Source of the DNA: Amphiscolops sp. MND2022
Lineage: Eukaryota
NCBI GenBank assembly: GCA_964187785.1
Contig: OZ076409.1
Location: 9,736,001 to 9,800,000, forward strand
Length of the DNA: 64,000 nucleotides
Direction of reading: 5' to 3'
In this document: positions 1 through 64,000 of the stretch, piece after piece
Layout of the letters: every line of letters starts with the position of its first letter
How positions within the stretch are numbered: position 1 is the stretch's first letter
The notes under the pieces: model-generated
Seen by the model: only the letters and a program-made list of their open reading frames with translations
Told to the model about the DNA's origin: nothing
The model's database searches: none
Position numbers and translations under genes: made by a program

Positions 1-255
1 AGGTGGTTGTTCGGTTCACAGATCATCATCACCGACGCTATTAGAAAATTAATTTCTCATAGGAAAAGCAAAGACAGCACGATCTTGTCCGACTTGCGAC
101 AGGCGCATCCGTCAGCAGCGCTAGAATTCAAGCTCCTATCTGTAGTCTGGAATCACCGTAATCACGTATAGAGGTTCATACCAGATGAAAAGATTAGGAA
201 GAAAGCGAATCAGAGAATAAGAAAGAAGCTCCGACAACTGAAAGTGTCTCAGTAG
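1..255 (+). pseudogene. C-terminal fragment of an SGNH-hydrolase-like ORF (possible extra ORF0 upstream of LINE ORF1)
   Basis: Frame 1 reads ...IIITDAIRKLISHRKSKDSTILSDLRQAHPSAALEFKLL...*, with one internal stop. KSKDSTIL...HP...LEFK resembles KSNDTTVLHPNKNLEFK in the SGNH-like ORFs at 22-25 kb. Truncated by the window start. Confidence 0.45.
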
Positions 256-333
256 GTTAGTGATCTGTATTTTTTCTTGGTCTTCGAAAACCTTAGTTGG
301 TTGGGAAACCTTGAGATTTTGAAGTGATTTGAC

Positions 334-1550
334 ATAAAGGGACCAAAAAACAGGAATCAGTCAGTCTCAGATGATTGTTGCCCCAAATGTAAAAGTATTG
401 TTGAGGAAACTGAAAAGAATTCAATATGTTGCAACGGATGTGAGTCATGGTGGCATGGATCCTGTGGGGGACTTGACGTAAAAGACATTGAAATACTTTC
501 AAAATATGCCTCTGTTCGTTGGTATTGCTCCAAATGCGAAGACAAGCATCTACAGGGTTGTTCTTCTAACGTCTGGAAATCCTTGAATGCCATAAATCAA
601 CAACAACAAAAAAGAGACTGATATTAGAAAAACGGAGATACAAACTATGGGATCCATGAAAAAGAACCTATTAACTATCAAACTCAAGCTTGACAACCCA
701 ACATCAACTCAGTCTTTCGAGAACTATGCGGATAAAGTAAAAACTAATCGAAACGAAACTCAAACGAAATGTACAACTGACATCAGAAGTGGAACAAGAC
801 AAAATCGTGATCCTGGCAACAAATTGCTCATCAAGACAAATCAAAAATTCCGAGTTAGTATCGAAATCAAAAAAACGTTTGCTTCCATTTATCCAAACAA
901 AAAATTACTATACGCTTTTACTACAGCACGTGGTAGTATACATTCTGAGTTTACAACACCAGAGGAGGCTGACTCTGTTTTGCAGGGATGGAGGGCTGAA
1001 TTTTTTGGCGCTGACTCGTCAGCTCGGAGAGCTAGTGACAGGAATGAACAGCACAGCGCTGTAATACGGGGAATTCCATTAGAAAAGTCCGACTCGGACA
1101 TGACTTCAGCTCTTACGGATAACTTTCCAGGTGTCAGAATCAGACGTTTTGTCAAAAGTGATGGAAAACCACTGCAAACTGTCAAACTGACGTTTCCTCA
1201 AAAGCCCAGTTTGACAAGGCAACAACCGACGGGTTTTTCATTGACCATTTGTACCATCAACCAGTCGAATTCATACAGCAAGGAATACGAATAATCCGCT
1301 GCTACCGATGTCAGAAGTTCGGACACGTCAGTTCCAATTGCCATTCGAAAGTGTCATGAAAACTTTGTTCCAGCGAGCACTCTATCGACAACTGCAGCGG
1401 TAGTTAGCCTGCCAGGTGTACCAATTGCAGCGGAAGCTACGAAGCTGATTCTCTTGACTGCCCAACTTATATTAAACAGGTGCAAAGAGTTCATGGGGCA
1501 CGACGTCTACAAGCACCGACTTTGAGAAACCGTGTGTCAAAAGAAGATGG
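334..1550 (+). pseudogene. LINE ORF1 (gag-like): PHD finger plus three CCHC-type knuckles
   Basis: PHD: CPKC...CNGC..WWHGSC...WYCSKC (~376-537; start codon appears mutated to ATA at 334). Knuckles RCYRCQKFGHVSSNC, *KLCSSEHSIDNC and CTNCSGSYEADSLDC (~1297-1460). Frameshifted. Confidence 0.85.
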
Positions 1551-4517
1551 CTAACCCTGGTTTCACCTTCTTGCAGATAAATATATGCGGCTTGAGTGAT
1601 CATAGTAAAAAAGCATTGAATCATTACTTACAACAAACCAAAGCTGATATCATTTTTCTTAATGAAAGCAAGACACAAATTAGCGCAAATCTATTCGACA
1701 GTTTCACAAAAATCAGTTTTATGGGTGGAAGTTCTTGGGGCGTCGCAGTTTTATTGAAAAATTACATCCCTTACTCAAGACTTAAACAACTCGAAGACAC
1801 CTCTGTTGATAATGTTGTTTTGACTGTTAGGCTGAGCGGAATTAAGTTAGTTGTGTCTACTGCATATGTCAGACCCGATGACTTCGAAGGATTGAGAAGT
1901 ACAATAAAAGTTATACAGAGTTGCAAAACGTCTGTTGACAAAAATTGCCTGAATGGAGCTCCTTTCTTTGGTGATCTCAATGCAAGACATACCTATTGGG
2001 GAGACAAATCGTGTAACTTGTTAGGTGAGGAACTAGTTCAAAGAGCTGACCACTTCAGCATTCTCAATGATGGTGAGCCTACGTTTTCGGCAGCAAATAG
2101 ATACAGTGTTATCGATCTCTGCATTTGTTATGACCTTTGTTTGATAGATGTTAACACTCTCTGTCTACGGATGAAATTGCTGAGCTGTTCATCGGTGCTC
2201 CACAGAGGGGTCATGTTCCTGTCATTATGAGATTGGAACGTAGTAGCATCACTGAGAAAACCAAGAAATTATGGATTGAAAAAGCTGATTGGGTAGGTTG
2301 GACTTCTTCTGTTGAGGGCCGAATAGATGATCTCATGGTTGTTGGGGACGACCCTGTTTTTCTTTTGAACGAGTTCAAGAATCTGCTGCACGAAGCTTCC
2401 TTTGGTCATATACCCCTCAAATGTGTTTCAAATCATAGCAAACCGCTTTGGAACCCAGACTTGACAGACGCAAGCAATGAACTCCAATTTTTACGCAAAA
2501 ACTCCAAGTACAAATCAAATTTTAAAAACGGACAAAAGCTAAAGGCAGCGAAGGAACGTTTCAAAATTCTACTCAACAAAAATGTAACTGAATGGATGGA
2601 AAACTATCTGTCATTGATTGGGCATAAAAGAAGAAGAGAATTTTGGACTTCTTACAAGGCCTTACTCAACACTAAACATGAAGAACTTAGTCTAATACGC
2701 AGTAAGGAAGGGAGACTCTTAATGCTCCTGAGGAAATTAGCGAAGAATTCGAAACCACGTTCTTCGGAGGAGAACATCTGAAAAAAACAAATTTTCAACG
2801 ATGCAACACAACTACAAGTAGAAGCCAAAAAAAAAAGAACTTGGTCTAATACGCAGTAAGGAAGGGAGACTCCTAATGCTCCTGAGGAAATTAGCGAAGA
2901 ATTCGAAACCACGTTCTTCGGAGGAGAACATCTGAAAAAAACAAATTTTCAACGATGCAACACAACTACAAGTAGAAGCCAAAATAAATCAACCACGTGA
3001 TTGTCCTGAACATGATATTGAAGTATTTCATGATGAAACTTTTTGCGATGAATTGGAGAATTCTATTTTGAATTCAAGCAACAACAAGTCTTTTGATATT
3101 GATGGTCTCCATTCGACAATGATAAAGACTTTGGGAATTAAAGCCCTCTTTTTTCTGCCGAATGTTTTCAATGCTTGCTGGGAGTATCAGTGTGGCCATG
3201 GACGGAGTCACGAGTCAGTCATATTCATACGCAAACCAAACAAAGAGAGATATGATGAATGCTCTTCATATCGACCACTCTCAATCTCCAGTCATGTCGG
3301 CAAAACGTTGGAAAGAATACTTGCAACTAGAATCAAATCACATCTCGATGTGAATGGACTGCTTGGTGACGAACAGGAGGGTTTCAGATCGAAAAGAAAC
3401 ACCACTCGATCCCTCTACAGACTACATCTCATGATGGAAAATGCCAAACGTTCACGTGCACCGACGGCTCTGCTTAACATTGACCTCGAAAAAGCTTTCG
3501 ATAACGTGTGGGTGGAGGGCCTTCTCTTTGAACTGTTGGAACACAATATTTCTGGCAAAATGTATCAGATATTGAAATTGTTCTTAAAAACCAGAGTTGC
3601 TTCAATTGAACTGAATGGATACCAATCGCCGAAGTTCCAGATTGACATTGGCGTTCCACAGGGAAGTGTGTTGTCACCCATACTCTTTATCGTCTTCCTT
3701 AACGACTTGTTCAGTGACCAAGCTCAAAAATTCAAGTTTGCAGACGCTAGTTCTTTCTTTGCCACTGGCATGGATCCGTCAGAATTATCTGCCATCCTTC
3801 GAAAAACTTGTTCTGACATCGAGAAGTGGTGTGCAGATTGGAGGATGTTAGTGAACGGAGGAAAAACTGAATTAATCCTTTACAATTGCGAAGAGAATGA
3901 CTTCGAACTCCCGTGTCTCAATGGTGATAAATGAGAAATCCCGGGATCATTCTACCAAAACTATCGAGAGAGCAAAGCGAAATTAGAACATAATCAAGTC
4001 GTTATGCAGTGGAAAATGGAGCCTTGCAGTTCCAACGCTAGTTCTGTTATACAAAACCACTATCTTACCCTCACTTTTTTATGCAGCACCAATTTGGCTT
4101 GAGAAAAACCTCAAATACGTCACAGCAGTACAAAACAATTTCACAAGGACATTTTTAAGACACGGATTTTCGCCGAATATCACCTCATGTCAAGTTCTGC
4201 TAGGAACGCCGCCTCTTGATCTTCTGAGTACAGTCATCAACGTCAAATTTCTCTTGAAGCTCAAACTAGAAGACGATTTACTACCTTGTACCCATGATGC
4301 ATCTTCATCTTTTCCGGACAGTGTTGCTAACCTCGGGAGTCATGTTACCAGATTCGGAAAGTTTTCGAGAATTCATAATTGTACGAGATATGAACAGCAA
4401 GATGTCAACCTTTTCATTAACTATCTTTGGAACCTCAGGTGGAAAAATAACGACAACAAGTCATTTCTGAAATGTTACACCAAACCCCCACCAAATTGTA
4501 ACACTATATCGTCTTTT
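1547..4517 (+). pseudogene. LINE ORF2 copy 1: APE endonuclease + reverse transcriptase
   Basis: APE motifs FLQINICG, IIFLNES, GDLNARH, VIDLCI. RT motifs YRPLSISS, QEGFR, IDLEKAFD, GVPQGSVLSPILF. Catalytic FADD reads FADA. Several frameshifts. Confidence 0.92.
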
Positions 4518-7365
4518 AGCAAGACACAAATTAGCGCAAATCTATTCGACAGTTTCACAAAAATCAGTTTTATGGGTGGAAGTTCTTGGGGCGTCGCAGT
4601 TTTATTGAAAAATTACATCGCTTACTCAAGACTTAAACAACTCGAAGACACCTCTGTTGATAATGTTGTTTTGACTGTTAGGCTGAGCGGAATTAAGTTA
4701 GTTGTGTCTACTGCATATGTCAGACCCGATGACTTCGAAGGATTGAGGAGTACAATAAAAGTTATACAGAGTTGCAAAACGTCTGTTGACAAAAATTGCC
4801 TGAATGGAGCTCCTTTCTTTGGTGATCTCAATGCAAGACATACCTATTGGGGAGACAAATCGTGTAACTTGTTAGGTGAGGAACTAGTTCAAAGAGCTGA
4901 CCACTTCAGCATTCTCAATGATGGTGAGCCTACGTTTTCGGCAGCAAATAGATACAGTGTTATCGATCTCTGCATTTGTTATGCCTCTGTTTGATAGATG
5001 TTAACACTCTCTGTCTACGGATGAAATTGCTGAGCTGTTCATCGGTGCTCCACAGAGGGGTCATGTTCCTGTTATTATGAGATTGGAACGTAGTAGCATC
5101 ACTGAGAAAACCAAGAAATTATGGATTGAAAAAGCTGATTGGGTAGGTTGGACTTCTTCTGTTGAGGGCCGAATAGATGATCTCATGGTTGTTGGGGACG
5201 ACCCTGTTTTTCTTTTGAACGAGTTCAAGAATCTGCTGCACGAAGCTTCCTTTGGTCATATACCCCTCAAATGTGTTTCAAATCATAGCAAACCGCTTTG
5301 GAACCCAGACTTGACAGACGCAAGCAATGAACTCCAATTTTTACGCAAAAACTCCAAGTACAAATCAAATTTTAAAAACGGACAAAAGCTAAAGGCAGCG
5401 AAGGAACGTTTCAAAATTCTACTCAACAAAAATGTAACTGAATGGATGGAAAACTATCTGTCATTGATTGGGCATAAAAGAAGAAGAGAATTTTGGACTT
5501 CTTACAAGGCCTTACTCAACACTAAACATGAAGAACTTGGTCTAATACGCAGTAAGGAAGGGAGACTCTTAATGCTCCTGAGGAAATTAGCGAAGAATTA
5601 GAAACCACGTTCTTCGGAGGAGAACATCTGAAAAAAAACAAATTTTCAACGATGCAACACAACTACAAGTAGAAGCCAAAAAAAGAACTTGGTCTAATAC
5701 GCAGTAAGGAAGGGAGACTCTTAATGCTCCTGAGGAAATTAGCGAAGAATTCGAAACCACGTTCTTCGGAGGAGAACATCTGAAAAAAACAAATTTTCAA
5801 CGATGCAACACAACTACAAGTAGAAGCCAAAATAAATCAACCACGTGATTGTCCTGAACATGATATTGAAGTATTTCATGATGAAACTTTTTGCGATGAA
5901 TTGGAGAATTCTATTTTGAATTCAAGCAACACCAAGTCTTTTGATATTGATGGTCTCCATTCGACAATGATAAAGACTTTGGGAATTAAAGCCCTCTTTT
6001 TTCTGCCGAATGTTTTCAATGCTTGCTGGGAGTATCAGTGTGGCCATGGACGGAGTCACGAGTCAGTCATATTCATACGCAAACCAAACAAAGAGAGATA
6101 TGATGAATGCTCTTCATATCGACCACTCTCAATCTCCAGTCATGTCGGCAAAACGTTGGAAAGAATACTTGCAACTAGAATCAAATCACATCTCGATGTG
6201 AATGGACTGCTTGGTGACGAACAGGAGGGTTTCAGATCGAAAAGAAACACCACTCGATCCCTCTACAGACTACATCTCATGCTGGAAAATGCCAAACGTT
6301 CACGTGCACCGACGTTTCTGCTTAACATTGACCTCGAAAAAGCTTTCGATAACGTGTGGGTGGAGGGCCTTCTCTTTGAACTGTTGGAACACAATATTTC
6401 TGGCAAAATGTATCAGATATTGAAATTGTTCCTAAAAACCAGAGTTGCTTCAATTGAACTGAATGGATACCAATCGCCGAAGTTCCAGATTGACATTGGC
6501 GTTCCACAGGGAAGTGTGTTGTCACCCATACTCTTTATCATCTTCCTAAACGACTTGTTCAGTGACCAAGCTCAAAAATTCAAGTTTGCAGACGCTAGTT
6601 CTTTCATTGCCACTGGCATGGATCCGTCAGAATTATCTGCCATCCTTCGAAAATCTTGTTCTGACATCGAGAAGTGGTGTGCAGATTGGAGGATGTTAGT
6701 GAACGGAGGAAAAACTGAATTAATCCTTTACAATTGCGAAGAGAATGACTTCGAACTCCCGTGTCTCAATGGTGATAAATGAGAAATCCCGGGATCATTC
6801 TACCAAAACTATCGAGAGAGCAAAGCGAAATTAGAACATAATCAAGTCGTTATGCAGTGGAAAATAGAGCCTTGCAGTTCCAACGCTAGTTCTGTTATAC
6901 AAAACCACTATCTTACCCTCACTTTTTTATGCAGCACCAATTTGGCTTGAGAAAAACCTCAAATACGTCACAGCAGTACAAAACAATTTCACAAGGACAT
7001 TTTTAAGACACGGATTTTCGCCGAATATCACCTCATGTCAAGTTCTGCTAGGAACGCCGCCTCTTGATCTTCTGAGTACAGTCATCAACGTCAAATTTCT
7101 CTTGAAGCTCAAACTAGAAGACGATTTACTACCTTGTACCCATGATGCATCTTCATCTTTTCCGGACAGTGTTGCTAACCTCGGGAGTCATGTTACCAGA
7201 TTCGGAAAGTTTTCGAGAATTCATAATTGTACGAGATATGAACAGCAAGATGTCAACCTTTTCATTAACTATCTTTGGAACCTCAGGTGGAAAAATAACG
7301 ACAACAAGTCATTTCTGAAATGTTACACCAAACCCCCACCAAATTGTAACACTATATCGTCTTTT
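1667..7365. repeat. Tandem duplication of ~2.85 kb (1667-4517 / 4518-7365)
   Basis: Junction ...atcgtctttt|agcaagacac... at 4517/4518. The copies differ by a few substitutions and homopolymer indels. Confidence 0.97.
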
Positions 7366-7525
7366 CAACCTTCAAAGGTATGAAGCTATCGAAATTTGTG
7401 AAATGCTGATCGGCAATTCTTTCGCTTTAGCCGATTACGCTTGGAAAAACTGGCAGACGGAATCCGATGTGTCATTGTGGCAAAAAAGAAGAGACTACAG
7501 AACGTTTCTTTCTGGCATGTGGCCT
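4518..7525 (+). pseudogene. LINE ORF2 copy 2 (tandem duplicate plus the 3' end of ORF2)
   Basis: Near-identical to 1667-4517 and shares its lesions (FADA, frameshifts). Continues past 7365 into the ORF2 C-terminus. Confidence 0.92.
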
Positions 7526-8089
7526 AGGGAGCAGGACGTTTCGACAAAGACGTTTCGGCAAAGACGTTTCGGCAAAAAAAATCTCGAGACGTTCGGCAAA
7601 TTTTTCATGCCGAAACGTCCCGTATTATCTTGGTTTTGGTTTTCTACAAACTGTAAAATTCTGGAATTGAAGAAAAAACGATAAGACCAATAATGTAGGA
7701 AAGATGCAAAGCATAAAACGTGCCTCGGATATGTCCCCATTTTCTCTAGTGCCCCGCGGCCCCTTGGGGCCGCCTTTATTCCCATCTTGCTAAGCGAGGT
7801 CGAACAGGAGCAAAGACCTAGCGGGAACGAAGATCGCGAATCGATCGTAGTGGGAGCTGGTCTTTGCGACGGTGAGGGCGAGCGTGCATACACCGCATAT
7901 GCCCCATATTATGATATTTCCGGGAGTTGACATATTTATTCCTTGAGTTGGAATGGAGTTGGCCTAATTTTGTGGTCACTTGGCTTAAAATTTTTAAGCC
8001 AAATGGTATTAAGCCAAGTGACTGGTAACCATACCAAGACATCAGACATGAAGACATTGACCCATTGAATCTCCTTGACCCTGAAGACT

Positions 8090-8522
8090 GCAATACCATT
8101 GTCGACTACATCTCACATCCAACGAAGTTAAAAGGAATCGTATAGCGCTCATCATTAAATCCTAACTTAACTTTATCCAACTCAATGCTGTCTTTGTACT
8201 ATTTATATACGATGAACACCCTCCCGCAAATTGGGGATATTAGAAAAAATATATAAATAAGTTAATGCGTTAAGTGTATAAGTTAAATTGTTTAAGTTAA
8301 TATGCACAGAGAAGATGTCACTTTTCCCACTCAGGTTGTGTTTCTTTGAGCGGAGCCTGAAATCCATAATCGCCAATTACTGGTTTCTTGTACATACTTC
8401 CTTGCAAAAAATTGCAACGAATAATTGGTTTCACAAAGTTTAGATCCCAATGTGATGGACTTTTTTTCAGAAATGACTAAGGGAGATGATAACTCAGCTT
8501 CGATCAACTGGCGGGCTGATCA
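8090..8522 (+). pseudogene. Duplicated GBE1 upstream region plus first ~16 codons (truncated copy of 13881-14313)
   Basis: 433-bp match to 13881-14313 (one substitution seen). Reads MTKGDDNSASINWRADQ and then switches to LTR-element sequence. Confidence 0.93.
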
Positions 8523-8787
8523 AAGTTTTGAATATAAAGCTAAGTGTCTAAAGTTGCTAATATTTTTCCCGTGCAAGAACCCGTTGTTGGTGTGGAATCC
8601 AAGGAAGCCTGCTAAGCTGGCAAAAACTCATGTTTTTGGGCAATAACGTGTTTTTGGGCAACGACTTCCATTTAGATTCCTGAAGTACCATGTTGCAACA
8701 GTATCACTGGATCATTGGATGGTGGCAACCAAGATGTGAACGTCCTCTCTCGTTTGTCGAGGACGACAAACTACGGCCCGGGGAGGA

Positions 8788-9540
8788 TGTAACGTCCGGC
8801 AGTCGGCGTTGCAGAAGTTTTTGAAAATTTCGATCAAAAATTCGAAATGTGCGACATCAAACAAGCACATTCAAGATGGCCGACCCGGCAGGTACAAAAA
8901 CCGTAGAGGAAGCAGAAAAAAGGCAAAACACGCCCAGAAAGACCCAACCCACCACCCAGGAACGAGAATGTCCGAGATGTCATCACCCAGAAGGCGTGAG
9001 AATCAGGAATTCGGCCATCTGACAGCAAAAAGACAGGGTTTTGGCAGAAAAGTGCCAAATGAGACCATTGTGCCCCGAAGATGAGGAATGATGCCAGAGG
9101 CAGGAAGCCGATGATCGCCACCGAACTGTAACTGTATACTTTATTGGGGCCTATCCCCACCTACTTTGACTGTTTATGGCGTATTTGGATAATGTTTGAC
9201 CTACTAGGGCCTCATTTTAGTCCTTATTCACCAATATAATGTATTTCAGCTAGACACCTTTTTGGACCTCGGAAGTATGTAGGAGATAGCAGGAACGCGC
9301 TAAAAACCTTAGGATTTGTTTTTACAGGCTTGTGGGGCGTGTCCGGACTTTGAGAGTGCCGGCACGTCGCCTCGGAGCTCTAACTAGAGGAGCCTCCTTA
9401 GACGTTAGAAAAGTCCCCCATGGAGACCATTTTGGGATCAAAAACTAGTGTTTAGGAGTGTAGTAAGACAACGGTCTCCTGTTTAAGCACCCTAGGCATT
9501 GTCCCTCTTCCTAGATGTGCGCCGCTAGCCGGACGTTACA
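8788..9540 (+). repeat. LTR 1 (753 bp)
   Basis: Begins TGTAACGTCCGGC and ends GCCGGACGTTACA (13-bp terminal inverted repeat, TG...CA). Confidence 0.93.
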
Positions 9541-12500
9541 TCTGGAATAGTTTTTATGGCGACCACAGAGGGATCATTTTCCTTACCGCGTCCTGCGAGG
9601 AGCAACTCCTGCTTTCCGGCCCTGAAAGCTTTTGGGAGAGTCCTAGATTGTTTTTATTGCTTTATTCTAGCCCTTTGGGCCTTGTATTAGTGCTTTTCCT
9701 GCGTTTCCTGCATGTTTCCGAGGTCCCTGGCCTGAAAAAGACAGTTTGAAACGGTGTACCCCCTTGTACCTTATCTGTACTCATTAAAAAAGCTATTCCG
9801 GCTTATCCGGAACGTGTTTTAACGGGTTTTCCAGCTTCTTTTCAGCTAATTAGCAATGTACAGGGACTGCGAGGACGGTTTGTGAAGACCCGAACTAGCT
9901 GAGTGCAGGACTGCAGGTGCTTCACGTCATAGCCTCTTCCTCCCCACCTGGTGCCGATTCACCGAAGATAGCTGGGTTATTTCGTTCCCTTTACGTTTTC
10001 TAGCCCAAAATTAGTATTCCCAGGCCTGTTTTTGCATAAATTAACTGTGAAGAATACCCACAGGGTATTAGCATCGGTTATTTTAAGGACTTGAGCTCGA
10101 AAACGCCAAAAATAACACTAATAACAGCTCAAATATCGAATTTTCCCGTTTTGAAAGCCAAAATTTTATAGAATTGTTTACGGCCTGTGGGAATACCTGA
10201 AAAACGTTCTGTCGGACCTACCAGGTCGAGAACAAAAAATTTTGTTGGGCTGTTTTTCAAGAAAACATGAAAATTTCAGCAATTTTTGTTCAAAAATAGG
10301 CAAAATTGGCCATTTTGACCAATTTTGACAAGGGCGAAGCCTTGGGCGTTCGCTCCCAAGCCTCTTAAAAAGCCCAAAAATTTTGTTGTTGTGCTTGGTA
10401 GTACGCAATACTACTACCAAGACGGTTTTTGACCACCCCCAATATAAATTGAAGTTTTAACATCACTTTTCTTTCATTAAAATAGACCTGAGTAGAGGAC
10501 CCCATAGACCTGAGAGCTATAACATTAAAAGTAATAATTGAAAGAATCCCACTCCCCTAAATAAAGTAGTTACACCTCCCTACTGTACTGTTAAAACCAT
10601 CTCGAACCTCTGGGAACCGAAGAATAAAAAGTTCCTAGGGAAAATACGTGTTTTTCATAGGTGTTCCCAGAGTGTCCAAGGTGTAACCTAAAATCAATTT
10701 TGAGAGACCTTATTTGGAACCTGCCAGGTTTCGCTCGCCTATTTCCTGTTAGTAGAGAGTACTAGATTACTAACGCCGAAAACCGCGAGTGATTCCAACC
10801 AGTGGTTGTTGAGAAATAGCCCAAAACGTGCTATTTTTGCGACATTATCGGAACATTGGAATAGCGTTTCAAAGAAAGGTCGAAATCTCTCCTAGCAGGA
10901 GTAGCCCGAAACGGATTGCACCATTGTGTAGACCGCAAAAAGTTACGTTAGTGGTGTAATTTTCGTAGCGCTACTGTTACTAGTAATCGAGAAATCTTAG
11001 CCGCAGTTTTGCTCAAAAAAGATCCGAAAATGTCGAAAAAATTGAATTTTAGTTGAGCATAGTACAATACCTCGAGGGTACCCCAGCACTAAAATTCTTG
11101 CATTTTCGTACACACGGCATTAGATCACAACGATTTGTGCAATTTGAGCAGCCGGCTACTAGCCAAAGCTGAGAAATTGACGTTTTTGTGAATTTTGACC
11201 CGAAAAAGCGGTACCCTTGGTACATCAAGGTTTTGTCACTTCAAATCGCCAGATATAGGTCAAGGCACCTCGCTGCTGAATTTTTCCGTCGTGCAGGCAT
11301 AAAGTACGCTCGCATGCGAAATTTCAGGTAGCTAGGACGCCTAGAAGGCGAGTTTGACCACTTTTTGTGAATTTCGCGACATAGTCAATTTTTCAGTGAA
11401 CATTGTTAAGTGGCCGTGACACCCACAGGATCAATTTTGACGCAATCGGAGGTTCATTCCCCACGATTCAACCAGTGTATTAGACGGTGTGAAATTTTCA
11501 AGTCGCTAGCAGCGCTACAAGTGATTTTCACCTTCCCCGGAGGTGCATGTTGACGAAAAAATTGTTGATTTTGGGCATTTTTGCAAAAAATCACATAGTT
11601 TTTGTCGGTGTACGTGCCAGTAAGGGCCAAGGCGACCCCATTAGCATACCAGGCCTCCTCAGGACGCCTCGTTGAATCACTTTGATTAGTGCTAAGCTGA
11701 CCCTAAGATGTCGGGTCTCTGAGAAAACCGATCTATGAGACATGGAGGTGAAAAACCGAAAATGGAAATTCGCCTCCCGGCTGCTATCAAAGTCACTTGA
11801 GTGCAATCTGTTCATTGAGATTACGCATACTCAGTGCCCCACGGGCCCTACGGGTGCTGGAGCGCGTTTATAGGCACTTTTAGAAGTTTAGACTTTGTAC
11901 GCAGTGCGTCTCAAAACAGGACAACAAGTGCAGTAGCGACTACCATAGTCGAAAAAGAGCGCTTTTTCTGATCGTGCTACGATCGTAAGGCAAGAAAGCA
12001 CTTCAAACTCAGTGTCCATTGTCCTACTCACCCCAAGGTCTACCGGTAGTCTCTAATCACATTTTTGTTACTACTTGTGCCCTCCAGAAGCAGGGCAGCA
12101 TGAGTGCCAAACGGACATTTCAGACAATCTAACATCTGTAGCCAAGCAGACTTCTCAAAAAATCAGTGTTCGCTGCTCAATTCATGCCTATGGCGTACTT
12201 TGGTGCTCGGTACCACAGTTGCGTGAACCATGTCGATGTGAAAACACCGGACCAGAGATTGGCCCGGGGAGTACCCGTACTCACCCGAGAGAAGTCAACA
12301 CCAAGCATGATGAAACACCTAGAGCTTCGAAGCTCTGAGAACTGCTTGGCCAGCGGCCGTGCTTTTAGAACCCGAATGATTGTTCTGGAACTTGTTTTTA
12401 ATGCTGAAGACTGTTTTCATGATCTATCATGCCTGATTTTTGACTTTTATTGGTTCTGCTCTATCATCGTTAGTGACATTGTCCCCTCTTGAGAAGTAGT

Positions 12501-13127
12501 TTGTTTCCATCTCTTGCATATACACTGGTGCTTGTACTGCCTAGACAATAACTTTAACTGAGCGTACACTGTGGACACAATAGATTGAATAGTTTCTCAT
12601 TTCTGGCGATATTTTTGCTTTTTTGAAGCCTGTTTCACCATTGGTGCTAGTTATTGTGCAGATTCTGTTGGCCATGAACTTTGCAAGACCACAGCTGTTA
12701 CTTTTATTTTTCGCTTTTCAAGTGCTATCGTGCATTTTATAAAACCTAACCTATCAGGCGGACCCCAGGTCAGTGCCAAACCTATTGTGATGAGTGCTTT
12801 TTATGCAGATGCAATAAGGTGCTAAAAATTTTGAAATTTTGGTGCGAAATTAAAAGTTTGAAATTGTTTTGAATATAAAGCTAAGTGTCTAAAGTTGCTA
12901 ATATTTTCCCGTGCAAGAACCCGTTGTTGGTGTGGAATCCAAGGAAGCCTGCTAAGCTGGCAAAAACTCATGTTTTTGGGCAATAACGTGTTTTTGGGCA
13001 ACGACTTCCATTTAGATTCCTGAAGTACCATGTTGCAACAGTATCACTGGATCATTGGATGGTGGCAACCAAGATGTGAACGTCCTCTCTCGTTTGTCGA
13101 GGACGACAAACTACGGCCCGGGGAGGA

Positions 13128-13880
13128 TGTAACGTCCGGCAGTCGGCGTTGCAGAAGTTTTTGAAAATTTCGATCAAAAATTCGAAATGTGCGACATCAA
13201 ACAAGCACATTCAAGATGGCCGACCCGGCAGGTACAAAAACCGTAGAGGAAGCAGAAAAAAGGCAAAACACGCCCAGAAAGACCCAACCCACCACCCAGG
13301 AACGAGAATGTCCGAGATGTCATCACCCAGAAGGCGTGAGAATCAGGAATTCGGCCATCTGACAGCAAAAAGACAGGGTTTTGGCAGAAAAGTGCCAAAT
13401 GAGACCATTGTGCCCCGAAGATGAGGAATGATGCCAGAGGCAGGAAGCCGATGATCGCCACCGAACTGTAACTGTATACTTTATTGGGGCCTATCCCCAC
13501 CTACTTTGACTGTTTATGGCGTATTTGGATAATGTTTGACCTACTAGGGCCTCATTTTAGTCCTTATTCACCAATATAATGTATTTCAGCTAGACACCTT
13601 TTTGGACCTCGGAAGTATGTAGGAGATAGCAGGAACGCGCTAAAAACCTTAGGATTTGTTTTTACAGGCTTGTGGGGCGTGTCCGGACTTTGAGAGTGCC
13701 GGCACGTCGCCTCGGAGCTCTAACTAGAGGAGCCTCCTTAGACGTTAGAAAAGTCCCCCATGGAGACCATTTTGGGATCAAAAACTAGTGTTTAGGAGTG
13801 TAGTAAGACAACGGTCTCCTGTTTAAGCACCCTAGGCATTGTCCCTCTTCCTAGATGTGCGCCGCTAGCCGGACGTTACA
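13128..13880 (+). repeat. LTR 2 (753 bp)
   Basis: Appears identical to 8788-9540 by eye; preceded by the polypurine tract. Confidence 0.93.
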
Positions 13881-14263
13881 GCAATACCATTGTCGACTAC
13901 ATCTCACATCCAACGAAGTTAAAAGGAATCGTATAGCGCTCATCATTAAATCCTAACTTAACTTTATCCAACTCAATGCTGTCTTTGTACTATTTATATA
14001 CGATGAACACCCTCCCGCAAATTGGGGATATTAGAAAAAATATATAAATAAGTTAATGCGTTAAGTGTATAAGTTAAATTGTTTAAGTTAATATGCACAG
14101 AGAAGATGTCACTTTTCCCACTCAGGTTGTGTTTCTTTGAGCGGAGCCTGAAATCCATAATCGCCAATTACTGGTTTCTTGTTCATACTTCCTTGCAAAA
14201 AATTGCAACGAATAATTGGTTTCACAAAGTTTAGATCCCAATGTGATGGACTTTTTTTCAGAA

Positions 14264-14460
14264 ATGACTAAGGGAGATGATAACTCAGCTTCGATCAACT
14301 GGCGGGCTGATCAGAGCATTGCACCTCCCTTTTTTCATCACTTGGTGACTGATGATCCATATTTGGTCCCTTATGAAGGAGATTTCCGCTATCGCTACAC
14401 TGAGTTCAAAAAATCTCTTGATGCAATCGAAGCCGATGAAGGAAGCATCTTGAAATTTGC
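14264..14460 (+). CDS. GBE1: 1,4-alpha-glucan branching enzyme, coding exon 1
   Basis: MTKGDD...DPYLVPYEGDFRYRY...EGSILKF; GTAAGT donor at 14461. Confidence 0.88.
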
Positions 14461-14524
14461 GTAAGTTCCAGTGATCATTTTTTGTTACATTTTGTCAAGT
14501 TTACAAATATTTCATTCCTTACAG

Positions 14525-14762
14525 TCAAAGCTATCATGAATATGGTCCACGTTTCCTTCACGATGGCTCGATAAGTTGGCTTGAATACGCTCCCAATGCC
14601 GAAGGAGTTTTTCTGAGAGGTGATTTCAATGAGTGGAACCGAGTTAACACACCCTTCAAGAAGTTGTCGTTTGGAAAATGGCTGCTCGAGTTGCCAGCGA
14701 AATCTGATGGTCAACCAGTGCTGAAACACTTGGATCGTGTTCGCCTCACAATTGCTTCGAAG
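14525..14762 (+). CDS. GBE1: Branching enzyme exon 2 (CBM48 region)
   Basis: QSYHEYG...WLEYAPNAEGVFLRGDFNEWNR...FGKWLLELP; CAG acceptor and GT donor; phase consistent. Missed by the ORF track. Confidence 0.93.
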
Positions 14763-15323
14763 GTTTGTCCGATCTTTTGATATCATTGCTCCAGGTCAAT
14801 GAAGAGATTTGTCAATTCAAACGACCGTTTGCCATTTTGAACATCACCATTTCACGAAACGTTTCTGATTTTTGTAGCTTCTTGCACGTTTCCTGATGAA
14901 TTAGTATTTGACGTTCTCCGAATTTTCAAAGAAGAAAAATTAAAGAGTGTCAACTTTATAAGCATTGCATTGAACTGGATCATGTATGTGGAAATCTCAG
15001 CCATTCCAATCTCGTGATAAGTTTTGAAATCTATGATTTTCCCGACTTCGCAATTTTTTGTTGCAGGTGTAAAGATTTTTCATAATTTCTAAGTTGAAAA
15101 AATATTGATTTAATATTGAGAATTGTACGACGCTGGTTTGAGGGCAAGGGAAACAAGTAATTTATTGTTGCAAAATTTATGTCTGGAAGTCAGCAAATTC
15201 CTCATACTGGAGTGGTCAAAGCCGTAATTACTCCGTTTCCCTTTTTCAAATATGAAAAGTCTCCGCGATATGTGAGAATAATGGTTTCTCGCTGTACTGA
15301 GAAAGACGGTATCTCTTTTAAAG

Positions 15324-15632
15324 GGAGGCGAACTTTTGGATCGCATATCTCCTTGGACAAAGTATGCCTTGCAGCCCGAAGGCTCGTTCACCTACGATCA
15401 ATTGATTTGGCAGCCGGAAAATCCTTATAAATTCACACATCGATCCCCAGCTTTTCCCGAGAACCTCAAGATTTACGAAGCGCACGTTGGCATAGCTTCT
15501 CCTGAAGCCCATGTTTCGAGCTACAACCACTTCACGGAGAAGGTTTTGCCCCACATTGCTGATTTGGGCTACAATTGCATACAGCTGATGGCCATTATGG
15601 AACATGCATACTACGGTTGTTTTGGATACCAA
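15324..15632 (+). CDS. GBE1: Branching enzyme exon 3
   Basis: DRISPWTKYA...LKIYEAHVGIAS...GYNCIQLMAIMEHAYYGCFGYQ; GTAAGT donor at 15633. Confidence 0.96.
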
Positions 15633-16916
15633 GTAAGTTGAACCTTTGATGATAACATTCAACAGTGATTGCTACTGACTACAATCAAGCCTTGACAACA
15701 TCTCCATTTTAAGACGAGCAATGTCTAGCATAGTGATATTAATTCAGCTATTTGTTAATTCTCCTCTTACCAAGGTTTTCAATATTTATTTATATGGTGG
15801 CACCGTTAGTGCCACTGCAAGGAGACTGCAGCTTGCAGCGTATACAACACCCTCTTCAGCTCTCTCCGAATCGCTCTCCTTTTCACACGGGCCCTTTTTG
15901 TATTTGTCTCAACATGAAAAATGGGTTTCGGTACGCACGCACGGTCGTTTTTAGTCAGCGCATTTTAGTAGAAAATGTGCCCGGCTCTTACAGTGTTTTT
16001 TTTACAGAATTTTTCAGACGCGTAAGGTCCATTTTTTTGTTCAACTTGACCAAAACATACCGCAAACCCCAGAACCTCATCCAAAATTATAAAACCGACG
16101 TCCAGAACCTCGAAAACACCTAAGGATCACCACTTTGGCTATCTTCGTGTTTTTCACATTTTTTCGGCACTATAAGACTTTTTCGAAAAATTTTTTTATT
16201 GTACCAAAGGGTCTCCCTTCGATTTTTTTGATATTTTGGAACATCAAAAGGTTCCACCTTTCAGATTTTTCGGTACTGTGAGACTGTTCAAAATTCATTT
16301 TTCATCTGATATTAGGTTTTCTCCAATACATATCCACCAATATTTTTTTCAATACTATTCGAAATTTTACCGCAATATCCGGAGTAAAGCGCTATATCCG
16401 AATTTTTGACGTTATATCCGAAGTATATTCCGTTTTACTGAGAAGGAGGCGGAGGTTCGAAAACAAGCGCTCGCATTTGTCCTAGCTGTGAAAGCAGTGG
16501 AGTATACGAGAATTTAAAATTCGAATTTTGTGATATAGAGTTTATGATGAGATAAAATGCATCGCGTAGGGAGTTATTGTTGAAATGCCAGTGTAAACTT
16601 TTAGGATTATTACAAATACAACTTGCTAATGTACAAGTTTTATTCGATTTTGTTGAAGAGATTTTAGACACTATTTCAGGATTGTTACGAAAGAGATAAC
16701 CTATTTTTTACAATCTATTCAGAGTTGTCGTATTTTAGAAATTATTAAGAACTGACATTACAGTGAAGAAGAAACTAAGCAAAATAACTTAAATTGAGAA
16801 CAATCAATATCCGTAACCTGAGTAATACCATATATCAAAGAATAGTAAAATATATAACAAAGAATAGTAACAGAATAATAAAATATGCAATGATGTCTAG
16901 ATGCACAATCAATAAT

Positions 16917-17505
16917 AACAAGACGGGAACGTCTAAAGTCGGCGCTATATCTAAGGCTCAAAAAAACGCTAAGTTTTTAAACTTGTAAAAGGGGGACCCT
17001 TTCGGCTTTTTGAAAATCCAGTCTGTTGCAAAATATCAAAAAAAAATTGAAGGAGACAATAGAAAAATTCGGATTTTTTTAAAAAAAACTTTCGAAAAAA
17101 CGAAAAATGAAAATTTTGAAACAGTCTCACAGTGCCGAAAAACTAGAAAGGGGGACCCTTTGGGCTTTTTGAAACTTCAGTTTGCTGCAAAATATCAAAA
17201 AACTTGAAGGGGGGACCGTTTGGCGACAAAAGAAAATTCTAAAAAAAAGTCGCACAGTGCCGAACAAAAATCAAAGGGGGGACCCTGTAGTCCCGTCCGG
17301 TTTTGTATCTTACGTTAAAAATTGAGTACACGAAAACGGGGACCCTTTGCAGTAACTCAGATGTGATTCCGCTTGCCGGTTCAGTACTTTTAGTAGTTCT
17401 GTAAAAAGTGTCCACTACGCATACATTCTGTGGTCTGACGAAAAAAAAAAAACTTGCCACTGTAATAGTCGGGCTCATTTTCTTCTAAAATGCGCCGACT
17501 AAAAA
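16917..17505 (-). mobile_element. Helentron-associated interspersed element (HINE / DINE-1-like), full length
   Basis: Minus strand: TTTTT-AGTCGGCGC...CCCGACT at the 5' end and GCGCCGACT-TT-AGACG-TTCC-CGTCT-TGTT at the 3' end (subTIRs plus terminal hairpin); no TSD seen. Confidence 0.75.
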
Positions 17506-17579
17506 TGTTTTAAACATGAAAACTAATACGTCCGCGGCAAAAAGGTACAGTTTGATGGGCCGTAATTTGGCAGACCTTT

Positions 17580-18857
17580 TTATTCAAGGCAATACTTTTT
17601 TGCGGACATGAACTCAAGCTCATACTCGAGGCAGTTTTGTTTCCGTTGATAGTTGTTGGTAGCCTCGCCAGTGTTAGCATCAGGTTGAGGGATAACAGTG
17701 TTAAAATTGTTGGCATCTCCGTTGGAAGTGTCAGATGCTCGTGTAGTAATACCGGTCGATGATGTTCCTCTTCCAGCGCTATTGATAGAAGGTATTCTTT
17801 GACCGGTTCCACTAGTCGTAGCCTGTTGGAAGGAAGTTTGGGGTGGTGTATGAGGTCGGGGAACAACATAACCAGCTTGAACTGTCCCGGGAGTATCGGG
17901 GACAACAGCGCTGATGCGCTTTGTATTGCAAATCTTTATAACTTGTCTCGCTGCAAAATGTAAGGTTGTATTACATCCATTGAGATAACATGCAACGGGG
18001 AGTTGTTGGACCCCATTGCAACAGCAGCTGTGGAAGGCTTCAACCAACCGTGAATTCGGAAACTGCCATTTTCATTTATTAATGACACAATTTATAACTG
18101 CATCCTCGAAGTCGAACTCATAAAAATTGTCAGTATCTGGGACGAGAGAGTTATAACTGTCACTGAAAACCGTAACGACGCGTTTTGAAGTGAAATAAAC
18201 ACTAAGGGAGCCGACGCGCTCTCCTTTCAGTTCATCACAAACTAATTCTATTGTGACACCCGAAGAATGTTTTTTCAAGTCAGTTTCTTTACAGCCACAT
18301 AGTTCCTTCAATATTTGACCGTCACAAAATTTACCACTACATAGCTAAGACACTGTACAAACTGATATGACTTGAAGGGTTACCGTTTTGAAGCAAAAAT
18401 GTTGGAAATCTGCCATTTTAAGAGAGTATTTTGGCAGCAGAGCTGAACATTCTTGAAGGAATATAGGGACTACAGGCTCGGCAGTAGTCAATAAGGGATT
18501 GTCTGAGTCTTGCAAAAATTTTTCGTCTCGGTGACGCGGATTCAGTAGTAAACATGTTGCACCGGTTGTAGATTGGGCGAGAAACGTAACAATTGGGAAG
18601 TTTTGGCGTCGTTGGAAGTGAACATCCCGAAAACTTTCATTACCTCCTTCAGCAAAAAGCAAGAAGCGATGGAAAGCTGCCTCCATAATTTTTGCTTTCT
18701 CCCGGATCCGATACATCCTTACTGGGGTCGGTGTCTTCTTCGTCCTTTGAGAACCTTCTTTGGGAATTATAACATCATCCAATGTCACACCTGAGAATCT
18801 GGAGCTCACCAAATTCATGGCACGTTCCAACGATAAATTAGCAGAAATCAGAGGCAT
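17580..18857 (-). pseudogene. Decayed ORF-B of an unclassified element; Cys motif CSGKFCDGQ-x5-CGC, GWLKP motif, Ser/Thr/Pro-rich tail
   Basis: ORF-track pieces 18345-18866, 18072-18311 and 17580-18047 join through a stop and frameshifts into one ~420-codon reading. Confidence 0.55.
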
Positions 18858-19389
18858 TGTACACAAATCTGAAGCTAGTAGACGATCAGATGTAAGAATG
18901 AATCTTGTTGATGCAATTTTAAATTAAAAGCAAGGAAACCTAAATATTTATATTCGTTCATCAACAATGTTAAAAGTCCGTTATGAAGGCTATCAGAGGA
19001 AATGGTAGCCTTGATGAACAGTATGTATACGGTTCAGTAGTTTATTGAATCTATTGAAAAACTTTACGGAGTTCAATCATGAAAGTATTGTATTGAATAC
19101 TTTGAGAGTACAATGAACTATGGAGCATAAATTATGATCGCGTTAAAAAATAATAGTGTATATAAAAAAAACTAACGAAAACGTTATTAACGAATCGTTT
19201 AATTTCACATTTTATTTTAAACAACTTTCAATTTATGAGTTGATCATTACTACAAAATATAAGCCTCATCAAATGATTGATTCACAATAATTACATATGA
19301 TCGTTTTCGAACAACTACAGAAAAAAGCTCAAAGACTAATTTGAAAGTTTCACAAAGTAATCATACATTGATCACTTACAATGATAAGA

Positions 19390-20610
19390 GATAAGTTAAT
19401 GACAAATCCTAATGAATTTTTCGATTGGACAGGAAAGAAAAATAGCAGATATCTCTGGAAATAGTTGCAGGCCACCAGTTGCATGCGATTACCTGAGAGA
19501 TGAATTTTTCATGTTACAGGTACAGACTTGCCGAGAAAATTCTCACCAGTTAGCTGAGTACCTTGTTGGAATCAGATTGGTTTGTAGATGAAATTTATTG
19601 GCACCTGTCGAATATGGTAATGAGAAATATCGTTGTTCATTTGTTATTCATGGTAGGCTGTTCGTATCATGGGTTATGAAGACAGGTTACTAGGGCCGAG
19701 ATATCCCAGACCAGACTTTTGAGAGAACAAAAATCAAATTAATACGGGAGCGACCGGTATCACTGTGTTCACAGGTTGCTCCCGCATTGGGAAATTTCAA
19801 CCGTAGTGAGTTTTCCCACCACAACGATTTGCAGCATAATTTCTTGATTATTCGGAAAAGCGCAATGAATGGATTGGTGTGCAAGAATAACAACGTCTTC
19901 GGGGCTTGCAGATCTATTCGTCCTGACATCAAAGGCGACATTTGAGTGTATTTGTTGTTCTAATTGCATGCGCTGTCGTTCGTTATTGGACATGTCGGCT
20001 GTGTCGAATCCTGTAATGTAAGGAAATACACCCCCAAGGACGTCGTTGAATCGGCTTTGTAAATGATGCTCCTTGTCCAGCATTATGCTCATACAAACGT
20101 CGTGACAGACAGCGTTTCTCCGACGTAAACCAAATTTGGATAGGGACAACTAACAAGAATATACACATAACCGAGTTTGGAAATAGGTAGACATCGGAAA
20201 AAAGGTTTGAATTGTATTGTTTCACAGTGAAGAATTGGTCACGAGTGGGGCCTGCTTCTGACATCATTATTTCCAGGAAGCTTTCAATGTAAGTAGTTTG
20301 ATGGGAAATTCGACCAATTGTGAGCTTAAAGGTATTCATCTTGTCATCTTTTGGACCAACGAATGTTATGTTACTCAGATTTTGTACACGACCATCAAGA
20401 CAAATAGTTGTTCTCGATGTCAAATGGAGTAACTGCGGTCAGTCGGTGAGATTTTAGTCTGAGTTGATGGAAGAGTACAACCTATTGCTATGTGAATTGT
20501 ACTAGAAATATAATTTTTCAAAGGAAACTGAGTTCGTCTGATGGATATGTGAAGATAGGAAATCATATTCCCAGTTCGTCTTATGAGCACTGGTCTCCAG
20601 CCATATGCCA
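19390..20610 (-). pseudogene. Decayed ORF-C of an unclassified element (unknown function)
   Basis: Overlapping frameshifted minus-strand ORFs (19983-20423, 19769-20149, 19690-19941) with protein-like composition. Boundaries are approximate. Confidence 0.4.
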
Positions 20611-22153
20611 AACTTTTCAAAATTTGATAAGGAATTGTTGATGGCATCGTGCCAAATGATGGTGGGTCGATCATTGTTGAAATTGGCATTCTTTAGGGCA
20701 TGCTTCAACTTTTTGTTAAGAGAACTTGCACCAATCACATTGAACTTCATCATAGCCACTTGAAATGAAAGAGATCATTTGGACTACGCACATGTATTCG
20801 CTTAACAAACCCGCTAAAGTATTGAACATTCGAAAGAACAAGCTAGCTACTCGTTCATCAATAACTTTGTACGTAACTTTCAATCCAAATCAGAAAATTA
20901 AAAAACGTTCCGGACAAATGAGGCCGAGTATAACTCTTGCCGTAACGGTTATAGAATTTTCGATTAGTTAAAGCCGATTTAACGTACGTTGAGAACTTAC
21001 TAAATATGTATATCAAAACTAGGCCGAGCATTGCTCATGTTGAATAAAAAACAAAAATTTAAATCATCGAGGTTGAGTATTACCCATGCTGTTTAAATTT
21101 AGAAATGATAAGCTGAACAGAAAACGTTCACGTACTAAAGTTCAATGTAAAGTATATAAAATAAAGGAGTTAAATAAAGTAAATTAATGAGATAAACTAA
21201 AGCTGTTATTTTATACCATTCTTTTGATCTTCGTATGTTGCTCTAACTCGGCGTCGTACCTGTAAAACAAATAGATTTTAGACAACAATGAGAAATAATT
21301 TTTAAAGGAAACTACATTATAAAATGAGAATGTACCAAAGTGTCTCCCCTTCAATTTTTGAGATTTTGGAACATAATAGATGTTTGAAAATTCCAAAGAG
21401 TTCCCCGTTTCAGATTTTTTGGCATTATGAGACTTATCAAATTTCATTTTTCATCTGATATCAGGTTTTCTCAATACGTATCCACCAATCAATACTATCC
21501 GAAGTTTGAACTCAATATTCGGAGTAAAGCGCTATATCCGAATTTTTGACGTCATATGACGTTTTTTTTACCGTTGACTACTCATTTGTTGGGTGGTGCT
21601 GCAGTTGTTACAATCAGAGACTTTTAGCAAACATGCCACAGTTTTGGCATTTGGTAACAAATCGTCTCCTTCGAGGAGGCAATTTGCAAATCATGATCTG
21701 AAAGACAAAAAAATCTTTTGAATGTAATGAAATGAAATATCGATGGGCCCATATGTAGACTGGTCATTAGTAGACGTATAATCGTAACCGAAAAGTATGC
21801 TCTCAAATTGTATAATTGTTGCAAAAGTTCATGAAAATCGTAATCTAAGTAAACCATTATGAATCACTTTTTGAAATGAGTTTCAAGTAGATTAGAAAGA
21901 CTAAAGAACTCGATCAGTTAATCAAAAGTTTTCAAGAGTTAATAAAAACGTTTTCAATTTAACAAACGCGCATTAGACAAACGCAAAACTAATAGGATTC
22001 AACTCATCATCAGTAAATGAAAACAGTAAATCGCAAGTCACAATGCGTTAATAAACAGTTCACAATTTAAACGAAAGTGTTTAAAAAGCTGATCACAAAA
22101 CAGAAATCTAGCTTCCATGTTGCATCAAACAACTGAACGCAACAACAAAGAAC

Positions 22154-22747
22154 TATTTATTAAAATTCAATTTTCCAAGATACTGTCTCTTTGACGGCCG
22201 ATTTTTTCCAGGAATTCGCCATTTTCCAGGACCTCTGGTCAGTCCAATTAAACTTTGGCATAGCTGCAGAATCTCGAAACATTTAAATTCTAAGTTTTTG
22301 TTTGGATGGAGAACTGTAGTATCATTAGATTTATATTCTGGCGGCAGATATCTTTCATGTCCAGGTAAATTATTCCTGGCGGTGACCCATCCGGGAGGCA
22401 GGAATTAAAGTAAATCACAGAATCATTCCTGAGGAAAAACAGGAAGGCAACAACACCATATGCTCTGCATTCGTCTAGGTAATCATACAATTCTTTTCTA
22501 CTGAGAGCCAAACTCTTTAAAAAATTTGATGAGGAATTGTGGATGGCATCGTGCCAAATGATGGTGGGTCGATCATTGTTGAATTTGGCATTCTTTAGGG
22601 CATGCTTCAACTTTTTGTTTGGATATCCTTTAACATCTCTAGTGAATGCCTTCCCTGGTTCTGATTTTGTTTCATTTGGTCTTTTGTCAGGCCCTAATGT
22701 TTTATTTTGCCAAGAGAACTTGCACCAATTACATTGAACTTCAACAT
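22154..22747 (-). pseudogene. SGNH/GDSL hydrolase-like ORF, copy A (others at ~24156-24746, 26432-26728, 20620-20753)
   Basis: Stitched reading gives MLKFNVIGASS (block I-like), SEPGKAF (II), IIWHDAI(H/N)NS (III) and DTTVLHP (V), in SGNH order; frameshifted. Confidence 0.55.
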
Positions 22748-24899
22748 AGCCACTTGAAATGAAAGACAGATCATTTGGACTACGCCCATGTATTCGCTTA
22801 AAAAACCAGCTAAAGTATTGAACATTCGAAAGAACAAGCTAGCTACTCATTCATCAATAACTCTGTACGTAACTTTCAATCCAAATCAGAAAATTAAAAA
22901 ACGTTCCGGACAAATGAGGCCAAGTGTAACTCTTGCCGTAATGGTTATAGAATTCTCGATTAGTTAAAGCCGATTTAACGTACGTTGAGAACTTACTAAA
23001 TATGTATATCAAAACTAGGCCGAGCATTGCTCATGTTGAATAAAAAACAATTTAAATCATCGAGGTTGAGTATTACCCATGCTGTTTAAAATTAGAAATG
23101 ATAAGCTGAACAGAAAACGTTCACGTACTAAAGTTCAATGTAAAGTATATAAAATAAAGGAATTAAATAAAGTAAATTAATGAGATAAACTAAAGCTGTT
23201 ATTTAATACCATTCTTTTGATCTTCGTATGTTGCTCTAACTCGGCGTCGTACCTGTAAAACAAATAGATTTTAGACAACAATGAGAAATAACTTTAAAAG
23301 GAAACTACATTATAAAATGAGAATGTACCAAAGTGTCTCCCCTTCAATTTTTGAGATTTTGGAACATAACAGATGTTTGAAAATTCCAAAGAGTTCCCCC
23401 TTTCAGATTTTTTGGCATTATGAGACTTATCAAATTTCATTTTTCATCTGATATCAGGTTTTCTCAATACATATCCACCAATCAATACTATCCGAAATTT
23501 GAACTCAATATTCGGAGTAAAGCGCTATATCCGAATTTTTGACGTCATATGACGTTTTTTTTACCGTTGACTACTCATTTGTTGGGTGGTGCTGCAGTTG
23601 TTACAATCAGAGAGACTTTTAGCAAACATGCCACAGTTTGGGCATTTGGTAACAGATCGTCTCCTTCGAGGAGGCAATTTGCAAATCACGATCTGAGAGA
23701 CAAAAAACTTTTGAATGTAATGAAATGAAATATCGATGGGCCCATATGTAGACGGGTCATTAGTAGACGTATAATCGTAACCAAAAAGTATGCTCTCAAA
23801 TTGTATAATTGTTGCAAAAGTTCATGAAAATCGTAATCTAAGTGAACCATTATGAATCACTTTTTGAAATGAGTTTCAAGTAGATTAGAAAGACTAAAGA
23901 ACTCGATCAGTTAATCAAAAGTTTCCAAGAGTTAATAAAAACGTTTTCAATTTAACAAACGCGCATTAAACAAACGCAAAACTAATAGGATTCAACTCAT
24001 CATCAGTAAATGAAAACAGTAAATCGCAAGTCACAATGCGTTGAAAAACAGTTCAGAATTTAAACGAAAGTGTTTAAAAAAGGTGATCACAAAACAGAAA
24101 TCTAGCTTCAATGTTGCATCAAACAACTGAACGCAACAACACAACACAAAGAACTATTTATTAAAATTCAGTTTTCCAAGATACTGTCGCTTTGACGGCC
24201 GATTTTTTTCAGGAATTCGCCGTTTTCCAGGACCTTTGGTCAGTCCAATTAAACTTTCGCATAGCTGCAGAATCTCGAAACATTTAATTTCTAAGTTTTT
24301 GTTTGGATGGGGAACTGTAGTATCATAAGATTTATATTCTGGCGGCAGATATCTTTCATGTCCAGGTAAATTATTCCTGGCGGTGACCCATCCGGGAGGC
24401 AGGAATTCAAGTCAATCACAGAATCATTCCTGCGGAAAAACAGGAAGGCAACAACACCATATGCTCTGCATTCGTCTAGGATATCATACAATTCTTTTCT
24501 AGTGAGAGCCAAACTCTTTAAAATTTGATAAGGAATTGTTGATGGCATCGTGCCAAATGATGAGGGGTCGATCATTGTTGAAATTGGCATTCTTTAGGGC
24601 ATGCTTCAACTTTTTGTTTGGATATCCTTTATCATCTCTAGTGATTGCCATCCCTGGTTCTGATTTTTTTGTTTCAATTGGTCTTTTGTCAGGCCCTAAT
24701 GTTTTATTTCAAGAGAACTTGCACCAGTTACATTGAACTTCAACATAGCCACTTGAAATAAAAGACAGATCATTTGGACTACGTACATGTATTCGCTTAA
24801 CAAACCCGCTAAACCCGCGGACAAATGAGGCCGTGTATAACTCTTGCCGTAAAGTGTTATAGAATTCTCGATTAGTTAAAGCCGATTTAACGTACGTTG

Positions 24900-25967
24900 A
24901 AAACTTACTGAATATGTACCCGCTTTCATATGGTGTGCAACTTAAGACTGTATAACAGCGGGCGCAAGTCTGTCGGTACATTTTTGGGGATATGAACCAG
25001 TAGCGGGATTTGTAGGAGAATGAACGTATTGGAGATGAGACCCTCTGTTGTGGTCACAACAGATTACTATTAAAGGGCCGTGTTATCTACTAAGATAAAT
25101 AGGTTTACTCATGAAACCATGGTGGTCTTCGTCGTCTAGCCAATCAGACCGAGCTCCTTTTAGATGTTTCCTGTAATCTGCGCTAAAAAATGTAAAGGAA
25201 GGGAAAAGCTTATTAAGGAAATGTTGCAATGAAATGTAACCAATGTATTTTTTGTCTGTGAACGTAGTGCATCCGAAGGGACATCTCACATCAAGAAAAG
25301 CAGTTTTTTGTGAGAGTCTTCATTTTCATCTAGAATATTTCTCTTTTATTTCGTTTAATTTCAACTTCAACGGTAACATCTGCAAAGTTACAATGTGGAG
25401 AGTTAGAAAAGGCTGAGTGTCGTAACAAATGCTGCCAAAAGATCTGTAAAGACGGTGGTATTATTTGCCAAATGTGAACCCCATGTGTTGGTTTTTCAAC
25501 AGATAATAAACAAGTTAACAGAGCAGATGGCCAGCCGAATTCCCATCTGTCTGATGTAGTAGTTCTGCTCAAATAGGTAAAACATAATTCACAAACGAGA
25601 ACACTGACTCCAGATCCAACTTTCGCCCCTAGTCTCCTTTTCACTATTGAGTTAACAGACACCTCTAGCAACGGACCACATATAAGACGGGACATTTACA
25701 ACATTCTTCTTCAGTAACCGGGATCTGATCTAATTCACTGAGATCGGGAAATAGTGATTCTGCATTACTGCTGGGTATGGCTGAAACAATTGGTGAACTT
25801 ACAGTTTGTGATTCCACTGAGGCCGAGATTACTTCGTTCTCAGACCGTTGACTACTCATTTGTTGGGTGGTGCTGCAGTTGTTACAATCAGAGAGACTTT
25901 TAGCAAACATGCCACAATTTGGGCATTTGGTAACAGGTCTCTTTCGAGGAGGCAATTTGCAAATCAT
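24900..25967 (-). pseudogene. Decayed ORF-A of an unclassified element; N-terminal part of a large Cys-rich protein
   Basis: CPNC..CNNC, CELC...GWPSA, RCPFGC...LKGARSDWL and HGPLIVICCDHNRG...YVHSPTNP read colinearly across stops and frameshifts; truncated near 24900. Confidence 0.55.
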
Positions 25968-27631
25968 GATCTGAAAGACAAAAAAAACTTTTGAATGTAA
26001 TGAAATGAAATATCGATGGGCCCATATGTAGACTGGTCATTAGTAGACGTATAATCGTAACCGAAAAGTATGCTCTCAAATTGTATAATTGTTGCAAAAG
26101 TTCGTGAAAATCGTAATCTAAGTAAACCATTATGAATCACTTTTTGAAATGAGTTTCAAGTAGATTAAAAAGACTAAAGAACTCGATCAGTTAATCAAAA
26201 GTTTTCAAGAGTTAATGAAACGTTTTCAATTGAATAAACGCGCATGAAACAAACGCAAAACTAATAGAATTCAACTCATCATCAGTAAATAAAAACAGTA
26301 AATCGCAAGTCACAATGCGTTAAAACAGTTCAGAATTTAAACGAAAGTGTTTAAAAAGGTGATCACGAATAAGAAATCTAGCTTCAATGTTGCATCAAAC
26401 AACTGAACGCAACAACACAAAAAACTATTTATTAGAATTCAATTTTCCAAGATACTGTCGCTTTGACGGCCGATTTGTTCCAGGAATTCACCGTTTTCCA
26501 GGGCCGTAAGGAATTGTTGATGGCATCGTGCCAAATGATGGGGGGTCGATCATTGTTGAAATTGGCATTCTTTAGGGCATGCTTCAACTTTTTGTTTCGA
26601 TATCCTTTAACATCTCCAGTGAATGCCATCTCTGGTTCTGATTTTATTTGTTTCAATTGGTCTTTTGTCAGGCCCTAATATTTTATTTTGTCAAGAGAAC
26701 TTGCACCAATTACATTGATTTTCAACATAGCCACTTGAAATAAAAGACAGATCATTTGGACTACGTACATGTATTCGCTTAACAAACCCGCTAAAGTATT
26801 GAACATTCCAAAGAACAAGCTACACATTCATCAATAACTTTGCACGTAACTTTCAATCCAAATCAGAAAATTAAAAAACGTTCCGGACAAATGAGACCGA
26901 GTATAACTCTTGCCGTAATGGTTATAGAATTCTCGATTAGTTAAAGCCGATTTAACGTACGTTGAGAACTTACTAAATATGTATATCAAAACTAGGCCGA
27001 GCATTGCTCATGTTGAATAAAAAACAAAAATTTAAATCATCGAGGCCGAGTTTTACCCATGCCATTTAAAATTAGAAATGATGTGCTGAACAGAAAACGT
27101 TCATGTACTAAATTTCAATATAAAGCATTCAATTTAATGGAATTAATTAAAGTAAAATAATGTAAATTAAGTAATATAATGAGGTAAACTAAAGCTCTTA
27201 TTTTTTTATACCATTCTTTTGATCTTCGTATGTTGCTCTAACTCGGCGTTGTACCTGTAAAAGAAATAGATTTTAGACAACAATGAGAATTAAATTTTAA
27301 AGGAAACTACATTATAAATTGAAAATGTACCAAAGCGTCTCCCCTTCTATTTTTGAGATTTTGGAACATAATAGATGTTTGAAAATTCCAAAGGGTCCCC
27401 CCTTTCTGATTTTCGGCATTATGAGACTGTTCAAAATTGATTTTCATCTGATATTAGGTTTTCTCAATACATATCCACCAATAATTTTTTTCAATACTAT
27501 CTGGAATTTGAACGCAATATCCGGAGTGAAGCGCTATATCCGAATTTTTGACGTTATATCCGAAGTATATTCCGTTTTACTGAGGAGGAGACGGAGGTTC
27601 AAAAACGAGCGCTCGCATTTGTCCCAACCGC

Positions 27632-30600
27632 TCCATCCGAATTTCTGAAGCGTTTTTTCCACCACGCAAGGCTTCCTTTTGGGTGAAACTTTTTTGTGAG
27701 TTTTTCATTTAAAAAACGTCATGAGCATGTTTTGAAAACATTGCACTTTTTGAGCCTTAGATATAGCGCCGACTTTGGCCGTTCCCGGTTTGTTAAATTT
27801 AAGTGTTGACTTTGTTTGTCAAGATTGTCGATGTCTTTCAGCAGAGGTGTCATATTTATTCAAGCAACCGCCCTTAAGAGTCGCACTATCGCAGATATGA
27901 AAAATGAAACTCTCGGTTCTTTTCGAAAAAAAACATTGCTACAAGTTTATGTTACTATCCTTTTTGGCAACTATGAATTTTCTGGTAGTTATATGGATTT
28001 AGGTAGACTTTCTGAAAATTGTTTTGTTTGCCAAATTAGCTGTAGTAATCAGGACAAAATCAGGTTATTTTAGAGAAAGATTTCGAAAATCGCTGTGCCA
28101 AAAAAACACCGGGAAAACCCTTTTGTCTCAAAGTTTTGTAATTCAAATTAAATAGAAGAAAATCAAAGGGGAACCCTTTGTACCCTTTTGACCTTCGTTA
28201 GATCTCATTCGTAGTCAGGGTTGCTTAAAAATCGGATTCTTATTTATCGCTTGATTTGAATCAGATTTTTGTTTTTTGCTTGATTTGAATGAATTTTATT
28301 CTCATTGGGGAAAACGAGGTTTGTTTCAAAGATCAATTAGTTCATTGAACTAAAGCATTGAATATATTGATTCAGAATACGGAAACAAAATACGAGTTTT
28401 CCACATTTTTCAATTCCCAGTCGATTTCTCATACTGGAATGCTCGAAACCAAATGTGCTGAACAGCCTCTGTAATTCAGCCGTTGTAGTCATGCATGACA
28501 GAATCCTTTGGATGCGTTCCTTCAATTCGCTGTCCATCGGCACTAAGGAGTACCAGTCGGCAGGACTCACAGCATGAAGAGCCTCATCCGTAAACATGGT
28601 CGGCATGAAAGCCTCTTAGCCAACTCGAAACTTTATTATAATTCCAACCAGCTTCGGGTCCAATTTCAGGTCCATCCGAACTTCTGAAGCGTTTTCCCAC
28701 CACTCAAGGCTTCCTTTTGGGTGAAACTTGTTTGTGAGTTTTTCATTTAAAAAAACGTCATGAGCATGTTTTGAAAACATTGCACTTTTTGAGCCTTAGA
28801 TATAGCGCCGACTTTTGCCGTTCTCGGCTTGTTAAATTTGAGTGTTGACTATGTTTGTCAAGATTGTCGATGTCTTTCAGCAGAGGTGTCATATTTATTC
28901 AAGCAACCGCCCTTAAGAGTCCCACTATCGCAGATGTGAAAATGAAACTCTCGGTTCTTTTCGAAAAAAAACATTGCTACAAGTTAATTTTACTATCCTT
29001 TTTGGCAACTATGAATTTTCTGGTAGTTATATGGATTTAGGTAGACTTTCTGAAAATTGTTTTGTTTGCCAAATTAGCTGTAGTAATCAGGACAAAATCA
29101 GGTTATTTTAGAGAAAGTTTTCGAAAATCGCTGTGCCAAAAAACACCGGGAAAACCCTTTTGTCTCAAAGTTTTGTAATTCAAATTAAATAGTAAGAAAA
29201 TCAAAGGGGAACCCTTTGTACCCTTTTGACCTTCGTTAGATCTCATTCGTAGTCAGGGTTGCTTAAAAATCGGATTCTTATTTATCGCTTGATTTGAATC
29301 AGATTTTTGTTTTTTGGTTGATTTGAATGAATTTTATTCTCATTGGGGAAAACGAGGTTTGTTTCAAAGATCAATTAGTTCATTGAACTAAAGCATTGAT
29401 TATATTGATTCAGAATACGGAAACAAAATACGAGTTTTCCACATTTTTCAATTCCCAGTCGATTTCTCATACTGGAATGCTCGAAACCAAAGGTGCTGAA
29501 CAGCCTCTCTAATTCAGCCGTTGTAGTCATGCATGACAGAATCCTTTGGATGCGTTCCTTCAATTCGCTGTCCATCGGCACTAAGGAGTACCAGTCGGCA
29601 GGACTCACAGCATGAAGAGCCTCATCCGTAAACATGGTCGGCATGAAAGGCTCTTAGCCAACTCGAAACTTTATTATAATTCCAACCAGCTTCGGGTCCA
29701 ATTTCAGGTCCATCCGAACTTCTGAAGCGTTTTCCCACCACTCAAGGCTTCCTTTCGGGTGAAACTTGTTTGTGAGTTTTTCATTTAAAAAAACGTCATG
29801 AGCATGTTTTGAAAACATTGCACTTTTTGAGCCTTAGATATAGCGCCGACTTTTGCCGTTCTCGGCTTGTTAAATTTGAGTGTTGACTATGTTTGTCAAG
29901 ATTGTCGATGTCTTTCAGCAGAGGTGTCATATTTATTCAAGCAATCGCCCTTAAGAGTCCCACTATCGCAGATGTGAAAAATGAAACTCTCGGTTCTTTT
30001 CGAAAAAAAAACATTGCTACAAGTGTATGCTACTTATCCTTTTTGGCAACTATGAATTTTCTGGTAGTTGTATGGATTTTGGTAGACTTTCTGAAAATTG
30101 AATTGTTTGCCAAATTAGTTGTAGTAGTCAGGACAAAATCAGGTTATTTTAGAGAAAGTTTTCGAAAATCGCTGTTCCAAAAAACACCGGGAAAACCCTT
30201 TTGTCTCAAAGTTTTGTAATTCAAATTAAATAGTAAGAAAATCAAAAGGGGAATCCTTTGTACCCTTTTGACCTTCGTTAGATCTCATTCGTAGTCAGGG
30301 TTGTTTAAAAATCGGATTCTTATTTATCGCTTGATCTGAATCAGATTTTTGTTTTTTGCTTGATTTGAATGAATTTTATTCTCATTGGGGAAAACGAGGT
30401 TTGTTTCAAAGATCAATTAGTTCATTGAACTAAAGCATTGAATATATTGATTCAGAATACGGAAACAAAATACGAGTTTTCCACATTTTTCAATTCCCAG
30501 TCGATTTCTCATACTGGAATGCTCGAAACCAAAGGTGCTGAACAGCCTCTCTAATTCAGCCGTTGTAGTCATGCATGACGGAATCCTTTGGATGCGTTCC

Positions 30601-33600
30601 TTCAATTCGCTGTCCATCGGCACTAAGGAGTACCAGTCGACAGGACTCACAGCATGAAGAGCCTCATCCGTGAACATGGTCGGCATGAAAGGCTCTTAGC
30701 CAACTCGAAACTTTATTATAATTCCAACCAGCTTCGGGTCCAATTTCAGGTCCATCCGAACTTCTGAAGCGTTTTCCCACCACCCAAGGCTTCCTTTTGG
30801 GTGAAACTTGTTTGTGAGTTTTTCATTTAAAAAACGTCATGAGCATGTTTTGAAAACATTGCACTTTTTGAGCCTGAGATATAGCGCCGACTTTTGCCGT
30901 TCTCGGCTTGTTAAGTTTGAGTGTTGACTATGTTTGTCAAGATTGTCGATGTCTTTCAGCAGAGGTGTCATATATATTCAAGCAACCGCCCTTGAGAGTC
31001 GCACTATCGCAGATGTGAAAAATGAAACTCTCGGTTCTTTTCGAAAAAAAACATTGCTACAAGTTTATGCTACTTATCCTTTTTGGCAACTATGAATTTT
31101 CTGGTAGTTATATGGATTTAGGTAGACTTTCTGAAAATTGAATTGTTTGGCAAATTAGCTGTAGTAATCAGGACAAAATCAGGTTATTTTAGAGAAAGTT
31201 TTCGAAAATCGCTGTGCCAAAAAACACCGGGAAAACCCTTTTGTCTCAAAGTTTTGTAATTCAAATTAAATAGTAAGAAAATCAAAGGGGAACCCTTTGT
31301 ACCCTTTTGACCTTCGTTAGATCTCATTCGTAGTCAGGGTTGCTTAAAAATCGGATTCTTATTTATCGCTTGATTTTAATCAGATTTTTGTTTTTTGGTT
31401 GATTTGAATGAATTTTATTCTCATTGGGGAAAACGAGGTTTGTTTCAAAGATCAATTAGTTCATTGAACTAAAGCATTGATTATATTGATTCAGAATACG
31501 GAAACAAAATACGAGTTTTCCACATTTTTCAATTCCCAGTCGATTTCTCATACTGAAATGCTCGAAACCAAAGGTGCTGAACAGCCTCTCTAATTCAGCC
31601 GTTGTAGTCATGCATGACAGAATCCTTTGGATGCGTTCCTTCAATTCGCTGTCCATCGGCACTAAGGAGTACCAGTCGGCAGGACTCACAGCATGAAGAG
31701 CCTCATCCGTAAACATGGTCGGCATGAAAGGCTCTTAGCCAACTCGAAACTTTATTATAATTCCAACCAGCTTCGGGTCCAATTTCAGGTCCATCCGAAC
31801 TTCTGAAGCGTTTTCCCACCACTCAAGGCTTCCTTTCGGGTGAAACTTGTTTGTGAGTTTTTCATTTAAAAAACGTCATGAGCATGTTTTGAAAACATTG
31901 CACTTTTTGAGCCTTAGATATAGCGCCGACTTTTGCCGTTCTCGGCTTGTTAAGTTTGAGTGTTGACTATGTTTGTCAAGCCGTTCTCGGCTTGTTAAGT
32001 TTGAGTGTTGACTATGTTTGTCAAGATTGTCGATGTCTTTCAGCAGAGGTGTCATATTTATTCAAGCAATCGCCCTTAAGAGTCCCACTATCGCAGATGT
32101 GAAAAATGAAACTCTCGGTTCTTTTCGAAAAAAAAACATTGCTACAAGTGTATGCTACTTATCCTTTTTGGCAACTATGAATTTTCTGGTAGTTGTATGG
32201 ATTTTGGTAGACTTTCTGAAAATTGAATTGTTTGCCAAATTAGTTGTAGTAGTCAGGACAAAATCAGGTTATTTTAGAGAAAGTTTTCGAAAATCGCTGT
32301 TCCAAAAAACACCGGGAAAACCCTTTTGTCTCAAAGTTTTGTAATTCAAATTAAATAGTAAGAAAATCAAAAGGGGAATCCTTTGTACCCTTTTGACCTT
32401 CGTTAGATCTCATTCGTAGTCAGGGTTGTTTAAAAATCGGATTCTTATTTATCGCTTGATCTGAATCAGATTTTTGTTTTTTGCTTGATTTGAATGAATT
32501 TTATTCTCATTGGGGAAAACGAGGTTTGTTTCAAAGATCAATTAGTTCATTGAACTAAAGCATTGAATATATTGATTCAGAATACGGAAACAAAATACGA
32601 GTTTTCCACATTTTTCAATTCCCAGTCGATTTCTCATACTGGAATGCTCGAAACCAAAGGTGCTGAACAGCCTCTCTAATTCAGCCGTTGTAGTCATGCA
32701 TGACGGAATCCTTTGGATGCGTTCCTTCAATTCGCTGTCCATCGGCACTAAGGAGTACCAGTCGACAGGACTCACAGCATGAAGAGCCTCATCCGTGAAC
32801 ATGGTCGGCATGAAAGGCTCTTAGCCAACTCGAAACTTTATTATAATTCCAACCAGCTTCGGGTCCAATTTCAGGTCCATCCGAACTTCTGAAGCGTTTT
32901 CCCACCACCCAAGGCTTCCTTTTGGGTGAAACTTGTTTGTGAGTTTTTCATTTAAAAAACGTCATGAGCATGTTTTGAAAACATTGCACTTTTTGAGCCT
33001 GAGATATAGCGCCGACTTTTGCCGTTCTCGGCTTGTTAAGTTTGAGTGTTGACTATGTTTGTCAAGATTGTCGATGTCTTTCAGCAGAGGTGTCATATAT
33101 ATTCAAGCAACCGCCCTTGAGAGTCGCACTATCGCAGATGTGAAAAATGAAACTCTCGGTTCTTTTCGAAAAAAAACATTGCTACAAGTTTATGCTACTT
33201 ATCCTTTTTGGCAACTATGAATTTTCTGGTAGTTATATGGATTTAGGTAGACTTTCTGAAAATTGAATTGTTTGGCAAATTAGCTGTAGTAATCAGGACA
33301 AAATCAGGTTATTTTAGAGAAAGTTTTCGAAAATCGCTGTGCCAAAAAACACCGGGAAAACCCTTTTGTCTCAAAGTTTTGTAATTCAAATTAAATAGTA
33401 AGAAAATCAAAGGGGAACCCTTTGTACCCTTTTGACCTTCGTTAGATCTCATTCGTAGTCAGGGTTGCTTAAAAATCGGATTCTTATTTATCGCTTGATT
33501 TTAATCAGATTTTTGTTTTTTGGTTGATTTGAATGAATTTTATTCTCATTGGGGAAAACGAGGTTTGTTTCAAAGATCAATTAGTTCATTGAACTAAAGC

Positions 33601-34995
33601 ATTGATTATATTGATTCAGAATACGGAAACAAAATACGAGTTTTCCACATTTTTCAATTCCCAGTCGATTTCTCATACTGAAATGCTCGAAACCAAAGGT
33701 GCTGAACAGCCTCTCTAATTCAGCCGTTGTAGTCATGCATGACAGAATCCTTTGGATGCGTTCCTTCAATTCGCTGTCCATCGGCACTAAGGAGTACCAG
33801 TCGGCAGGACTCACAGCATGAAGAGCCTCATCCGTAAACATGGTCGGCATGAAAGGCTCTTAGCCAACTCGAAACTTTATTATAATTCCAACCAGCTTCG
33901 GGTCCAATTTCAGGTCCATCCGAACTTCTGAAGCGTTTTCCCACCACTCAAGGCTTCCTTTCGGGTGAAACTTGTTTGTGAGTTTTTCATTTAAAAAACG
34001 TCATGAGCATGTTTTGAAAACATTGCACTTTTTGAGCCTTAGATATAGCGCCGACTTTTGCCGTTCTCGGCTTGTTAAGTTTGAGTGTTGACTATGTTTG
34101 TCAAGCCGTTCTCGGCTTGTTAAGTTTGAGTGTTGACTATGTTTGTCAAGATTGTCGATGTCTTTCAGCAGAGGTGTCATATATATTCAAGCAACCGCCC
34201 TTGAGAGTCGCACTATCGCAGATGTGAAAAATGAAACTCTCGGTTCTTTTCGAAAAAAAAAACATTGCTACAAGTTTATGCTACTTATCCTTTTTGGCAA
34301 CTATGAATTTTCTGGTAGTTATATGGATTTAGGTAGACTTTCTGAAAATTGAATTGTTTGGCAAATTAGCTGTAGTAGTCAGGACAAAATCAGGTTATTT
34401 TAGAGAAAGTTTTCGAAAATCGTTGTGCCAAAAAACACCGGGAAAACCCTTTTGTCTCAAAGTTTTGTAATTCAAATTAAATAGTAAGAAAATCAAAAGG
34501 GGAACCCTTTGTACCCTTTTGACCTTCGTTAGATCTCATTCGTAGTCAGGGTTGCTTAAAAATCGGATTCTTGTTTATCGCTTGATTTGAATCAGATTTT
34601 TGTTTTTTGCTTGATTTGAATGATTTCTATTCTCATTGGGGAAAACGAGGTTTGTTTCAAAGATCAATTAGTTCATTGAACTAAAGCATTGATTTTATTG
34701 ATTCAGAATACGGAAACAAAATACGAGTTTTCCACATTTTTCAATTCTCAATCGATTTCTCAAACTGGAATGCTCGAAACCAAAGGTGCTGAACAGCCTC
34801 TCCAATTCAGCCGTTGTAGTCATGCATGACAGAATCCGTTGGATGCGTTCCTTCAATTTACTTTCCATCGGCACTAAGGAGTACCAGTCGGCAGGACTCA
34901 CAGCATGAAGAGCCTCATCTGTAAACATGGTCGGCATGAAAGGCTCTTTGCCAATCCGAAACTTTATTATAATTCCAACCAGCTTCGGATCCAAT
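27632..34995. repeat. Tandem array of 7 x ~1.04-kb units (HINE 3' end + spacer + hAT terminus + hAT transposase 3' end)
   Basis: Units start TCCATCCGAA at 27632, 28671, 29709, 30751, 31790, 32876 and 33915; the last unit runs into the full hAT element. Confidence 0.97.
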
Positions 34996-36553
34996 TCTTT
35001 GGCCAAGTTCATAGCTTCTTCAATTTCAAGGGGTGTCAAAATGTCTTCACTGCGAAACCGTGGATCCAAATAATAACTAAAATAATGGATGGGAGTAAGG
35101 GCTTTTGGTTTTCGTTTAGCAAAGGCTTGTCTTTGTGCTGTATCAAGAATAGAGCCAAGTTGAGAAGATAAATAAGTCCAAATTTTCACAGCATCCGATA
35201 AATTAATGTTTGAAGCTTGAATTTTTTCTAATGCGCAACTTATAGGGTCCAGAATAGACAAGTAATCTTCCACGTTTCGTTTCAAATTGAGGTTTGTTAT
35301 AGCCTCATAAACGTCTTTCGCCATTTCTAGGCGAATCTGTTCAGCATTTCCGACCAAAGTGGGCCATGCTTCAATATGGGTTCTCAGGCTGTCACGGGTG
35401 CTTTTCCATCTGGTGTCATTTAGTAGTACCAATTTTCGACCGTTCTTTTCGTGCAATCAGGCACCATTTCTTCAATAACTCCTTCCGACAACGCTTTTCG
35501 CATCTTTTGCACGTTAGCAGCATTATCGGTGACAAAGCCACACACTTTGAAAGTGTATTTCGAAACGTTCTTTACCATGGAGTCTTGTGCAATCCTTACC
35601 AAGTTTTCAGTTGTTTGCGACATCCCTGTTGTATCGACATTTTCGAGCAAAAACGTGGTGCCATTAAGCAGTTGCACTAACACATATGATTGGCTCATTA
35701 TAACGATTTGACCAACCATCCAAATTGAGCGGTACAAAGCCGTCTTTTAGGGTAATTTTTGCTTTTTCTGTACATTCCAAATGCACTTCATCTAGCAACT
35801 TTCCCGAAATATCTTTTCGACTTGAGGGCGTATAACTGGCCCTTAACGATTTGCAAAGATCCTTGAAGGCATCGTGTTCCACATGTAAGAATGGGGTGTT
35901 TGTGGCGTGAATATAGCGCGCCACTTTCATATCCAGTCCATGTTCTTCATCTTTGCTATATGAGCTGATGAATTTAGTTATTTTAACCGTTTTCTTTGGA
36001 GTGCGCGTCTCATTCTGCTCACTGCCCAATTTCTCTTCTGACGCTTCATTCGATTCACAATTCCTTGCATTCCTTTCTCACAGGTGTTGCATATAGCCCA
36101 TGGTCCTTTGTTGCCTTCCAGAAACATCAAGCATTTAATGTTACACAGTTTTGACATTTCTGTTAACAAAAAATGAACAAGGAAAATTAGTATGTTTTTA
36201 AATATATGTACACAATGGTTTTCTACCTTTGTGGTTTTCCGAAAGTGGTTGCAAATTTCATCAAGAGGTCGGCCAGGCATCATCAACAAAACTCTGGAAA
36301 CGTACAGACATTTTGCTAATATTTCAACCTGAAGATGCGGACTAAGTTTCAGAAGCATGAAAAATGAGAAAACTAACAGAACAATGTTAACTAATAAAAA
36401 ATTAATTATAAAAATAGGTCTAATAACGAAGTTAATTGCACGCACTAATCAGAATAAAACTTCAACTATATGGTTAAAAACACTATTGATTCAAATGATT
36501 TTTATTTTCTGATTTAAATCGGGTTCAAATCATTGATTCAAATCAAGGCACTG
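34547..36553 (-). mobile_element. hAT-superfamily DNA transposon, decayed (BED finger, DUF659-like region, dimerisation domain)
   Basis: AICNTCEKGMQGIVNRMK (BED-like), LNLDGWSN, FVTDNAANVQKM, DTRW, ELERLFSTFGFEHSSLRNRL. Ends CAGGGTTG.../...GGCACTG with GATT(T/C)(A/G)AATC subterminal repeats. Frameshifts; no matching TSD seen. Confidence 0.9.
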
Positions 36554-36959
36554 TATGACGTTGGTACTGTATAACGTTGTCAGTTCGAACGGGTCGGAAA
36601 GTAAACTGGCGAAAAGCCATTATAGTAGTTGATCTTTAATCCATACAACGACAATTAAAAACCAAATTGTAATAAGTTACATTTTGGAAACGCATAGAAA
36701 TTTGTTGCAGTTGTAATGTTCTCGGTCACAATTCATTCCTTTGGTTGAAGTTTCACTAGTATTAAATATTACGGCTCAGGTAGAGGAAAATGTATGAGAA
36801 ATGGAAACAACGATGGTTTGGTCAAAAAAATTTTCCTGCTAAATACCCAAGAAAGTATTACTAAATTTGTGCATGAATAGGAGGCTGTGTAAACCTAAAA
36901 GGTACAGTCACCACTTTGAGAAGTGAATTTAAATATAACCACGAACTTTTCCTTTTAAG

Positions 36960-37471
36960 GTCACTGCCTTTTTCGCTGCCAGTAGTCGTTATGGCACTCC
37001 TGACGAATTGAAGAAACTTGTTGACACAGCGCACGGAATGGGGCTGACCGTTTTACTGGACATTGTCCACAGTCACGCGGCCAAAAACACTCTCGACGGT
37101 CTGAACATGTTTGACGGGTCTGACAGCTGTTTCTTCCATTCGGGAGCGAGAGGAAACCACAATTTGTGGGACAGTCGTCTTTTCGACTACAAGAATTGGG
37201 AAACTCGGCGTTTCCTGCTGTCCAACCTTGCCATGTGGATCGAAGAATATCAGTTTGATGGATTCCGTTTCGACGGAGTCACTTCCATGCTCTACCATCA
37301 TCACGGGATAGGAACCGGTTTCAGTGGGAACTATGGGGAGTATTTCGGACTGCATGTCGACACTGATGCTCTGGTTTATCTCATGCTGGCCAGTTATTTG
37401 GTCAAGAACTATTTGAAAAAGGACGCGGTCCTGATTGCCGAGGACGTGTCCGGTATGCCAGCTTTGTGTAG
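36960..37471 (+). CDS. GBE1: Branching enzyme exon 4 (GH13 catalytic core)
   Basis: [22 protein letters not shown]...DIVHSHA...[18 protein letters not shown]...IAEDVSGMP; joins exon 3 in phase 0. Confidence 0.97.
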
Positions 37472-37690
37472 GTTAGTTAATTTCCATCTTTTGATGGGTT
37501 TTGTCTAGATCTGTGATAGGGAGTATTGCTAAACATGCAACTCATGTTTTTATCTGTCCGTCAATCGGGCAATGCGCCTTTGAAAGTCTTTTCTGGTACA
37601 GTGTGGTGACTAGTGTTGTTTATCCAAGTTCTATTTAGTAGATACCGGATAAATTAAATTATTATATATTATAAAAATGTTGTGTTGTAG

Positions 37691-37878
37691 ATTGGTGGAC
37701 GAGGGCGGGGTGGGGTTCGACTACCGACTGGCGATGGCCATCCCGGACATGTGGATCAAGCTGCTGAAGGAGAAGAAGGACGACGAGTGGGACATGGGCG
37801 CCATCTGCCACCTGCTCAGCAACCGCCGCTACAGGGAGAAGTGCATCGCCTACGCCGAGTCACACGACCAAGCATTGG
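37691..37878 (+). CDS. GBE1: Branching enzyme exon 5
   Basis: [23 protein letters not shown]...[16 protein letters not shown] boundaries in phase. Confidence 0.96.
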
Positions 37879-39790
37879 GTATGAAAAATACAATACTCTT
37901 CCTGTACCTCTGCCATGTCTTTAGCCACCTTGGTTTTAACCACCTCGTTCACTCGGAAAAGCACTACTGATCTGTTCTGTTAATTAACCCCACCGATTCA
38001 ATTGCCCACCGCAGTTAAGCGGTCAAGTGAAGTTATCATTGATAGTAACAGCCAATCAAATTGCAGTATTTTATAACTCTAACTGCAACTGAAACTCATC
38101 GCTCATATTGGGGGAATTAAACTTTCCGGGTTTACTGTGGTGGTGAGAATGAACAGAAAGGGTCCGAGCCGACGTTTACTATACTATACTCGGGGTTTTC
38201 ACATCCTGGGCACTGAATTAATACCCTCATAATGATAATTTAACGTATCTGCTGAAAGTAGACAAACAATCATGGTTATTAAAATTAATTTTAAAAAAGC
38301 ATCAACAAAAGAGACTTCCAAGGGCTCATGCCGCTTGAATTCGAGCTTCTCAAAATTTGACATCATATTCAGCGATGTCCATGTTTATTCATAATTTAGA
38401 TGGAATTTAATAAAATCGTACTCGGTTTAAATTTGAGGCGTGTTTGCACACTAACATGACGGCGTTTGGGTTCTTGTGTTTTGAGTCTGTTTTCTGCTCC
38501 TGAATGCCCTTTACCTAAGTTTTCAAATGCGCACTAGTTAGATCGGGAGTTGGTGCCACTTGTTGGGGGTTAGAACCGGACCTTTCAAATGCCGGTCAAA
38601 CTCATAACTGAATATTCATAAAGGACCGTTCGCATCGAAACCGAAAAAGTAATGGTCTACGTATGTATGGCCCAGGTTACAGAGGGGGCTTGTCAAATAC
38701 GTGAGGAAGGTGTCGATACGCTGCAAGCTGCAGAGCCTCCTTGCAGTGTCAGTAACGGTCCCGTGAAAATAAATTTGAAAACCTCGGTAAGTGGAGGACT
38801 AATTTATAAAATAAAACACCGGATCGCAAAGTAGATGCTCGTCTATAAAACAGCGTATCACAATTGAGTTGCTCGTTATGAAATTACTGAGAGCTTGAGA
38901 GCCTCCCCTCTTCTAATAACTGAATAATAACTGAATCTTCATTGAAAAAACCTCTATATGCGTCTTCAATGGTGGCCTGCTGTGTTATTCGAGTGGGAAA
39001 GTAACTTAGCAACCAGTTACTCAGGTATCGAGAAAATGCTATTTCTCTGAAATGTAAAATTTTGCAAATTTTAACTTGGTGACTCGGAAAAAACTCAAAT
39101 AACAACTCACCCCAGATACTCTAATAGATTGTTGACAAGAAAGACAAAGTTTCGTTTTCCTCCATTCCTTATGCGTTTCGTAATTTTTTATTGATTGCGA
39201 AAAAAAACGATATCCTCATTTGAGGACGAAATCACTGTCGAGGTTAATAAAAATTGACATCACTGATCATATTTGAAAAAGGTAATTAAAATAGGCGGCT
39301 CTTTCAAAATTTTGTTCTTTTCTGTTTTTCCCCCCACCACCAAAATTTTTGAAAATAACTTTCCTTAAAAACTTTAGACTATCCTAATTAAAAGTAAAAC
39401 ATTCTTTCATAACAGGAAGTTAACTTCTATTAGAGTAGTTTTCTGCTTGAACAAAACATTGTTCACGCATTTTGACTATGATTATGTTCGTATTAAGTGT
39501 CTATTGATGACTTAAAACAGGAAGCTGTTGATTTCTTCATCAAAAATGCGTGACTACTTAAGGAAAAAGTGTGAACAAAGTTTGTATCTGAATCCTTAAC
39601 TATCACCTTGAGAATAAGTTTAAAACTGAAGCTTTCTGGTTTGTATTCAAATCTATTTGTTATAATATTTTCACTAATTTTCCAAAAAAAATTTGGTGGG
39701 GGGGGGAAACAGAAAAGAGCCCTAAATTTTTTCACATTGTGGGTTTGAAGTAAGTTAGTCGAAGTAAGTTAGTTGAAGGCCTTGTTTTAG

Positions 39791-40028
39791 TGGGAGACAA
39801 AACCTTGTCATTCTGGCTGATGGACAAGGAAATGTACACGGGCATGTCTTGCGTGGTTCCTCGCAGTCTTGTCGTTGACCGCGGGATGGCGCTGCACAAG
39901 ATGATCAGACTGCTCTCCCACGCAATGGGCGGCGAGGGATACCTCAACTTCATCGGCAACGAGTTCGGACATCCCGAGTGGCTGGACTTCCCGCGGGAAG
40001 GAAACGCATACAGTTACCATTACGCTAG
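39791..40028 (+). CDS. GBE1: Branching enzyme exon 6
   Basis: [15 protein letters not shown]...[29 protein letters not shown] boundaries in phase. Confidence 0.96.
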
Positions 40029-40043
40029 GTGCGCAAACACTTC

Positions 40044-40738
40044 AAAAGCCGAGTCATACAGCCAATAAAATTAATTGAGATGATGCTTTCTAAATTGATC
40101 ATTATGAAAATCGGCCATTTGGTTTCGCTTTAAAATCGACCATTTTGTAACGTTTTCAAAATTGGCCATATAGTTATGTTGAATATAGGACGAATATTTT
40201 GTGAAAACCTGATACTTTCTCAAATCATTTGAGTCTGAGAACACCACTGAATCTATGATATCGCAACGAAGTTTCTTGATAATTTAAAGACTTTCCAATG
40301 CCAGCAAAACTGTGATATAATTCTAGGACAATACGCCCAAAGACATTACGCCCAATAATTATACATATAAGAATCTTCCAAATTAGTGGGCGTAATGTCT
40401 TCGTGCGTATTGTCCTAGAACTGCTAGGTGATTTCATCACTTACTCAATTTCATTTTCACTGGCTTTTGAAAGTCTTTGAATTATCAAGAAGCTTTGTTG
40501 CGATATCACTAGTCCAGTGGTGTTCCCAGATGCAAATGATTTTAGAAAAGTATCAGATTATTGCCTAAAAATTCATCCGATATTCAACATAGCAAAAGGA
40601 CCAATTTTGAAAACGTCACAAAATGTTCGATTTTAAAACGTTACAAAATGGCCGATTTTCAAAATGACCAATTTAGAAAACATTATTTTATCGAGTTAGT
40701 TATCTATATTATTTTTATCGGCTGTATGACTCTGCTTT
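40044..40738. mobile_element. Foldback/palindromic element (~690 bp) with an inner 100-bp inverted-repeat module
   Basis: Arms pair along most of their length (GAGTCATACAGCC/GGCTGTATGACTC; AAAATCGGCCATTT/AAATGGCCGATTTT). Inner TTCTAGGACAATACGC...GCGTATTGTCCTAGAA at 40321-40420. Confidence 0.8.
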
Positions 40739-42478
40739 CTTCCTTCAAGGGCGTTTTTAACACTTTGAGGATCGGCCGGTTTGTTAGCGTTTATTGAATC
40801 GGCCATTTTGTTATACCTAAGAATCGGCCGTTTTGTAGCGTACCCGTAAAATTTCCCAAATCCCGTGCAAATTACGCGCGTCTCTGCAGAATCTTTATGA
40901 ATAAGCTAATAAAAATAGTAAGATAATAAAAATATCATTCGTGTTATACTGATCCGATTCTCTCACTTAATATTGCAGAAAGCGTCAACCTAATTTTTCT
41001 GAACAGAGAATGGTGATATTGGAGCTATGAGAGTTACCACCTACTTTCAATTAGCCTGAACCCATTTCTATTTGTCTGATTCAGTCTCCGCTCCGCCTTT
41101 TGACGTCTATTATTCATTTACTCATGTAAACTGAGTAGTCATTTGCATTATCGGAGCATGACATCGGCGGCTATTGAATTGATGAATGAAATCTTTGTTT
41201 ACTCTATCCTGTTTGACCTCCCGAATACTTGACCACTCCTCGTTACGTGCACTGTTCTTACCCCTAATTGTCATGTTCTTGAGGCCATGCTGTATGGTGA
41301 CTATTCAAATCGTAGAATATTCAAACTGTCGAAAAAATCAAGGCTATTCATAGCGTCGAAAGAATTCTATAGCGATTATTTTCAGGTTATAAATTGAAGA
41401 GGTTAGCATATTTGTTGTATGGCTCGGTCGCTTCGCTCCCTTCGCCAAGTAGCAACATTGAGGCATGGTCATATGGCACGTCGCTTCGCTCCTGCATTTA
41501 GGGTACTAGGGGTATATGAGCATAGCTGATTACATTATCGTAATTAGTTCGTCGCTTGTGCTGTATTCATTTTACTGAATTTGATTGGCTCATTGAATGA
41601 ATGTTTGGTCACGTGACTATGACGCGCAGTATTTACTGCGTATAAACTGCTTTCGACGCTTTGAATATTCTACGATTTGAATCGTCCCCATGCTGTATCC
41701 CATGGTCTTGTAATTTGTATATGGATCATGCTTCTTATCCCCCAAGCGGCCGCTGGGAGAAATAAGAAACATGGTTCAAATACCGTTATGTCGACATTAT
41801 TAGCGCTAAAATTTCTGTCCAATAAAATAATTGATGTCAATATAATCATATCTTTTACATTGACTGCCAATTAAAAGTTGTTCATTTTAATTGATTGCAG
41901 AGGAAAAGGGGCTTTTCTATGCAATTTTAGCTTGTTCCAGGGGTGATTTTTTTGTCAGAAAAATAACGAAGACCGCATAATTTTTGCTGCAAGTGTCGAA
42001 GCAACTCGTGAGACAACCTTTTAAGTATTAATAGCCATATCAATTTTTTGTCATTCGCACAAGAGGCTTTTTGAAGCATAAAAGATGTTTTCGTGTTGGG
42101 GGAATAAGATCTCTTTCACTAAACCCCCTGCAGCAAAAAGGGGGGACATAGTGAAACGCTATAAAATACATCTATTGCGCATTCTAATAGCGCAGATCTG
42201 CTCTTATCTAACAACGCTTCTGATTGGCTGAGTGGGGATTTTGATAAGAACCAATAAAGTGTCGTTAGTTATGACGACATCAGTTGATTGACAGAATAGC
42301 ATGAGAGATTAGCCAATAGGAGATAAATATAAATGAGCCACAAACATCCTTTTTCTTTAGGGGGGACATAGTGTAACGAGTGATATAGGGGGCATAGTGA
42401 AAGAGATCCGGGGAATAAATAACAGGATGTTCTGGGGGGTGGGGCGTTAACAAACATGGTCCTTGCATATATTTCATG

Positions 42479-43677
42479 GGATGCGGACAAAACAGCCGAT
42501 TTTAAAACGAGACCAAACAGCCGATTTCAAAATGAGACAGAACAAGCCGAATTTCAAAACGGGACAAAGCATTCGATTTTCAAAACGGAACAAAATGAGT
42601 GCTGTTACAGCCAATATGCATGGAAATTGATTTATTTGAAGAGGTTCATATGTAACGGCAAGCTCTGGTACAGCAATATCAACCGATTTTGCAACTTTGA
42701 CATGTTCAGAAATTTTGTCAAAAATTCTAATCCGATGTGTGACGTGGCACTGAGCATGTGATTGCTCTTTTCGCTGTTTCCACGAAATTGGCAGGTACTT
42801 CGACAACAAAGAGCAAGAACGAGCAAAAACACGGGCTCGCCGCCATGACAGAAGCCAGAGACGGCAAGAACATCCGAAAATAGACTCTTTTTGAGGTGCT
42901 AACACTGGTTTTATCGATTTTCAGCATTATGCTACCCTATGTAGCGGAAACCGTAAAAATGAGTCTTTTCGCCTAAAGATCCTTGTTTGGTGCTTGGAGC
43001 CCCTGCGCCCCAGCTTTTTAGCTGTGTGGTTTGCCATATTCGTGCCTGTTTTCATGTATTTTCAGTGATTTTGGCTGTATTCAGTAGCGCTAGCGCTAGT
43101 TTAGATCTTAGTCCCCAATTTTAGATCTTATTCACATGTCACCCCGGAACTGGAAATTTACCTTATTCTTGGCATTGTTTTTATATGCTAGTTAAGTGGT
43201 GGTCTTTAGAGAGTCAGAAAGATGCCCGTTACTATTAGCAATCAAAGACTAGGACCGGTTGGACAGTATTCGTCGAAGCACCCGCGGCCCCGGGACTTAT
43301 TTCACCCCTGGAGGCAAAATAGATCTGTGGCGATGGGCGCCTGTCCCGAGCGAATCACCCATTCCTGCAGGTTCCTCCACCTCAGTTAACGTGTTAAGCG
43401 ACCGATAACTGCTTGCCGTTACAATATTTGTAGTATGGCTCGGTCGCTTCGCTACCGTCGCCAAGTAGCAACATTGAGGCATGGCTTCGCTCCTGCATTC
43501 AGGGCACTAGGGGTATGTGAACATAGCTGACTAGTTTATAATAATAATTTTATTGACTGCTAATCTTACGCATTGACAAAATCATCCATTTTGTACTGTA
43601 TTAAAATCGGCTGTTTTGTCATATTTGAAAATCGGCTGTTATGTCGCGTTTAAAATCGGCTATTTTGTCCCGCTACC
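42479..43677. mobile_element. Non-autonomous TIR element with perfect 8-bp TSD (Merlin-like)
   Basis: TSD ATTTCATG at 42471-42478 and 43678-43685. GG-starting TIRs (GGATGCGGACAAAACAGCCGATTTT / AAAATCGGCTATTTTGTCCCGCTACC) with tandem subterminal repeats. Confidence 0.75.
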
Positions 43678-44596
43678 ATTTCATGCAGCCGCATTTTGCT
43701 GATTCGGAAATTTTCTGGTTCTTTACTCCTCGTCACGGTGTTAGAAGCAGTGAATTAGGTCGCTTGTAAGCGACGTAATGTAGAAAATACCGACAGCGAA
43801 AATGATCACGGAAATTGGCGCTACTTTGATTGGTCGGAACTATTTCTCAATTTTCAGAATATAGTAACCGTGCCGGGCCTGTTGGGCATCGGAATAGTTG
43901 ACAAGCATCATCACTGAATTCGGAAATGTTACCCTTAGACTTTTCAAAAGCATAGTTGTCTAGTACTCAGCGTTAAACTCGACACCAGTAGAATTGAAGC
44001 ACTTCTTTTGTACCAGTATTTTGTTGACAAAATAGTGTAACAGATCAAATTCGAAAATTCGCAGTTGTTGAAAAATTGAATTGCTTTGCCACAAAACTTT
44101 TCCAAAAAGCGCCGCTTACGCTTTAGGGGGTCAGTCACAAGCGCAACAAGTGATAGAACAAGCGTTTTTTGGAAAAACCTAATTCACTGGATAGTTTTAA
44201 TTATGTTTTAATTTTGATGACTTTCTTGAAGTAAACTCATAATAGTGAGTTGCCTCTCCAGAATCGAATTATACTGGATCGAAAATGATAATTCATTTTA
44301 AATTTCGAAACTAAAATTGGTTGTATGACACGGCCTTTCTCCCTCCTTCAAGTCGACCTTCTTCGAAACCTGCCGTTGGCTTTGTAGCGGCATGTCGCTT
44401 CGCTTCGCTACTGAATTTAGGGCACTATATATATGGTGTAATGGTAATGAAAATTTCACCTCATGAAAATCAAGTCACAATTCGATTCTAGATAATTTTG
44501 CTAATTTTTCGATCCTACATGATTCGGCTCTGCAAAGCAATCCCATAATAGTAAATGATTTGGTTTGACTTTCGTCGTATTTGTGTTTCATTTCAG

Positions 44597-45029
44597 GAGG
44601 CAATTCAATCTAATAGAAGACGAGTTGCTGAGATACAAGAACCTTTCATGGTTTGACAAGGACATGAATTTGCTGGAGAATGAATTCAAATGGCTGTCTG
44701 CCGATCCTGCTTACGTCAGTCGCAAACACGAGATGGACAAAGTGATTGTGTTCGAGAGAGCCGGATGTGTTTTCGCTTTCAACTTCCACCCCAACCAGAG
44801 TTACGCTGATTACTGGATCGGGGTGGAAAGGCCGGAACCCTTTGCATTCAAATGCGGCCTCAGCACCGACTGTGGGCGCTACGATGGTCATGATCGGGTA
44901 GACATGAACAACGTCTTCAAAGCGTTCCCAAAACCGCTAGATGGCCGCAGGTCTTCTCTGCAAATCTACCTGCCGTCCAGGGTCGCAATTGTTTTGGTAC
45001 CTGCTGATGTCTATGTTGGGCCTTGCTGA
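44597..45029 (+). CDS. GBE1: Branching enzyme exon 7 (C-terminal domain, stop)
   Basis: RQFNLIEDELLRYKNL...KVIVFERAG...FNFHP...IYLPSRVAIVL. The seven exons total 2115 nt = 704 aa + stop. AATAAA near 45806. Confidence 0.96.
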
Positions 45030-45070
45030 ATGAAGAAAGCAAGCTGTTGTGTATTCTTGAAACTGTACTC

Positions 45071-45373
45071 CAGGGTTTTGACATCGCTATTTTTTCGCTA
45101 AACCGCTAGTTTCAAAATCACTATACGCTGAAAAACGTTTTCGTCAAACTATTTAACGTTTGACTTTAATGATAATTCAGTTTTGGCAAGGTAAAAGACC
45201 AGAACTTGTCTTACTGAGTGAGTTTTACAAGAGTAAGAGTCGAAATTCATCTTGAAACTCCATGTATATTAAAGGAAGTTTTGAATTTGGACTAAATATT
45301 AGTCGACGCTAATTCGAATCGCTAAAAAATTTGCGCGACCGCTGTTTCGCTAATTAGCGGTGTCAAAACTCTG
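45071..45373. mobile_element. hAT-type MITE in the GBE1 3' UTR region
   Basis: TIR CAGGGTTTTGACA/TGTCAAAACTCTG; 8-bp TSD CTGTACTC/CTGTCCTC (7/8). Confidence 0.85.
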
Positions 45374-46949
45374 CTGTCCTCACACAAAGCGCTGCCTGTG
45401 AAACATTGATCCCCTGTGGGTTGTAGTTAGTGACATTACACGCACTTCCGGTGTTGATCTATATAAAGAAAACTGTTACGTTATCTATCGGATTTTGACC
45501 GTAATATGTTTCATTGGGAATGAACTATTCGTTCAAAAAATGTGCAAAATTGTCATCGCCTGTCTCAGGGTTGAAAACTCGATATTTTCATGTGGTCTTC
45601 TTTTTTCAACATCCTGGCGATGTTGCTAACATGATAATCTGATGTACTACTAATCTCAATGAGTGATTATTTGTAATCCTGAACAACAATGACTTTGCTA
45701 ATATCTGTTGAATTTGTATTTGAAACATTCTGACCAAAATGTATACAAAATTGACGCACTTTCGTAATAATTATATATCGAAGTTGAACTTTATATTTTC
45801 TCAGCAATAAAATTTAGTTTAAAAACAGTTTCGACTTTTTAGTTTCAACTCGATGAGATCAGTTGACTTCGCTGCATTGGCTCTGCAGAGATAAGGTAAC
45901 ACAAGTTTCTCGTGGTTTTGACTTCCGGATTTTTTTAAGCAGAGCACGGGTCCATTTCGATCATCGACCTAGTTCATTACAAAAAGTTGAACTTCGCTGA
46001 AAGGAATTCTAGCTCTCTGGAGATGCGTGCATTCAGATTTGAAGACGAGCAAAATTAAGATATTCTAGCTTCGAACAAGGCGAGAACGGCCAATGTCGGC
46101 GCCTAACTTCAGGTTCAAAAAAATCAAAGTTTTAATATGCAACGCTGCGACAATTATTGTTGACAAAATATTGTCAATATTACAGTTCCAAAAAATACAC
46201 GAGTCGTACTCTTGAGACTCGAAAGCCGCTTCTTTATTATTTCTGCGATAGCAGGAATAATATTGAAGTTTGAACTTTGAAACTTTTTTCAGTCAACTTT
46301 TCATACGCGATTCAAGTACCTACTGAAAAATTCAGATATTTTGTCGGCAGTGAGAATGAGCGTGAGATTTTAATTTCTCAAGCTGCGGACGACAATTCGT
46401 TTCTCGTGCGATGGAACGAGCGAGTGGTACTTATGCTTTCGTACGCCGAGTTATTGAAATGAAGCGAACGAGTGTTAACTATTCGTTCGCCGAGAGCTTC
46501 GCCTGCATTTAAATGCGAATACGAAACTTCGTCTACGCTTAGTAGTTATAATTTCTTTAGTCCGAGAAGAATTACAGGCGGTGTAAACTTGTAAAGTGAT
46601 TAATTGTGCGCTATATAATGATTAAACGGGAGTGTTTCGTTATTCCAGATATGCTTCTATTAATGAACATGAAAGCCTAAAAAGCAGAAACAATACTGTG
46701 CCCCAGAGGGGCCTATTTTCCCTAACTGGAAACGTAACAACACCCAAAATTTTGAGCAATTATTTTCGAAAAATCTCAAGTCGCGCACTGTCGAAAACTC
46801 AATAGAAGACCCTTTAAACTCGCAAAACGCATATTCTATCCAAAAGTGAAGTATTGCCCTCTGATTAAATGAAATTAATTTAAAGTCGCACAGTGCCGAA
46901 AAAAGGGAAAATACCTTTTGGTCTCGTTTAATTTTGCAAATATCAGAAA

Positions 46950-47022
46950 GTTGTCCACCCCAGGAATCGAACCTGCGGGCTCCTGGTCTCCAATCAGTCA
47001 CTCCCTCGCTAACCACTAGGCA
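46950..47022 (-). other. tRNA-derived / Pol III promoter-like segment inside a HINE-related repeat
   Basis: Minus strand shows an A-box-like CCTAGTGGTTAG and a B-box GGTTCGATTCC; no convincing cloverleaf. Confidence 0.45.
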
Positions 47023-48429
47023 AAGTGGTGGGAGCAACTCGCAATTTATAGATCAGACGTCAATGAGAAAGGTCGGTCAGCTCGCCGTCTTGAAAAAACC
47101 ACTATCTGCGTTTTCTACGTAAGTGCCCCCAAAAGTTAGTTTGGTTCTCTTCAAGAATTTGAAATGCAGAATAATACTTTAACCTCGACAGCACACTGAG
47201 AAGTCGAAAAATTGACAAAAGTTTGCTTCTGATTTTCTGCTCCTGAAAGCCCTTTGTCTAAGCTTTAAAATGCACACTAATTCAGCTGGGAGCTTCGCCG
47301 GGTCTTTCAAATTCCGGTCGTACGCACAGATGAAGCTTCATTGAAAAAAGTCCTTTATGCGTTTTCTATGGTGGCATACTGTGTTACTAAAGTGGGACAG
47401 TAACTTTGCAAACAGTTGCCCCAGTTATTGAGAAAAAACAAATTTTTTGAAATAAAATATTTTTGCAAAATCTCACTTTTTTCCAGTTACTTTTTTGCCG
47501 ATGTATCGGAAAAAAACATGTATATTGACACAAATAACGACTCACCTCAGTTAGTCCAATGGATTGTCGATGAGAAAGACAAATTTTCGTTTTCCTATTA
47601 TCATTTTGCGTTTCGTAATTTTCTATCGATTGAGAAAAAATCGCTGTCCTCATTTGAGGACGAAATCACTGTCGATGTTAAAACCGCGAAGTTCTATGTT
47701 ATCATCATCACATTTGTGTAAATGTCCTACAACTGGGAATAGAAATTTGTTTTGAACTCGCAAATATATTAACAATTGACCGCAGCTTATCGATCGATTG
47801 ATTGTTCATTGTATCATTGTATAGTTTGATCTGTGGTCTGACAAATAAATCGCCACTTTAAGAATCGCGCTTTTTTCAGAAAAAGCACGGACTAGAAATG
47901 AGAGTCTGCATGCGAAGAAAACGGTCAGTTAATGACATGCTTGTGATTGTGACCGCAACAAACGTCTCATTGAATGCTCAAGATTTCCGAAAACTTTTAG
48001 TTTTCCCTGACTTTTAGGAGAGAGTGGGAATAAATTTTCGATTACTTATGCTCACTCGTACTTTTTTCTCCCGAACTTTCAATGAAAATTTCAAATTTCT
48101 CAAACTGTTCATAGGAATTTTATAAAATTTTGCACGGTCATTCTACATTGTATCCGCAGATACTCTTGCGTGTGCAATGACATCAAAATAGTATGACTGG
48201 CATCTGAGTAACAGCCAAAATTAGTCCAAAAATGACAAAGTACATGTTTGTTCTGTTCTTCAATGTCTTAATCCGTTTCCGACTCCTTTACCGCACATGC
48301 GGCTCTGGTTTTACTATCCGGATGATCGGACATATTAATTTGTGACCCCTAGTGAAGAGAATTTAAAAAGGCGTCTATAAATGTTCCCTACAAGAATGAC
48401 AAACTTGTCCAGTTTGGTTTAAGGTTGTA

Positions 48430-48530
48430 ATGATAGCCAATCATAATGGAGATGAGAGTGGCACAAGTCGCATTAAAGTTTTACAGCAAACGAATAATGT
48501 CCGTGAACTTCAGACGATTATTCGCGACAA
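48430..48530 (+). CDS. UPRT: Uracil phosphoribosyltransferase homolog, coding exon 1
   Basis: MIANHNGDESGTSRIKVLQQTNNVRELQTIIRDK (RELQTIIRDK is conserved in animal UPRT); GTAAG donor at 48531. Confidence 0.85.
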
Positions 48531-48603
48531 GTAAGGACTTATCATTGAGTGCATGTAGAATCTTGGCTATGTTTGCAGATGCTTTTATTTTGACAACTCT
48601 GAT

Positions 48604-48939
48604 CAGAGTTTTGACACCGCTAATTAGCGGTGGCCAAGGAATTTGACTAATAGAATGTCCAAATTCAAAACTTCCTCTGAATATACCCGGAATTTCACAA
48701 TAAATATGGAAATATTCCTACCCTTGCCATCGTAAAACCTACACATAAAAAAATCCCTGTACAGTAGTATAAAAACACTGTATAAAAGTCTATTTTCTCG
48801 CAAACCTAATTTCGGTTACTAGTCAATTTTGAAAGTCAAACATTCAATACTTTGTAGAAAAAACCTTTTCAGCAAAATAGCGATTCTTAAATTAGCGGTT
48901 TAGCGATTAGCCGAAAAAATTAGCGATGACAAAACCCTG
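48604..48939. mobile_element. hAT-type MITE (same family as 45071-45373)
   Basis: TIR CAGAGTTTTGACA/TGACAAAACCCTG; TSD ACTCTGAT/ACTTTGAT (7/8). Confidence 0.85.
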
Positions 48940-49072
48940 ACTTTGATGAAAGTATTTAATCTCAATAATTACGAGATCAAAACTATACCTTTCTGGGGGA
49001 TTTGATTCTTTGAACCGTAGCCTTTTCAGAATCTAATGGGATTCTGGTTTCAATAAGAACTCGGCGACTGTC

Positions 49073-50301
49073 ATGGATCCGCTAAAACAGGCTTCCCTGA
49101 TTGACCAATGGGACGCAGATGCCCTTACGTCATTAATCAATGACGTCATTATCAACAAACTCAAAGGAATCACTGAAATATATCCAGTCTTGTACAATAC
49201 ATGGGATCGCTTCAGAGTTGACTCCGTTATCCAGTTTCTTATCACTTTTTCGTGTCTCAAACGTCACTCTTGCCTCCCGGGTCAAAAGCTTCTCAATATT
49301 TCCATGAACAGCCAGAAATCAGACAAGCCGCGGCTTCTATCCTTGCTTGATTGTCTGAAGTATGCGTCTGTTGAATTGCTGATCAGATTTTTACAAAACC
49401 CCTCATTGAACCATTTTGACATATCCAAGTTACTGCAAAGTTATAAGACCAAGGGAACAGAGTTTTGACACCGCGAATTAGTGAATTAGCGGCCGCGCAG
49501 AATTTTTGAAGCTATTTTATTAGCGATTCAAATTAGCGGCAAATTCAAAATTTCCTCCGGGTATACACGGAGTTTCAAAACGAGTTTCGAAAAATTGCAA
49601 CTCTTAACCCTTGTGAAGCCCACACAGCATGAAAAGTTCTAGTCTTTTTCTCGCGAAAACTGAATGAAGTTATCTTTCAATTTCAGAACATACTTGAAGT
49701 CAATCGAAAAAAAAACTATTTCAGCGAAATAGCGGTTTTAGAATTAGCGGTTTAGCGATTAGCGAAAAAAATAGCGATGTCAAAACCCTGTAAGGGAGGA
49801 ATTTTCACGAAAGAGTTCTATCTGGTATTTCGGTGGTTCGCTGCTATCACTGTTAGATTGTCAGTCCTACTAAATGAAGTGACTTTCATAGCTTCTGGCA
49901 GATACAAAAAGCTGCCCGATCGAATTTTCAAGTTCAACTCAGTCTCTGTTACCGGAAGTGACGGAGCATTAAATGCTGATTCAGTGCCAAGAGAGATTTT
50001 ATGGAAACTTAGTTTTGGAGTAATTTACATAGCTGTAACCACATTTATGAGACTACAGTGGTTTCACAGACTGTTCAGAAATGTGGAAAAAAGGATAAGG
50101 AATGATCACGGGGAGAAAGAGACAAGGGACGATGCTTGCCCGGTTTGTGGTTTGGTGCCAACGATGCCTTGCAAAGTGAAACCATGTGGTCACGTTTACT
50201 GCTACTATTGCATTCATCAGAAACTGAGGGTAGAAACTTCCAACTCATTCTGCAGTCGTCGCAAATGTTATGTTAAAATTGATACATACAATTTCATGTG
50301 A
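49073..50301 (+). CDS. PEX2: Peroxin-2-like RING E3 ligase, interrupted by a MITE (functional status uncertain)
   Basis: IDQWDADAL, LPGQKLLNI, FIASGRYKKLPDRI, PREILW and C3HC4 RING CPVCGLVPTMP...CGHVYCYYC match the Pex2 layout. AATAAA at ~50401. Confidence 0.8.
49458..49790. mobile_element. hAT-type MITE inside the PEX2 reading frame
   Basis: TIR CAGAGTTTTGACA/TGTCAAAACCCTG; TSD CAAGGGAA/TAAGGGAG (6/8). Confidence 0.88.
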
Positions 50302-51258
50302 ATAGAATGAACAGAATTAATTTAGTTTAGAATGTTTTGCTTTTTCAGTGTCAAAGGCCGTTTATCGAGAAAAAAAAAACGAGAAAAGTGGCAGAAGGTA
50401 AATAAAAGTATTACATGAACTTCGGTGTATCTATTGGGAGGTACTGATTACAGCAGTGTGAATGTGTAATTTGAAATAACACAAGGGTCTATATATAATG
50501 TGTATGTGATGTGTATGTGATGCTCTGGTGATAGGTTGAATGGCCGAACGGTAATATCGCAGAAAAAATTATAGCCGAACCGAATCCAATTCTTAATTGT
50601 GATTGGACGCTCGGATCGACAGTGAACTTTGAATGTGTGACTAGGGATGGCAGAAATCCACGGCGTGACACTTACGTGAAAAACCAAATTCGCATAAATC
50701 CGTGCCATTAGCGTGTAATCGACGATCAAAAGCATTTTTGAAGAATTTTGTTAAACTTTCAGTGAAATGTTCATCCAAGGAAAACGTAATTCTTGTCAGT
50801 TTTTACCAAAACTTTTAGGTTTTGAGTAGTCAATGCGAAAAAAAACTTTTAAAATTGTTACGTGAAAATGTAAATGTAGATTGCGGGATAGTTGTAATAA
50901 AAATGAAGCTACTTCAAATTAATATAGGAGAAAGTGTTTCTTTGCCCGTGAAATCGTGTGCTTTTGATAGATTTTTGTGAATTTCTGCGTGGAATTCTGC
51001 ATTTTTACGTGAAGGTTATAAGGCTGTCAGGGGGTCTATAGGTTGAGCGTATTCGCAGTGGACGACCAATGCGCGTTCGTTTTCGGATAGAAATGGCATC
51101 TGTATTCGCGACGCGTGTTTGGAAATTCCTATTTTTTTCCGTCAAATAAACTGCGCGCTCCTTAATGCGCCAGTCATTGGCAATTCTATTGGAAGTTTCG
51201 AAAAACAAAGTTTCTCTTCAATGTTTCAGTTTATTGGAGGGTTATTTGAGCGCGGGTT

Positions 51259-51839
51259 ACGTCTAAAGTCGGCGCTATATCTGAGGCTGAAAAAGCGCAA
51301 ATTTTAAACCTGTAAAAGCGGGACCATTCGGGTTTTTTGAAAATCCAGTTTGTTGCAAAATATCAAATAAATTGAAGGGGGGACCCTTTGGAGACAAAAA
51401 TATTTCTATTTTTTTTTAATTTTCGAAAAAAAGGAAAAATGAGAATTTTGAACAGTCTCATAGTGCCGAAATACATAAAAAGAGAGACCCTTTGGGCTTT
51501 TTGGCACTTTAGTTTGCTGCAAAATATCAAAACAAAATCTTGAAGGTGGACCCTTTGAAGGCGAAAAAAAATTGGAAAAAAGTCGCAGTGCCGAAAAAAA
51601 ATTGAAAGAGTCGCACAGTGCCGAAAACAATTGCTCGGAAAAGTTTCTGGCTAAGGCAAGGACTCGAACCCGTGACCGCTGGGTTCACCGCAAACCGAGT
51701 AAGACTGTACTGACGAGTACACGTGAACGAGTGAAGTCTGTAAAAAGTGGTACATACACGATGAGGTCTGTGGTCTGACAAAAAAACTAAGTCACTGTAA
51801 TAGTCGGGCTCTTTTCACTAGAAAAGCGCCGACTAAAAA
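51259..51839 (-). mobile_element. HINE copy
   Basis: Same subTIRs (AGTCGGCGC/GCGCCGACT) and body as 16917-17505; terminal hairpin damaged. Confidence 0.7.
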
Positions 51840-52789
51840 GGCAGCCAGTTACTTACTTGAGTTGCTGTGAAACGACGCGTTACTTCGGGCGTCTGAAGCT
51901 AATTCTAGTTTCACACACGACACGCACTCGATTCGCAACGTTGCTATGTCGCGAATACTCTCATTAACTACGCTTAATGCAACGTCATCAATCACTTTAT
52001 GCCAGATACAATTCAACAATTCTGACCGTCAGAAGTTTCACGGATCCTCGGCGCGGTGCACCAAAGTATTCTAGTAAAAAAATTCCGCGTCTAGAAATCA
52101 TCGTGCTTGCTACAACAATGTGGAACCTACACATGTGATAATACTAGTCTCTTCGTTTTTACACGAAGAAAAATGATGTCCAGTTTGCACTTAATCTTTT
52201 ATAACAACAATTGAATTGAAGCGCCCGTTTATGTCTGATTTCCCAACTAAGGATAAATGTTCAATTACATGATGATCAGTACAAAATACTTTCAAGAATA
52301 AAGTTTAGTTGAAAGCAATTTCGAATGCAAGGTGTCTTTTATACATGCAAAGTAATTGACCTAAATACTTCCATCGGTTACGAGTTTTCATTTTCTCACC
52401 AACGAATCAAATTCAAGCACACGAACGTTAACTCCCTCAAGATCAACGGGGTCAAAATCTCTCAAGTTAAAATCTTGGTTACAATCTAAACAAAAAGGAG
52501 TCAAAATATTGTTTTCCCTAGCTTCGCAAGAAATTGAAATCTTGCACTTATCTTGCAAGTTTTTTACAAAACAGCTTATTCTTGCAAGTTTCTTGCTAGC
52601 TGCCAGTCTTGCACGAATCTTGCAAGAGCATGCAAATCTTGCAAGATTATTATTTAGGATCATGCAAGACATCACAGTTATGATAACGTAGTCAAAAGCT
52701 CCACCAATTGTCGAAAATGATCATTTTCACTGCTTTTTGTCCGTTTTTCCAAAACAAAATACGCCTATCATCAAAAGTCTTCATCGTGT

Positions 52790-53540
52790 ACAAAATAAGA
52801 GGGTTATTTGTTTTTAGGAGTCGGAAAAAATTTTCGACTACTTATGCAATCGTGCTGTTTTTTTTTGTTTTTTTTTCTCCCGACCTTTTCATGAAAATTT
52901 CAAATTTCTCAAAAACTGTCCATACGATTTTCACGAAATTTTGCACAATCATTCTACACCCAAAGGGGTCCCTGCGTGTGCAAAGGCATCAAAATCGTAT
53001 GGCTGGGATGTGAGAAACATAGCCAAAATTAGCCCAAAAATGGCCAAAAAACAGCCATTTTTCGACTTTTTTCGATTTTCTCAAAAACTGTCCATACGAT
53101 TCGAACGAAATTTTCTACAGTTATTCTACACCATATAAGAGTCCTATATGTGCAATGGCATCAAAATCGTATGGCTGGGATGTGAGAAACATAGCCAAAA
53201 TTAGCCCAAAAATGGCCAAAAAACAGCCATTTTTCGACTTTTTTCGATTTTTTCAAAAACTGTCCATACGATTCGAACGAAATTTTCTAGAGTCATTCTA
53301 CACCATATTATGGTCCTTTATGTGCAATTTCATTAAATTCGTATGGCTGGGATGTGAGAAACATAGCCAAATTTAGCCCAAAAATGGCCAAAAAACAGCC
53401 ATTTTTCGATTTTTTTTTGATTTTCTCGCAAACTGTTCATACGATTCAAACGAAACCGAGTCAGAAAGTAAAAGACTTAAGCCGACTCCTTTACCGCATA
53501 TGCGGCTCTGGTTTCTATGTCCATCGAAACTGTTTCAAAT
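52790..53540. repeat. Interspersed repeat with three internal ~172-bp tandem units (relatives at ~47985-48320 and, inverted, ~60600-61350)
   Basis: CGTATGGCTGGGATGTGAGAAACATAGCCAAA occurs three times; core GACTCCTTTACCGCA(C/T)ATGC is shared among the copies. Confidence 0.8.
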
Positions 53541-53605
53541 GTCGCTTCTTTTATACAAAGAATAAAGTTTCGGGCCGCATTACTAAAATCAATCTTCGAG
53601 AGATA

Positions 53606-55258
53606 CACTATGGTAGCAAAAAGGGACGTACAGCTGAAAATTGAATTTTATCCAATTTGTGGACCTTCATTTTTCATTCTCAACCGGAAGTGAAATCAAT
53701 CACTCTTGAATTAAGTCCATTGTTGAAAATGGTCAAACCGTTGGATATATGGGTATATACCTGGGTATATCATACAAAGAAATTAAAGAAAAGTTGGGCC
53801 TTAAATCTCGATCGACAGCTCATACAGCTTATCAGCGTTTTTTGAGAACGAATTCTTATGTGGCGAAAAAACTTCCAGGCCGGCCAGAAATTCTCAGCGA
53901 AAAAGAGCAAAGACTAATAGTTCTAAGAGTGGAAAAAGACCTAAAAACAACATTAGAACGAGTAAGAGTACTACAAAACTTTTTCAACGTCAAAAACAGT
54001 TTCTAGATGTACTATTCGAAGAATTGTTTCTAGAAAAGCCGCGGAAAAGGTCAACTTGAACAAAAACAATGACCGATCAGAAAACGCTGGTGCTTGAGAA
54101 TGTTGAAAAAGCCCCTTGGTTTTTATCCAGCTTCAATTTTCCACCGAAAATGGGAAAAAGTTTTGGAATTTTTTGAAAGAAAAATTATTTGGAAAAAATC
54201 TCAAATTGCCGAAAAAACTGAAACGAAATGAAAAGTTTTATCATATCAATCACTTACGTAGTGAACTAATAGCGCTTTTGATGGTGCTCCTAATAATACA
54301 AGACGGGAACATCTAAAGTTGGCGCTAAACCTAAGGCTCAAAAAGCGCAAAGTTGAGAAAATCTGATCAGGACTTTCACGAAAAGACAAAAAACCTCGAA
54401 ACACCAAAATATCACAAAGTTTGAAAGTGGACCGTTTAGTCTCGTTCGGTTTCGTATGTTACGTTCAAAAAGGCCTAAATGAGAGGGGGGACCTCTGCAC
54501 TACCTTAGATGTTCGCTGGCCAGTTTTGGGTGGTACTGTAAACTTGAAGAATGTTTTTTTTTCACTCGATATTTTGCATTTTTGTTTATTTTTGGCCGGA
54601 TGGAAGCTAGGCTTCTGGGAAAACGTCGCATTCTCAGACGAATCCCGCGTGCGCTTGAATAGTGACGGCGTTGTGCGGGTGTTCAGGAAAACTGGTCGTC
54701 GCTTTTGCCCCAAAAACACCCAATGACTAAACAAAGACAAAAGATCTATGATGTTTGGGGGCCATCAGATCAGATGGCAGGAAAATGCTCAATAAATGTC
54801 CAGCAACACTCAACAGTTACGGATATTTGGAGATTTTAAGGCAATACGATCGACATTTGAATATACCGGATTTGGTGTTCCAGCAAGACAACGCCCCAGT
54901 ACACAAAAGTGGAGTTGTTCGCAATATTCTAGCCCAAAAGCAATGGGAGGTGCTGGATTGGCCAGCTTACACTCCTGACCTGAATCCTATTGGAAATATT
55001 TGGGCCATTTTTAAAAAAAGCTTACGAGTTCAGATTGTTACCTGGGGTACTTTAGACGAAAAGGTTATGGAAGTGTGGAACAACATAAACCCTGAAGTTG
55101 TTCGCAACTTGTACTCATCGTATGAGAATCGCCTGGTGAAGGTAATCAAAAACCATGGAAGTTTGACGGGATATTGATTTATTATTTGTTTCAGCGGTTG
55201 TTTCAAATTTTACTCTGTTCTGAGTTTTTTTAAAATGTTACTTTTTGATACCATAGTC
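53606..55258 (+). mobile_element. Tc1/mariner transposon, decayed, with a nested ~0.5-kb insertion (~54120-54606)
   Basis: TA-flanked TIRs CACTATGGTAGCAAAAAG / CTTTTTGATACCATAGTC. HTH region with PGRP; FSDESR, FQQDNAPVH and WPAYTPDLNPIGNIW (catalytic E appears mutated to G). Confidence 0.92.
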
Positions 55259-55686
55259 TATATGAATTGACAAAACTGAGGTGACTGAAGCAAGATTTCT
55301 ATCTATTAAAATCTATTTGAAGCAAGCTTGGAGCGGCCCAAGTCGGCGCCTCATCTAAGGCTCAAAAATGGCAAAAGGACTTCAAAATGTCAAGAAAACG
55401 TTATATCCCAACATTGAAAACGTTATTTCCGAACTTTGAAAGCGTTATATCGGAACTTTGAAAACGTTACATGCGAACTTTGAAGCATATCCGAACTTTG
55501 AAAACGTTTGAACAAATGAACAAAAAAGTGGACCATTCAGAGTGAACTGAAAAGATACCCACTGTAAGAGTCGAAAGTTGTGGTTTCATTCTGAATACTT
55601 TCCTTTCATTCTGAATACTTCGATACTTCGTTTTCCTCGAAATGCGATTGAGAAACGAATTTCAAGTCTTGTTGGAATTGTTTCTA

Positions 55687-56892
55687 GAGGTGTACCGGAC
55701 ATCAAGTCCAGTCCGCTTTCCGGCCGGATTTTTGATGAAATCCGGCCCGAAAAATACCTGAGCAAATGATCGCGCATTAAAGGTTCAAACCTGGAAGTCG
55801 ACACTAAAGCATTTATTGCCACTTTTGAACATTCATTTCTTAAACAGTCAAAAGTTTCCGGCATTTTGATGCCGAAAAAGTATAATTAATGTTTCCCATT
55901 TTTTGGAGCAAACGTGTACTTTGCTTTTTGTCGTACACATTGCCAGGGGTGTGAAAAATATTTTATTTAAATATATTGACAATAAAATGAAAAATTTATT
56001 TTTAGTTTTGTACAATACAATATATTTATTTTTTGATCCAATGTATTTGTGTTTTGGACCAATATATTTTGATATTCATTTTAATATCGGCAAGTATTAG
56101 AACAAATGTGTTATTTTGATTTTTATGCGAAACATTCGAAACTCAATTCAATTTTTCGGCCAAATGTTATAAAGAATTCGGTTTTAGATTTCAGGAAGTT
56201 TCATAACAAAATATGTTCCAACAAGATATTCCAACTTTGAACAAGACGGGAACGTCCCAAGTCGGCGCCATATCTTAGGCTCAAAAATATTCAAGGAACA
56301 ACTATTGGAAATATTTGGAAAGAAAATATTTTTTTTCCGAAAAAAGTATTTGGTAAAAAAGTCGCACAATGCCGAAAAACCTAGAAAGAGGTCATTTAGG
56401 CTCATTCAACGTTTTCTACAAACCGAAAACTTCAAAAAAATGCAAGGGGGTACCCTTTGATAAAATTCGAAAATTTTCGAAAAAAGTCGCATAGTGCCGA
56501 AAAAAACCCAAAGGGGGGAGGGGAAGCATTAAAAAATTTATGGTTTAGTGCGAGAATCGAACCCACGCTCTCCGGCTTGGTCGAAGATGGAAGATGAACA
56601 AATATGAAAGATGAACAAATTGTAAGAAAAGTGGACCACTCAGAGTGAGATTGTCAACTGAAAAAAAACTACTCACTGTAAGAGTCGGGCTTTTTTCCTT
56701 AAGGGAAAAGGCGCCGACTAAAAATAGCATTGAAATACAGTATTTTACATCCCTGCACATTACCCAATTCTGGAAACATTCTTTCATCGCTTCCAGTTGA
56801 GGATAATGCCCGGTCCGACCAGTATCCGTCTCAATTTTGTCTTACGCGGTTGGTTGTACGGTCGGACGAAGGTTTCTTGTCCGGTACACCTG
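55687..56892. mobile_element. TA-flanked MITE carrying a nested HINE
   Basis: TIR AGGTGTACCGGACA/TGTCCGGTACACCT with TA on both sides. Confidence 0.7.
56240..56724 (-). mobile_element. HINE copy, full length
   Basis: AACAAGACGGGAACGTCCCAAGTCGGCGC ... AGTCGGG...GCGCCGACTAAAAA. Confidence 0.75.
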
Positions 56893-57069
56893 TAATTATT
56901 TCCATCCCATTTTAACCCTTAATCAAATATTAATATTATGAAAGAGGTTGTAATCATCGTTTAGCCAATAATAAGTGTTCGCTTATCTGAATCGCTTAGC
57001 TCCTGAGAATTGAAAAAAAAATGCGATAGTATTTACTAGAAAGTATTTCAAAGAGTTTGTTGTGTTTAG

Positions 57070-57112
57070 AACTACACCTCGGGACAACTTTGTCTTTGCT
57101 GCAGACAGATTG
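57070..57112 (+). CDS. UPRT: UPRT homolog exon 2 (43 nt)
   Basis: TTPRDNFVFAADRL; TTTAG acceptor and GTGAGT donor; phase 2 matches exon 1. Confidence 0.88.
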
Positions 57113-57395
57113 GTGAGTCATTCAATGTATTTTGAGTGCTTACGCATTTCTCAAAAACCCAAATTAATAGTCTGATGCAATTCTTGCGTCCATGATGTTC
57201 CGTACAGAGTAGTGTTCTAAAATATCGCAACTCCATTACTCAAAATTCGAAACCAAATAACTAGCAAACTGTCGCAAATAGAAAAATTTGTCATCTACGA
57301 AAGTTTCTGAGAATATTATTTAGTTTACAAAAATGTTTGTTTGAAATTTCTATGACCCATATTGAAAAATAGCAAATTTTAGGAAATTTTATTGT

Positions 57396-57850
57396 TTTTT
57401 AAGGAAAAATGCCCGACTATAGCAGTGACTTTTTTCTTCAGACTACAATCCGCACACTGATCGGTCCACTTTTTAGAAACAATCCTGAAACCACCTAAGG
57501 CCAAGGCAAACTTAGTCCAAATGGTTCCTCTTCCATTTTTTTTACTTTGTCAAGGAAACCTACCAAGCCGGACGTGCCTAAAGGGTCCCCCCTTTGGATT
57601 TTTTTCGGCACTGTGCGACATTTTTTCGAAAATTTTTTAATGTCCCCAAAGGCCCCCCTTCGAGTTTTTTTGAAATTTTGCAACAATGTATGTTAATAAA
57701 TCCAAAAGGCCCCCCCTTTACATTTTCGGCACTATGCGACATTTTTTGAAAGAAAAAGATCTAAAATTTCAAGTTTTTTCCAAAAAAAATGTTTTGCGCT
57801 TTTTGAGCCTTAGATATAGCGCCGACTTTAGACGTTCTCGTCTTGTTTTT
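57396..57850 (+). mobile_element. HINE copy (5' subTIR missing)
   Basis: 3' end GCGCCGACTTTAGACGTTCTCGTCTTGTTTT. Confidence 0.7.
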
Positions 57851-58395
57851 AAATTAAGTGGGTTGAAATCAAAATTTTCGGAGTTTTTTCTATCCGGAGA
57901 CTCCTTATAATCTCCCAAAGCTGTTGAATTGTCCTGATCGAGAATTGGTCTGAAATCGGACAAAATGTACTGTATTTTGTGTCTATGAACACTGCAACAT
58001 ATGTATTAAGATAGGCTAGAAGAATTGTACTTAGAAAATTATTCTAAATCGAAAAAGTTTTTCAATCAAATCATATGACCATTCTCAAGAGATTTGGGGG
58101 CAAATAATTGACTGAAAATGTTTCAAAAATATTTTTTCAACTTTGTGAAAATTGAGAACAAGTGCAAATTTAATGAAATTTCGTCAATTTACAGTTTGTA
58201 ACTTTTGTATTTTTTGTCGTAAAAAATTCAATTTTTGAAAACTACAAACACTTCTAAGAAACTTTCCTAGCTGACAGGTTTTCCTATTCGTGACAGTTTC
58301 CAAGATATTTGGATTTGAAATTTGCAATTTTAGCCAAGGGAGTTGCGATATTTTAGAACGCTACTGTAGAGATCGTTTCCTGTTTTCTTCCACAG

Positions 58396-58528
58396 ATCCG
58401 ACTTATAGTAGAAGCGGGACTGACTCTTCTGCCCTATACAGATGTGAAGGTCACCACGCCCCAGGGAGCTGTGTACGAGGGCCTTAACCACCAACCTGGA
58501 AACTGTGGAGTCTCCATCATGCGATCGG
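58396..58528 (+). CDS. UPRT: UPRT homolog exon 3
   Basis: IRLIVEAGLTLLPYTDVKVTTPQGAVYEGLNHQPGNCGVSIMRS; CACAG acceptor and GT donor. Confidence 0.92.
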
Positions 58529-59297
58529 GTTAGCATCAGTGAATTAGGTTTTACCAAAAATTTAGCATATCGCTTGTTGAGCTTGTGACTGGCCCGCTAA
58601 CGCTTAAGCGGCGCTTTTTGGAATACAACTTTGGATGGTGAACTTCAAAAGCTGAAATTTCTTGACATTTCGAACTTTTGAAAGTTTCGATCAGTTACTC
58701 TTCTCAACAAACTACAACCACCACAAAAGGTAAATCGTTCAGCTGTACTGGTATCGGGTGAAACGCCCAATACAAAAAACCTTAAATGTTAGAGTTAGGC
58801 ACTTTTCGTTTCCAAAATCGCTAAAAACTTTGGCCAATCAGGTAAGCGCAAATTTCAGTCGTCGCTTTCGCTTTCAGCGCTTATTCGGAAATTGCGTCGC
58901 TTTCACTTCTTTTGCGCTTTTGCTTACAAGCGACCTAATTCACTGGTTAGCATCATCATTTTGGAAGTGCAACTCACAGGAAGCTATGAATCTGCAATGG
59001 TCTTAAGTTTTTACGTGGCGGTCTTTTTGAGAGCTCGTTTTTTGTTGAAAATAGTGAAAATAGTTACCATGTTTCTTCTAGGAAGCCCCAAATTTATCGC
59101 AAATTTTCGCCATGAATTAAAGTTAGCAACTTTTAATTGTGAATCAATGTAAAAGATAGGATGATGTCGACATCAATTATTATTTTGTCAGAAATTTCAG
59201 CGCAAACGACTGCGGCCGCTTTTTTCATTTTTTTCATCAATTTGGGTATTTTTCACCACTCTGAGTGAAAGCACTCGGGGCGGTTCTGCGAAACTGC

Positions 59298-59894
59298 TTT
59301 TTAGTCGGCGCTTTTCTTGTGAAGCAAAAAATGCCCGACTCTTACAGTGACCTTTTTTTATTCCAGACCACAGACATCACACTGAAAGGTCACTTTTTTG
59401 TTCACTTGTTCAACCTAAACTACCCATATCCAAAACATGCTAGATACGTCAGAACCTCGTCCAAAACAAAACCGACGTCCAGAACCTCGAAAACATACTA
59501 AGGATCCCCCTTTGACTATCTTTGTGTTTTTAACTTGGATTTTTTCGGCACTATGAGACTTTTTTCCGAAAATTTTTATTGCCCCAAAGGGCCCCCTTCA
59601 TATTTTTCTGATATTTTGCAACAGAATGTATGTTAATGAATCCCAAAGGGTCCACCCTTTCACATTTTTCTGCATTTTGTGGCACTTTCCGAAAGAAAAA
59701 AATCTTTCCTGAAAGAAAGTTTTTTTCAAAAAGTTTTTTTTGTTTCCAGTTGGGGAAAAAGCGGTGTCCGAGTCTTGACTTATCTCGAAGCTGTTTTATG
59801 AGCTTTCCATAAATACGTCCTGGGCATATTTTGAGAACTTTGCGCTTTTTGAGCCTTAGATATAGCGCCGACTTTAGACGTTCCCGTCTTGTTT
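59298..59894 (+). mobile_element. HINE copy, full length
   Basis: TTTTTAGTCGGCGC...CCCGACT at the 5' end; GCGCCGACTTTAGACGTTCCCGTCTTGTTT at the 3' end. Confidence 0.78.
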
Positions 59895-59949
59895 GAGCTT
59901 TAAGCGGGGGGCGGCGACTTGAGAAGGTCTTGTCTTGTTGTCATTAAAG

Positions 59950-60210
59950 GAGAGGCGATGGAAAAGGGTCTGCGAGAGTGTTGCAAGTCGATGAGGATTG
60001 GCAAGATTCTGGTGACGACAGACGAAGACACGGGCGTGGCCAATGTGTGCTACCTCAAACTGCCGGCAGACATCGGAAAGCGCAAGGTGCTGCTACTGTA
60101 CCCCATCATCAAGTCGGGGGACACTTGTGTGAAGGCCATAGAGAAGCTGCTGGAGAACCACGTGAAACAAAGCAATATTCTGCTACTTAACTTATTCGCC
60201 ACCCACGAGG
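59950..60210 (+). CDS. UPRT: UPRT homolog exon 4 (final exon not found in the window)
   Basis: GEAMEKGLRECCKSMRIGKILV...KVLLLYPIIKSGDT...LLNLFATHEG; YP in place of DP as in animal UPRT homologs. Confidence 0.92.
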
Positions 60211-60221
60211 GTTAGCCGTCG

Positions 60222-60563
60222 TAGGGCCAGCAGAAAATCACGCGCGAACATGCCCAAAAATCACGCACTTACTCGCGCTATTTTGAATCGAAAATCACGC
60301 TAAACTCCTGGACAAATATTGGAACAATAGCTCAATTCAGTCCAATTTTCCAGAGTTTATGAACAAAAACAGCAGTTGTTTGACAATTTCTGGGTCCAGA
60401 CTTTGGCGGGTTGAAGTGGCAATATTTTAAAACTAGAATAGTTACTTCAAAACCATCATTTTCCGCCAATTGCTAGTTCCGCTGTAAAATCACGCTGTCA
60501 CGGAGCATTCTAATTGGCTAGAAAAACACGCTAATTCACGAGCATGATTTTACGATGGCTCTA
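60222..60563. mobile_element. Probable hAT-type MITE
   Basis: TAGGGCCA...TGGCTCTA ends with AAAATCACGC subterminal repeats; degenerate 8-bp TSD (5/8). Confidence 0.5.
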
Positions 60564-61422
60564 GTTCGTCGTAGTTTGCTGATATTTCTATACAGGGTTG
60601 AAGAAAAACATGGTGTTTGAAAAACGTTTTAAAACAAAAACAGCGAAGATTGTATTTCACATAATACCGATGAACATTCGTTAAATGAAAGTCGGTTTTT
60701 CAAGGTTTTTGATGTCCAATCGGTTTCTCAGATCGGTTTGAATAAAAGCCACTGTGCTGAACATTCGTTCGAGCGCAGCCAATGAAGGTGAAAACTTCCC
60801 AAGTTTGAATGCCAACCCACCCAAATTTGTAATGTGATACTTTAGAAAATTTATTCTGCAAAATAGACATTCCGAATTCTGAGGAAACCGCCAGTTCTAA
60901 ACATTGCAACCCTGCGAGAAAACTAAAGCAGCATGTGCGGTAAAGGAGTCGGAAATGGATCAAAATATTGAAAAACAAATTATTGTAGTATTTATTAATT
61001 TTTGATCTTTTTTGGACTAATTTTGGCTATGTTTCTCAGATCCCAGTCATACAATTTTGATGTCATTGCGCACGCAGGAGCACATTTGGGTGTAGAATAA
61101 CGGTGCTAAATAATATTTAAAAAAATATTATGGACCGGTTTTGAGAAATTTGAAATTCACATTGAAAGGTCAGGAGAAAAAAGGTAGGATTGCTTCAGTA
61201 CTCGCAAATGTTTTTCGACTCCTAAAAGTGTTTTGAACGTTTACAACAAAAACAGCGAGGATTGTATTTCACAGAATACCTATGAACATTCGTTTAATGA
61301 AAGTAAGTTTTTCAAGGTTTTGTGATGTCCAATCGGTTTCTCAGATCGCTCAGATAGCTTTGGCTGCCAACTTTGACTTTCGGCAATTCTGAAGTCTTAT
61401 AAAATGAAAAACAAACCAAATC

Positions 61423-63226
61423 ATGAAAGACCGAGTGTTCATACTCTTAATGATTACGCAAATCGGTCCTATTTTATCAAACAAGATAAACGTCTCCTAT
61501 GAAGATAAGATTCCTAGAAACTCAACAAGTATGGTACTTAAGGAAACCACCCCCAACGAAGTCTCCAAGATTTTAAAATCTTTGAAAAACAAGTACAGTA
61601 CTGGTCCTGATGGAATTAGTAATGCAATATTAAAGTGCTGCTCACCAATCATTGAAACTTATCTTTGTACATTTATTAATCGATGCATTCAGGGACAGGC
61701 ATTTCCACGACAGCTAAAAATAGCTAAAGTTATAGCACTATACAAAAAAAGATGAACTGTTACCTGAAAACTACAGGCCTATAAGTTTGTTGAGCACAAT
61801 CTCAAAAATTTTCGAAAAAGTCATTTATAAGCAGATGTACAGTTTCTTGTCCAAAAACAAACTTTTTTCACCAAGTCAGTTCGGCTTTAGGGAAAAACGG
61901 AGTTGCATTCACGCAGTCTGTGAAGTAACCGATTACATTCGAAGTAAAATTGATGAAATAGTGGCAATGCTTGTTTGATTGATATCAGAAAAGCATTTGA
62001 CACCCTAGATCACAAAATATTACTTAAGAAGGAAAATATGGCTTTATAGGACCGATATACAATCTCATGGCGAACTATATGTCAGACCGTTGGCAATACG
62101 TAATCCATGATGAAATCAAATCTACCATGAAATCGATTGTCACTGGTGTCCCGCAGGGATCAATTTTGGGGCCCTTCTTGTTTCTTTTATATATAAAAGA
62201 CCTACCGTCAACCTCTAAAAATAGTAAGATCTCTTTTTGCTGATGATACCATAGTATGCAATATGAATAAATACTCGGATAACGAAATCACCGACGATAT
62301 CCAAAGAATAACATCCTGGTTTAGACCGAATAAACTAACAGTCAGTACTGAAAAATGCGAATCTATTGGATTCCGAAATGCGTCACCAGTGAATGAATCT
62401 GCCTTTGGGCAAAAAGTTGAGTTGAAAAACAGTTGTGAATACTTGGGACTTTTATTTGACAGTAAGCTAGATTTCAAAAATCATATCAAAATGATCACAA
62501 AGAAATTAAACAGATTGGGTGGATTAATTTACAGGATACGAGAATTGTACCCAAGAAAATGTCTCAGTTTGTTCTATAATTCATACGGTAAATCTATTAT
62601 AAGTTATGGTCTGCTGGCATATGGAGCCACTACAAAAGCAAGTTTAGAACCAATTGAAAAAGCTCAGTGGAGGATTTTTGGATCAATGTTTTTCAAAAAA
62701 CAATCCGACTCACTGCTTTATATAAAGGAAGAAAATCAGCTGCAAACGGTTTTCGAACTTTACATAAACGAATTGCTCCATGAATTGATCAACGAAATCA
62801 GAGGAAACTCACCATTCAATTTTTTGAAATCTGTTTTTTTCCCGCAAAAGTAAAAAAGGAAAAAGGACTGATACCATCGGTTTACACCCGTACAAAACGC
62901 TGTCAATGATCTTTAAAAATATCATTTTTAAAACTCCATAATTGGTGAAAAGAAAACAGTTTGCTACCAGAAAATATCGAAAAAATGAGTAAAGCTAGTT
63001 GCGCAGCGCTTATTAAAAAAATGAATAGCAACTATATTACCAATAACAGAGATTTACATAATTTATTTTTACTAGGTCATATTATTAAAGTATCTCCTGA
63101 AAATTTATTTTGATGGTTCTCTAGGCGGGAGCATTGGAAGAGTTGAAAAACTCATTTCCCGTCCTTGTTGATTGTATTGTTACTTTTGTAATTTTATATT
63201 CAACGAAATCAATTTAACCTTAACCT
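61423..63226 (+). mobile_element. 5'-truncated decayed LINE (CR1/L2-group-like reverse transcriptase)
   Basis: STGPDGIS, PENYRPISLLSTISKIFEKV, QFGFR, KAFDTLDH, GVPQGSILGP and FADDT across frameshifts; 3' end TAACCTTAACCT. Confidence 0.88.
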
Positions 63227-64000
63227 GAGGAAACAGCTCCTTTTTAATCAGTAATTTTCTGCGTGTTGAAAACCTTTTTTAAAAATGTTTTAAACAATTA
63301 ATGAAAACATCGCAACCTTGTTTCTACAGTTTGGTCCTTTTAAGTTATTATTGCACAAGTTTTGACTCGTAGAAGTTGCAATGTTTTGAAATCAGTTGGT
63401 CCAATTCCGTACTTTTCCAGTGCTTTCTCCCAATAAATGATTTACTTTCTTATGTCGCGAGAACAGTCGCGAAAGATAAAGCTTTGTCATGATAATTTTA
63501 TTGAAAGGAAATGTTGAAAAGTTGGACCATGTTTCGTATTCCCCCCTTCGTTTGCTTTGAAAATTTGGTCCAATAAAGTAATTGATGTCGACATAATCCT
63601 ATTCATTACATTGCCAGTTAAAAATGCTCATTAGATTTTCTCACAGAGAAAATTTGCGTTGAAATGGGGCTTTTTTATACGATTTTACCTTAAAAGTGAA
63701 TTTCTGCTATTTTGGACAATAATATTTAAAAATTAGGGTAAATTTTTTGCCTGAAGTGTCCAAACAGTTGTAGAGACAATCCTCTATTTACATTCATTAA
63801 TATTCTCCAATTAGTGAAATATTTTTTATTCAACAACAAAATGTGCTTTCGTGTTGGGGGGGGGGGGGGTATTCGCATATTCCCAACAAGGTGTACCGGG
63901 GGGCGATAGAACACATGGTCCAAAGTTCATTCGTTAGTTGAACAGAAACTATCTTTTTTCGCGTGCATAGAAAATCCTGACAATCCTATCAAACCAATTT

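Follow-up and report, generated by a model that had tools for sequence, protein, structure and literature searches.

Genes and mobile elements of the locus

The window, i.e. the whole 64,000-nt stretch analysed (contig OZ076409.1, positions 9,736,001 to 9,800,000) of the acoel Amphiscolops sp. MND2022, carries the host genes GBE1, UPRT and PEX2 on its plus strand, and a decayed Helitron and a hAT transposase on its minus strand. A sequence-only reading had singled out seven ORFs with an AG 2-11 nt before their ATG (the three host genes, the hAT transposase, ORF-A, an SGNH-like ORF and ORF-B) and had proposed spliced-leader (SL) trans-splicing and operons. All seven AG...ATG strings are indeed in place.

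GBE1 spans 14264..45030 (+) in a tblastn exon map made with homologues, and both mobile elements, Helitron and hAT, lie in antisense orientation within its intron 3. Its candidate SL acceptor (14254..14266; AG 14260-14261, ATG 14264) shows the motif tttttcag, the start agrees with homologues, and a TATA-like sequence occurs upstream of the ATG at 14041. A search with the last exon retrieved no close relative (best 57%). UPRT (span 48430..60212, +) has exons at 48430-48530, 57070-57112, ~58396-58529 and 59951-60212, with the last exon just past the window end; its start fits the S. roscoffensis UPRT, and a PDB search with exon 1 was uninformative. At its 5' end (48376..48432) a TATAAA at 48376, with a chance occurrence of ~2% per 40 nt, lies 48 nt upstream of the AG of an AAG (48421-48423) that precedes the ATG at 48430, and UPRT is likely to have its own promoter. 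PEX2 (49023..50301, +) is nested in UPRT intron 1, with its AG at 49028-49029. The ATG at 49036, formerly read as its start, opens a 6-codon upstream ORF (49036-49056); Met 1 of both homologues aligns to the true ATG at 49073, 43 nt past the AG, and a second AAG ends at 49057, 15 nt before that ATG. A repeat at ~49457-49791 interrupts the PEX2 coding sequence in the assembly, and therefore this allele may have lost its function.

The proposed GBE1-UPRT-PEX2 operon does not match this arrangement: the three genes are not in a row, PEX2 being inside UPRT and GBE1 lying 3.4 kb from UPRT. The GBE1-UPRT spacer holds 1319-1805 nt of non-repeat sequence, an upper bound obtained with a partial repeat library from 0.97 Mb, as against the <1 kb set for operons of the flatworm Macrostomum lignano (PMC8629364), and has the TATAAA before UPRT; an operon of these two genes is unsupported by the sequence. 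From the UPRT donor to the PEX2 acceptor there are 499 nt, 156 nt of them non-repeat, and PEX2 is likely to be co-transcribed with UPRT.

The seven ORFs had been called unrelated, whereas ORF-A, the SGNH-like ORF and ORF-B belong together as genes of a single decayed Helitron (17504..27270, -), which has three tandem 5' units and lacks most of its Rep-helicase gene. A near-intact copy (G000:C10:36.408-36.420 Mb) encodes an SGNH-like protein of ~200 aa, a Rep-helicase-GIY-YIG protein of 2411 aa and ORF-B of 403 aa, likely an OB-fold protein. Its Rep and PIF1 helicase domains (PF14214, PF05970) lie in the single 2411-aa ORF, as in Helitrons generally, some of which carry extra SGNH and OB-fold genes. 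The copies, whose ends are placed only roughly, are 72-87% identical with conserved acceptors, and their common sequence starts 6-51 nt upstream of a 43-nt mini-exon, X (27212..27254, -). Mini-exon X has a TTTACAG acceptor, ends in ATG before a GT donor, is repeated at 23252-23210 and 21259-21217, and is conserved in all four other copies; it is the candidate SL acceptor of the element.

The ORF-A acceptor (25965..25980, -; AG 25972-25971), at the N-terminus of the Rep-helicase, has TCTTTCAGA invariant in four aligned copies. The flagged ATG at 25967 is private to the window copy and is not a real start; the three others have an ATG 18 nt after the AG. The SGNH-like site (22745..22762, -; AG 22754-22753, ATG 22747) is a weak AAG downstream of a conserved donor, its CAAG being kept in 8/8 units; the window copy is frameshifted and its ORF stops after 17 codons. 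The ORF-B candidate acceptor (18855..18876, -; AG 18870-18869, ATG 18857) keeps TTCAG in 3/3 copies. At the hAT candidate acceptor (36281..36300, -; AG 36295-36294, ATG 36283) TTTTCAG stands at the corresponding position in one further copy (L136), and in another (L139) the site is deleted; a hAT dimerisation match lies downstream of the start, below cut-off, and in the domain search no family match confirmed the start itself.

Acceptor motifs against chance

The warning that AG is common by chance was well founded: an AG in any context lies 2-11 nt before 44.6% of the 2186 ATGs of the window, a YYYNAG before 9.1% and a YTYCAG before 2.1%, with 43.7%, 7.7% and 2.0%, respectively, in the same census of 24 other stretches. 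This background, the picking of the sites by hand and the two ATGs (PEX2, ORF-A) that are not real starts all speak for mere coincidence. Against it, the strict motif is rare, and the acceptors are conserved across diverged Helitron copies. The loose motif stands before a plausible start at five of the seven sites (binomial P ~1e-4) and the strict one at three (P ~3e-4); these P values are optimistic because the motifs were set after the sites had been seen. We regard chance as a very improbable explanation of the whole. The sites of GBE1, PEX2, ORF-A, ORF-B and hAT share the reading YTYCAG|A.

The TCAG motifs could also be initiator elements of separate promoters with unspliced transcripts, for which the UPRT TATAAA would be an argument. 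However, eight of the nine sites examined lack a TATA box within 60 nt, and a pyrimidine tract with a branch-like word, TTGAC, is kept before ORF-A in 3/4 copies, which leaves this explanation improbable, if less so than coincidence.

The spliced leader and the predicted use of the acceptors

The published SL of S. roscoffensis has 2601 matches in this genome and its reversed control 0, the copies occurring both in arrays of SL RNA genes and as heads of retroposed mRNAs. The SL RNA gene that the earlier reading had proposed to search for is therefore present, with leader and GT donor: 9/20 SL loci among the matches listed are SL+GTAA(G/C) genes, and these genes show, besides leader and donor, stem-loops (fold z -4.0) and what we take, from the Sm-site consensus, to be an Sm-like site. 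An A directly precedes the leader in 147/157 copies, and one locus (L231) is a mutated SL gene itself. The window holds no SL copy at <=9 mismatches, and its 1.04-kb tandem array, considered as an SL array, was for that reason ruled out; an Rfam scan of the window at gathering threshold gave 0 hits.

An intronless retrocopy of XRN2 carries the SL joined exactly at the TTTTCAG of its parent gene (four exon blocks), 11 nt before the ATG; therefore, such sites are used, XRN2 being the one case among the captured or retroposed mRNAs in which the acceptor of the parent gene was checked. The one leader is joined to unrelated mRNAs, namely the XRN2 retrocopy, seven cargos of an LTR element and pairs of LINE heads (see below). 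Judged from genomic DNA, SL trans-splicing is real in this genome, as already published for acoels, and acceptors 4-11 nt before host ATGs are used (XRN2, captured mRNAs). The proposal that it operates at all the flagged sites holds less well, given the cis-like ORF-A, the TATA of UPRT and the weak SGNH-like site; about half of them are likely to receive the SL. A genome search saw no SL-headed copies of GBE1, UPRT, PEX2, the hAT or the Helitron genes, and no retrocopies of GBE1, UPRT or PEX2 were found, one such search having scored just 40 of its 1595 candidates, most of them a repeat.

We favour, with a probability of roughly 0.68, a composite reading in which the SL is added at the likely acceptors of GBE1, PEX2, ORF-B and hAT, ORF-A follows an ordinary intron and UPRT uses its own promoter. 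Transcription from the UPRT promoter would extend into intron 1; joining of the SL to the PEX2 acceptor there would release a PEX2 mRNA, and splicing of exon 1 to exon 2 would yield the UPRT mRNA. In the Helitron, the SL would be added to mini-exon X, close to the 5' end of the element, X would be cis-spliced to the Rep-helicase exon, and ORF-B, perhaps also the SGNH-like gene, would be freed by SL addition.

Ordinary cis-splicing could instead use these sites as acceptors of 5'-UTR introns or first introns, each with an upstream exon of its own, PEX2 being an alternative last exon for UPRT exon 1. For ORF-A this is likely true: mini-exon X and its donor are conserved, and the spacers (18, 18, 18 and 15 nt) are stop-free and in frame with the ATG of X in 4/4 copies. 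The PEX2 acceptor is also preceded, at 500 nt, by a GTAAG donor, and upstream donors are seen for the PEX2, SGNH-like and ORF-A sites. No consensus cis donor is found within 300 nt upstream for GBE1 or 600 nt for UPRT; donors in this genome are lax (GTTAAA, GTTAGC), so that a missing consensus donor proves little. However, a transcript splicing UPRT exon 1 to the PEX2 acceptor would run into a stop after two codons, so that two upstream ORFs would precede PEX2, the ORF-B spacer shifts phase (11, 11 and 10 nt in three copies), and the same motif and spacing are trans-spliced in XRN2. As an account of all the sites, cis-splicing is therefore unlikely, and we retain the composite reading.

SL-headed retroelements and comparison with known systems

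In 10/12 copies of one LTR element the SL, followed by a host mRNA, occupies a constant position; the host mRNAs are of seven kinds. In four of the seven the SL-to-ATG distance is 4, 7, 8 or 11 nt; against the composite reading, in the other three the long ORF begins 215 nt or 293 nt from the SL, or none was found. The element likely uses the SL as a handle for swapping in host gene copies. LINEs of several families, dispersed in the genome and with an N-terminal endonuclease-RT ORF2, also begin with the full SL, which is joined at internal CAG/TAG sites of their transcripts. For 6/10 families in which heads of both lengths occur, the first base of the short form directly follows an AG in the long form, five of the six in the context YTTCAG; in 4/10 the junction does not follow an AG, which counts against the composite reading. 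Ten SL-headed LINEs showed no convincing target-site duplications (best 7-11 nt, mostly misplaced), and no SL-gene-like flanks were seen at LINE or host heads (0 flagged among 157 loci). SL-headed SGNH ORFs, considered as proof for the Helitron site, were rejected, being first ORFs of LINEs.

We give even odds to the wider proposal that the SL serves mobile DNA universally as a handle. In LINEs it would form the element's own 5' end, renewed each round by trans-splicing out of host transcripts; the Helitron would begin with a bare acceptor rather than a promoter; and the non-autonomous LTR element would use the 31-nt leader as a homology cassette for swapping in any trans-spliced host mRNA during reverse transcription. 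These by-products matter more than the original finding, which modestly extends a mechanism already published for one acoel to another. SL-headed retrocopies offer a DNA-only means of mapping trans-splice sites, and SL-headed LINEs suggest a promoter-free rebuilding of a complete retrotransposon 5' end. If true, exchange of host mRNAs through a constant leader junction would provide SL-using animals with a defined and testable route of gene duplication. We found no paper on SL-headed retrocopies as trans-splice maps, SL-headed LINEs or SL-junction LTR exchange in animals; most subscription literature lay outside the search, and novelty is unproven.

The Helitron resembles known ones in having Rep and PIF1 helicase in one ORF, and differs in its conserved acceptor and ATG-ending mini-exon, which lie at most ~50 nt from its apparent 5' end, and in the SGNH-like gene inside its predicted first intron. 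S. roscoffensis, a related but distinct species (UPRT exon 90% identical), has a leader identical over 31 nt and multiple SL RNA genes (PMC9911081); the final A of its published leader belongs to the next exon, because the genes here read SL+GT. Only 30.2% of the genes in that species undergo SL trans-splicing (bioRxiv 10.1101/2022.08.27.505549, PMC9911081), and the G3 main text contains neither "operon" nor "Helitron" (0 occurrences each). In parasitic flatworms many acceptors serve both cis and trans splicing. The SL operons of Macrostomum lignano likewise have repeat-rich spacers, and 18% of them begin with a non-trans-spliced gene, resembling the predicted UPRT-PEX2 unit; here, however, PEX2 is nested in an intron and the GBE1-UPRT spacer, masked with the partial repeat library, exceeds their 1-kb cut-off (PMC8629364).

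Among retroelements tied to SL sequences, NeSL and CRE/SLACS/CZAR are R2-group non-LTR elements that insert into SL genes (PMC3636483), whereas no such insertion was seen at the 157 loci here and the LINEs are dispersed, with an N-terminal endonuclease-RT ORF2. DinoSL-tagged retrogenes of dinoflagellates are likewise genomic mRNA copies headed by the leader (PMC6050394, PMC5585692, PMC12014239), while here many heads belong to animal LINE families and the host copies occupy one constant position in an LTR element. LTR-mediated retroposition similarly places pieces of host mRNA in young LTR elements and is ascribed to template switching between short stretches of similarity; in the present element, by contrast, the complete SL invariably forms one junction, at an unchanging base of the element, across seven cargos (Tan et al. 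2016, PMC5131818).

The spliced leader and its candidate acceptors

The closest match of UPRT is from Symsagittifera roscoffensis (90% identity), followed by an unnamed protein (84%) and the remainder at 64% and below; thus, the source is a related acoel, of a species distinct from S. roscoffensis. For the latter a spliced leader (SL) has been described, with 30.2% of genes trans-spliced according to the sections of the report considered (bioRxiv 10.1101/2022.08.27.505549, PMC9911081). Searching the present genome with this leader recovered 2601 matches at up to 3 mismatches, against 0 for the reversed control. Among the matches listed, 9 of 20 loci show SL followed by GTAA(G/C) and lie in an array, most with a downstream AATTTTTG word; the SL RNA folds better than 200 of 200 shuffles. 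SL RNA genes, for which the sequence-only reading had proposed a search, are hence present, and SL trans-splicing, already published for acoels, is real in this genome.

That reading had placed SL acceptors shortly before the ATGs of seven ORFs: GBE1, UPRT, PEX2, ORF-A, ORF-B, SGNH-like and hAT. All seven AG...ATG strings are at the positions it gave, and the observation holds in part; trans-splicing is likely for four and doubtful for three. The joint explanation, to which we give a probability of roughly two in three, is that the leader is added before GBE1, PEX2, ORF-B and hAT, with ORF-A spliced in cis and UPRT using its own promoter. Any AG lies 2-11 nt upstream of 44.6% of the 2186 window ATGs, YYYNAG of 9.1% and YTYCAG of 2.1%. 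The loose motif precedes a plausible start at 5/7 sites (P about 1e-4) and the strict motif at 3/7 (P about 3e-4), an enrichment demonstrated only roughly since the motifs were picked post hoc. Several cis introns in GBE1 and UPRT also end in AAG, and the two AAG sites could therefore be acceptors. Lax splice donors are seen as well: GTTAGC in GBE1 and UPRT introns, and GTTAAA in XRN2.

Host genes and transposons of the window

The proposed start codons of GBE1 and UPRT agree with homologues; that of PEX2 (49036) opens a 6-codon uORF, with Met 1 at 49073 per two homologues, and that of ORF-A (25967) is private to the window copy when compared with other copies of the element. GBE1 has the best candidate site among the window's host genes. 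Its acceptor region reads TTTTTTCAG, no consensus donor was found within 300 nt before it, and a TATA-like word lies 220 nt upstream. A second copy of 439 nt from the GBE1 5' end lies at 8087-8525 and takes in both the acceptor and the ATG; the two copies (8087-14316) enclose a 5.3-kb insertion, which has direct repeats of 1016 nt.

The UPRT exons lie at 48430-48530, 57070-57112, about 58396-58529 and 59951-60212 (+ strand), and thus PEX2 is nested in UPRT intron 1 on the same strand. Of the 499 nt that separate the UPRT donor from the PEX2 acceptor, only 156 are non-repeat, leaving little space for a separate PEX2 promoter. The two genes would be co-transcribed and SL addition would free PEX2, because a cis splice to UPRT exon 1 would hit a stop after two codons. 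A TATAAA 48 nt upstream of the weak AAG of UPRT suggests a promoter of its own. A 3.4-kb spacer separates GBE1 from UPRT, of which 1.3-1.8 kb count as non-repeat when masked with a partial repeat library; the operon cut-off used in Macrostomum, in the part of that study considered, is a 1-kb spacer (PMC8629364). Thus, of the proposed GBE1-UPRT-PEX2 operon, co-transcription of PEX2 with UPRT is retained as likely, while an operon joining GBE1 to UPRT may exist but is unsupported given the longer spacer and the likely UPRT promoter. A repeat breaks the PEX2 coding sequence where homologues run on uninterrupted, which counts against a functional PEX2 in this assembly. The insert, at 49457-49791, is an inverted-repeat element of high abundance with a short target duplication. 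It lies in the only PEX2 coding sequence found, pointing to either a null allele or unusual splicing.

The co-oriented multi-ORF element, which trans-splicing was likewise meant to explain, is a decayed Helitron. Its near-intact relative on contig C10 encodes an SGNH-like protein (without a Pfam match, and named from its motif and the sequence-only reading), a 2411-aa Rep-helicase-GIY-YIG protein and ORF-B, for which an OB-fold lead scores 0.93 at low recognition. All copies compared contain a 40-43-nt exon X with a TTTACAG acceptor, an ATG at its end and a GT donor. In four copies the spacer downstream of the ORF-A acceptor (18, 18, 18 and 15 nt) is stop-free and in frame with the exon X ATG, which argues for cis use of this acceptor, from exon X; an SL, if added, would join exon X. 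Similarity between copies begins only 6-51 nt upstream of exon X, and the conserved TTTACAG of exon X might alternatively serve transposition as a terminal motif. In the window copy the ATG of exon X lies in a different frame from SGNH and ORF-B. The length of the ORF-B spacer varies among copies (11 or 10 nt), which fits a non-coding leader. Trans-splicing is retained as likely for ORF-B and as a possibility for exon X, and is doubted for ORF-A and SGNH. At the hAT acceptor, one other copy reads TTTTCAG and a further copy has a deletion of the site; the hAT 3' end recurs in seven tandem copies of 1.04 kb each (27650-34800).

Retroposed copies headed by the leader

The results are of interest mostly for the transposon findings outside the window. 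Exact SL without a following G occurs 403 times in the genome (103 as SL+A), and SL+G-N-(not A) 63 times. We inspected 157 of these 466 loci (100/103 A, 30/63 G and 27/300 T or C), a sample skewed by this uneven coverage; they form 88 clusters, and one locus (L231) is a mutated SL gene. One locus (L180) is an intronless copy of XRN2, whose parent on contig C12 lies in four exon blocks and has TTTTCAG precisely at the SL junction, 11 nt upstream of the ATG. Copy and parent together show that the type of acceptor flagged earlier is in use in this genome.

ORF2 with reverse transcriptase was traced in six clusters (38 loci; 4 by Pfam, 2 by motif), and many further clusters resemble these in ORF1, as judged by eye. 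These LINE copies are dispersed (L037-L093, L162-L231, L247-L276) in several families with long and short heads, i.e. copy starts beginning with SL; ORF1 is PHD-type or SGNH-first and ORF2 an endonuclease-RT. Upstream flanks differ among family members, and SL is therefore their 5' end. Ten families have both head lengths: in six the short head starts directly after an AG of the long one (YTTCAG in five of these), a relation not seen in the other four. Directly downstream of SL, 30/157 heads carry 9-19 nt antisense to it, often preceding TTTCAG or a mutated form; in L068 (1500-1570) this yields a 19-bp hairpin mimicking the first stem of the SL RNA. Another locus, L069, has a short basic ORF 3 nt after SL, which we presume to resemble ribosomal protein L41. 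Window 1-7700 holds a partly duplicated LINE with ORFs similar to SL-headed families (L071, L084, L089), and no SL was found within 10 kb upstream.

Five SL-headed host copies share an upstream flank. It belongs to a young, non-autonomous LTR element with direct repeats of ~2 kb (99.5-100% identical), found on C7 (10.87 Mb), C5 (1.04 and 10.48 Mb), C3 (87.16 Mb), C9 (22.57 Mb) and at seven more places (L288-L299). In ten of the 12 copies, SL together with the 5' portion of a host mRNA sits at the identical base; the remaining two are empty. The seven distinct cargos are XRN2, WDR36, a nucleoside transporter, CSE1, an AMP-binding enzyme, eIF2A and a TRPM-SLOG protein; SL-to-ATG distances are 4, 7, 8 and 11 nt in four, and of the other three, two have the long ORF starting at 215 and 293 nt and one yielded no long ORF. 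Judged by eye, the XRN2 cargo seems to give way to a second gene, after which the element resumes. The most economical reading would be a single SL capture, followed by template switches via SL homology; the rival is recurrent capture at a single hot spot.

Comparison with known systems

The literature searched reports no SL-headed LINE families, SL-junction LTR carrier or SL-dependent Helitron for any animal, and the portions of the chaetognath and parasitic-flatworm SL literature considered describe no such transposon features. Related phenomena are documented in the parts of the sources consulted: SL-tagged retrogenes in dinoflagellates (PMC6050394, PMC5585692, PMC12014239), LTR-mediated retrocopies in animals (PMC5131818) and elements targeting SL genes in nematodes and trypanosomes (PMC3636483). 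As far as the sections considered describe SL trans-splicing in S. roscoffensis, the system of the present genome works alike and agrees with it in its defining sequence features.

Follow-up and report, generated by a model that had tools for sequence, protein, structure and literature searches.

Helentrons and elements of the HLE2 clade encode a large RepHel protein with a Cys-rich N-terminus, a Helitron_like_N domain and a PIF1 helicase with a nuclease fused behind it, a layout shared by the intact relatives of the element described here, with an OTU domain in some members (PMC4067079). The Rep motif 2 of Helentrons has the signature ExQxRGSPHxH (PMC4067079), and DUF6570 is the marker of the HLE2 clade (PMC11417382). 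A RepHel element with a GIY-YIG domain, ascribed to a single capture event, is mentioned for the HLE2 element HelenSM92 of Sphagnum magellanicum in the accessible part of its description (PMC11417382), the one mention of this layout that we found in print.

In the window, a stretch of 64,000 nucleotides, a GBE1-like gene harbors a decayed element of comparable type in its third intron:

15633-36959, plus strand: GBE1-like (glycogen branching enzyme) intron 3, 21.3 kb, GT-AG, phase 0

The exon upstream of the intron matches branching enzymes in PDB (E 7e-30), and the next exon begins at 36960. As the earlier note described, positions 17510-27300 within this intron hold decayed coding remnants, all co-oriented on the minus strand and carrying the motifs that it quoted. 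Intact relatives match the remnant ORFs at E-values of 1e-41 to 1e-110, so that these ORFs are not chance open frames. We consider the remnant very probably a dead copy, with an internal deletion and a partial duplication, of a transposon that is likely of the rolling-circle, Helitron-like type; the same proposal in the earlier note is supported by intact RepHel relatives. Judged by protein matches, the element has three genes, encoding RepHel, an SGNH-like protein and ORF-B. Close relatives of these genes (57-78% identical) are recorded on other contigs. Annotation databases gave little: Rfam had zero matches in 15600-37000, Pfam had none above cut-off for the raw window fragments (a GIY-YIG fragment reached E 0.15), and NCBIfam and PHROGs provided no useful match for the element.

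The RepHel gene and its place among Helitron-like elements

The RepHel gene is represented by three segments:

24918-25967, minus strand: ORF-A pseudogene, Cys-rich RepHel N-terminal part (profile positions ~95-360 of 2,386), truncated by a junction near 24918
20393-20606, minus strand: ORF-C 5' part, C-terminal PIF1 (SF1B) helicase motifs (20599-20393), starting at the junction with an SGNH fragment
19834-20390, minus strand: ORF-C 3' part, PIF1 domain end, linker and frameshifted SLX1-like GIY-YIG nuclease (~20210-19834), forming the RepHel C-terminus

Four different ORFs had been counted here, but ORF-A and ORF-C are, on sequence comparison, the N- and C-terminal parts of one Helitron-like RepHel. 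Both are matched by 20 of the 24 ORF-A relatives of at least 2,000 aa, and none of the 150 ORF-A-relative matches listed lies elsewhere in the window. Against a RepHel family profile (25 sequences, 2,386 positions), the window matches only at 95-360 (ORF-A) and 2107-2381 (ORF-C). The ORF-A relative P0007 matches 346 clusters at E<=1e-3. A domain scan of 21 of these matches, including 19 of at least 1,800 aa, detected PIF1 in 17, Helitron_like_N in 13 and GIY-YIG in 13 of the 19 (E<=0.01), which verifies the link of ORF-A to PIF1-bearing proteins that the earlier note had suggested.

The intact relatives are single RepHel proteins of 2,200-2,800 aa, which combine an HUH/Y2 Rep and a PIF1 helicase with an SLX1-like GIY-YIG nuclease at the C-terminus. 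Alignment A2 shows no variation at their HUH histidines or at the first tyrosine of motif 3, and almost none at the second. A search of the RepHel profile against PDB returned PIF1 helicases at up to 105 bits, Helraiser at 87 bits (E 3e-24) and SLX1 at E 2e-12. The fusion of an HUH/Y2 Rep with an SF1B helicase of PIF1 type, by which HLEs are recognized, is thus present in the intact relatives, and the Rep is deleted from the window copy. As no Rep motif occurs within the window, rolling-circle activity is attributed to the element from relatives at 26-45% identity. The suggestion that the Rep/helicase part was lost holds for the Rep and the ATPase core, whereas the helicase C-terminus and the fused GIY-YIG are kept as ORF-C; the statement that no helicase motif is present is contradicted by the same PIF1 motifs, which precede the frameshifted nuclease.

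Several standard markers are missing from the family. The AP endonuclease (Exo_endo_phos) was detected in none of the 21 RepHel relatives, whereas GIY-YIG was found in 13 of them and in the window copy; DUF6570 was found neither in these 21 nor in either RepHel piece of metagenomic locus L003. The nuclease therefore differs from that of Helentrons in being GIY-YIG/SLX1-like, and Rep motif 2 reads E(F/Y)Q..GNxPHxH-like rather than ExQxRGSPHxH, with the signature RG(S/L)(P/L)HxH in none of the 25 aligned relatives. The canonical Helitron motif RGLPH is likewise absent in 25 of 25, and no 5'-TC or hairpin-CTRR-3' ends were found. Like the canonical Helraiser (PDB 7LCC), the relatives join a Y2 HUH Rep to an SF1B helicase; however, they are ~1,000 aa longer, and their profile scores cellular PIF1 above Helraiser. 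Helitron2 also lacks the AP endonuclease, offers a precedent for a reversed RepHel, and has asymmetric terminal inverted repeats and hairpins at both ends, seen here in flanking HINE pieces that are candidate ends, but the accessible part of its account describes neither a fused GIY-YIG nor the ORF-B family (PMC3627910). HelenSM92 is likewise a RepHel element with a GIY-YIG domain, and its short terminal inverted repeats and TT sites recall the local HINE ends; in this comparison by description, ORF-B and SGNH do not appear in the accessible part of the text (PMC11417382). The main text on the "new class" of Paramecium Helitrons, compared by description, does not mention GIY. Replitrons were rejected on account of their Y1 Rep and their lack of a helicase.

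Altogether, these features mark the remnant as part of a Helitron-like lineage that is little described, not as an element of a new kind. That it represents a widespread, undescribed third HLE branch outside HLE1/HLE2, defined by a fused SLX1-type GIY-YIG, its own zinc-ribbon OB-fold gene (ORF-B, not in Pfam) and antisense genes, and acting as master of abundant HINEs, is a bolder idea that we regard as doubtful.

The SGNH-like gene, ORF-B and their association with RepHel

The window copy lacks the Rep and the greater part of the helicase (~1,750 aa); ~4.3 kb of tandem copies of the SGNH-bearing end stand in their place, and this replacement renders the copy dead. These duplications of ~2 kb, which the earlier note did not mention, bring the SGNH-like gene to four copies:

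22156-22931, minus strand: most complete SGNH-like pseudogene copy
24157-24909, minus strand: second SGNH-like copy
26428-26908, minus strand: SGNH-like copy with a ~290-bp deletion
20607-20945, minus strand: truncated SGNH-like copy
20607-24918, minus strand: filler replacing the Rep and helicase core, ~2.15 tandem copies (units 20711-22704 and 22705-24702, 95.7% identical)
25844-27559, minus strand: repeated end segment, copy in the source position (HINE fragment, spacer, SGNH, second spacer and start of ORF-A)

Each filler unit contains a HINE fragment, a spacer, the SGNH gene, a further spacer and the first ~40 codons of ORF-A, and the source-position copy differs from the internal units by 4-10% substitutions. 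Intact relatives of the SGNH-like protein have 191-263 aa. Candidate SGNH residues (Ser, Gly, Asn and Asp/His of blocks I, II, III and V) follow one another in order and do not vary among four close copies, and ESM Atlas returned SGNH clusters at 0.91-0.92 with low shared counts (107-126). The protein has no Pfam or PDB match, and its AlphaFold model (pLDDT 39.0) was unusable, leaving the Foldseek search with it uninformative. The duplicates differ at 3 synonymous and 25 non-synonymous of 187 codons and hence show no sign of selection; a second comparison gave 3 synonymous and 35 non-synonymous differences, inflated by misalignment at the deletion. Derivation of the filler units from distinct active subfamilies is not supported, as the unit differences are mostly non-synonymous. 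Several relatives align out to 20683-20698, as if "SGNH" were a shifted PIF1 frame; this reading was dropped because intact stand-alone SGNH-like relatives exist and a DNA junction lies at 20607. The gene is likely cargo. Fish Helitrons carry an SGNH-type gene, texim, upstream of the coding region (PMC4021074); compared by description, the gene here is likewise situated upstream but differs in having no Pfam match, and it is likely a separate capture.

The third gene lies at the other end of the block:

17658-18857, minus strand: ORF-B pseudogene with an internal stop, small deletions and frameshifts

Intact ORF-B relatives have 390-403 aa and a CX4C-X8-CXC motif, the four cysteines of which are invariant across three distant members. 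In both independent metagenomic elements (L001 and L003), an ORF-B relative lies within ~3-5 kb of RepHel on the same strand. The relative in L001 was matched at E 7e-10 and that in L003 at E 7e-4 (pairwise), and the two match each other at E 3e-46. Intact ORF-B scores 27.1 bits against a profile of L001 and L003 only, compared to at most 4.8 bits for 1,000 shuffles. A small ORF common to L001 and L003 has no counterpart in the window element. No match to ORF-B was found in Pfam, NCBIfam, PHROGs or PDB profile searches, and its AlphaFold model (pLDDT 31.6) was unusable, with an uninformative Foldseek search. ESM Atlas placed it among POT1/CTC1/MEIOB/RPA-OB clusters (scores 0.90-0.93, 151-178 shared features), and all 10 rows that name a family belong to one clan. 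ORF-B is thus likely an OB-fold (RPA-like) single-strand DNA-binding protein, a prediction from ESM Atlas features only. Helentrons similarly have a separate second ORF of RPA size, with 358 aa in mite vs ~400 aa here (PMC4067079).

A patchwork of unrelated decayed elements, in which independent SGNH and ORF-B insertions joined a RepHel fragment, would agree with the heavy rearrangement of the region and with the four metagenomic loci (L001-L004), where no SGNH relative was seen near RepHel. We nevertheless consider it very unlikely. RepHel is accompanied by ORF-B relatives in both independent distant loci, and all three genes are co-oriented. Moreover, relatives of SGNH, ORF-A and ORF-B recur on contigs of equal size (704,743 and 154,441), as do those of SGNH and ORF-B (604,172 and 92,405), each pair taken as the same contig from the equal size. 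The refuting pattern that the earlier note named, unrelated families without co-occurrence elsewhere, is not seen: ORF-A and ORF-C form one family, and close gene copies share other contigs as judged by size.

HUH Reps and GIY-YIG nucleases are also found in viruses, and the ORF-B fold is a prediction, which leaves room for an endogenous DNA virus with ORF-B as its structural protein. This option, raised earlier, gained no support and appears extremely improbable. Four pattern-based, low-sensitivity scans of IMG/VR (with ORF-B, its relative in L001 and a pair of RepHel alignments) yielded no locus, PHROGs gave no match, and phage records match the helicase only, at 21-34%. The helicase is SF1B rather than the SF3 of CRESS-DNA viruses, and no capsid gene, SF3 helicase, polymerase (PolB) or packaging ATPase was detected in the element or the relatives examined. 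A decayed Helitron-like transposon remains our reading of the locus.

HINE repeats, candidate element ends and proposed history

The absence of TIR ends that the earlier note reported holds for 17510-27300, but just outside this span lie asymmetric sub-terminal inverted repeats of HINE type, present in H1, H2, H3 and other local repeats:

15948-16482, plus strand: H1, HINE-type 5' part with T-run, one-mismatch sub-terminal repeat and hairpin, lacking a 3' end; candidate left end
16913-17505, minus strand: H2, complete HINE-type non-autonomous repeat with 5' sub-terminal repeat and hairpin, 3' sub-terminal repeat and hairpin, and T-rich flanks
27326-27795, plus strand: H3, HINE-type 3' part with 3' sub-terminal repeat, weak hairpin and T-rich end, lacking a 5' end; candidate right end
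27632-34996, plus strand: tandem array of seven ~1,040-bp copies, made up of the H3 3' end and DNA flanking it, at 0-4% divergence

H2 and its kin are non-coding and have a nested 5' inverted repeat, in addition to the sub-terminal repeats, 3' hairpin and T-rich flanks that the local repeats share with Helentron HINEs (PMC4067079). The 5' hairpin of H2 has a z of -3.96, and those at the 3' ends can be seen but are weak (z -1.8 to +0.6). H2 is likely a self-contained, separate insertion. The array also contains a weak hAT dimerisation fragment on the opposite strand.

Two placements of the element ends have to be weighed. In the first, a variant in boundaries that agrees with our main reading, the element spans 15948-27795 on the plus strand, with H1 and H3 as its own Helitron2-type asymmetric ends bracketing the antisense ORFs. 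Among five 5' ends found by motif, only H1 lacks its own 3' end, and H3 is a 3' end on the same strand without a 5' end. The two share a 280-bp block (11% divergent), and its portion at 16300-16482 has no match in eight other HINE copies. Outer H1 (151 bits, next 58) and outer H3 (102, next 67) both find their best match in the HINE at 59298-59893. A reversed RepHel orientation also has precedents in Helitron-2_CRe as well as Helitron-1_DR (PMC3627910) and in Helentron-Da-40 (PMC4067079). However, HINE pieces are common locally, with nine places outside the array that show a 5' or a 3' end; the 3' ends at 54334 and 46094 likewise have no located 5' end; and the H1-H3 overlap is unexpected for a simple two-ended element. 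The H3 junction recurs in the internal duplicates by local descent, and these therefore provide no independent evidence for it. We give this placement somewhat less than an even chance, and a role of the element as autonomous partner of the local HINEs, which the earlier note had raised, is suggestive but unproven.

In the second, to which we give an even chance, the ORF block ends near 16483-17510 and 27325 in termini of its own that have escaped recognition; H1, H2 and H3 are separate HINEs or one HINE split by the element, and another Helentron moves the HINEs. The completeness of H2 agrees with this, as do the mostly low pairwise likeness of the HINE copies (49-68%) and a RepHel family without the DUF6570, AP endonuclease and RGSPH signature of known HINE movers. 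A CTAG stands at the 16483 junction without a convincing hairpin, and CTAG occurs ~2 times per kb; as a bare CTAG, it was not accepted as a canonical Helitron 3' end. This second placement would leave it to coincidence that H1 and H3 are closely related and truncated in a complementary way.

By analogy with Helraiser, we propose that in an intact copy the Rep would nick one strand at the element 5' end, PIF1 would peel off the nicked strand, and ORF-B would coat it upon displacement; the strand would then be circularised and joined into a T-rich target without target duplication. The GIY-YIG, in the position of the Helentron AP endonuclease, may cut branched or flap intermediates or the target. 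The window copy probably lost the middle of RepHel and was patched via template switching onto its own end; local tandem duplication and neutral decay would have come afterwards.

As a dead intronic insertion, the window copy is of little importance alone, and the greater interest lies in the lineage. Its divergent RepHel proteins, of which there are hundreds, carry an SLX1-like nuclease at the end and conform to neither of the standard Rep signatures. The ORF-B family, overlooked by annotation with Pfam, supplies a marker gene and is a candidate partner for ssDNA binding. Two Helitron lineages would have fused unrelated nucleases at the same place, by which the role of the Helentron endonuclease becomes testable by comparison.

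ORF-A and ORF-C within the GBE1 intron

The element remnant sits within an intron of the glycogen branching enzyme (GBE1) gene:
15633-36959: host intron of GBE1, 21.3 kb, enclosing the element remnant

The exon upstream of this intron matches solved branching enzyme structures (E 7e-30), and the downstream exons restart at 36960. Elsewhere in the window, positions 1667-7365 hold a near-perfect tandem duplication of 2,851 bp (99.2%) with an internal ~154-bp repeat in each copy, representing either a recent event or an assembly artefact. Directly upstream of GBE1, 8087-9540 and 12866-14316 share two direct repeats in a permuted arrangement, one of ~1.0 kb (99.9%) and one of 0.44 kb (99.3%), the shorter of which extends into the GBE1 gene start; they are possibly a segmental duplication or a young LTR element.

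The decayed minus-strand ORF-A and ORF-C are parts of one gene, encoding the fused Rep and PIF1 helicase protein RepHel. Six-frame translation of ORF-C revealed PIF1-type C-terminal motifs, overlooked in the earlier note, which had reported no helicase motif, and a GIY-YIG nuclease split across three frames. ORF-A has one close relative found, P0007 (78% identity), and a search with this protein against 1.84 billion representatives gave 346 clusters at E ≤ 1e-3, the best 150 of which were taken further. Pfam scanning of 21 of these 150, picked by length or rank, identified PIF1 in 17, Helitron_like_N in 13 and GIY-YIG in 13 of the 19 proteins of at least 1,800 aa, which upholds the proposed link of ORF-A to PIF1-bearing proteins; four of the 21 showed an OTU domain, which passed the cut-off in two. 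Among the best 150, all 24 proteins with 2,000 aa or more align to ORF-A, and 20 of them also to ORF-C, with none of the 150 aligning in the window outside these two ORFs (tblastn, E ≤ 0.01). In the relative P0012, residues 559-813 correspond to window positions 25662-24897 and residues 2552-2746 to 20599-20013. This protein (residues ~59-78) and P0014 (~35-54) each have an N-terminal stretch ending in NPGP, which we take to resemble the 2A ribosomal-skip motif.

A profile of 25 long relatives (2,386 positions) matches the window at positions 95-360 and 2107-2381 and nowhere else, so that ~1,750 residues are missing, including Rep and the ATPase core. Every sequence in this alignment keeps the HUH histidines and the first tyrosine of motif 3, and nearly every one its second tyrosine. 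Read by eye, 18 of the 25 relatives extend to the GIY-YIG region (degenerate in two), and seven stop earlier. In the PDB, the family profile finds PIF1 helicases, Helraiser and SLX1.

Rearrangement and ends of the remnant

Self-comparison of the window revealed a ~2-kb unit at 20711-22704 and 22705-24702 (95.7% identity), portions of which recur at 25844-27559, 24703-24918 and 20607-20717. Each unit contains a HINE (short non-autonomous Helentron repeat) fragment, a spacer and the SGNH-like gene, plus the initial ~40 codons of ORF-A. The earlier reading of an internally deleted, possibly rolling-circle remnant is largely right. The four different ORFs reported there are borne out in part only: the span consists of repeated units, and relatives match both ORF-A and ORF-C as one gene. 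Along the minus strand, an SGNH-bearing end segment is followed by ORF-A, which extends to about profile position 360, ~2.15 end-segment copies, the helicase tail, GIY-YIG and ORF-B, with sharp junctions between segments. The internal units differ by 2-5% from one another and by 4-10% from the source-position copy, and distal blocks are more diverged (9% versus 4%, Fisher p ~0.001). Over 187 compared codons, the SGNH duplicates show 25 non-synonymous and 3 synonymous differences, as expected for local duplication following loss of function, the history we infer for this copy.

The HINE-type pieces around the remnant are:
15948-16482, plus strand: H1, 5' end only
16913-17505, minus strand: H2, complete, adjoining ORF-B
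27326-27795, plus strand: H3, 3' end only

The local short repeats fit the HINE description in PMC4067079, with a 5' T-run bearing a sub-terminal repeat and a hairpin, and a 3' sub-terminal repeat and a small hairpin. H1 and H3 flank the antisense ORFs on either side, and might be the element's own ends, making it the partner of the local HINEs. They have a 280-bp block in common (11% divergence) and the same best-matching HINE (59298-59893), and a reversed RepHel orientation has precedent in PMC3627910 and PMC4067079; however, HINE pieces are frequent in the window and the H1-H3 overlap is odd, leaving this reading tentative, at somewhat below an even chance.

Other repeats lie nearby. A seven-copy array of ~1,040 bp (27632-34996) combines a HINE 3' end with flanking DNA; copy 3 is almost identical to copy 5 and copy 4 to copy 6, a higher-order duplication, and the array's minus strand has a weak hAT dimerisation match (E 0.003). 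A decayed Tc1/mariner transposase look-alike, seen by eye, lies between two HINE 3' ends at ~54500-54950. A second short repeat family occupies 52812-53455, 48010-48312 and 60919-61229, and forms a 172-bp tandem array across 52898-53455.

Accessory genes

Scanning metagenomes with a five-sequence RepHel alignment yielded four loci representing two elements (L001=L002 and L003=L004 at 99.9%). In both long loci, L001 and L003, an ORF-B relative lies in the same orientation as RepHel: downstream of it in L001 (E 7e-10), the arrangement also seen in the window, and upstream in L003 (E 7e-4); the two relatives match each other at E 3e-46. A profile of these two alone scored intact ORF-B at 27.1 bits versus at most 4.8 bits in 1,000 shuffles, and matched window ORF-B at E 2e-4. 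Intact relatives span 390-403 aa. Four cysteines are invariant across three distant family members, and may resemble the RPA70 zinc ribbon. ESM Atlas features (POT1, CTC1, MEIOB and RPA-type OB folds, 0.90-0.93) point to an OB fold, only a likely reading because no HMM library searched (Pfam, NCBIfam, PHROGs, PDB profile) confirmed it and the structure model was unusable. ORF-B is a conserved accessory gene, and its association with the GIY-YIG Helitron-like lineage is new here.

The two loci also share a second small ORF (L001 7814-8218, minus; L003 1574-2029, minus; E 9e-14), which in each locus stands back to back with its ORF-B relative and has no Pfam match and no counterpart in the window element. 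L003 further contains a MYND-finger ORF (6795-7841) between the ORF-B relative and RepHel, and ~210-bp direct repeats (9240-9450 and 17960-18167; two blocks, 96% and 81%) flanking the RepHel gene.

In intact SGNH-like relatives (191-263 aa), candidate residues for blocks I, II, III and V follow one another in the expected order. Atlas listings for the SGNH-like protein include SGNH/GDSL clusters (0.91-0.92, low shared counts), with no match in Pfam or PDB searches. It is likely cargo restricted to this family, since none of L001-L004 showed a relative; fish Helitrons offer an earlier example of SGNH capture (PMC4021074). Element copies outside the window were traced via protein collections only. 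Contig records of 704,743 and 154,441 bp list relatives of SGNH, ORF-A and ORF-B, and those of 604,172 and 92,405 bp list relatives of SGNH and ORF-B, with equal length taken as a proxy for contig identity. The two members of each pair could be assemblies of a single locus, giving two co-occurrence loci beyond the window.

Relation to known Helitron-like elements

The lineage is not Helentron, because the Helentron AP endonuclease is absent from 21 of 21 scanned relatives and the RGSPH signature from 25 of 25 aligned ones. DUF6570, the HLE2 (Helentron and Helitron2) marker in PMC11417382, was not found in the 21 scanned relatives or in either RepHel piece of L003, and canonical Helitron signatures are absent. 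That paper (HELIANO) places GIY-YIG in one HLE2 family, HelenSM92, whose figure and Supplementary Table S11 may bear on existing coverage of the lineage. No GIY-YIG-RepHel link appeared in the accessible parts of PMC6431247, PMC12273014, PMC8788227, PMC13085455 and PMC10288648, nor any description of the lineage or ORF-B in the titles and abstract openings of the open-access literature listed. Altogether, the window preserves a dead remnant copy from a Helitron-like lineage that bears GIY-YIG, has been little described and, judging from its intact relatives, probably works like a Helitron.

Follow-up and report, generated by a model that had tools for sequence, protein, structure and literature searches.

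Maize Ds1 and Ds elements are reportedly spliced from exons, as in Adh1-Fm335, according to work by Wessler in 1991 and Giroux in 1994. An 8-bp TSD, short TIRs and subterminal repeats together make up the Ac/Ds (hAT) pattern (excerpt of PMC3260210). Introners, which may recruit splice sites from the neighbouring exon and so add or delete codons, have been surveyed by Gozashti et al. 2022 (excerpt of PMC9860276), and the excerpted main text of that survey makes no mention of acoels. The window studied here is a 64,000-nucleotide stretch of contig OZ076409.1 from the acoel Amphiscolops sp. MND2022. As read from its DNA, it holds a real, well-defined insertion in a gene, PEX2, that is probably living; a transposon lies in an exon, and the gene is probably rescued at the RNA level.

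PEX2 is interrupted by one MITE and is otherwise intronless. Its parts and immediate surroundings are as follows.

49023 to 49029, plus strand: T-rich acceptor-like site in the 5' leader, resembling the acceptors of the neighbouring GBE1 gene; putative end of a cis intron or spliced-leader site.
49036 to 49056, plus strand: upstream ORF of six codons, ending 16 nt 5' of the true start (from translation and ortholog starts).
49073 to 49457, plus strand: 5' half of PEX2, from the orthologous start ATG at 49073 to the end of the left TSD; 74% and 61% identical to P0002 and P0003, respectively (tblastn).
49458 to 49790, plus strand: hAT-type MITE of 333 bp within PEX2, with 13-bp TIRs at 49458-49470 and 49778-49790.
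49798 to 50301, plus strand: 3' half of PEX2, with the C3HC4 RING at about 50137-50253 and the stop codon at 50299-50301.
50401 to 50406, plus strand: AATAAA, from the sequence a likely poly(A) signal.

The two frames that flank the element are halves of one gene, and the RING is borne by the 3' half, whose Pfam matches are zf-C3HC4_2 (E 1.2e-6, above the cut-off) and Pex2_Pex12 (E 0.004, below it). The architecture is that of PEX2, a Pex2/Pex12 membrane region followed by a C-terminal C3HC4 RING, with the membrane domain match below the cut-off. When the 3' half was used as the query, 3 of 15 candidate proteins matched: the window ORF and two relatives, 291 and 296 aa long, each an intact single ORF. 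A profile search brought in one further intact protein, more distant and 295 aa in length (333 matches at E ≤0.001, best 150 examined). PEX2 or peroxisome-assembly names were attached to 3 of the 10 top profile matches that were looked up. The best PDB sequence match was 7t92_A, "Peroxin-2" (E 0.00094), and the structure model of an intact ortholog (mean pLDDT 85) had its best fold match with the same chain (E 1.5e-9), followed by chains B and C. At 17% identity, this fold match is that of a highly diverged protein. Although the collection includes RefSeq proteins from two acoels, none of the close matches listed was a named acoel PEX2; the intact acoel-like PEX2 matches were all unnamed, which may be an annotation gap for a diverged single-exon gene. 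In JGI metagenome contigs, a scan for PEX2 relatives gave 193 pattern matches, of which 0 were confirmed. The literature on acoel peroxisomes yielded no mention of acoels among the matches listed.

A first-pass annotation of this DNA had noted that the ATG at 49036 is out of frame with the ORF and had suggested either a second lesion or a uORF. Orthologs P0002 and P0003 start at the residue matching the ATG at 49073, and P0004 has an 8-residue extension ahead of it. Because P0002 and P0003 begin at the Met of ATG 49073, we read ATG 49036 as a six-codon uORF, and the second lesion is refuted by the same starts. Compared with three orthologs, the protein has a 3-residue insertion near residue 84 (49322-49330 region), so in-frame indels do occur in this lineage.

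The main observation of that annotation, a MITE in the PEX2 coding sequence with both halves open, is confirmed by the 333-bp element, its TIRs and two relatives in the window. The features of the family and of the insertion site are these.

45071 to 45373, minus strand: third MITE copy, about 40 nt past the GBE1 stop; 8-bp TSD with 1 mismatch.
48604 to 48939, plus strand: second MITE copy, 134 nt 5' of the PEX2 start codon; 8-bp TSD with 1 mismatch.
49450 to 49457, plus strand: left TSD copy, equal to the inferred ancestral target.
49466 to 49468, plus strand: in-frame TGA within the left TIR, terminating the 5' ORF.
49777 to 49779, plus strand: ATG on the inner border of the right TIR; opens a 174-aa ORF (P0001) in the frame of the 3' half.
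49791 to 49801, plus strand: right TSD copy, with C>T at its first base and a 3-nt duplication.

All three copies have 13-bp TIRs of the identical type, and the copy at 45071-45373 is 70% identical over 338 columns. The traits of hAT MITEs were found throughout, with 13-bp TIRs, 6 to 8 subterminal 5-mer repeats per copy (8 plus 1 decayed copy in the PEX2-borne element), lengths of 303-336 bp and stops in three frames. The TSDs are also of hAT type, with 7 of 8 bases matching in the two relatives and, at the PEX2 copy, an 8-bp target that has undergone two changes. There are 3 copies of the family in the 64-kb window, 1 of the 3 being inside coding sequence. All three lie in or beside genes (past the GBE1 stop, before the PEX2 start and within PEX2), which hints at a preference of the family for genes. 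Every one of the three copies has the ATG at the edge of the right TIR, which makes it a family feature. An unusually stable RNA fold was ruled out: the TIRs pair, and the whole fold is of ordinary stability (z -1.15). A composite transposon formed from the 48604 and 49458 copies was also rejected, as the outer flanks do not match. The TIR had 0 matches in JGI metagenome contigs, and Rfam gave nothing within 44-54 kb of the window.

Other mobile and repeated sequences are present in the window. A broken hAT transposase (34698-36553, minus strand; PF05699 dimerisation domain E 0.0008, below the cut-off) lies inside the long GBE1 intron and has a CAG-type end, different from the MITE TIR. A second, CAG-ended MITE family is found at 58537-58945 (perfect 8-bp TSD) and 43748-44189 (no clear TSD), with an end at 25740. 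A LINE-like element (596-7383; endonuclease, reverse transcriptase) consists of two tandem copies of about 2.85 kb with 99% identity and frameshifts, the result of tandem duplication or an assembly artefact. About seven tandem copies of a unit of about 1040 bp fill 27632-34996 (91-97% identity), further 2-kb duplications lie at 20711-24813, and a degraded Tc1/mariner-like transposase is present at 53710-55177 (DDE_3, E 3e-12).

Deletion of 341 nt, the MITE plus one 8-mer, leaves an open frame of 295 codons, which bears out the earlier statement that removal of 49458-49790 with one TSD copy restores the frame; deletion of 344 nt gives the ancestral length. The junction in three intact orthologs (K-T-K-G-V-F or Q-K-Q-G-I-F) has one residue fewer than the 341-nt join. 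As the empty site is one codon shorter than this join, the left TSD appears ancestral and the right copy appears to carry the C>T and the 3-nt duplication. The first-pass annotation had counted two differences in eight TSD positions and no stops in either half; the halves are indeed clean, but by the orthologs the right copy differs by C>T and a 3-nt duplication. The C>T falls at a third codon position and also makes a GT donor with a +5 G at 49790, and the duplication is in frame and generates an AG ending at 49798. The simplest history would be an 8-bp target that is unchanged at the left and changed at the right by these two events; it is also possible that a Gly was duplicated earlier and that two substitutions came afterwards. 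On either reading of the sequence, two events are later than the insertion. Without splicing, the 5' half is a 131-aa ORF (P0005) that stops at the TGA at 49466-49468, before the RING, exactly as had been proposed, and stops are found in all three frames through the element (9, 8 and 4).

The insertion point corresponds to ortholog residue 125, in a turn between helices 114-124 and 129-157 of the model (mean pLDDT 85). In an alignment of 96 family members, the 9-residue windows at 123-125 are in the lowest 0.4-4.4% of 272 for occupancy, 19 of 272 residues are of low occupancy, and the length of the loop stretch varies from 0 to 29 residues across the family. Pex2 has five transmembrane segments, of which the first four helices form one unit apart from TM5 (excerpt of PMC9279156). 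When the helices of the model are counted off against these segments, the break would fall after segment 3 and before segment 4, facing the cytosol. A chance landing in the most gap-tolerant loop has a probability of at most about 7%, and this position of the insert, as judged from the model, adds support for a living gene.

Over all routes of rescue, we consider it likely that PEX2 is still alive. A tension between the aged TSD and the clean halves had been seen in the first-pass annotation; it holds, and has now been quantified by a rate test, by divergence and by simulation. The rate test was a protein relative-rate test with P0003 as the outgroup, used in place of dN/dS; it gave 20 unique substitutions for the window protein versus 19 for P0002, with branches of 0.180 and 0.179. 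Radical changes in the window protein came to 1/19 at otherwise invariant sites. In each of the three MITE copies, 5 of 96 gap-free terminal positions carry a change private to that copy, and the TSDs show 1, 1 and 2 events. Terminal differences and TSD events both point to about 5% divergence, an age estimate that fails if one repair event made both right-TSD changes and that includes terminal differences which may predate the insertion, having been inherited from different parent copies. Other TSD-bounded elements in the window are too few to calibrate TSD decay. Among 3,000 dead frames simulated at d=0.05, under our assumed parameters (transition bias of 2 and 0.1 indels per substitution), 15.6% were stop-free and 1/3000 also had at most one radical change; with indels added, 0/3000 were that clean (d=0.04-0.05). 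Integration over age, with two priors and conditional on the TSD, gave a clean-frame probability of 0.2-2.7%. The lack of a rate excess, the divergence of about 5% at the MITE ends alongside a clean frame, and the gap-tolerant loop are three lines that suggest a living gene.

A dead PEX2 is unlikely, if still a serious contender, and nearly all of its probability belongs to a fresh allele. The gene-breaking insertion may be a young unfixed allele, a just-killed gene or a haplotype mosaic, a set of readings that we regard as rather improbable. The right-TSD changes would then come from one error-prone repair event or, in the mosaic form, from an intact allele with a synonymous SNP and one extra Gly codon. 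A clean frame without rate excess is indeed what would be expected of a very young insertion; moreover, both changes are confined to one TSD copy, and the 13-bp TIRs differ at only 1/78 positions over three copies. In the empty-site Thr codon the C>T affects the third base, so that the right flank resembles a normal coding allele, and because the change is synonymous in the empty-site frame there is room for a mosaic with an intact allele. Insertions in exons are mostly harmful (PMC11282704), and heterozygosity is high in a related acoel assembly (excerpt of PMC9911081). Against such youth, two independent events in 16 TSD bases would have a probability of 0.4% at d=0.005 and 1.4% at d=0.01, a fresh insertion would be expected in this loop in at most about 7% of cases, and the terminal divergence of the PEX2-borne copy equals that of the other two. 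A search for a second intact PEX2, run on proteins in line with the first-pass annotation, found no intact same-species protein among the matches (3 of 15 candidates, 4 of 8,000 scored, best 150 of 333 profile matches), where a purged haplotype would be invisible. The literature gave no usable rate of imperfect TSDs in fresh hAT insertions. At the far end is a long-dead pseudogene, killed about 5% divergence ago when the MITE family was active, with PEX2 lost or replaced. Stops in three frames through the element and the imperfect TSD agree with it, but it is largely refuted by the simulations, in which 0/3000 frames at d=0.04-0.05 were that clean, and by the lack of a rate excess; we hold it to be extremely improbable.

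The splice sites that could rescue a living gene can be compared with those of GBE1 (glycogen branching enzyme; 14279-45029, plus strand), for which seven exons and six GT-AG introns were seen. One GBE1 intron of about 21 kb is repeat-filled, and an imperfect palindrome at 40045-40738 (74%, about 740 columns), probably another foldback element, lies at the start of the last. All 6 introns of this one gene have GT-AG ends, a donor with +5 G and a T-rich acceptor; two of the acceptors end in AAG. One GBE1 exon is 86% identical to Convolutriloba macropyga compared with 72-78% to other animals (120 of 3,419 matches listed), and per-exon identity to Symsagittifera and Convolutriloba is 58-85%, which marks the host as an acoel different from both. 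The sites usable for in-frame splicing of PEX2 do not follow the GBE1 pattern. The main candidate sites are as follows.

49440 to 49445, plus strand: cryptic GT donor without +5 G, in phase with AGs ending at 49762, 49774 and 49798.
49681 to 49724, plus strand: two T-rich CAG acceptors in the MITE, ending at 49686 and 49724 (from the sequence).

Imprecise cis-splicing is, on sequence grounds, the single most likely mechanism of rescue, although we hold it only tentatively, at somewhat short of an even chance. The starting point is what is observed, a hAT-type MITE that entered a PEX2 without introns where the protein has a short loop joining two long helices. The major spliceosome would pair the cryptic exonic GT at 49440 with the AG at 49762, 49774 or 49798, and most of the MITE would be removed, leaving a protein that is 5 residues shorter or 3 or 7 longer (289 aa with AG49798, 297 aa with AG49774 and 301 aa with AG49762, against an ancestral 294). 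This change in size would fall in a loop of widely varying length, which may allow enough full-length PEX2 to be made. Such splicing would be leaky at best, and we infer that for a peroxin of low abundance even leaky splicing could be enough. The 3-nt duplication of the right TSD may have been retained for creating AG 49798. The donor lies 18 nt outside the MITE and lacks the +5 G seen in 6/6 GBE1 donors, while the usable AGs near the right end of the MITE are purine-rich. The T-rich acceptors at 49686 and 49724 are out of frame from the GT at 49440, giving products of 125 and 124 aa, and upstream donors with +5 G give at best 272 aa. The six codons after this GT match P0002 exactly, as if still exonic, which is a weak point because it concerns only 18 nt. 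The TIR-internal donor at 49462 and the +5 G donors at 49353-49366 were rejected, with products of ≤277 aa that cut into helices, and simple readthrough was excluded by stops in all frames and a change of frame. That in-frame splice options exist had been put forward in the first-pass annotation, and the pairs GT49440-AG49774, GT49440-AG49798 and GG49454-AG49794 are indeed in frame. As evidence they count for little: in a rough simulation with the MITE placed at 1,590 position-orientation pairs of the coding sequence, 1,008 (63%) had an in-frame GT-AG option, so such options are ordinary and no evidence by themselves, while 4.7% of simulated insertions had an in-frame option with a +5 G donor. 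The intron gain in progress proposed there thus survives as the leading mechanism, less than firmly held, and is weakened by splice options expected by chance and by a GT donor without +5 G. The missing spliced PEX2 protein says nothing either way, for GBE1 likewise has no near-identical full-length match (best 86%, 120 of 3,419 listed).

Two other routes would also keep the gene working. Exact removal of a non-canonical intron, from GA49455 to AG49798 (294 aa, the ancestral length) or from GG49454 to AG49794 (295 aa, with an extra Gly), would preserve the frame in both cases. GA-AG introns with RNA-seq support are described in Eurytemora and Oikopleura (excerpt of PMC7072748), GA donors reach up to 40% in some introner families (excerpt of PMC9860276), and 2/6 GBE1 introns have AAG acceptors. 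However, the GBE1 introns are 6/6 GT-AG, genuine GA donors have a conserved AG before them (excerpt of PMC7072748) where here GG precedes GA49455, and the Drosophila table examined has 12 annotated cases of GA-AG and 0 of GG-AG. The GG...AG intron of the first-pass annotation is therefore in frame at 295 aa but has 0 Drosophila cases behind it and one residue more than the orthologs; we consider removal by either pair of ends very unlikely. A split gene is more plausible than this, if still doubtful, and is argued by analogy with a relative. Read-through RNA would give the 131-aa N-terminal piece, and a second mRNA, with 49777 as its first AUG, would give a 174-aa piece comprising the final two helices and the RING; this mRNA would arise by addition of a spliced leader to the unpaired MITE acceptor at 49686 or 49724, or by a start within the MITE, and the pieces would co-assemble in the Pex2-Pex10-Pex12 channel. 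Leaders are usually added at acceptors that have no strong donor upstream, as in nematodes. After both acceptors no ATG occurs before the in-frame 49777, and both right-TSD changes keep the 174-aa ORF open (a synonymous Cys codon and an in-frame Gly). An in-frame terminal ATG occurred in 197/795 (25%) of plus-orientation simulated insertions. The break in a loop suits a split gene, for which the evidence of a living gene is equally valid. Spliced-leader trans-splicing affects 30.2% of genes in the related acoel S. roscoffensis (excerpt of PMC9911081), from which it is extrapolated to this species. On the other side, no AATAAA is present in the MITE at which the first mRNA could end, and its ATG and stop are shared by the family and did not arise here as adaptations. 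The C>T also makes a strong donor at 49790, 13 nt past the ATG, which could mis-splice the second mRNA. As the first four Pex2 helices form one unit apart from TM5 (excerpt of PMC9279156), two pieces that enter the membrane separately would face a real obstacle. No precedent for a transposon-made split gene resolved by trans-splicing was found within the library searched. That the MITE split PEX2 at once into two working genes, an operon-like pair, by bringing a left-TIR stop with a right-end trans-splice acceptor and ATG, seems to us quite improbable.

Each outcome would be of interest. If the element is spliced, as we tentatively favour, PEX2 would offer one intron gain that can be dated, in a conserved gene that had no introns, with rescue via weak sites in a tolerant loop and not by an element made for splicing. 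Should the gene be split, transposons and trans-splicing would have a new way to create gene fission and operon-like pairs, and PEX2 could function as two chains. If it is dead and fixed, peroxisome import would be being lost in an acoel.

The locus resembles several known systems, and in its proposed way of working it is nearest to maize Ds and to introners. Like introners (excerpt of PMC9860276; PMC11282704), it has a MITE-like DNA transposon with TIRs and a TSD in the coding sequence of an aquatic organism, and its splice sites could be co-opted from the TSD or exon with gain or loss of codons. Introners, however, are families of at least four similar introns with similarity reaching both boundaries, whereas here 1 of 3 window copies is coding. 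Their similarity begins no more than about 10 intronic or 5 exonic bases from each of the two sites; the canonical donor is 18 nt outside the element, and only the GA or GG options come that close. On present evidence, with one coding copy in the window and a donor outside the element, the PEX2 MITE does not qualify as an introner. The MITE-derived non-canonical introns of Fritillaria borealis and Amoebophrya (as cited in an excerpt of PMC11282704) are similarly bounded by TIRs and a TSD and have poor canonical ends, but the introns of those genomes are mostly non-canonical and the six checked here are all GT-AG. Symsagittifera roscoffensis (excerpt of PMC9911081) belongs to a related lineage and supplies the trans-splicing machinery that a split gene needs; what is described in that excerpt, whose main text does not use the word operon, is 5' leader addition to genes and not a transposon break in coding sequence. 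The Pex2-Pex10-Pex12 retrotranslocation channel (PDB 7T92; excerpt of PMC9279156) provides the best sequence and fold matches, and here its PEX2 is interrupted. The likeness to maize Ds lies in a small non-autonomous exonic hAT element with an 8-bp TSD, short TIRs and subterminal repeats. Removal of Ds is said to use cryptic sites near the element ends, the same route that we propose for the PEX2 MITE, which has no strong donor in the element. The Ds cases are laboratory or cultivar alleles with RNA evidence, while the present case, read from DNA alone, is a wild animal gene in which the insertion has apparently aged.
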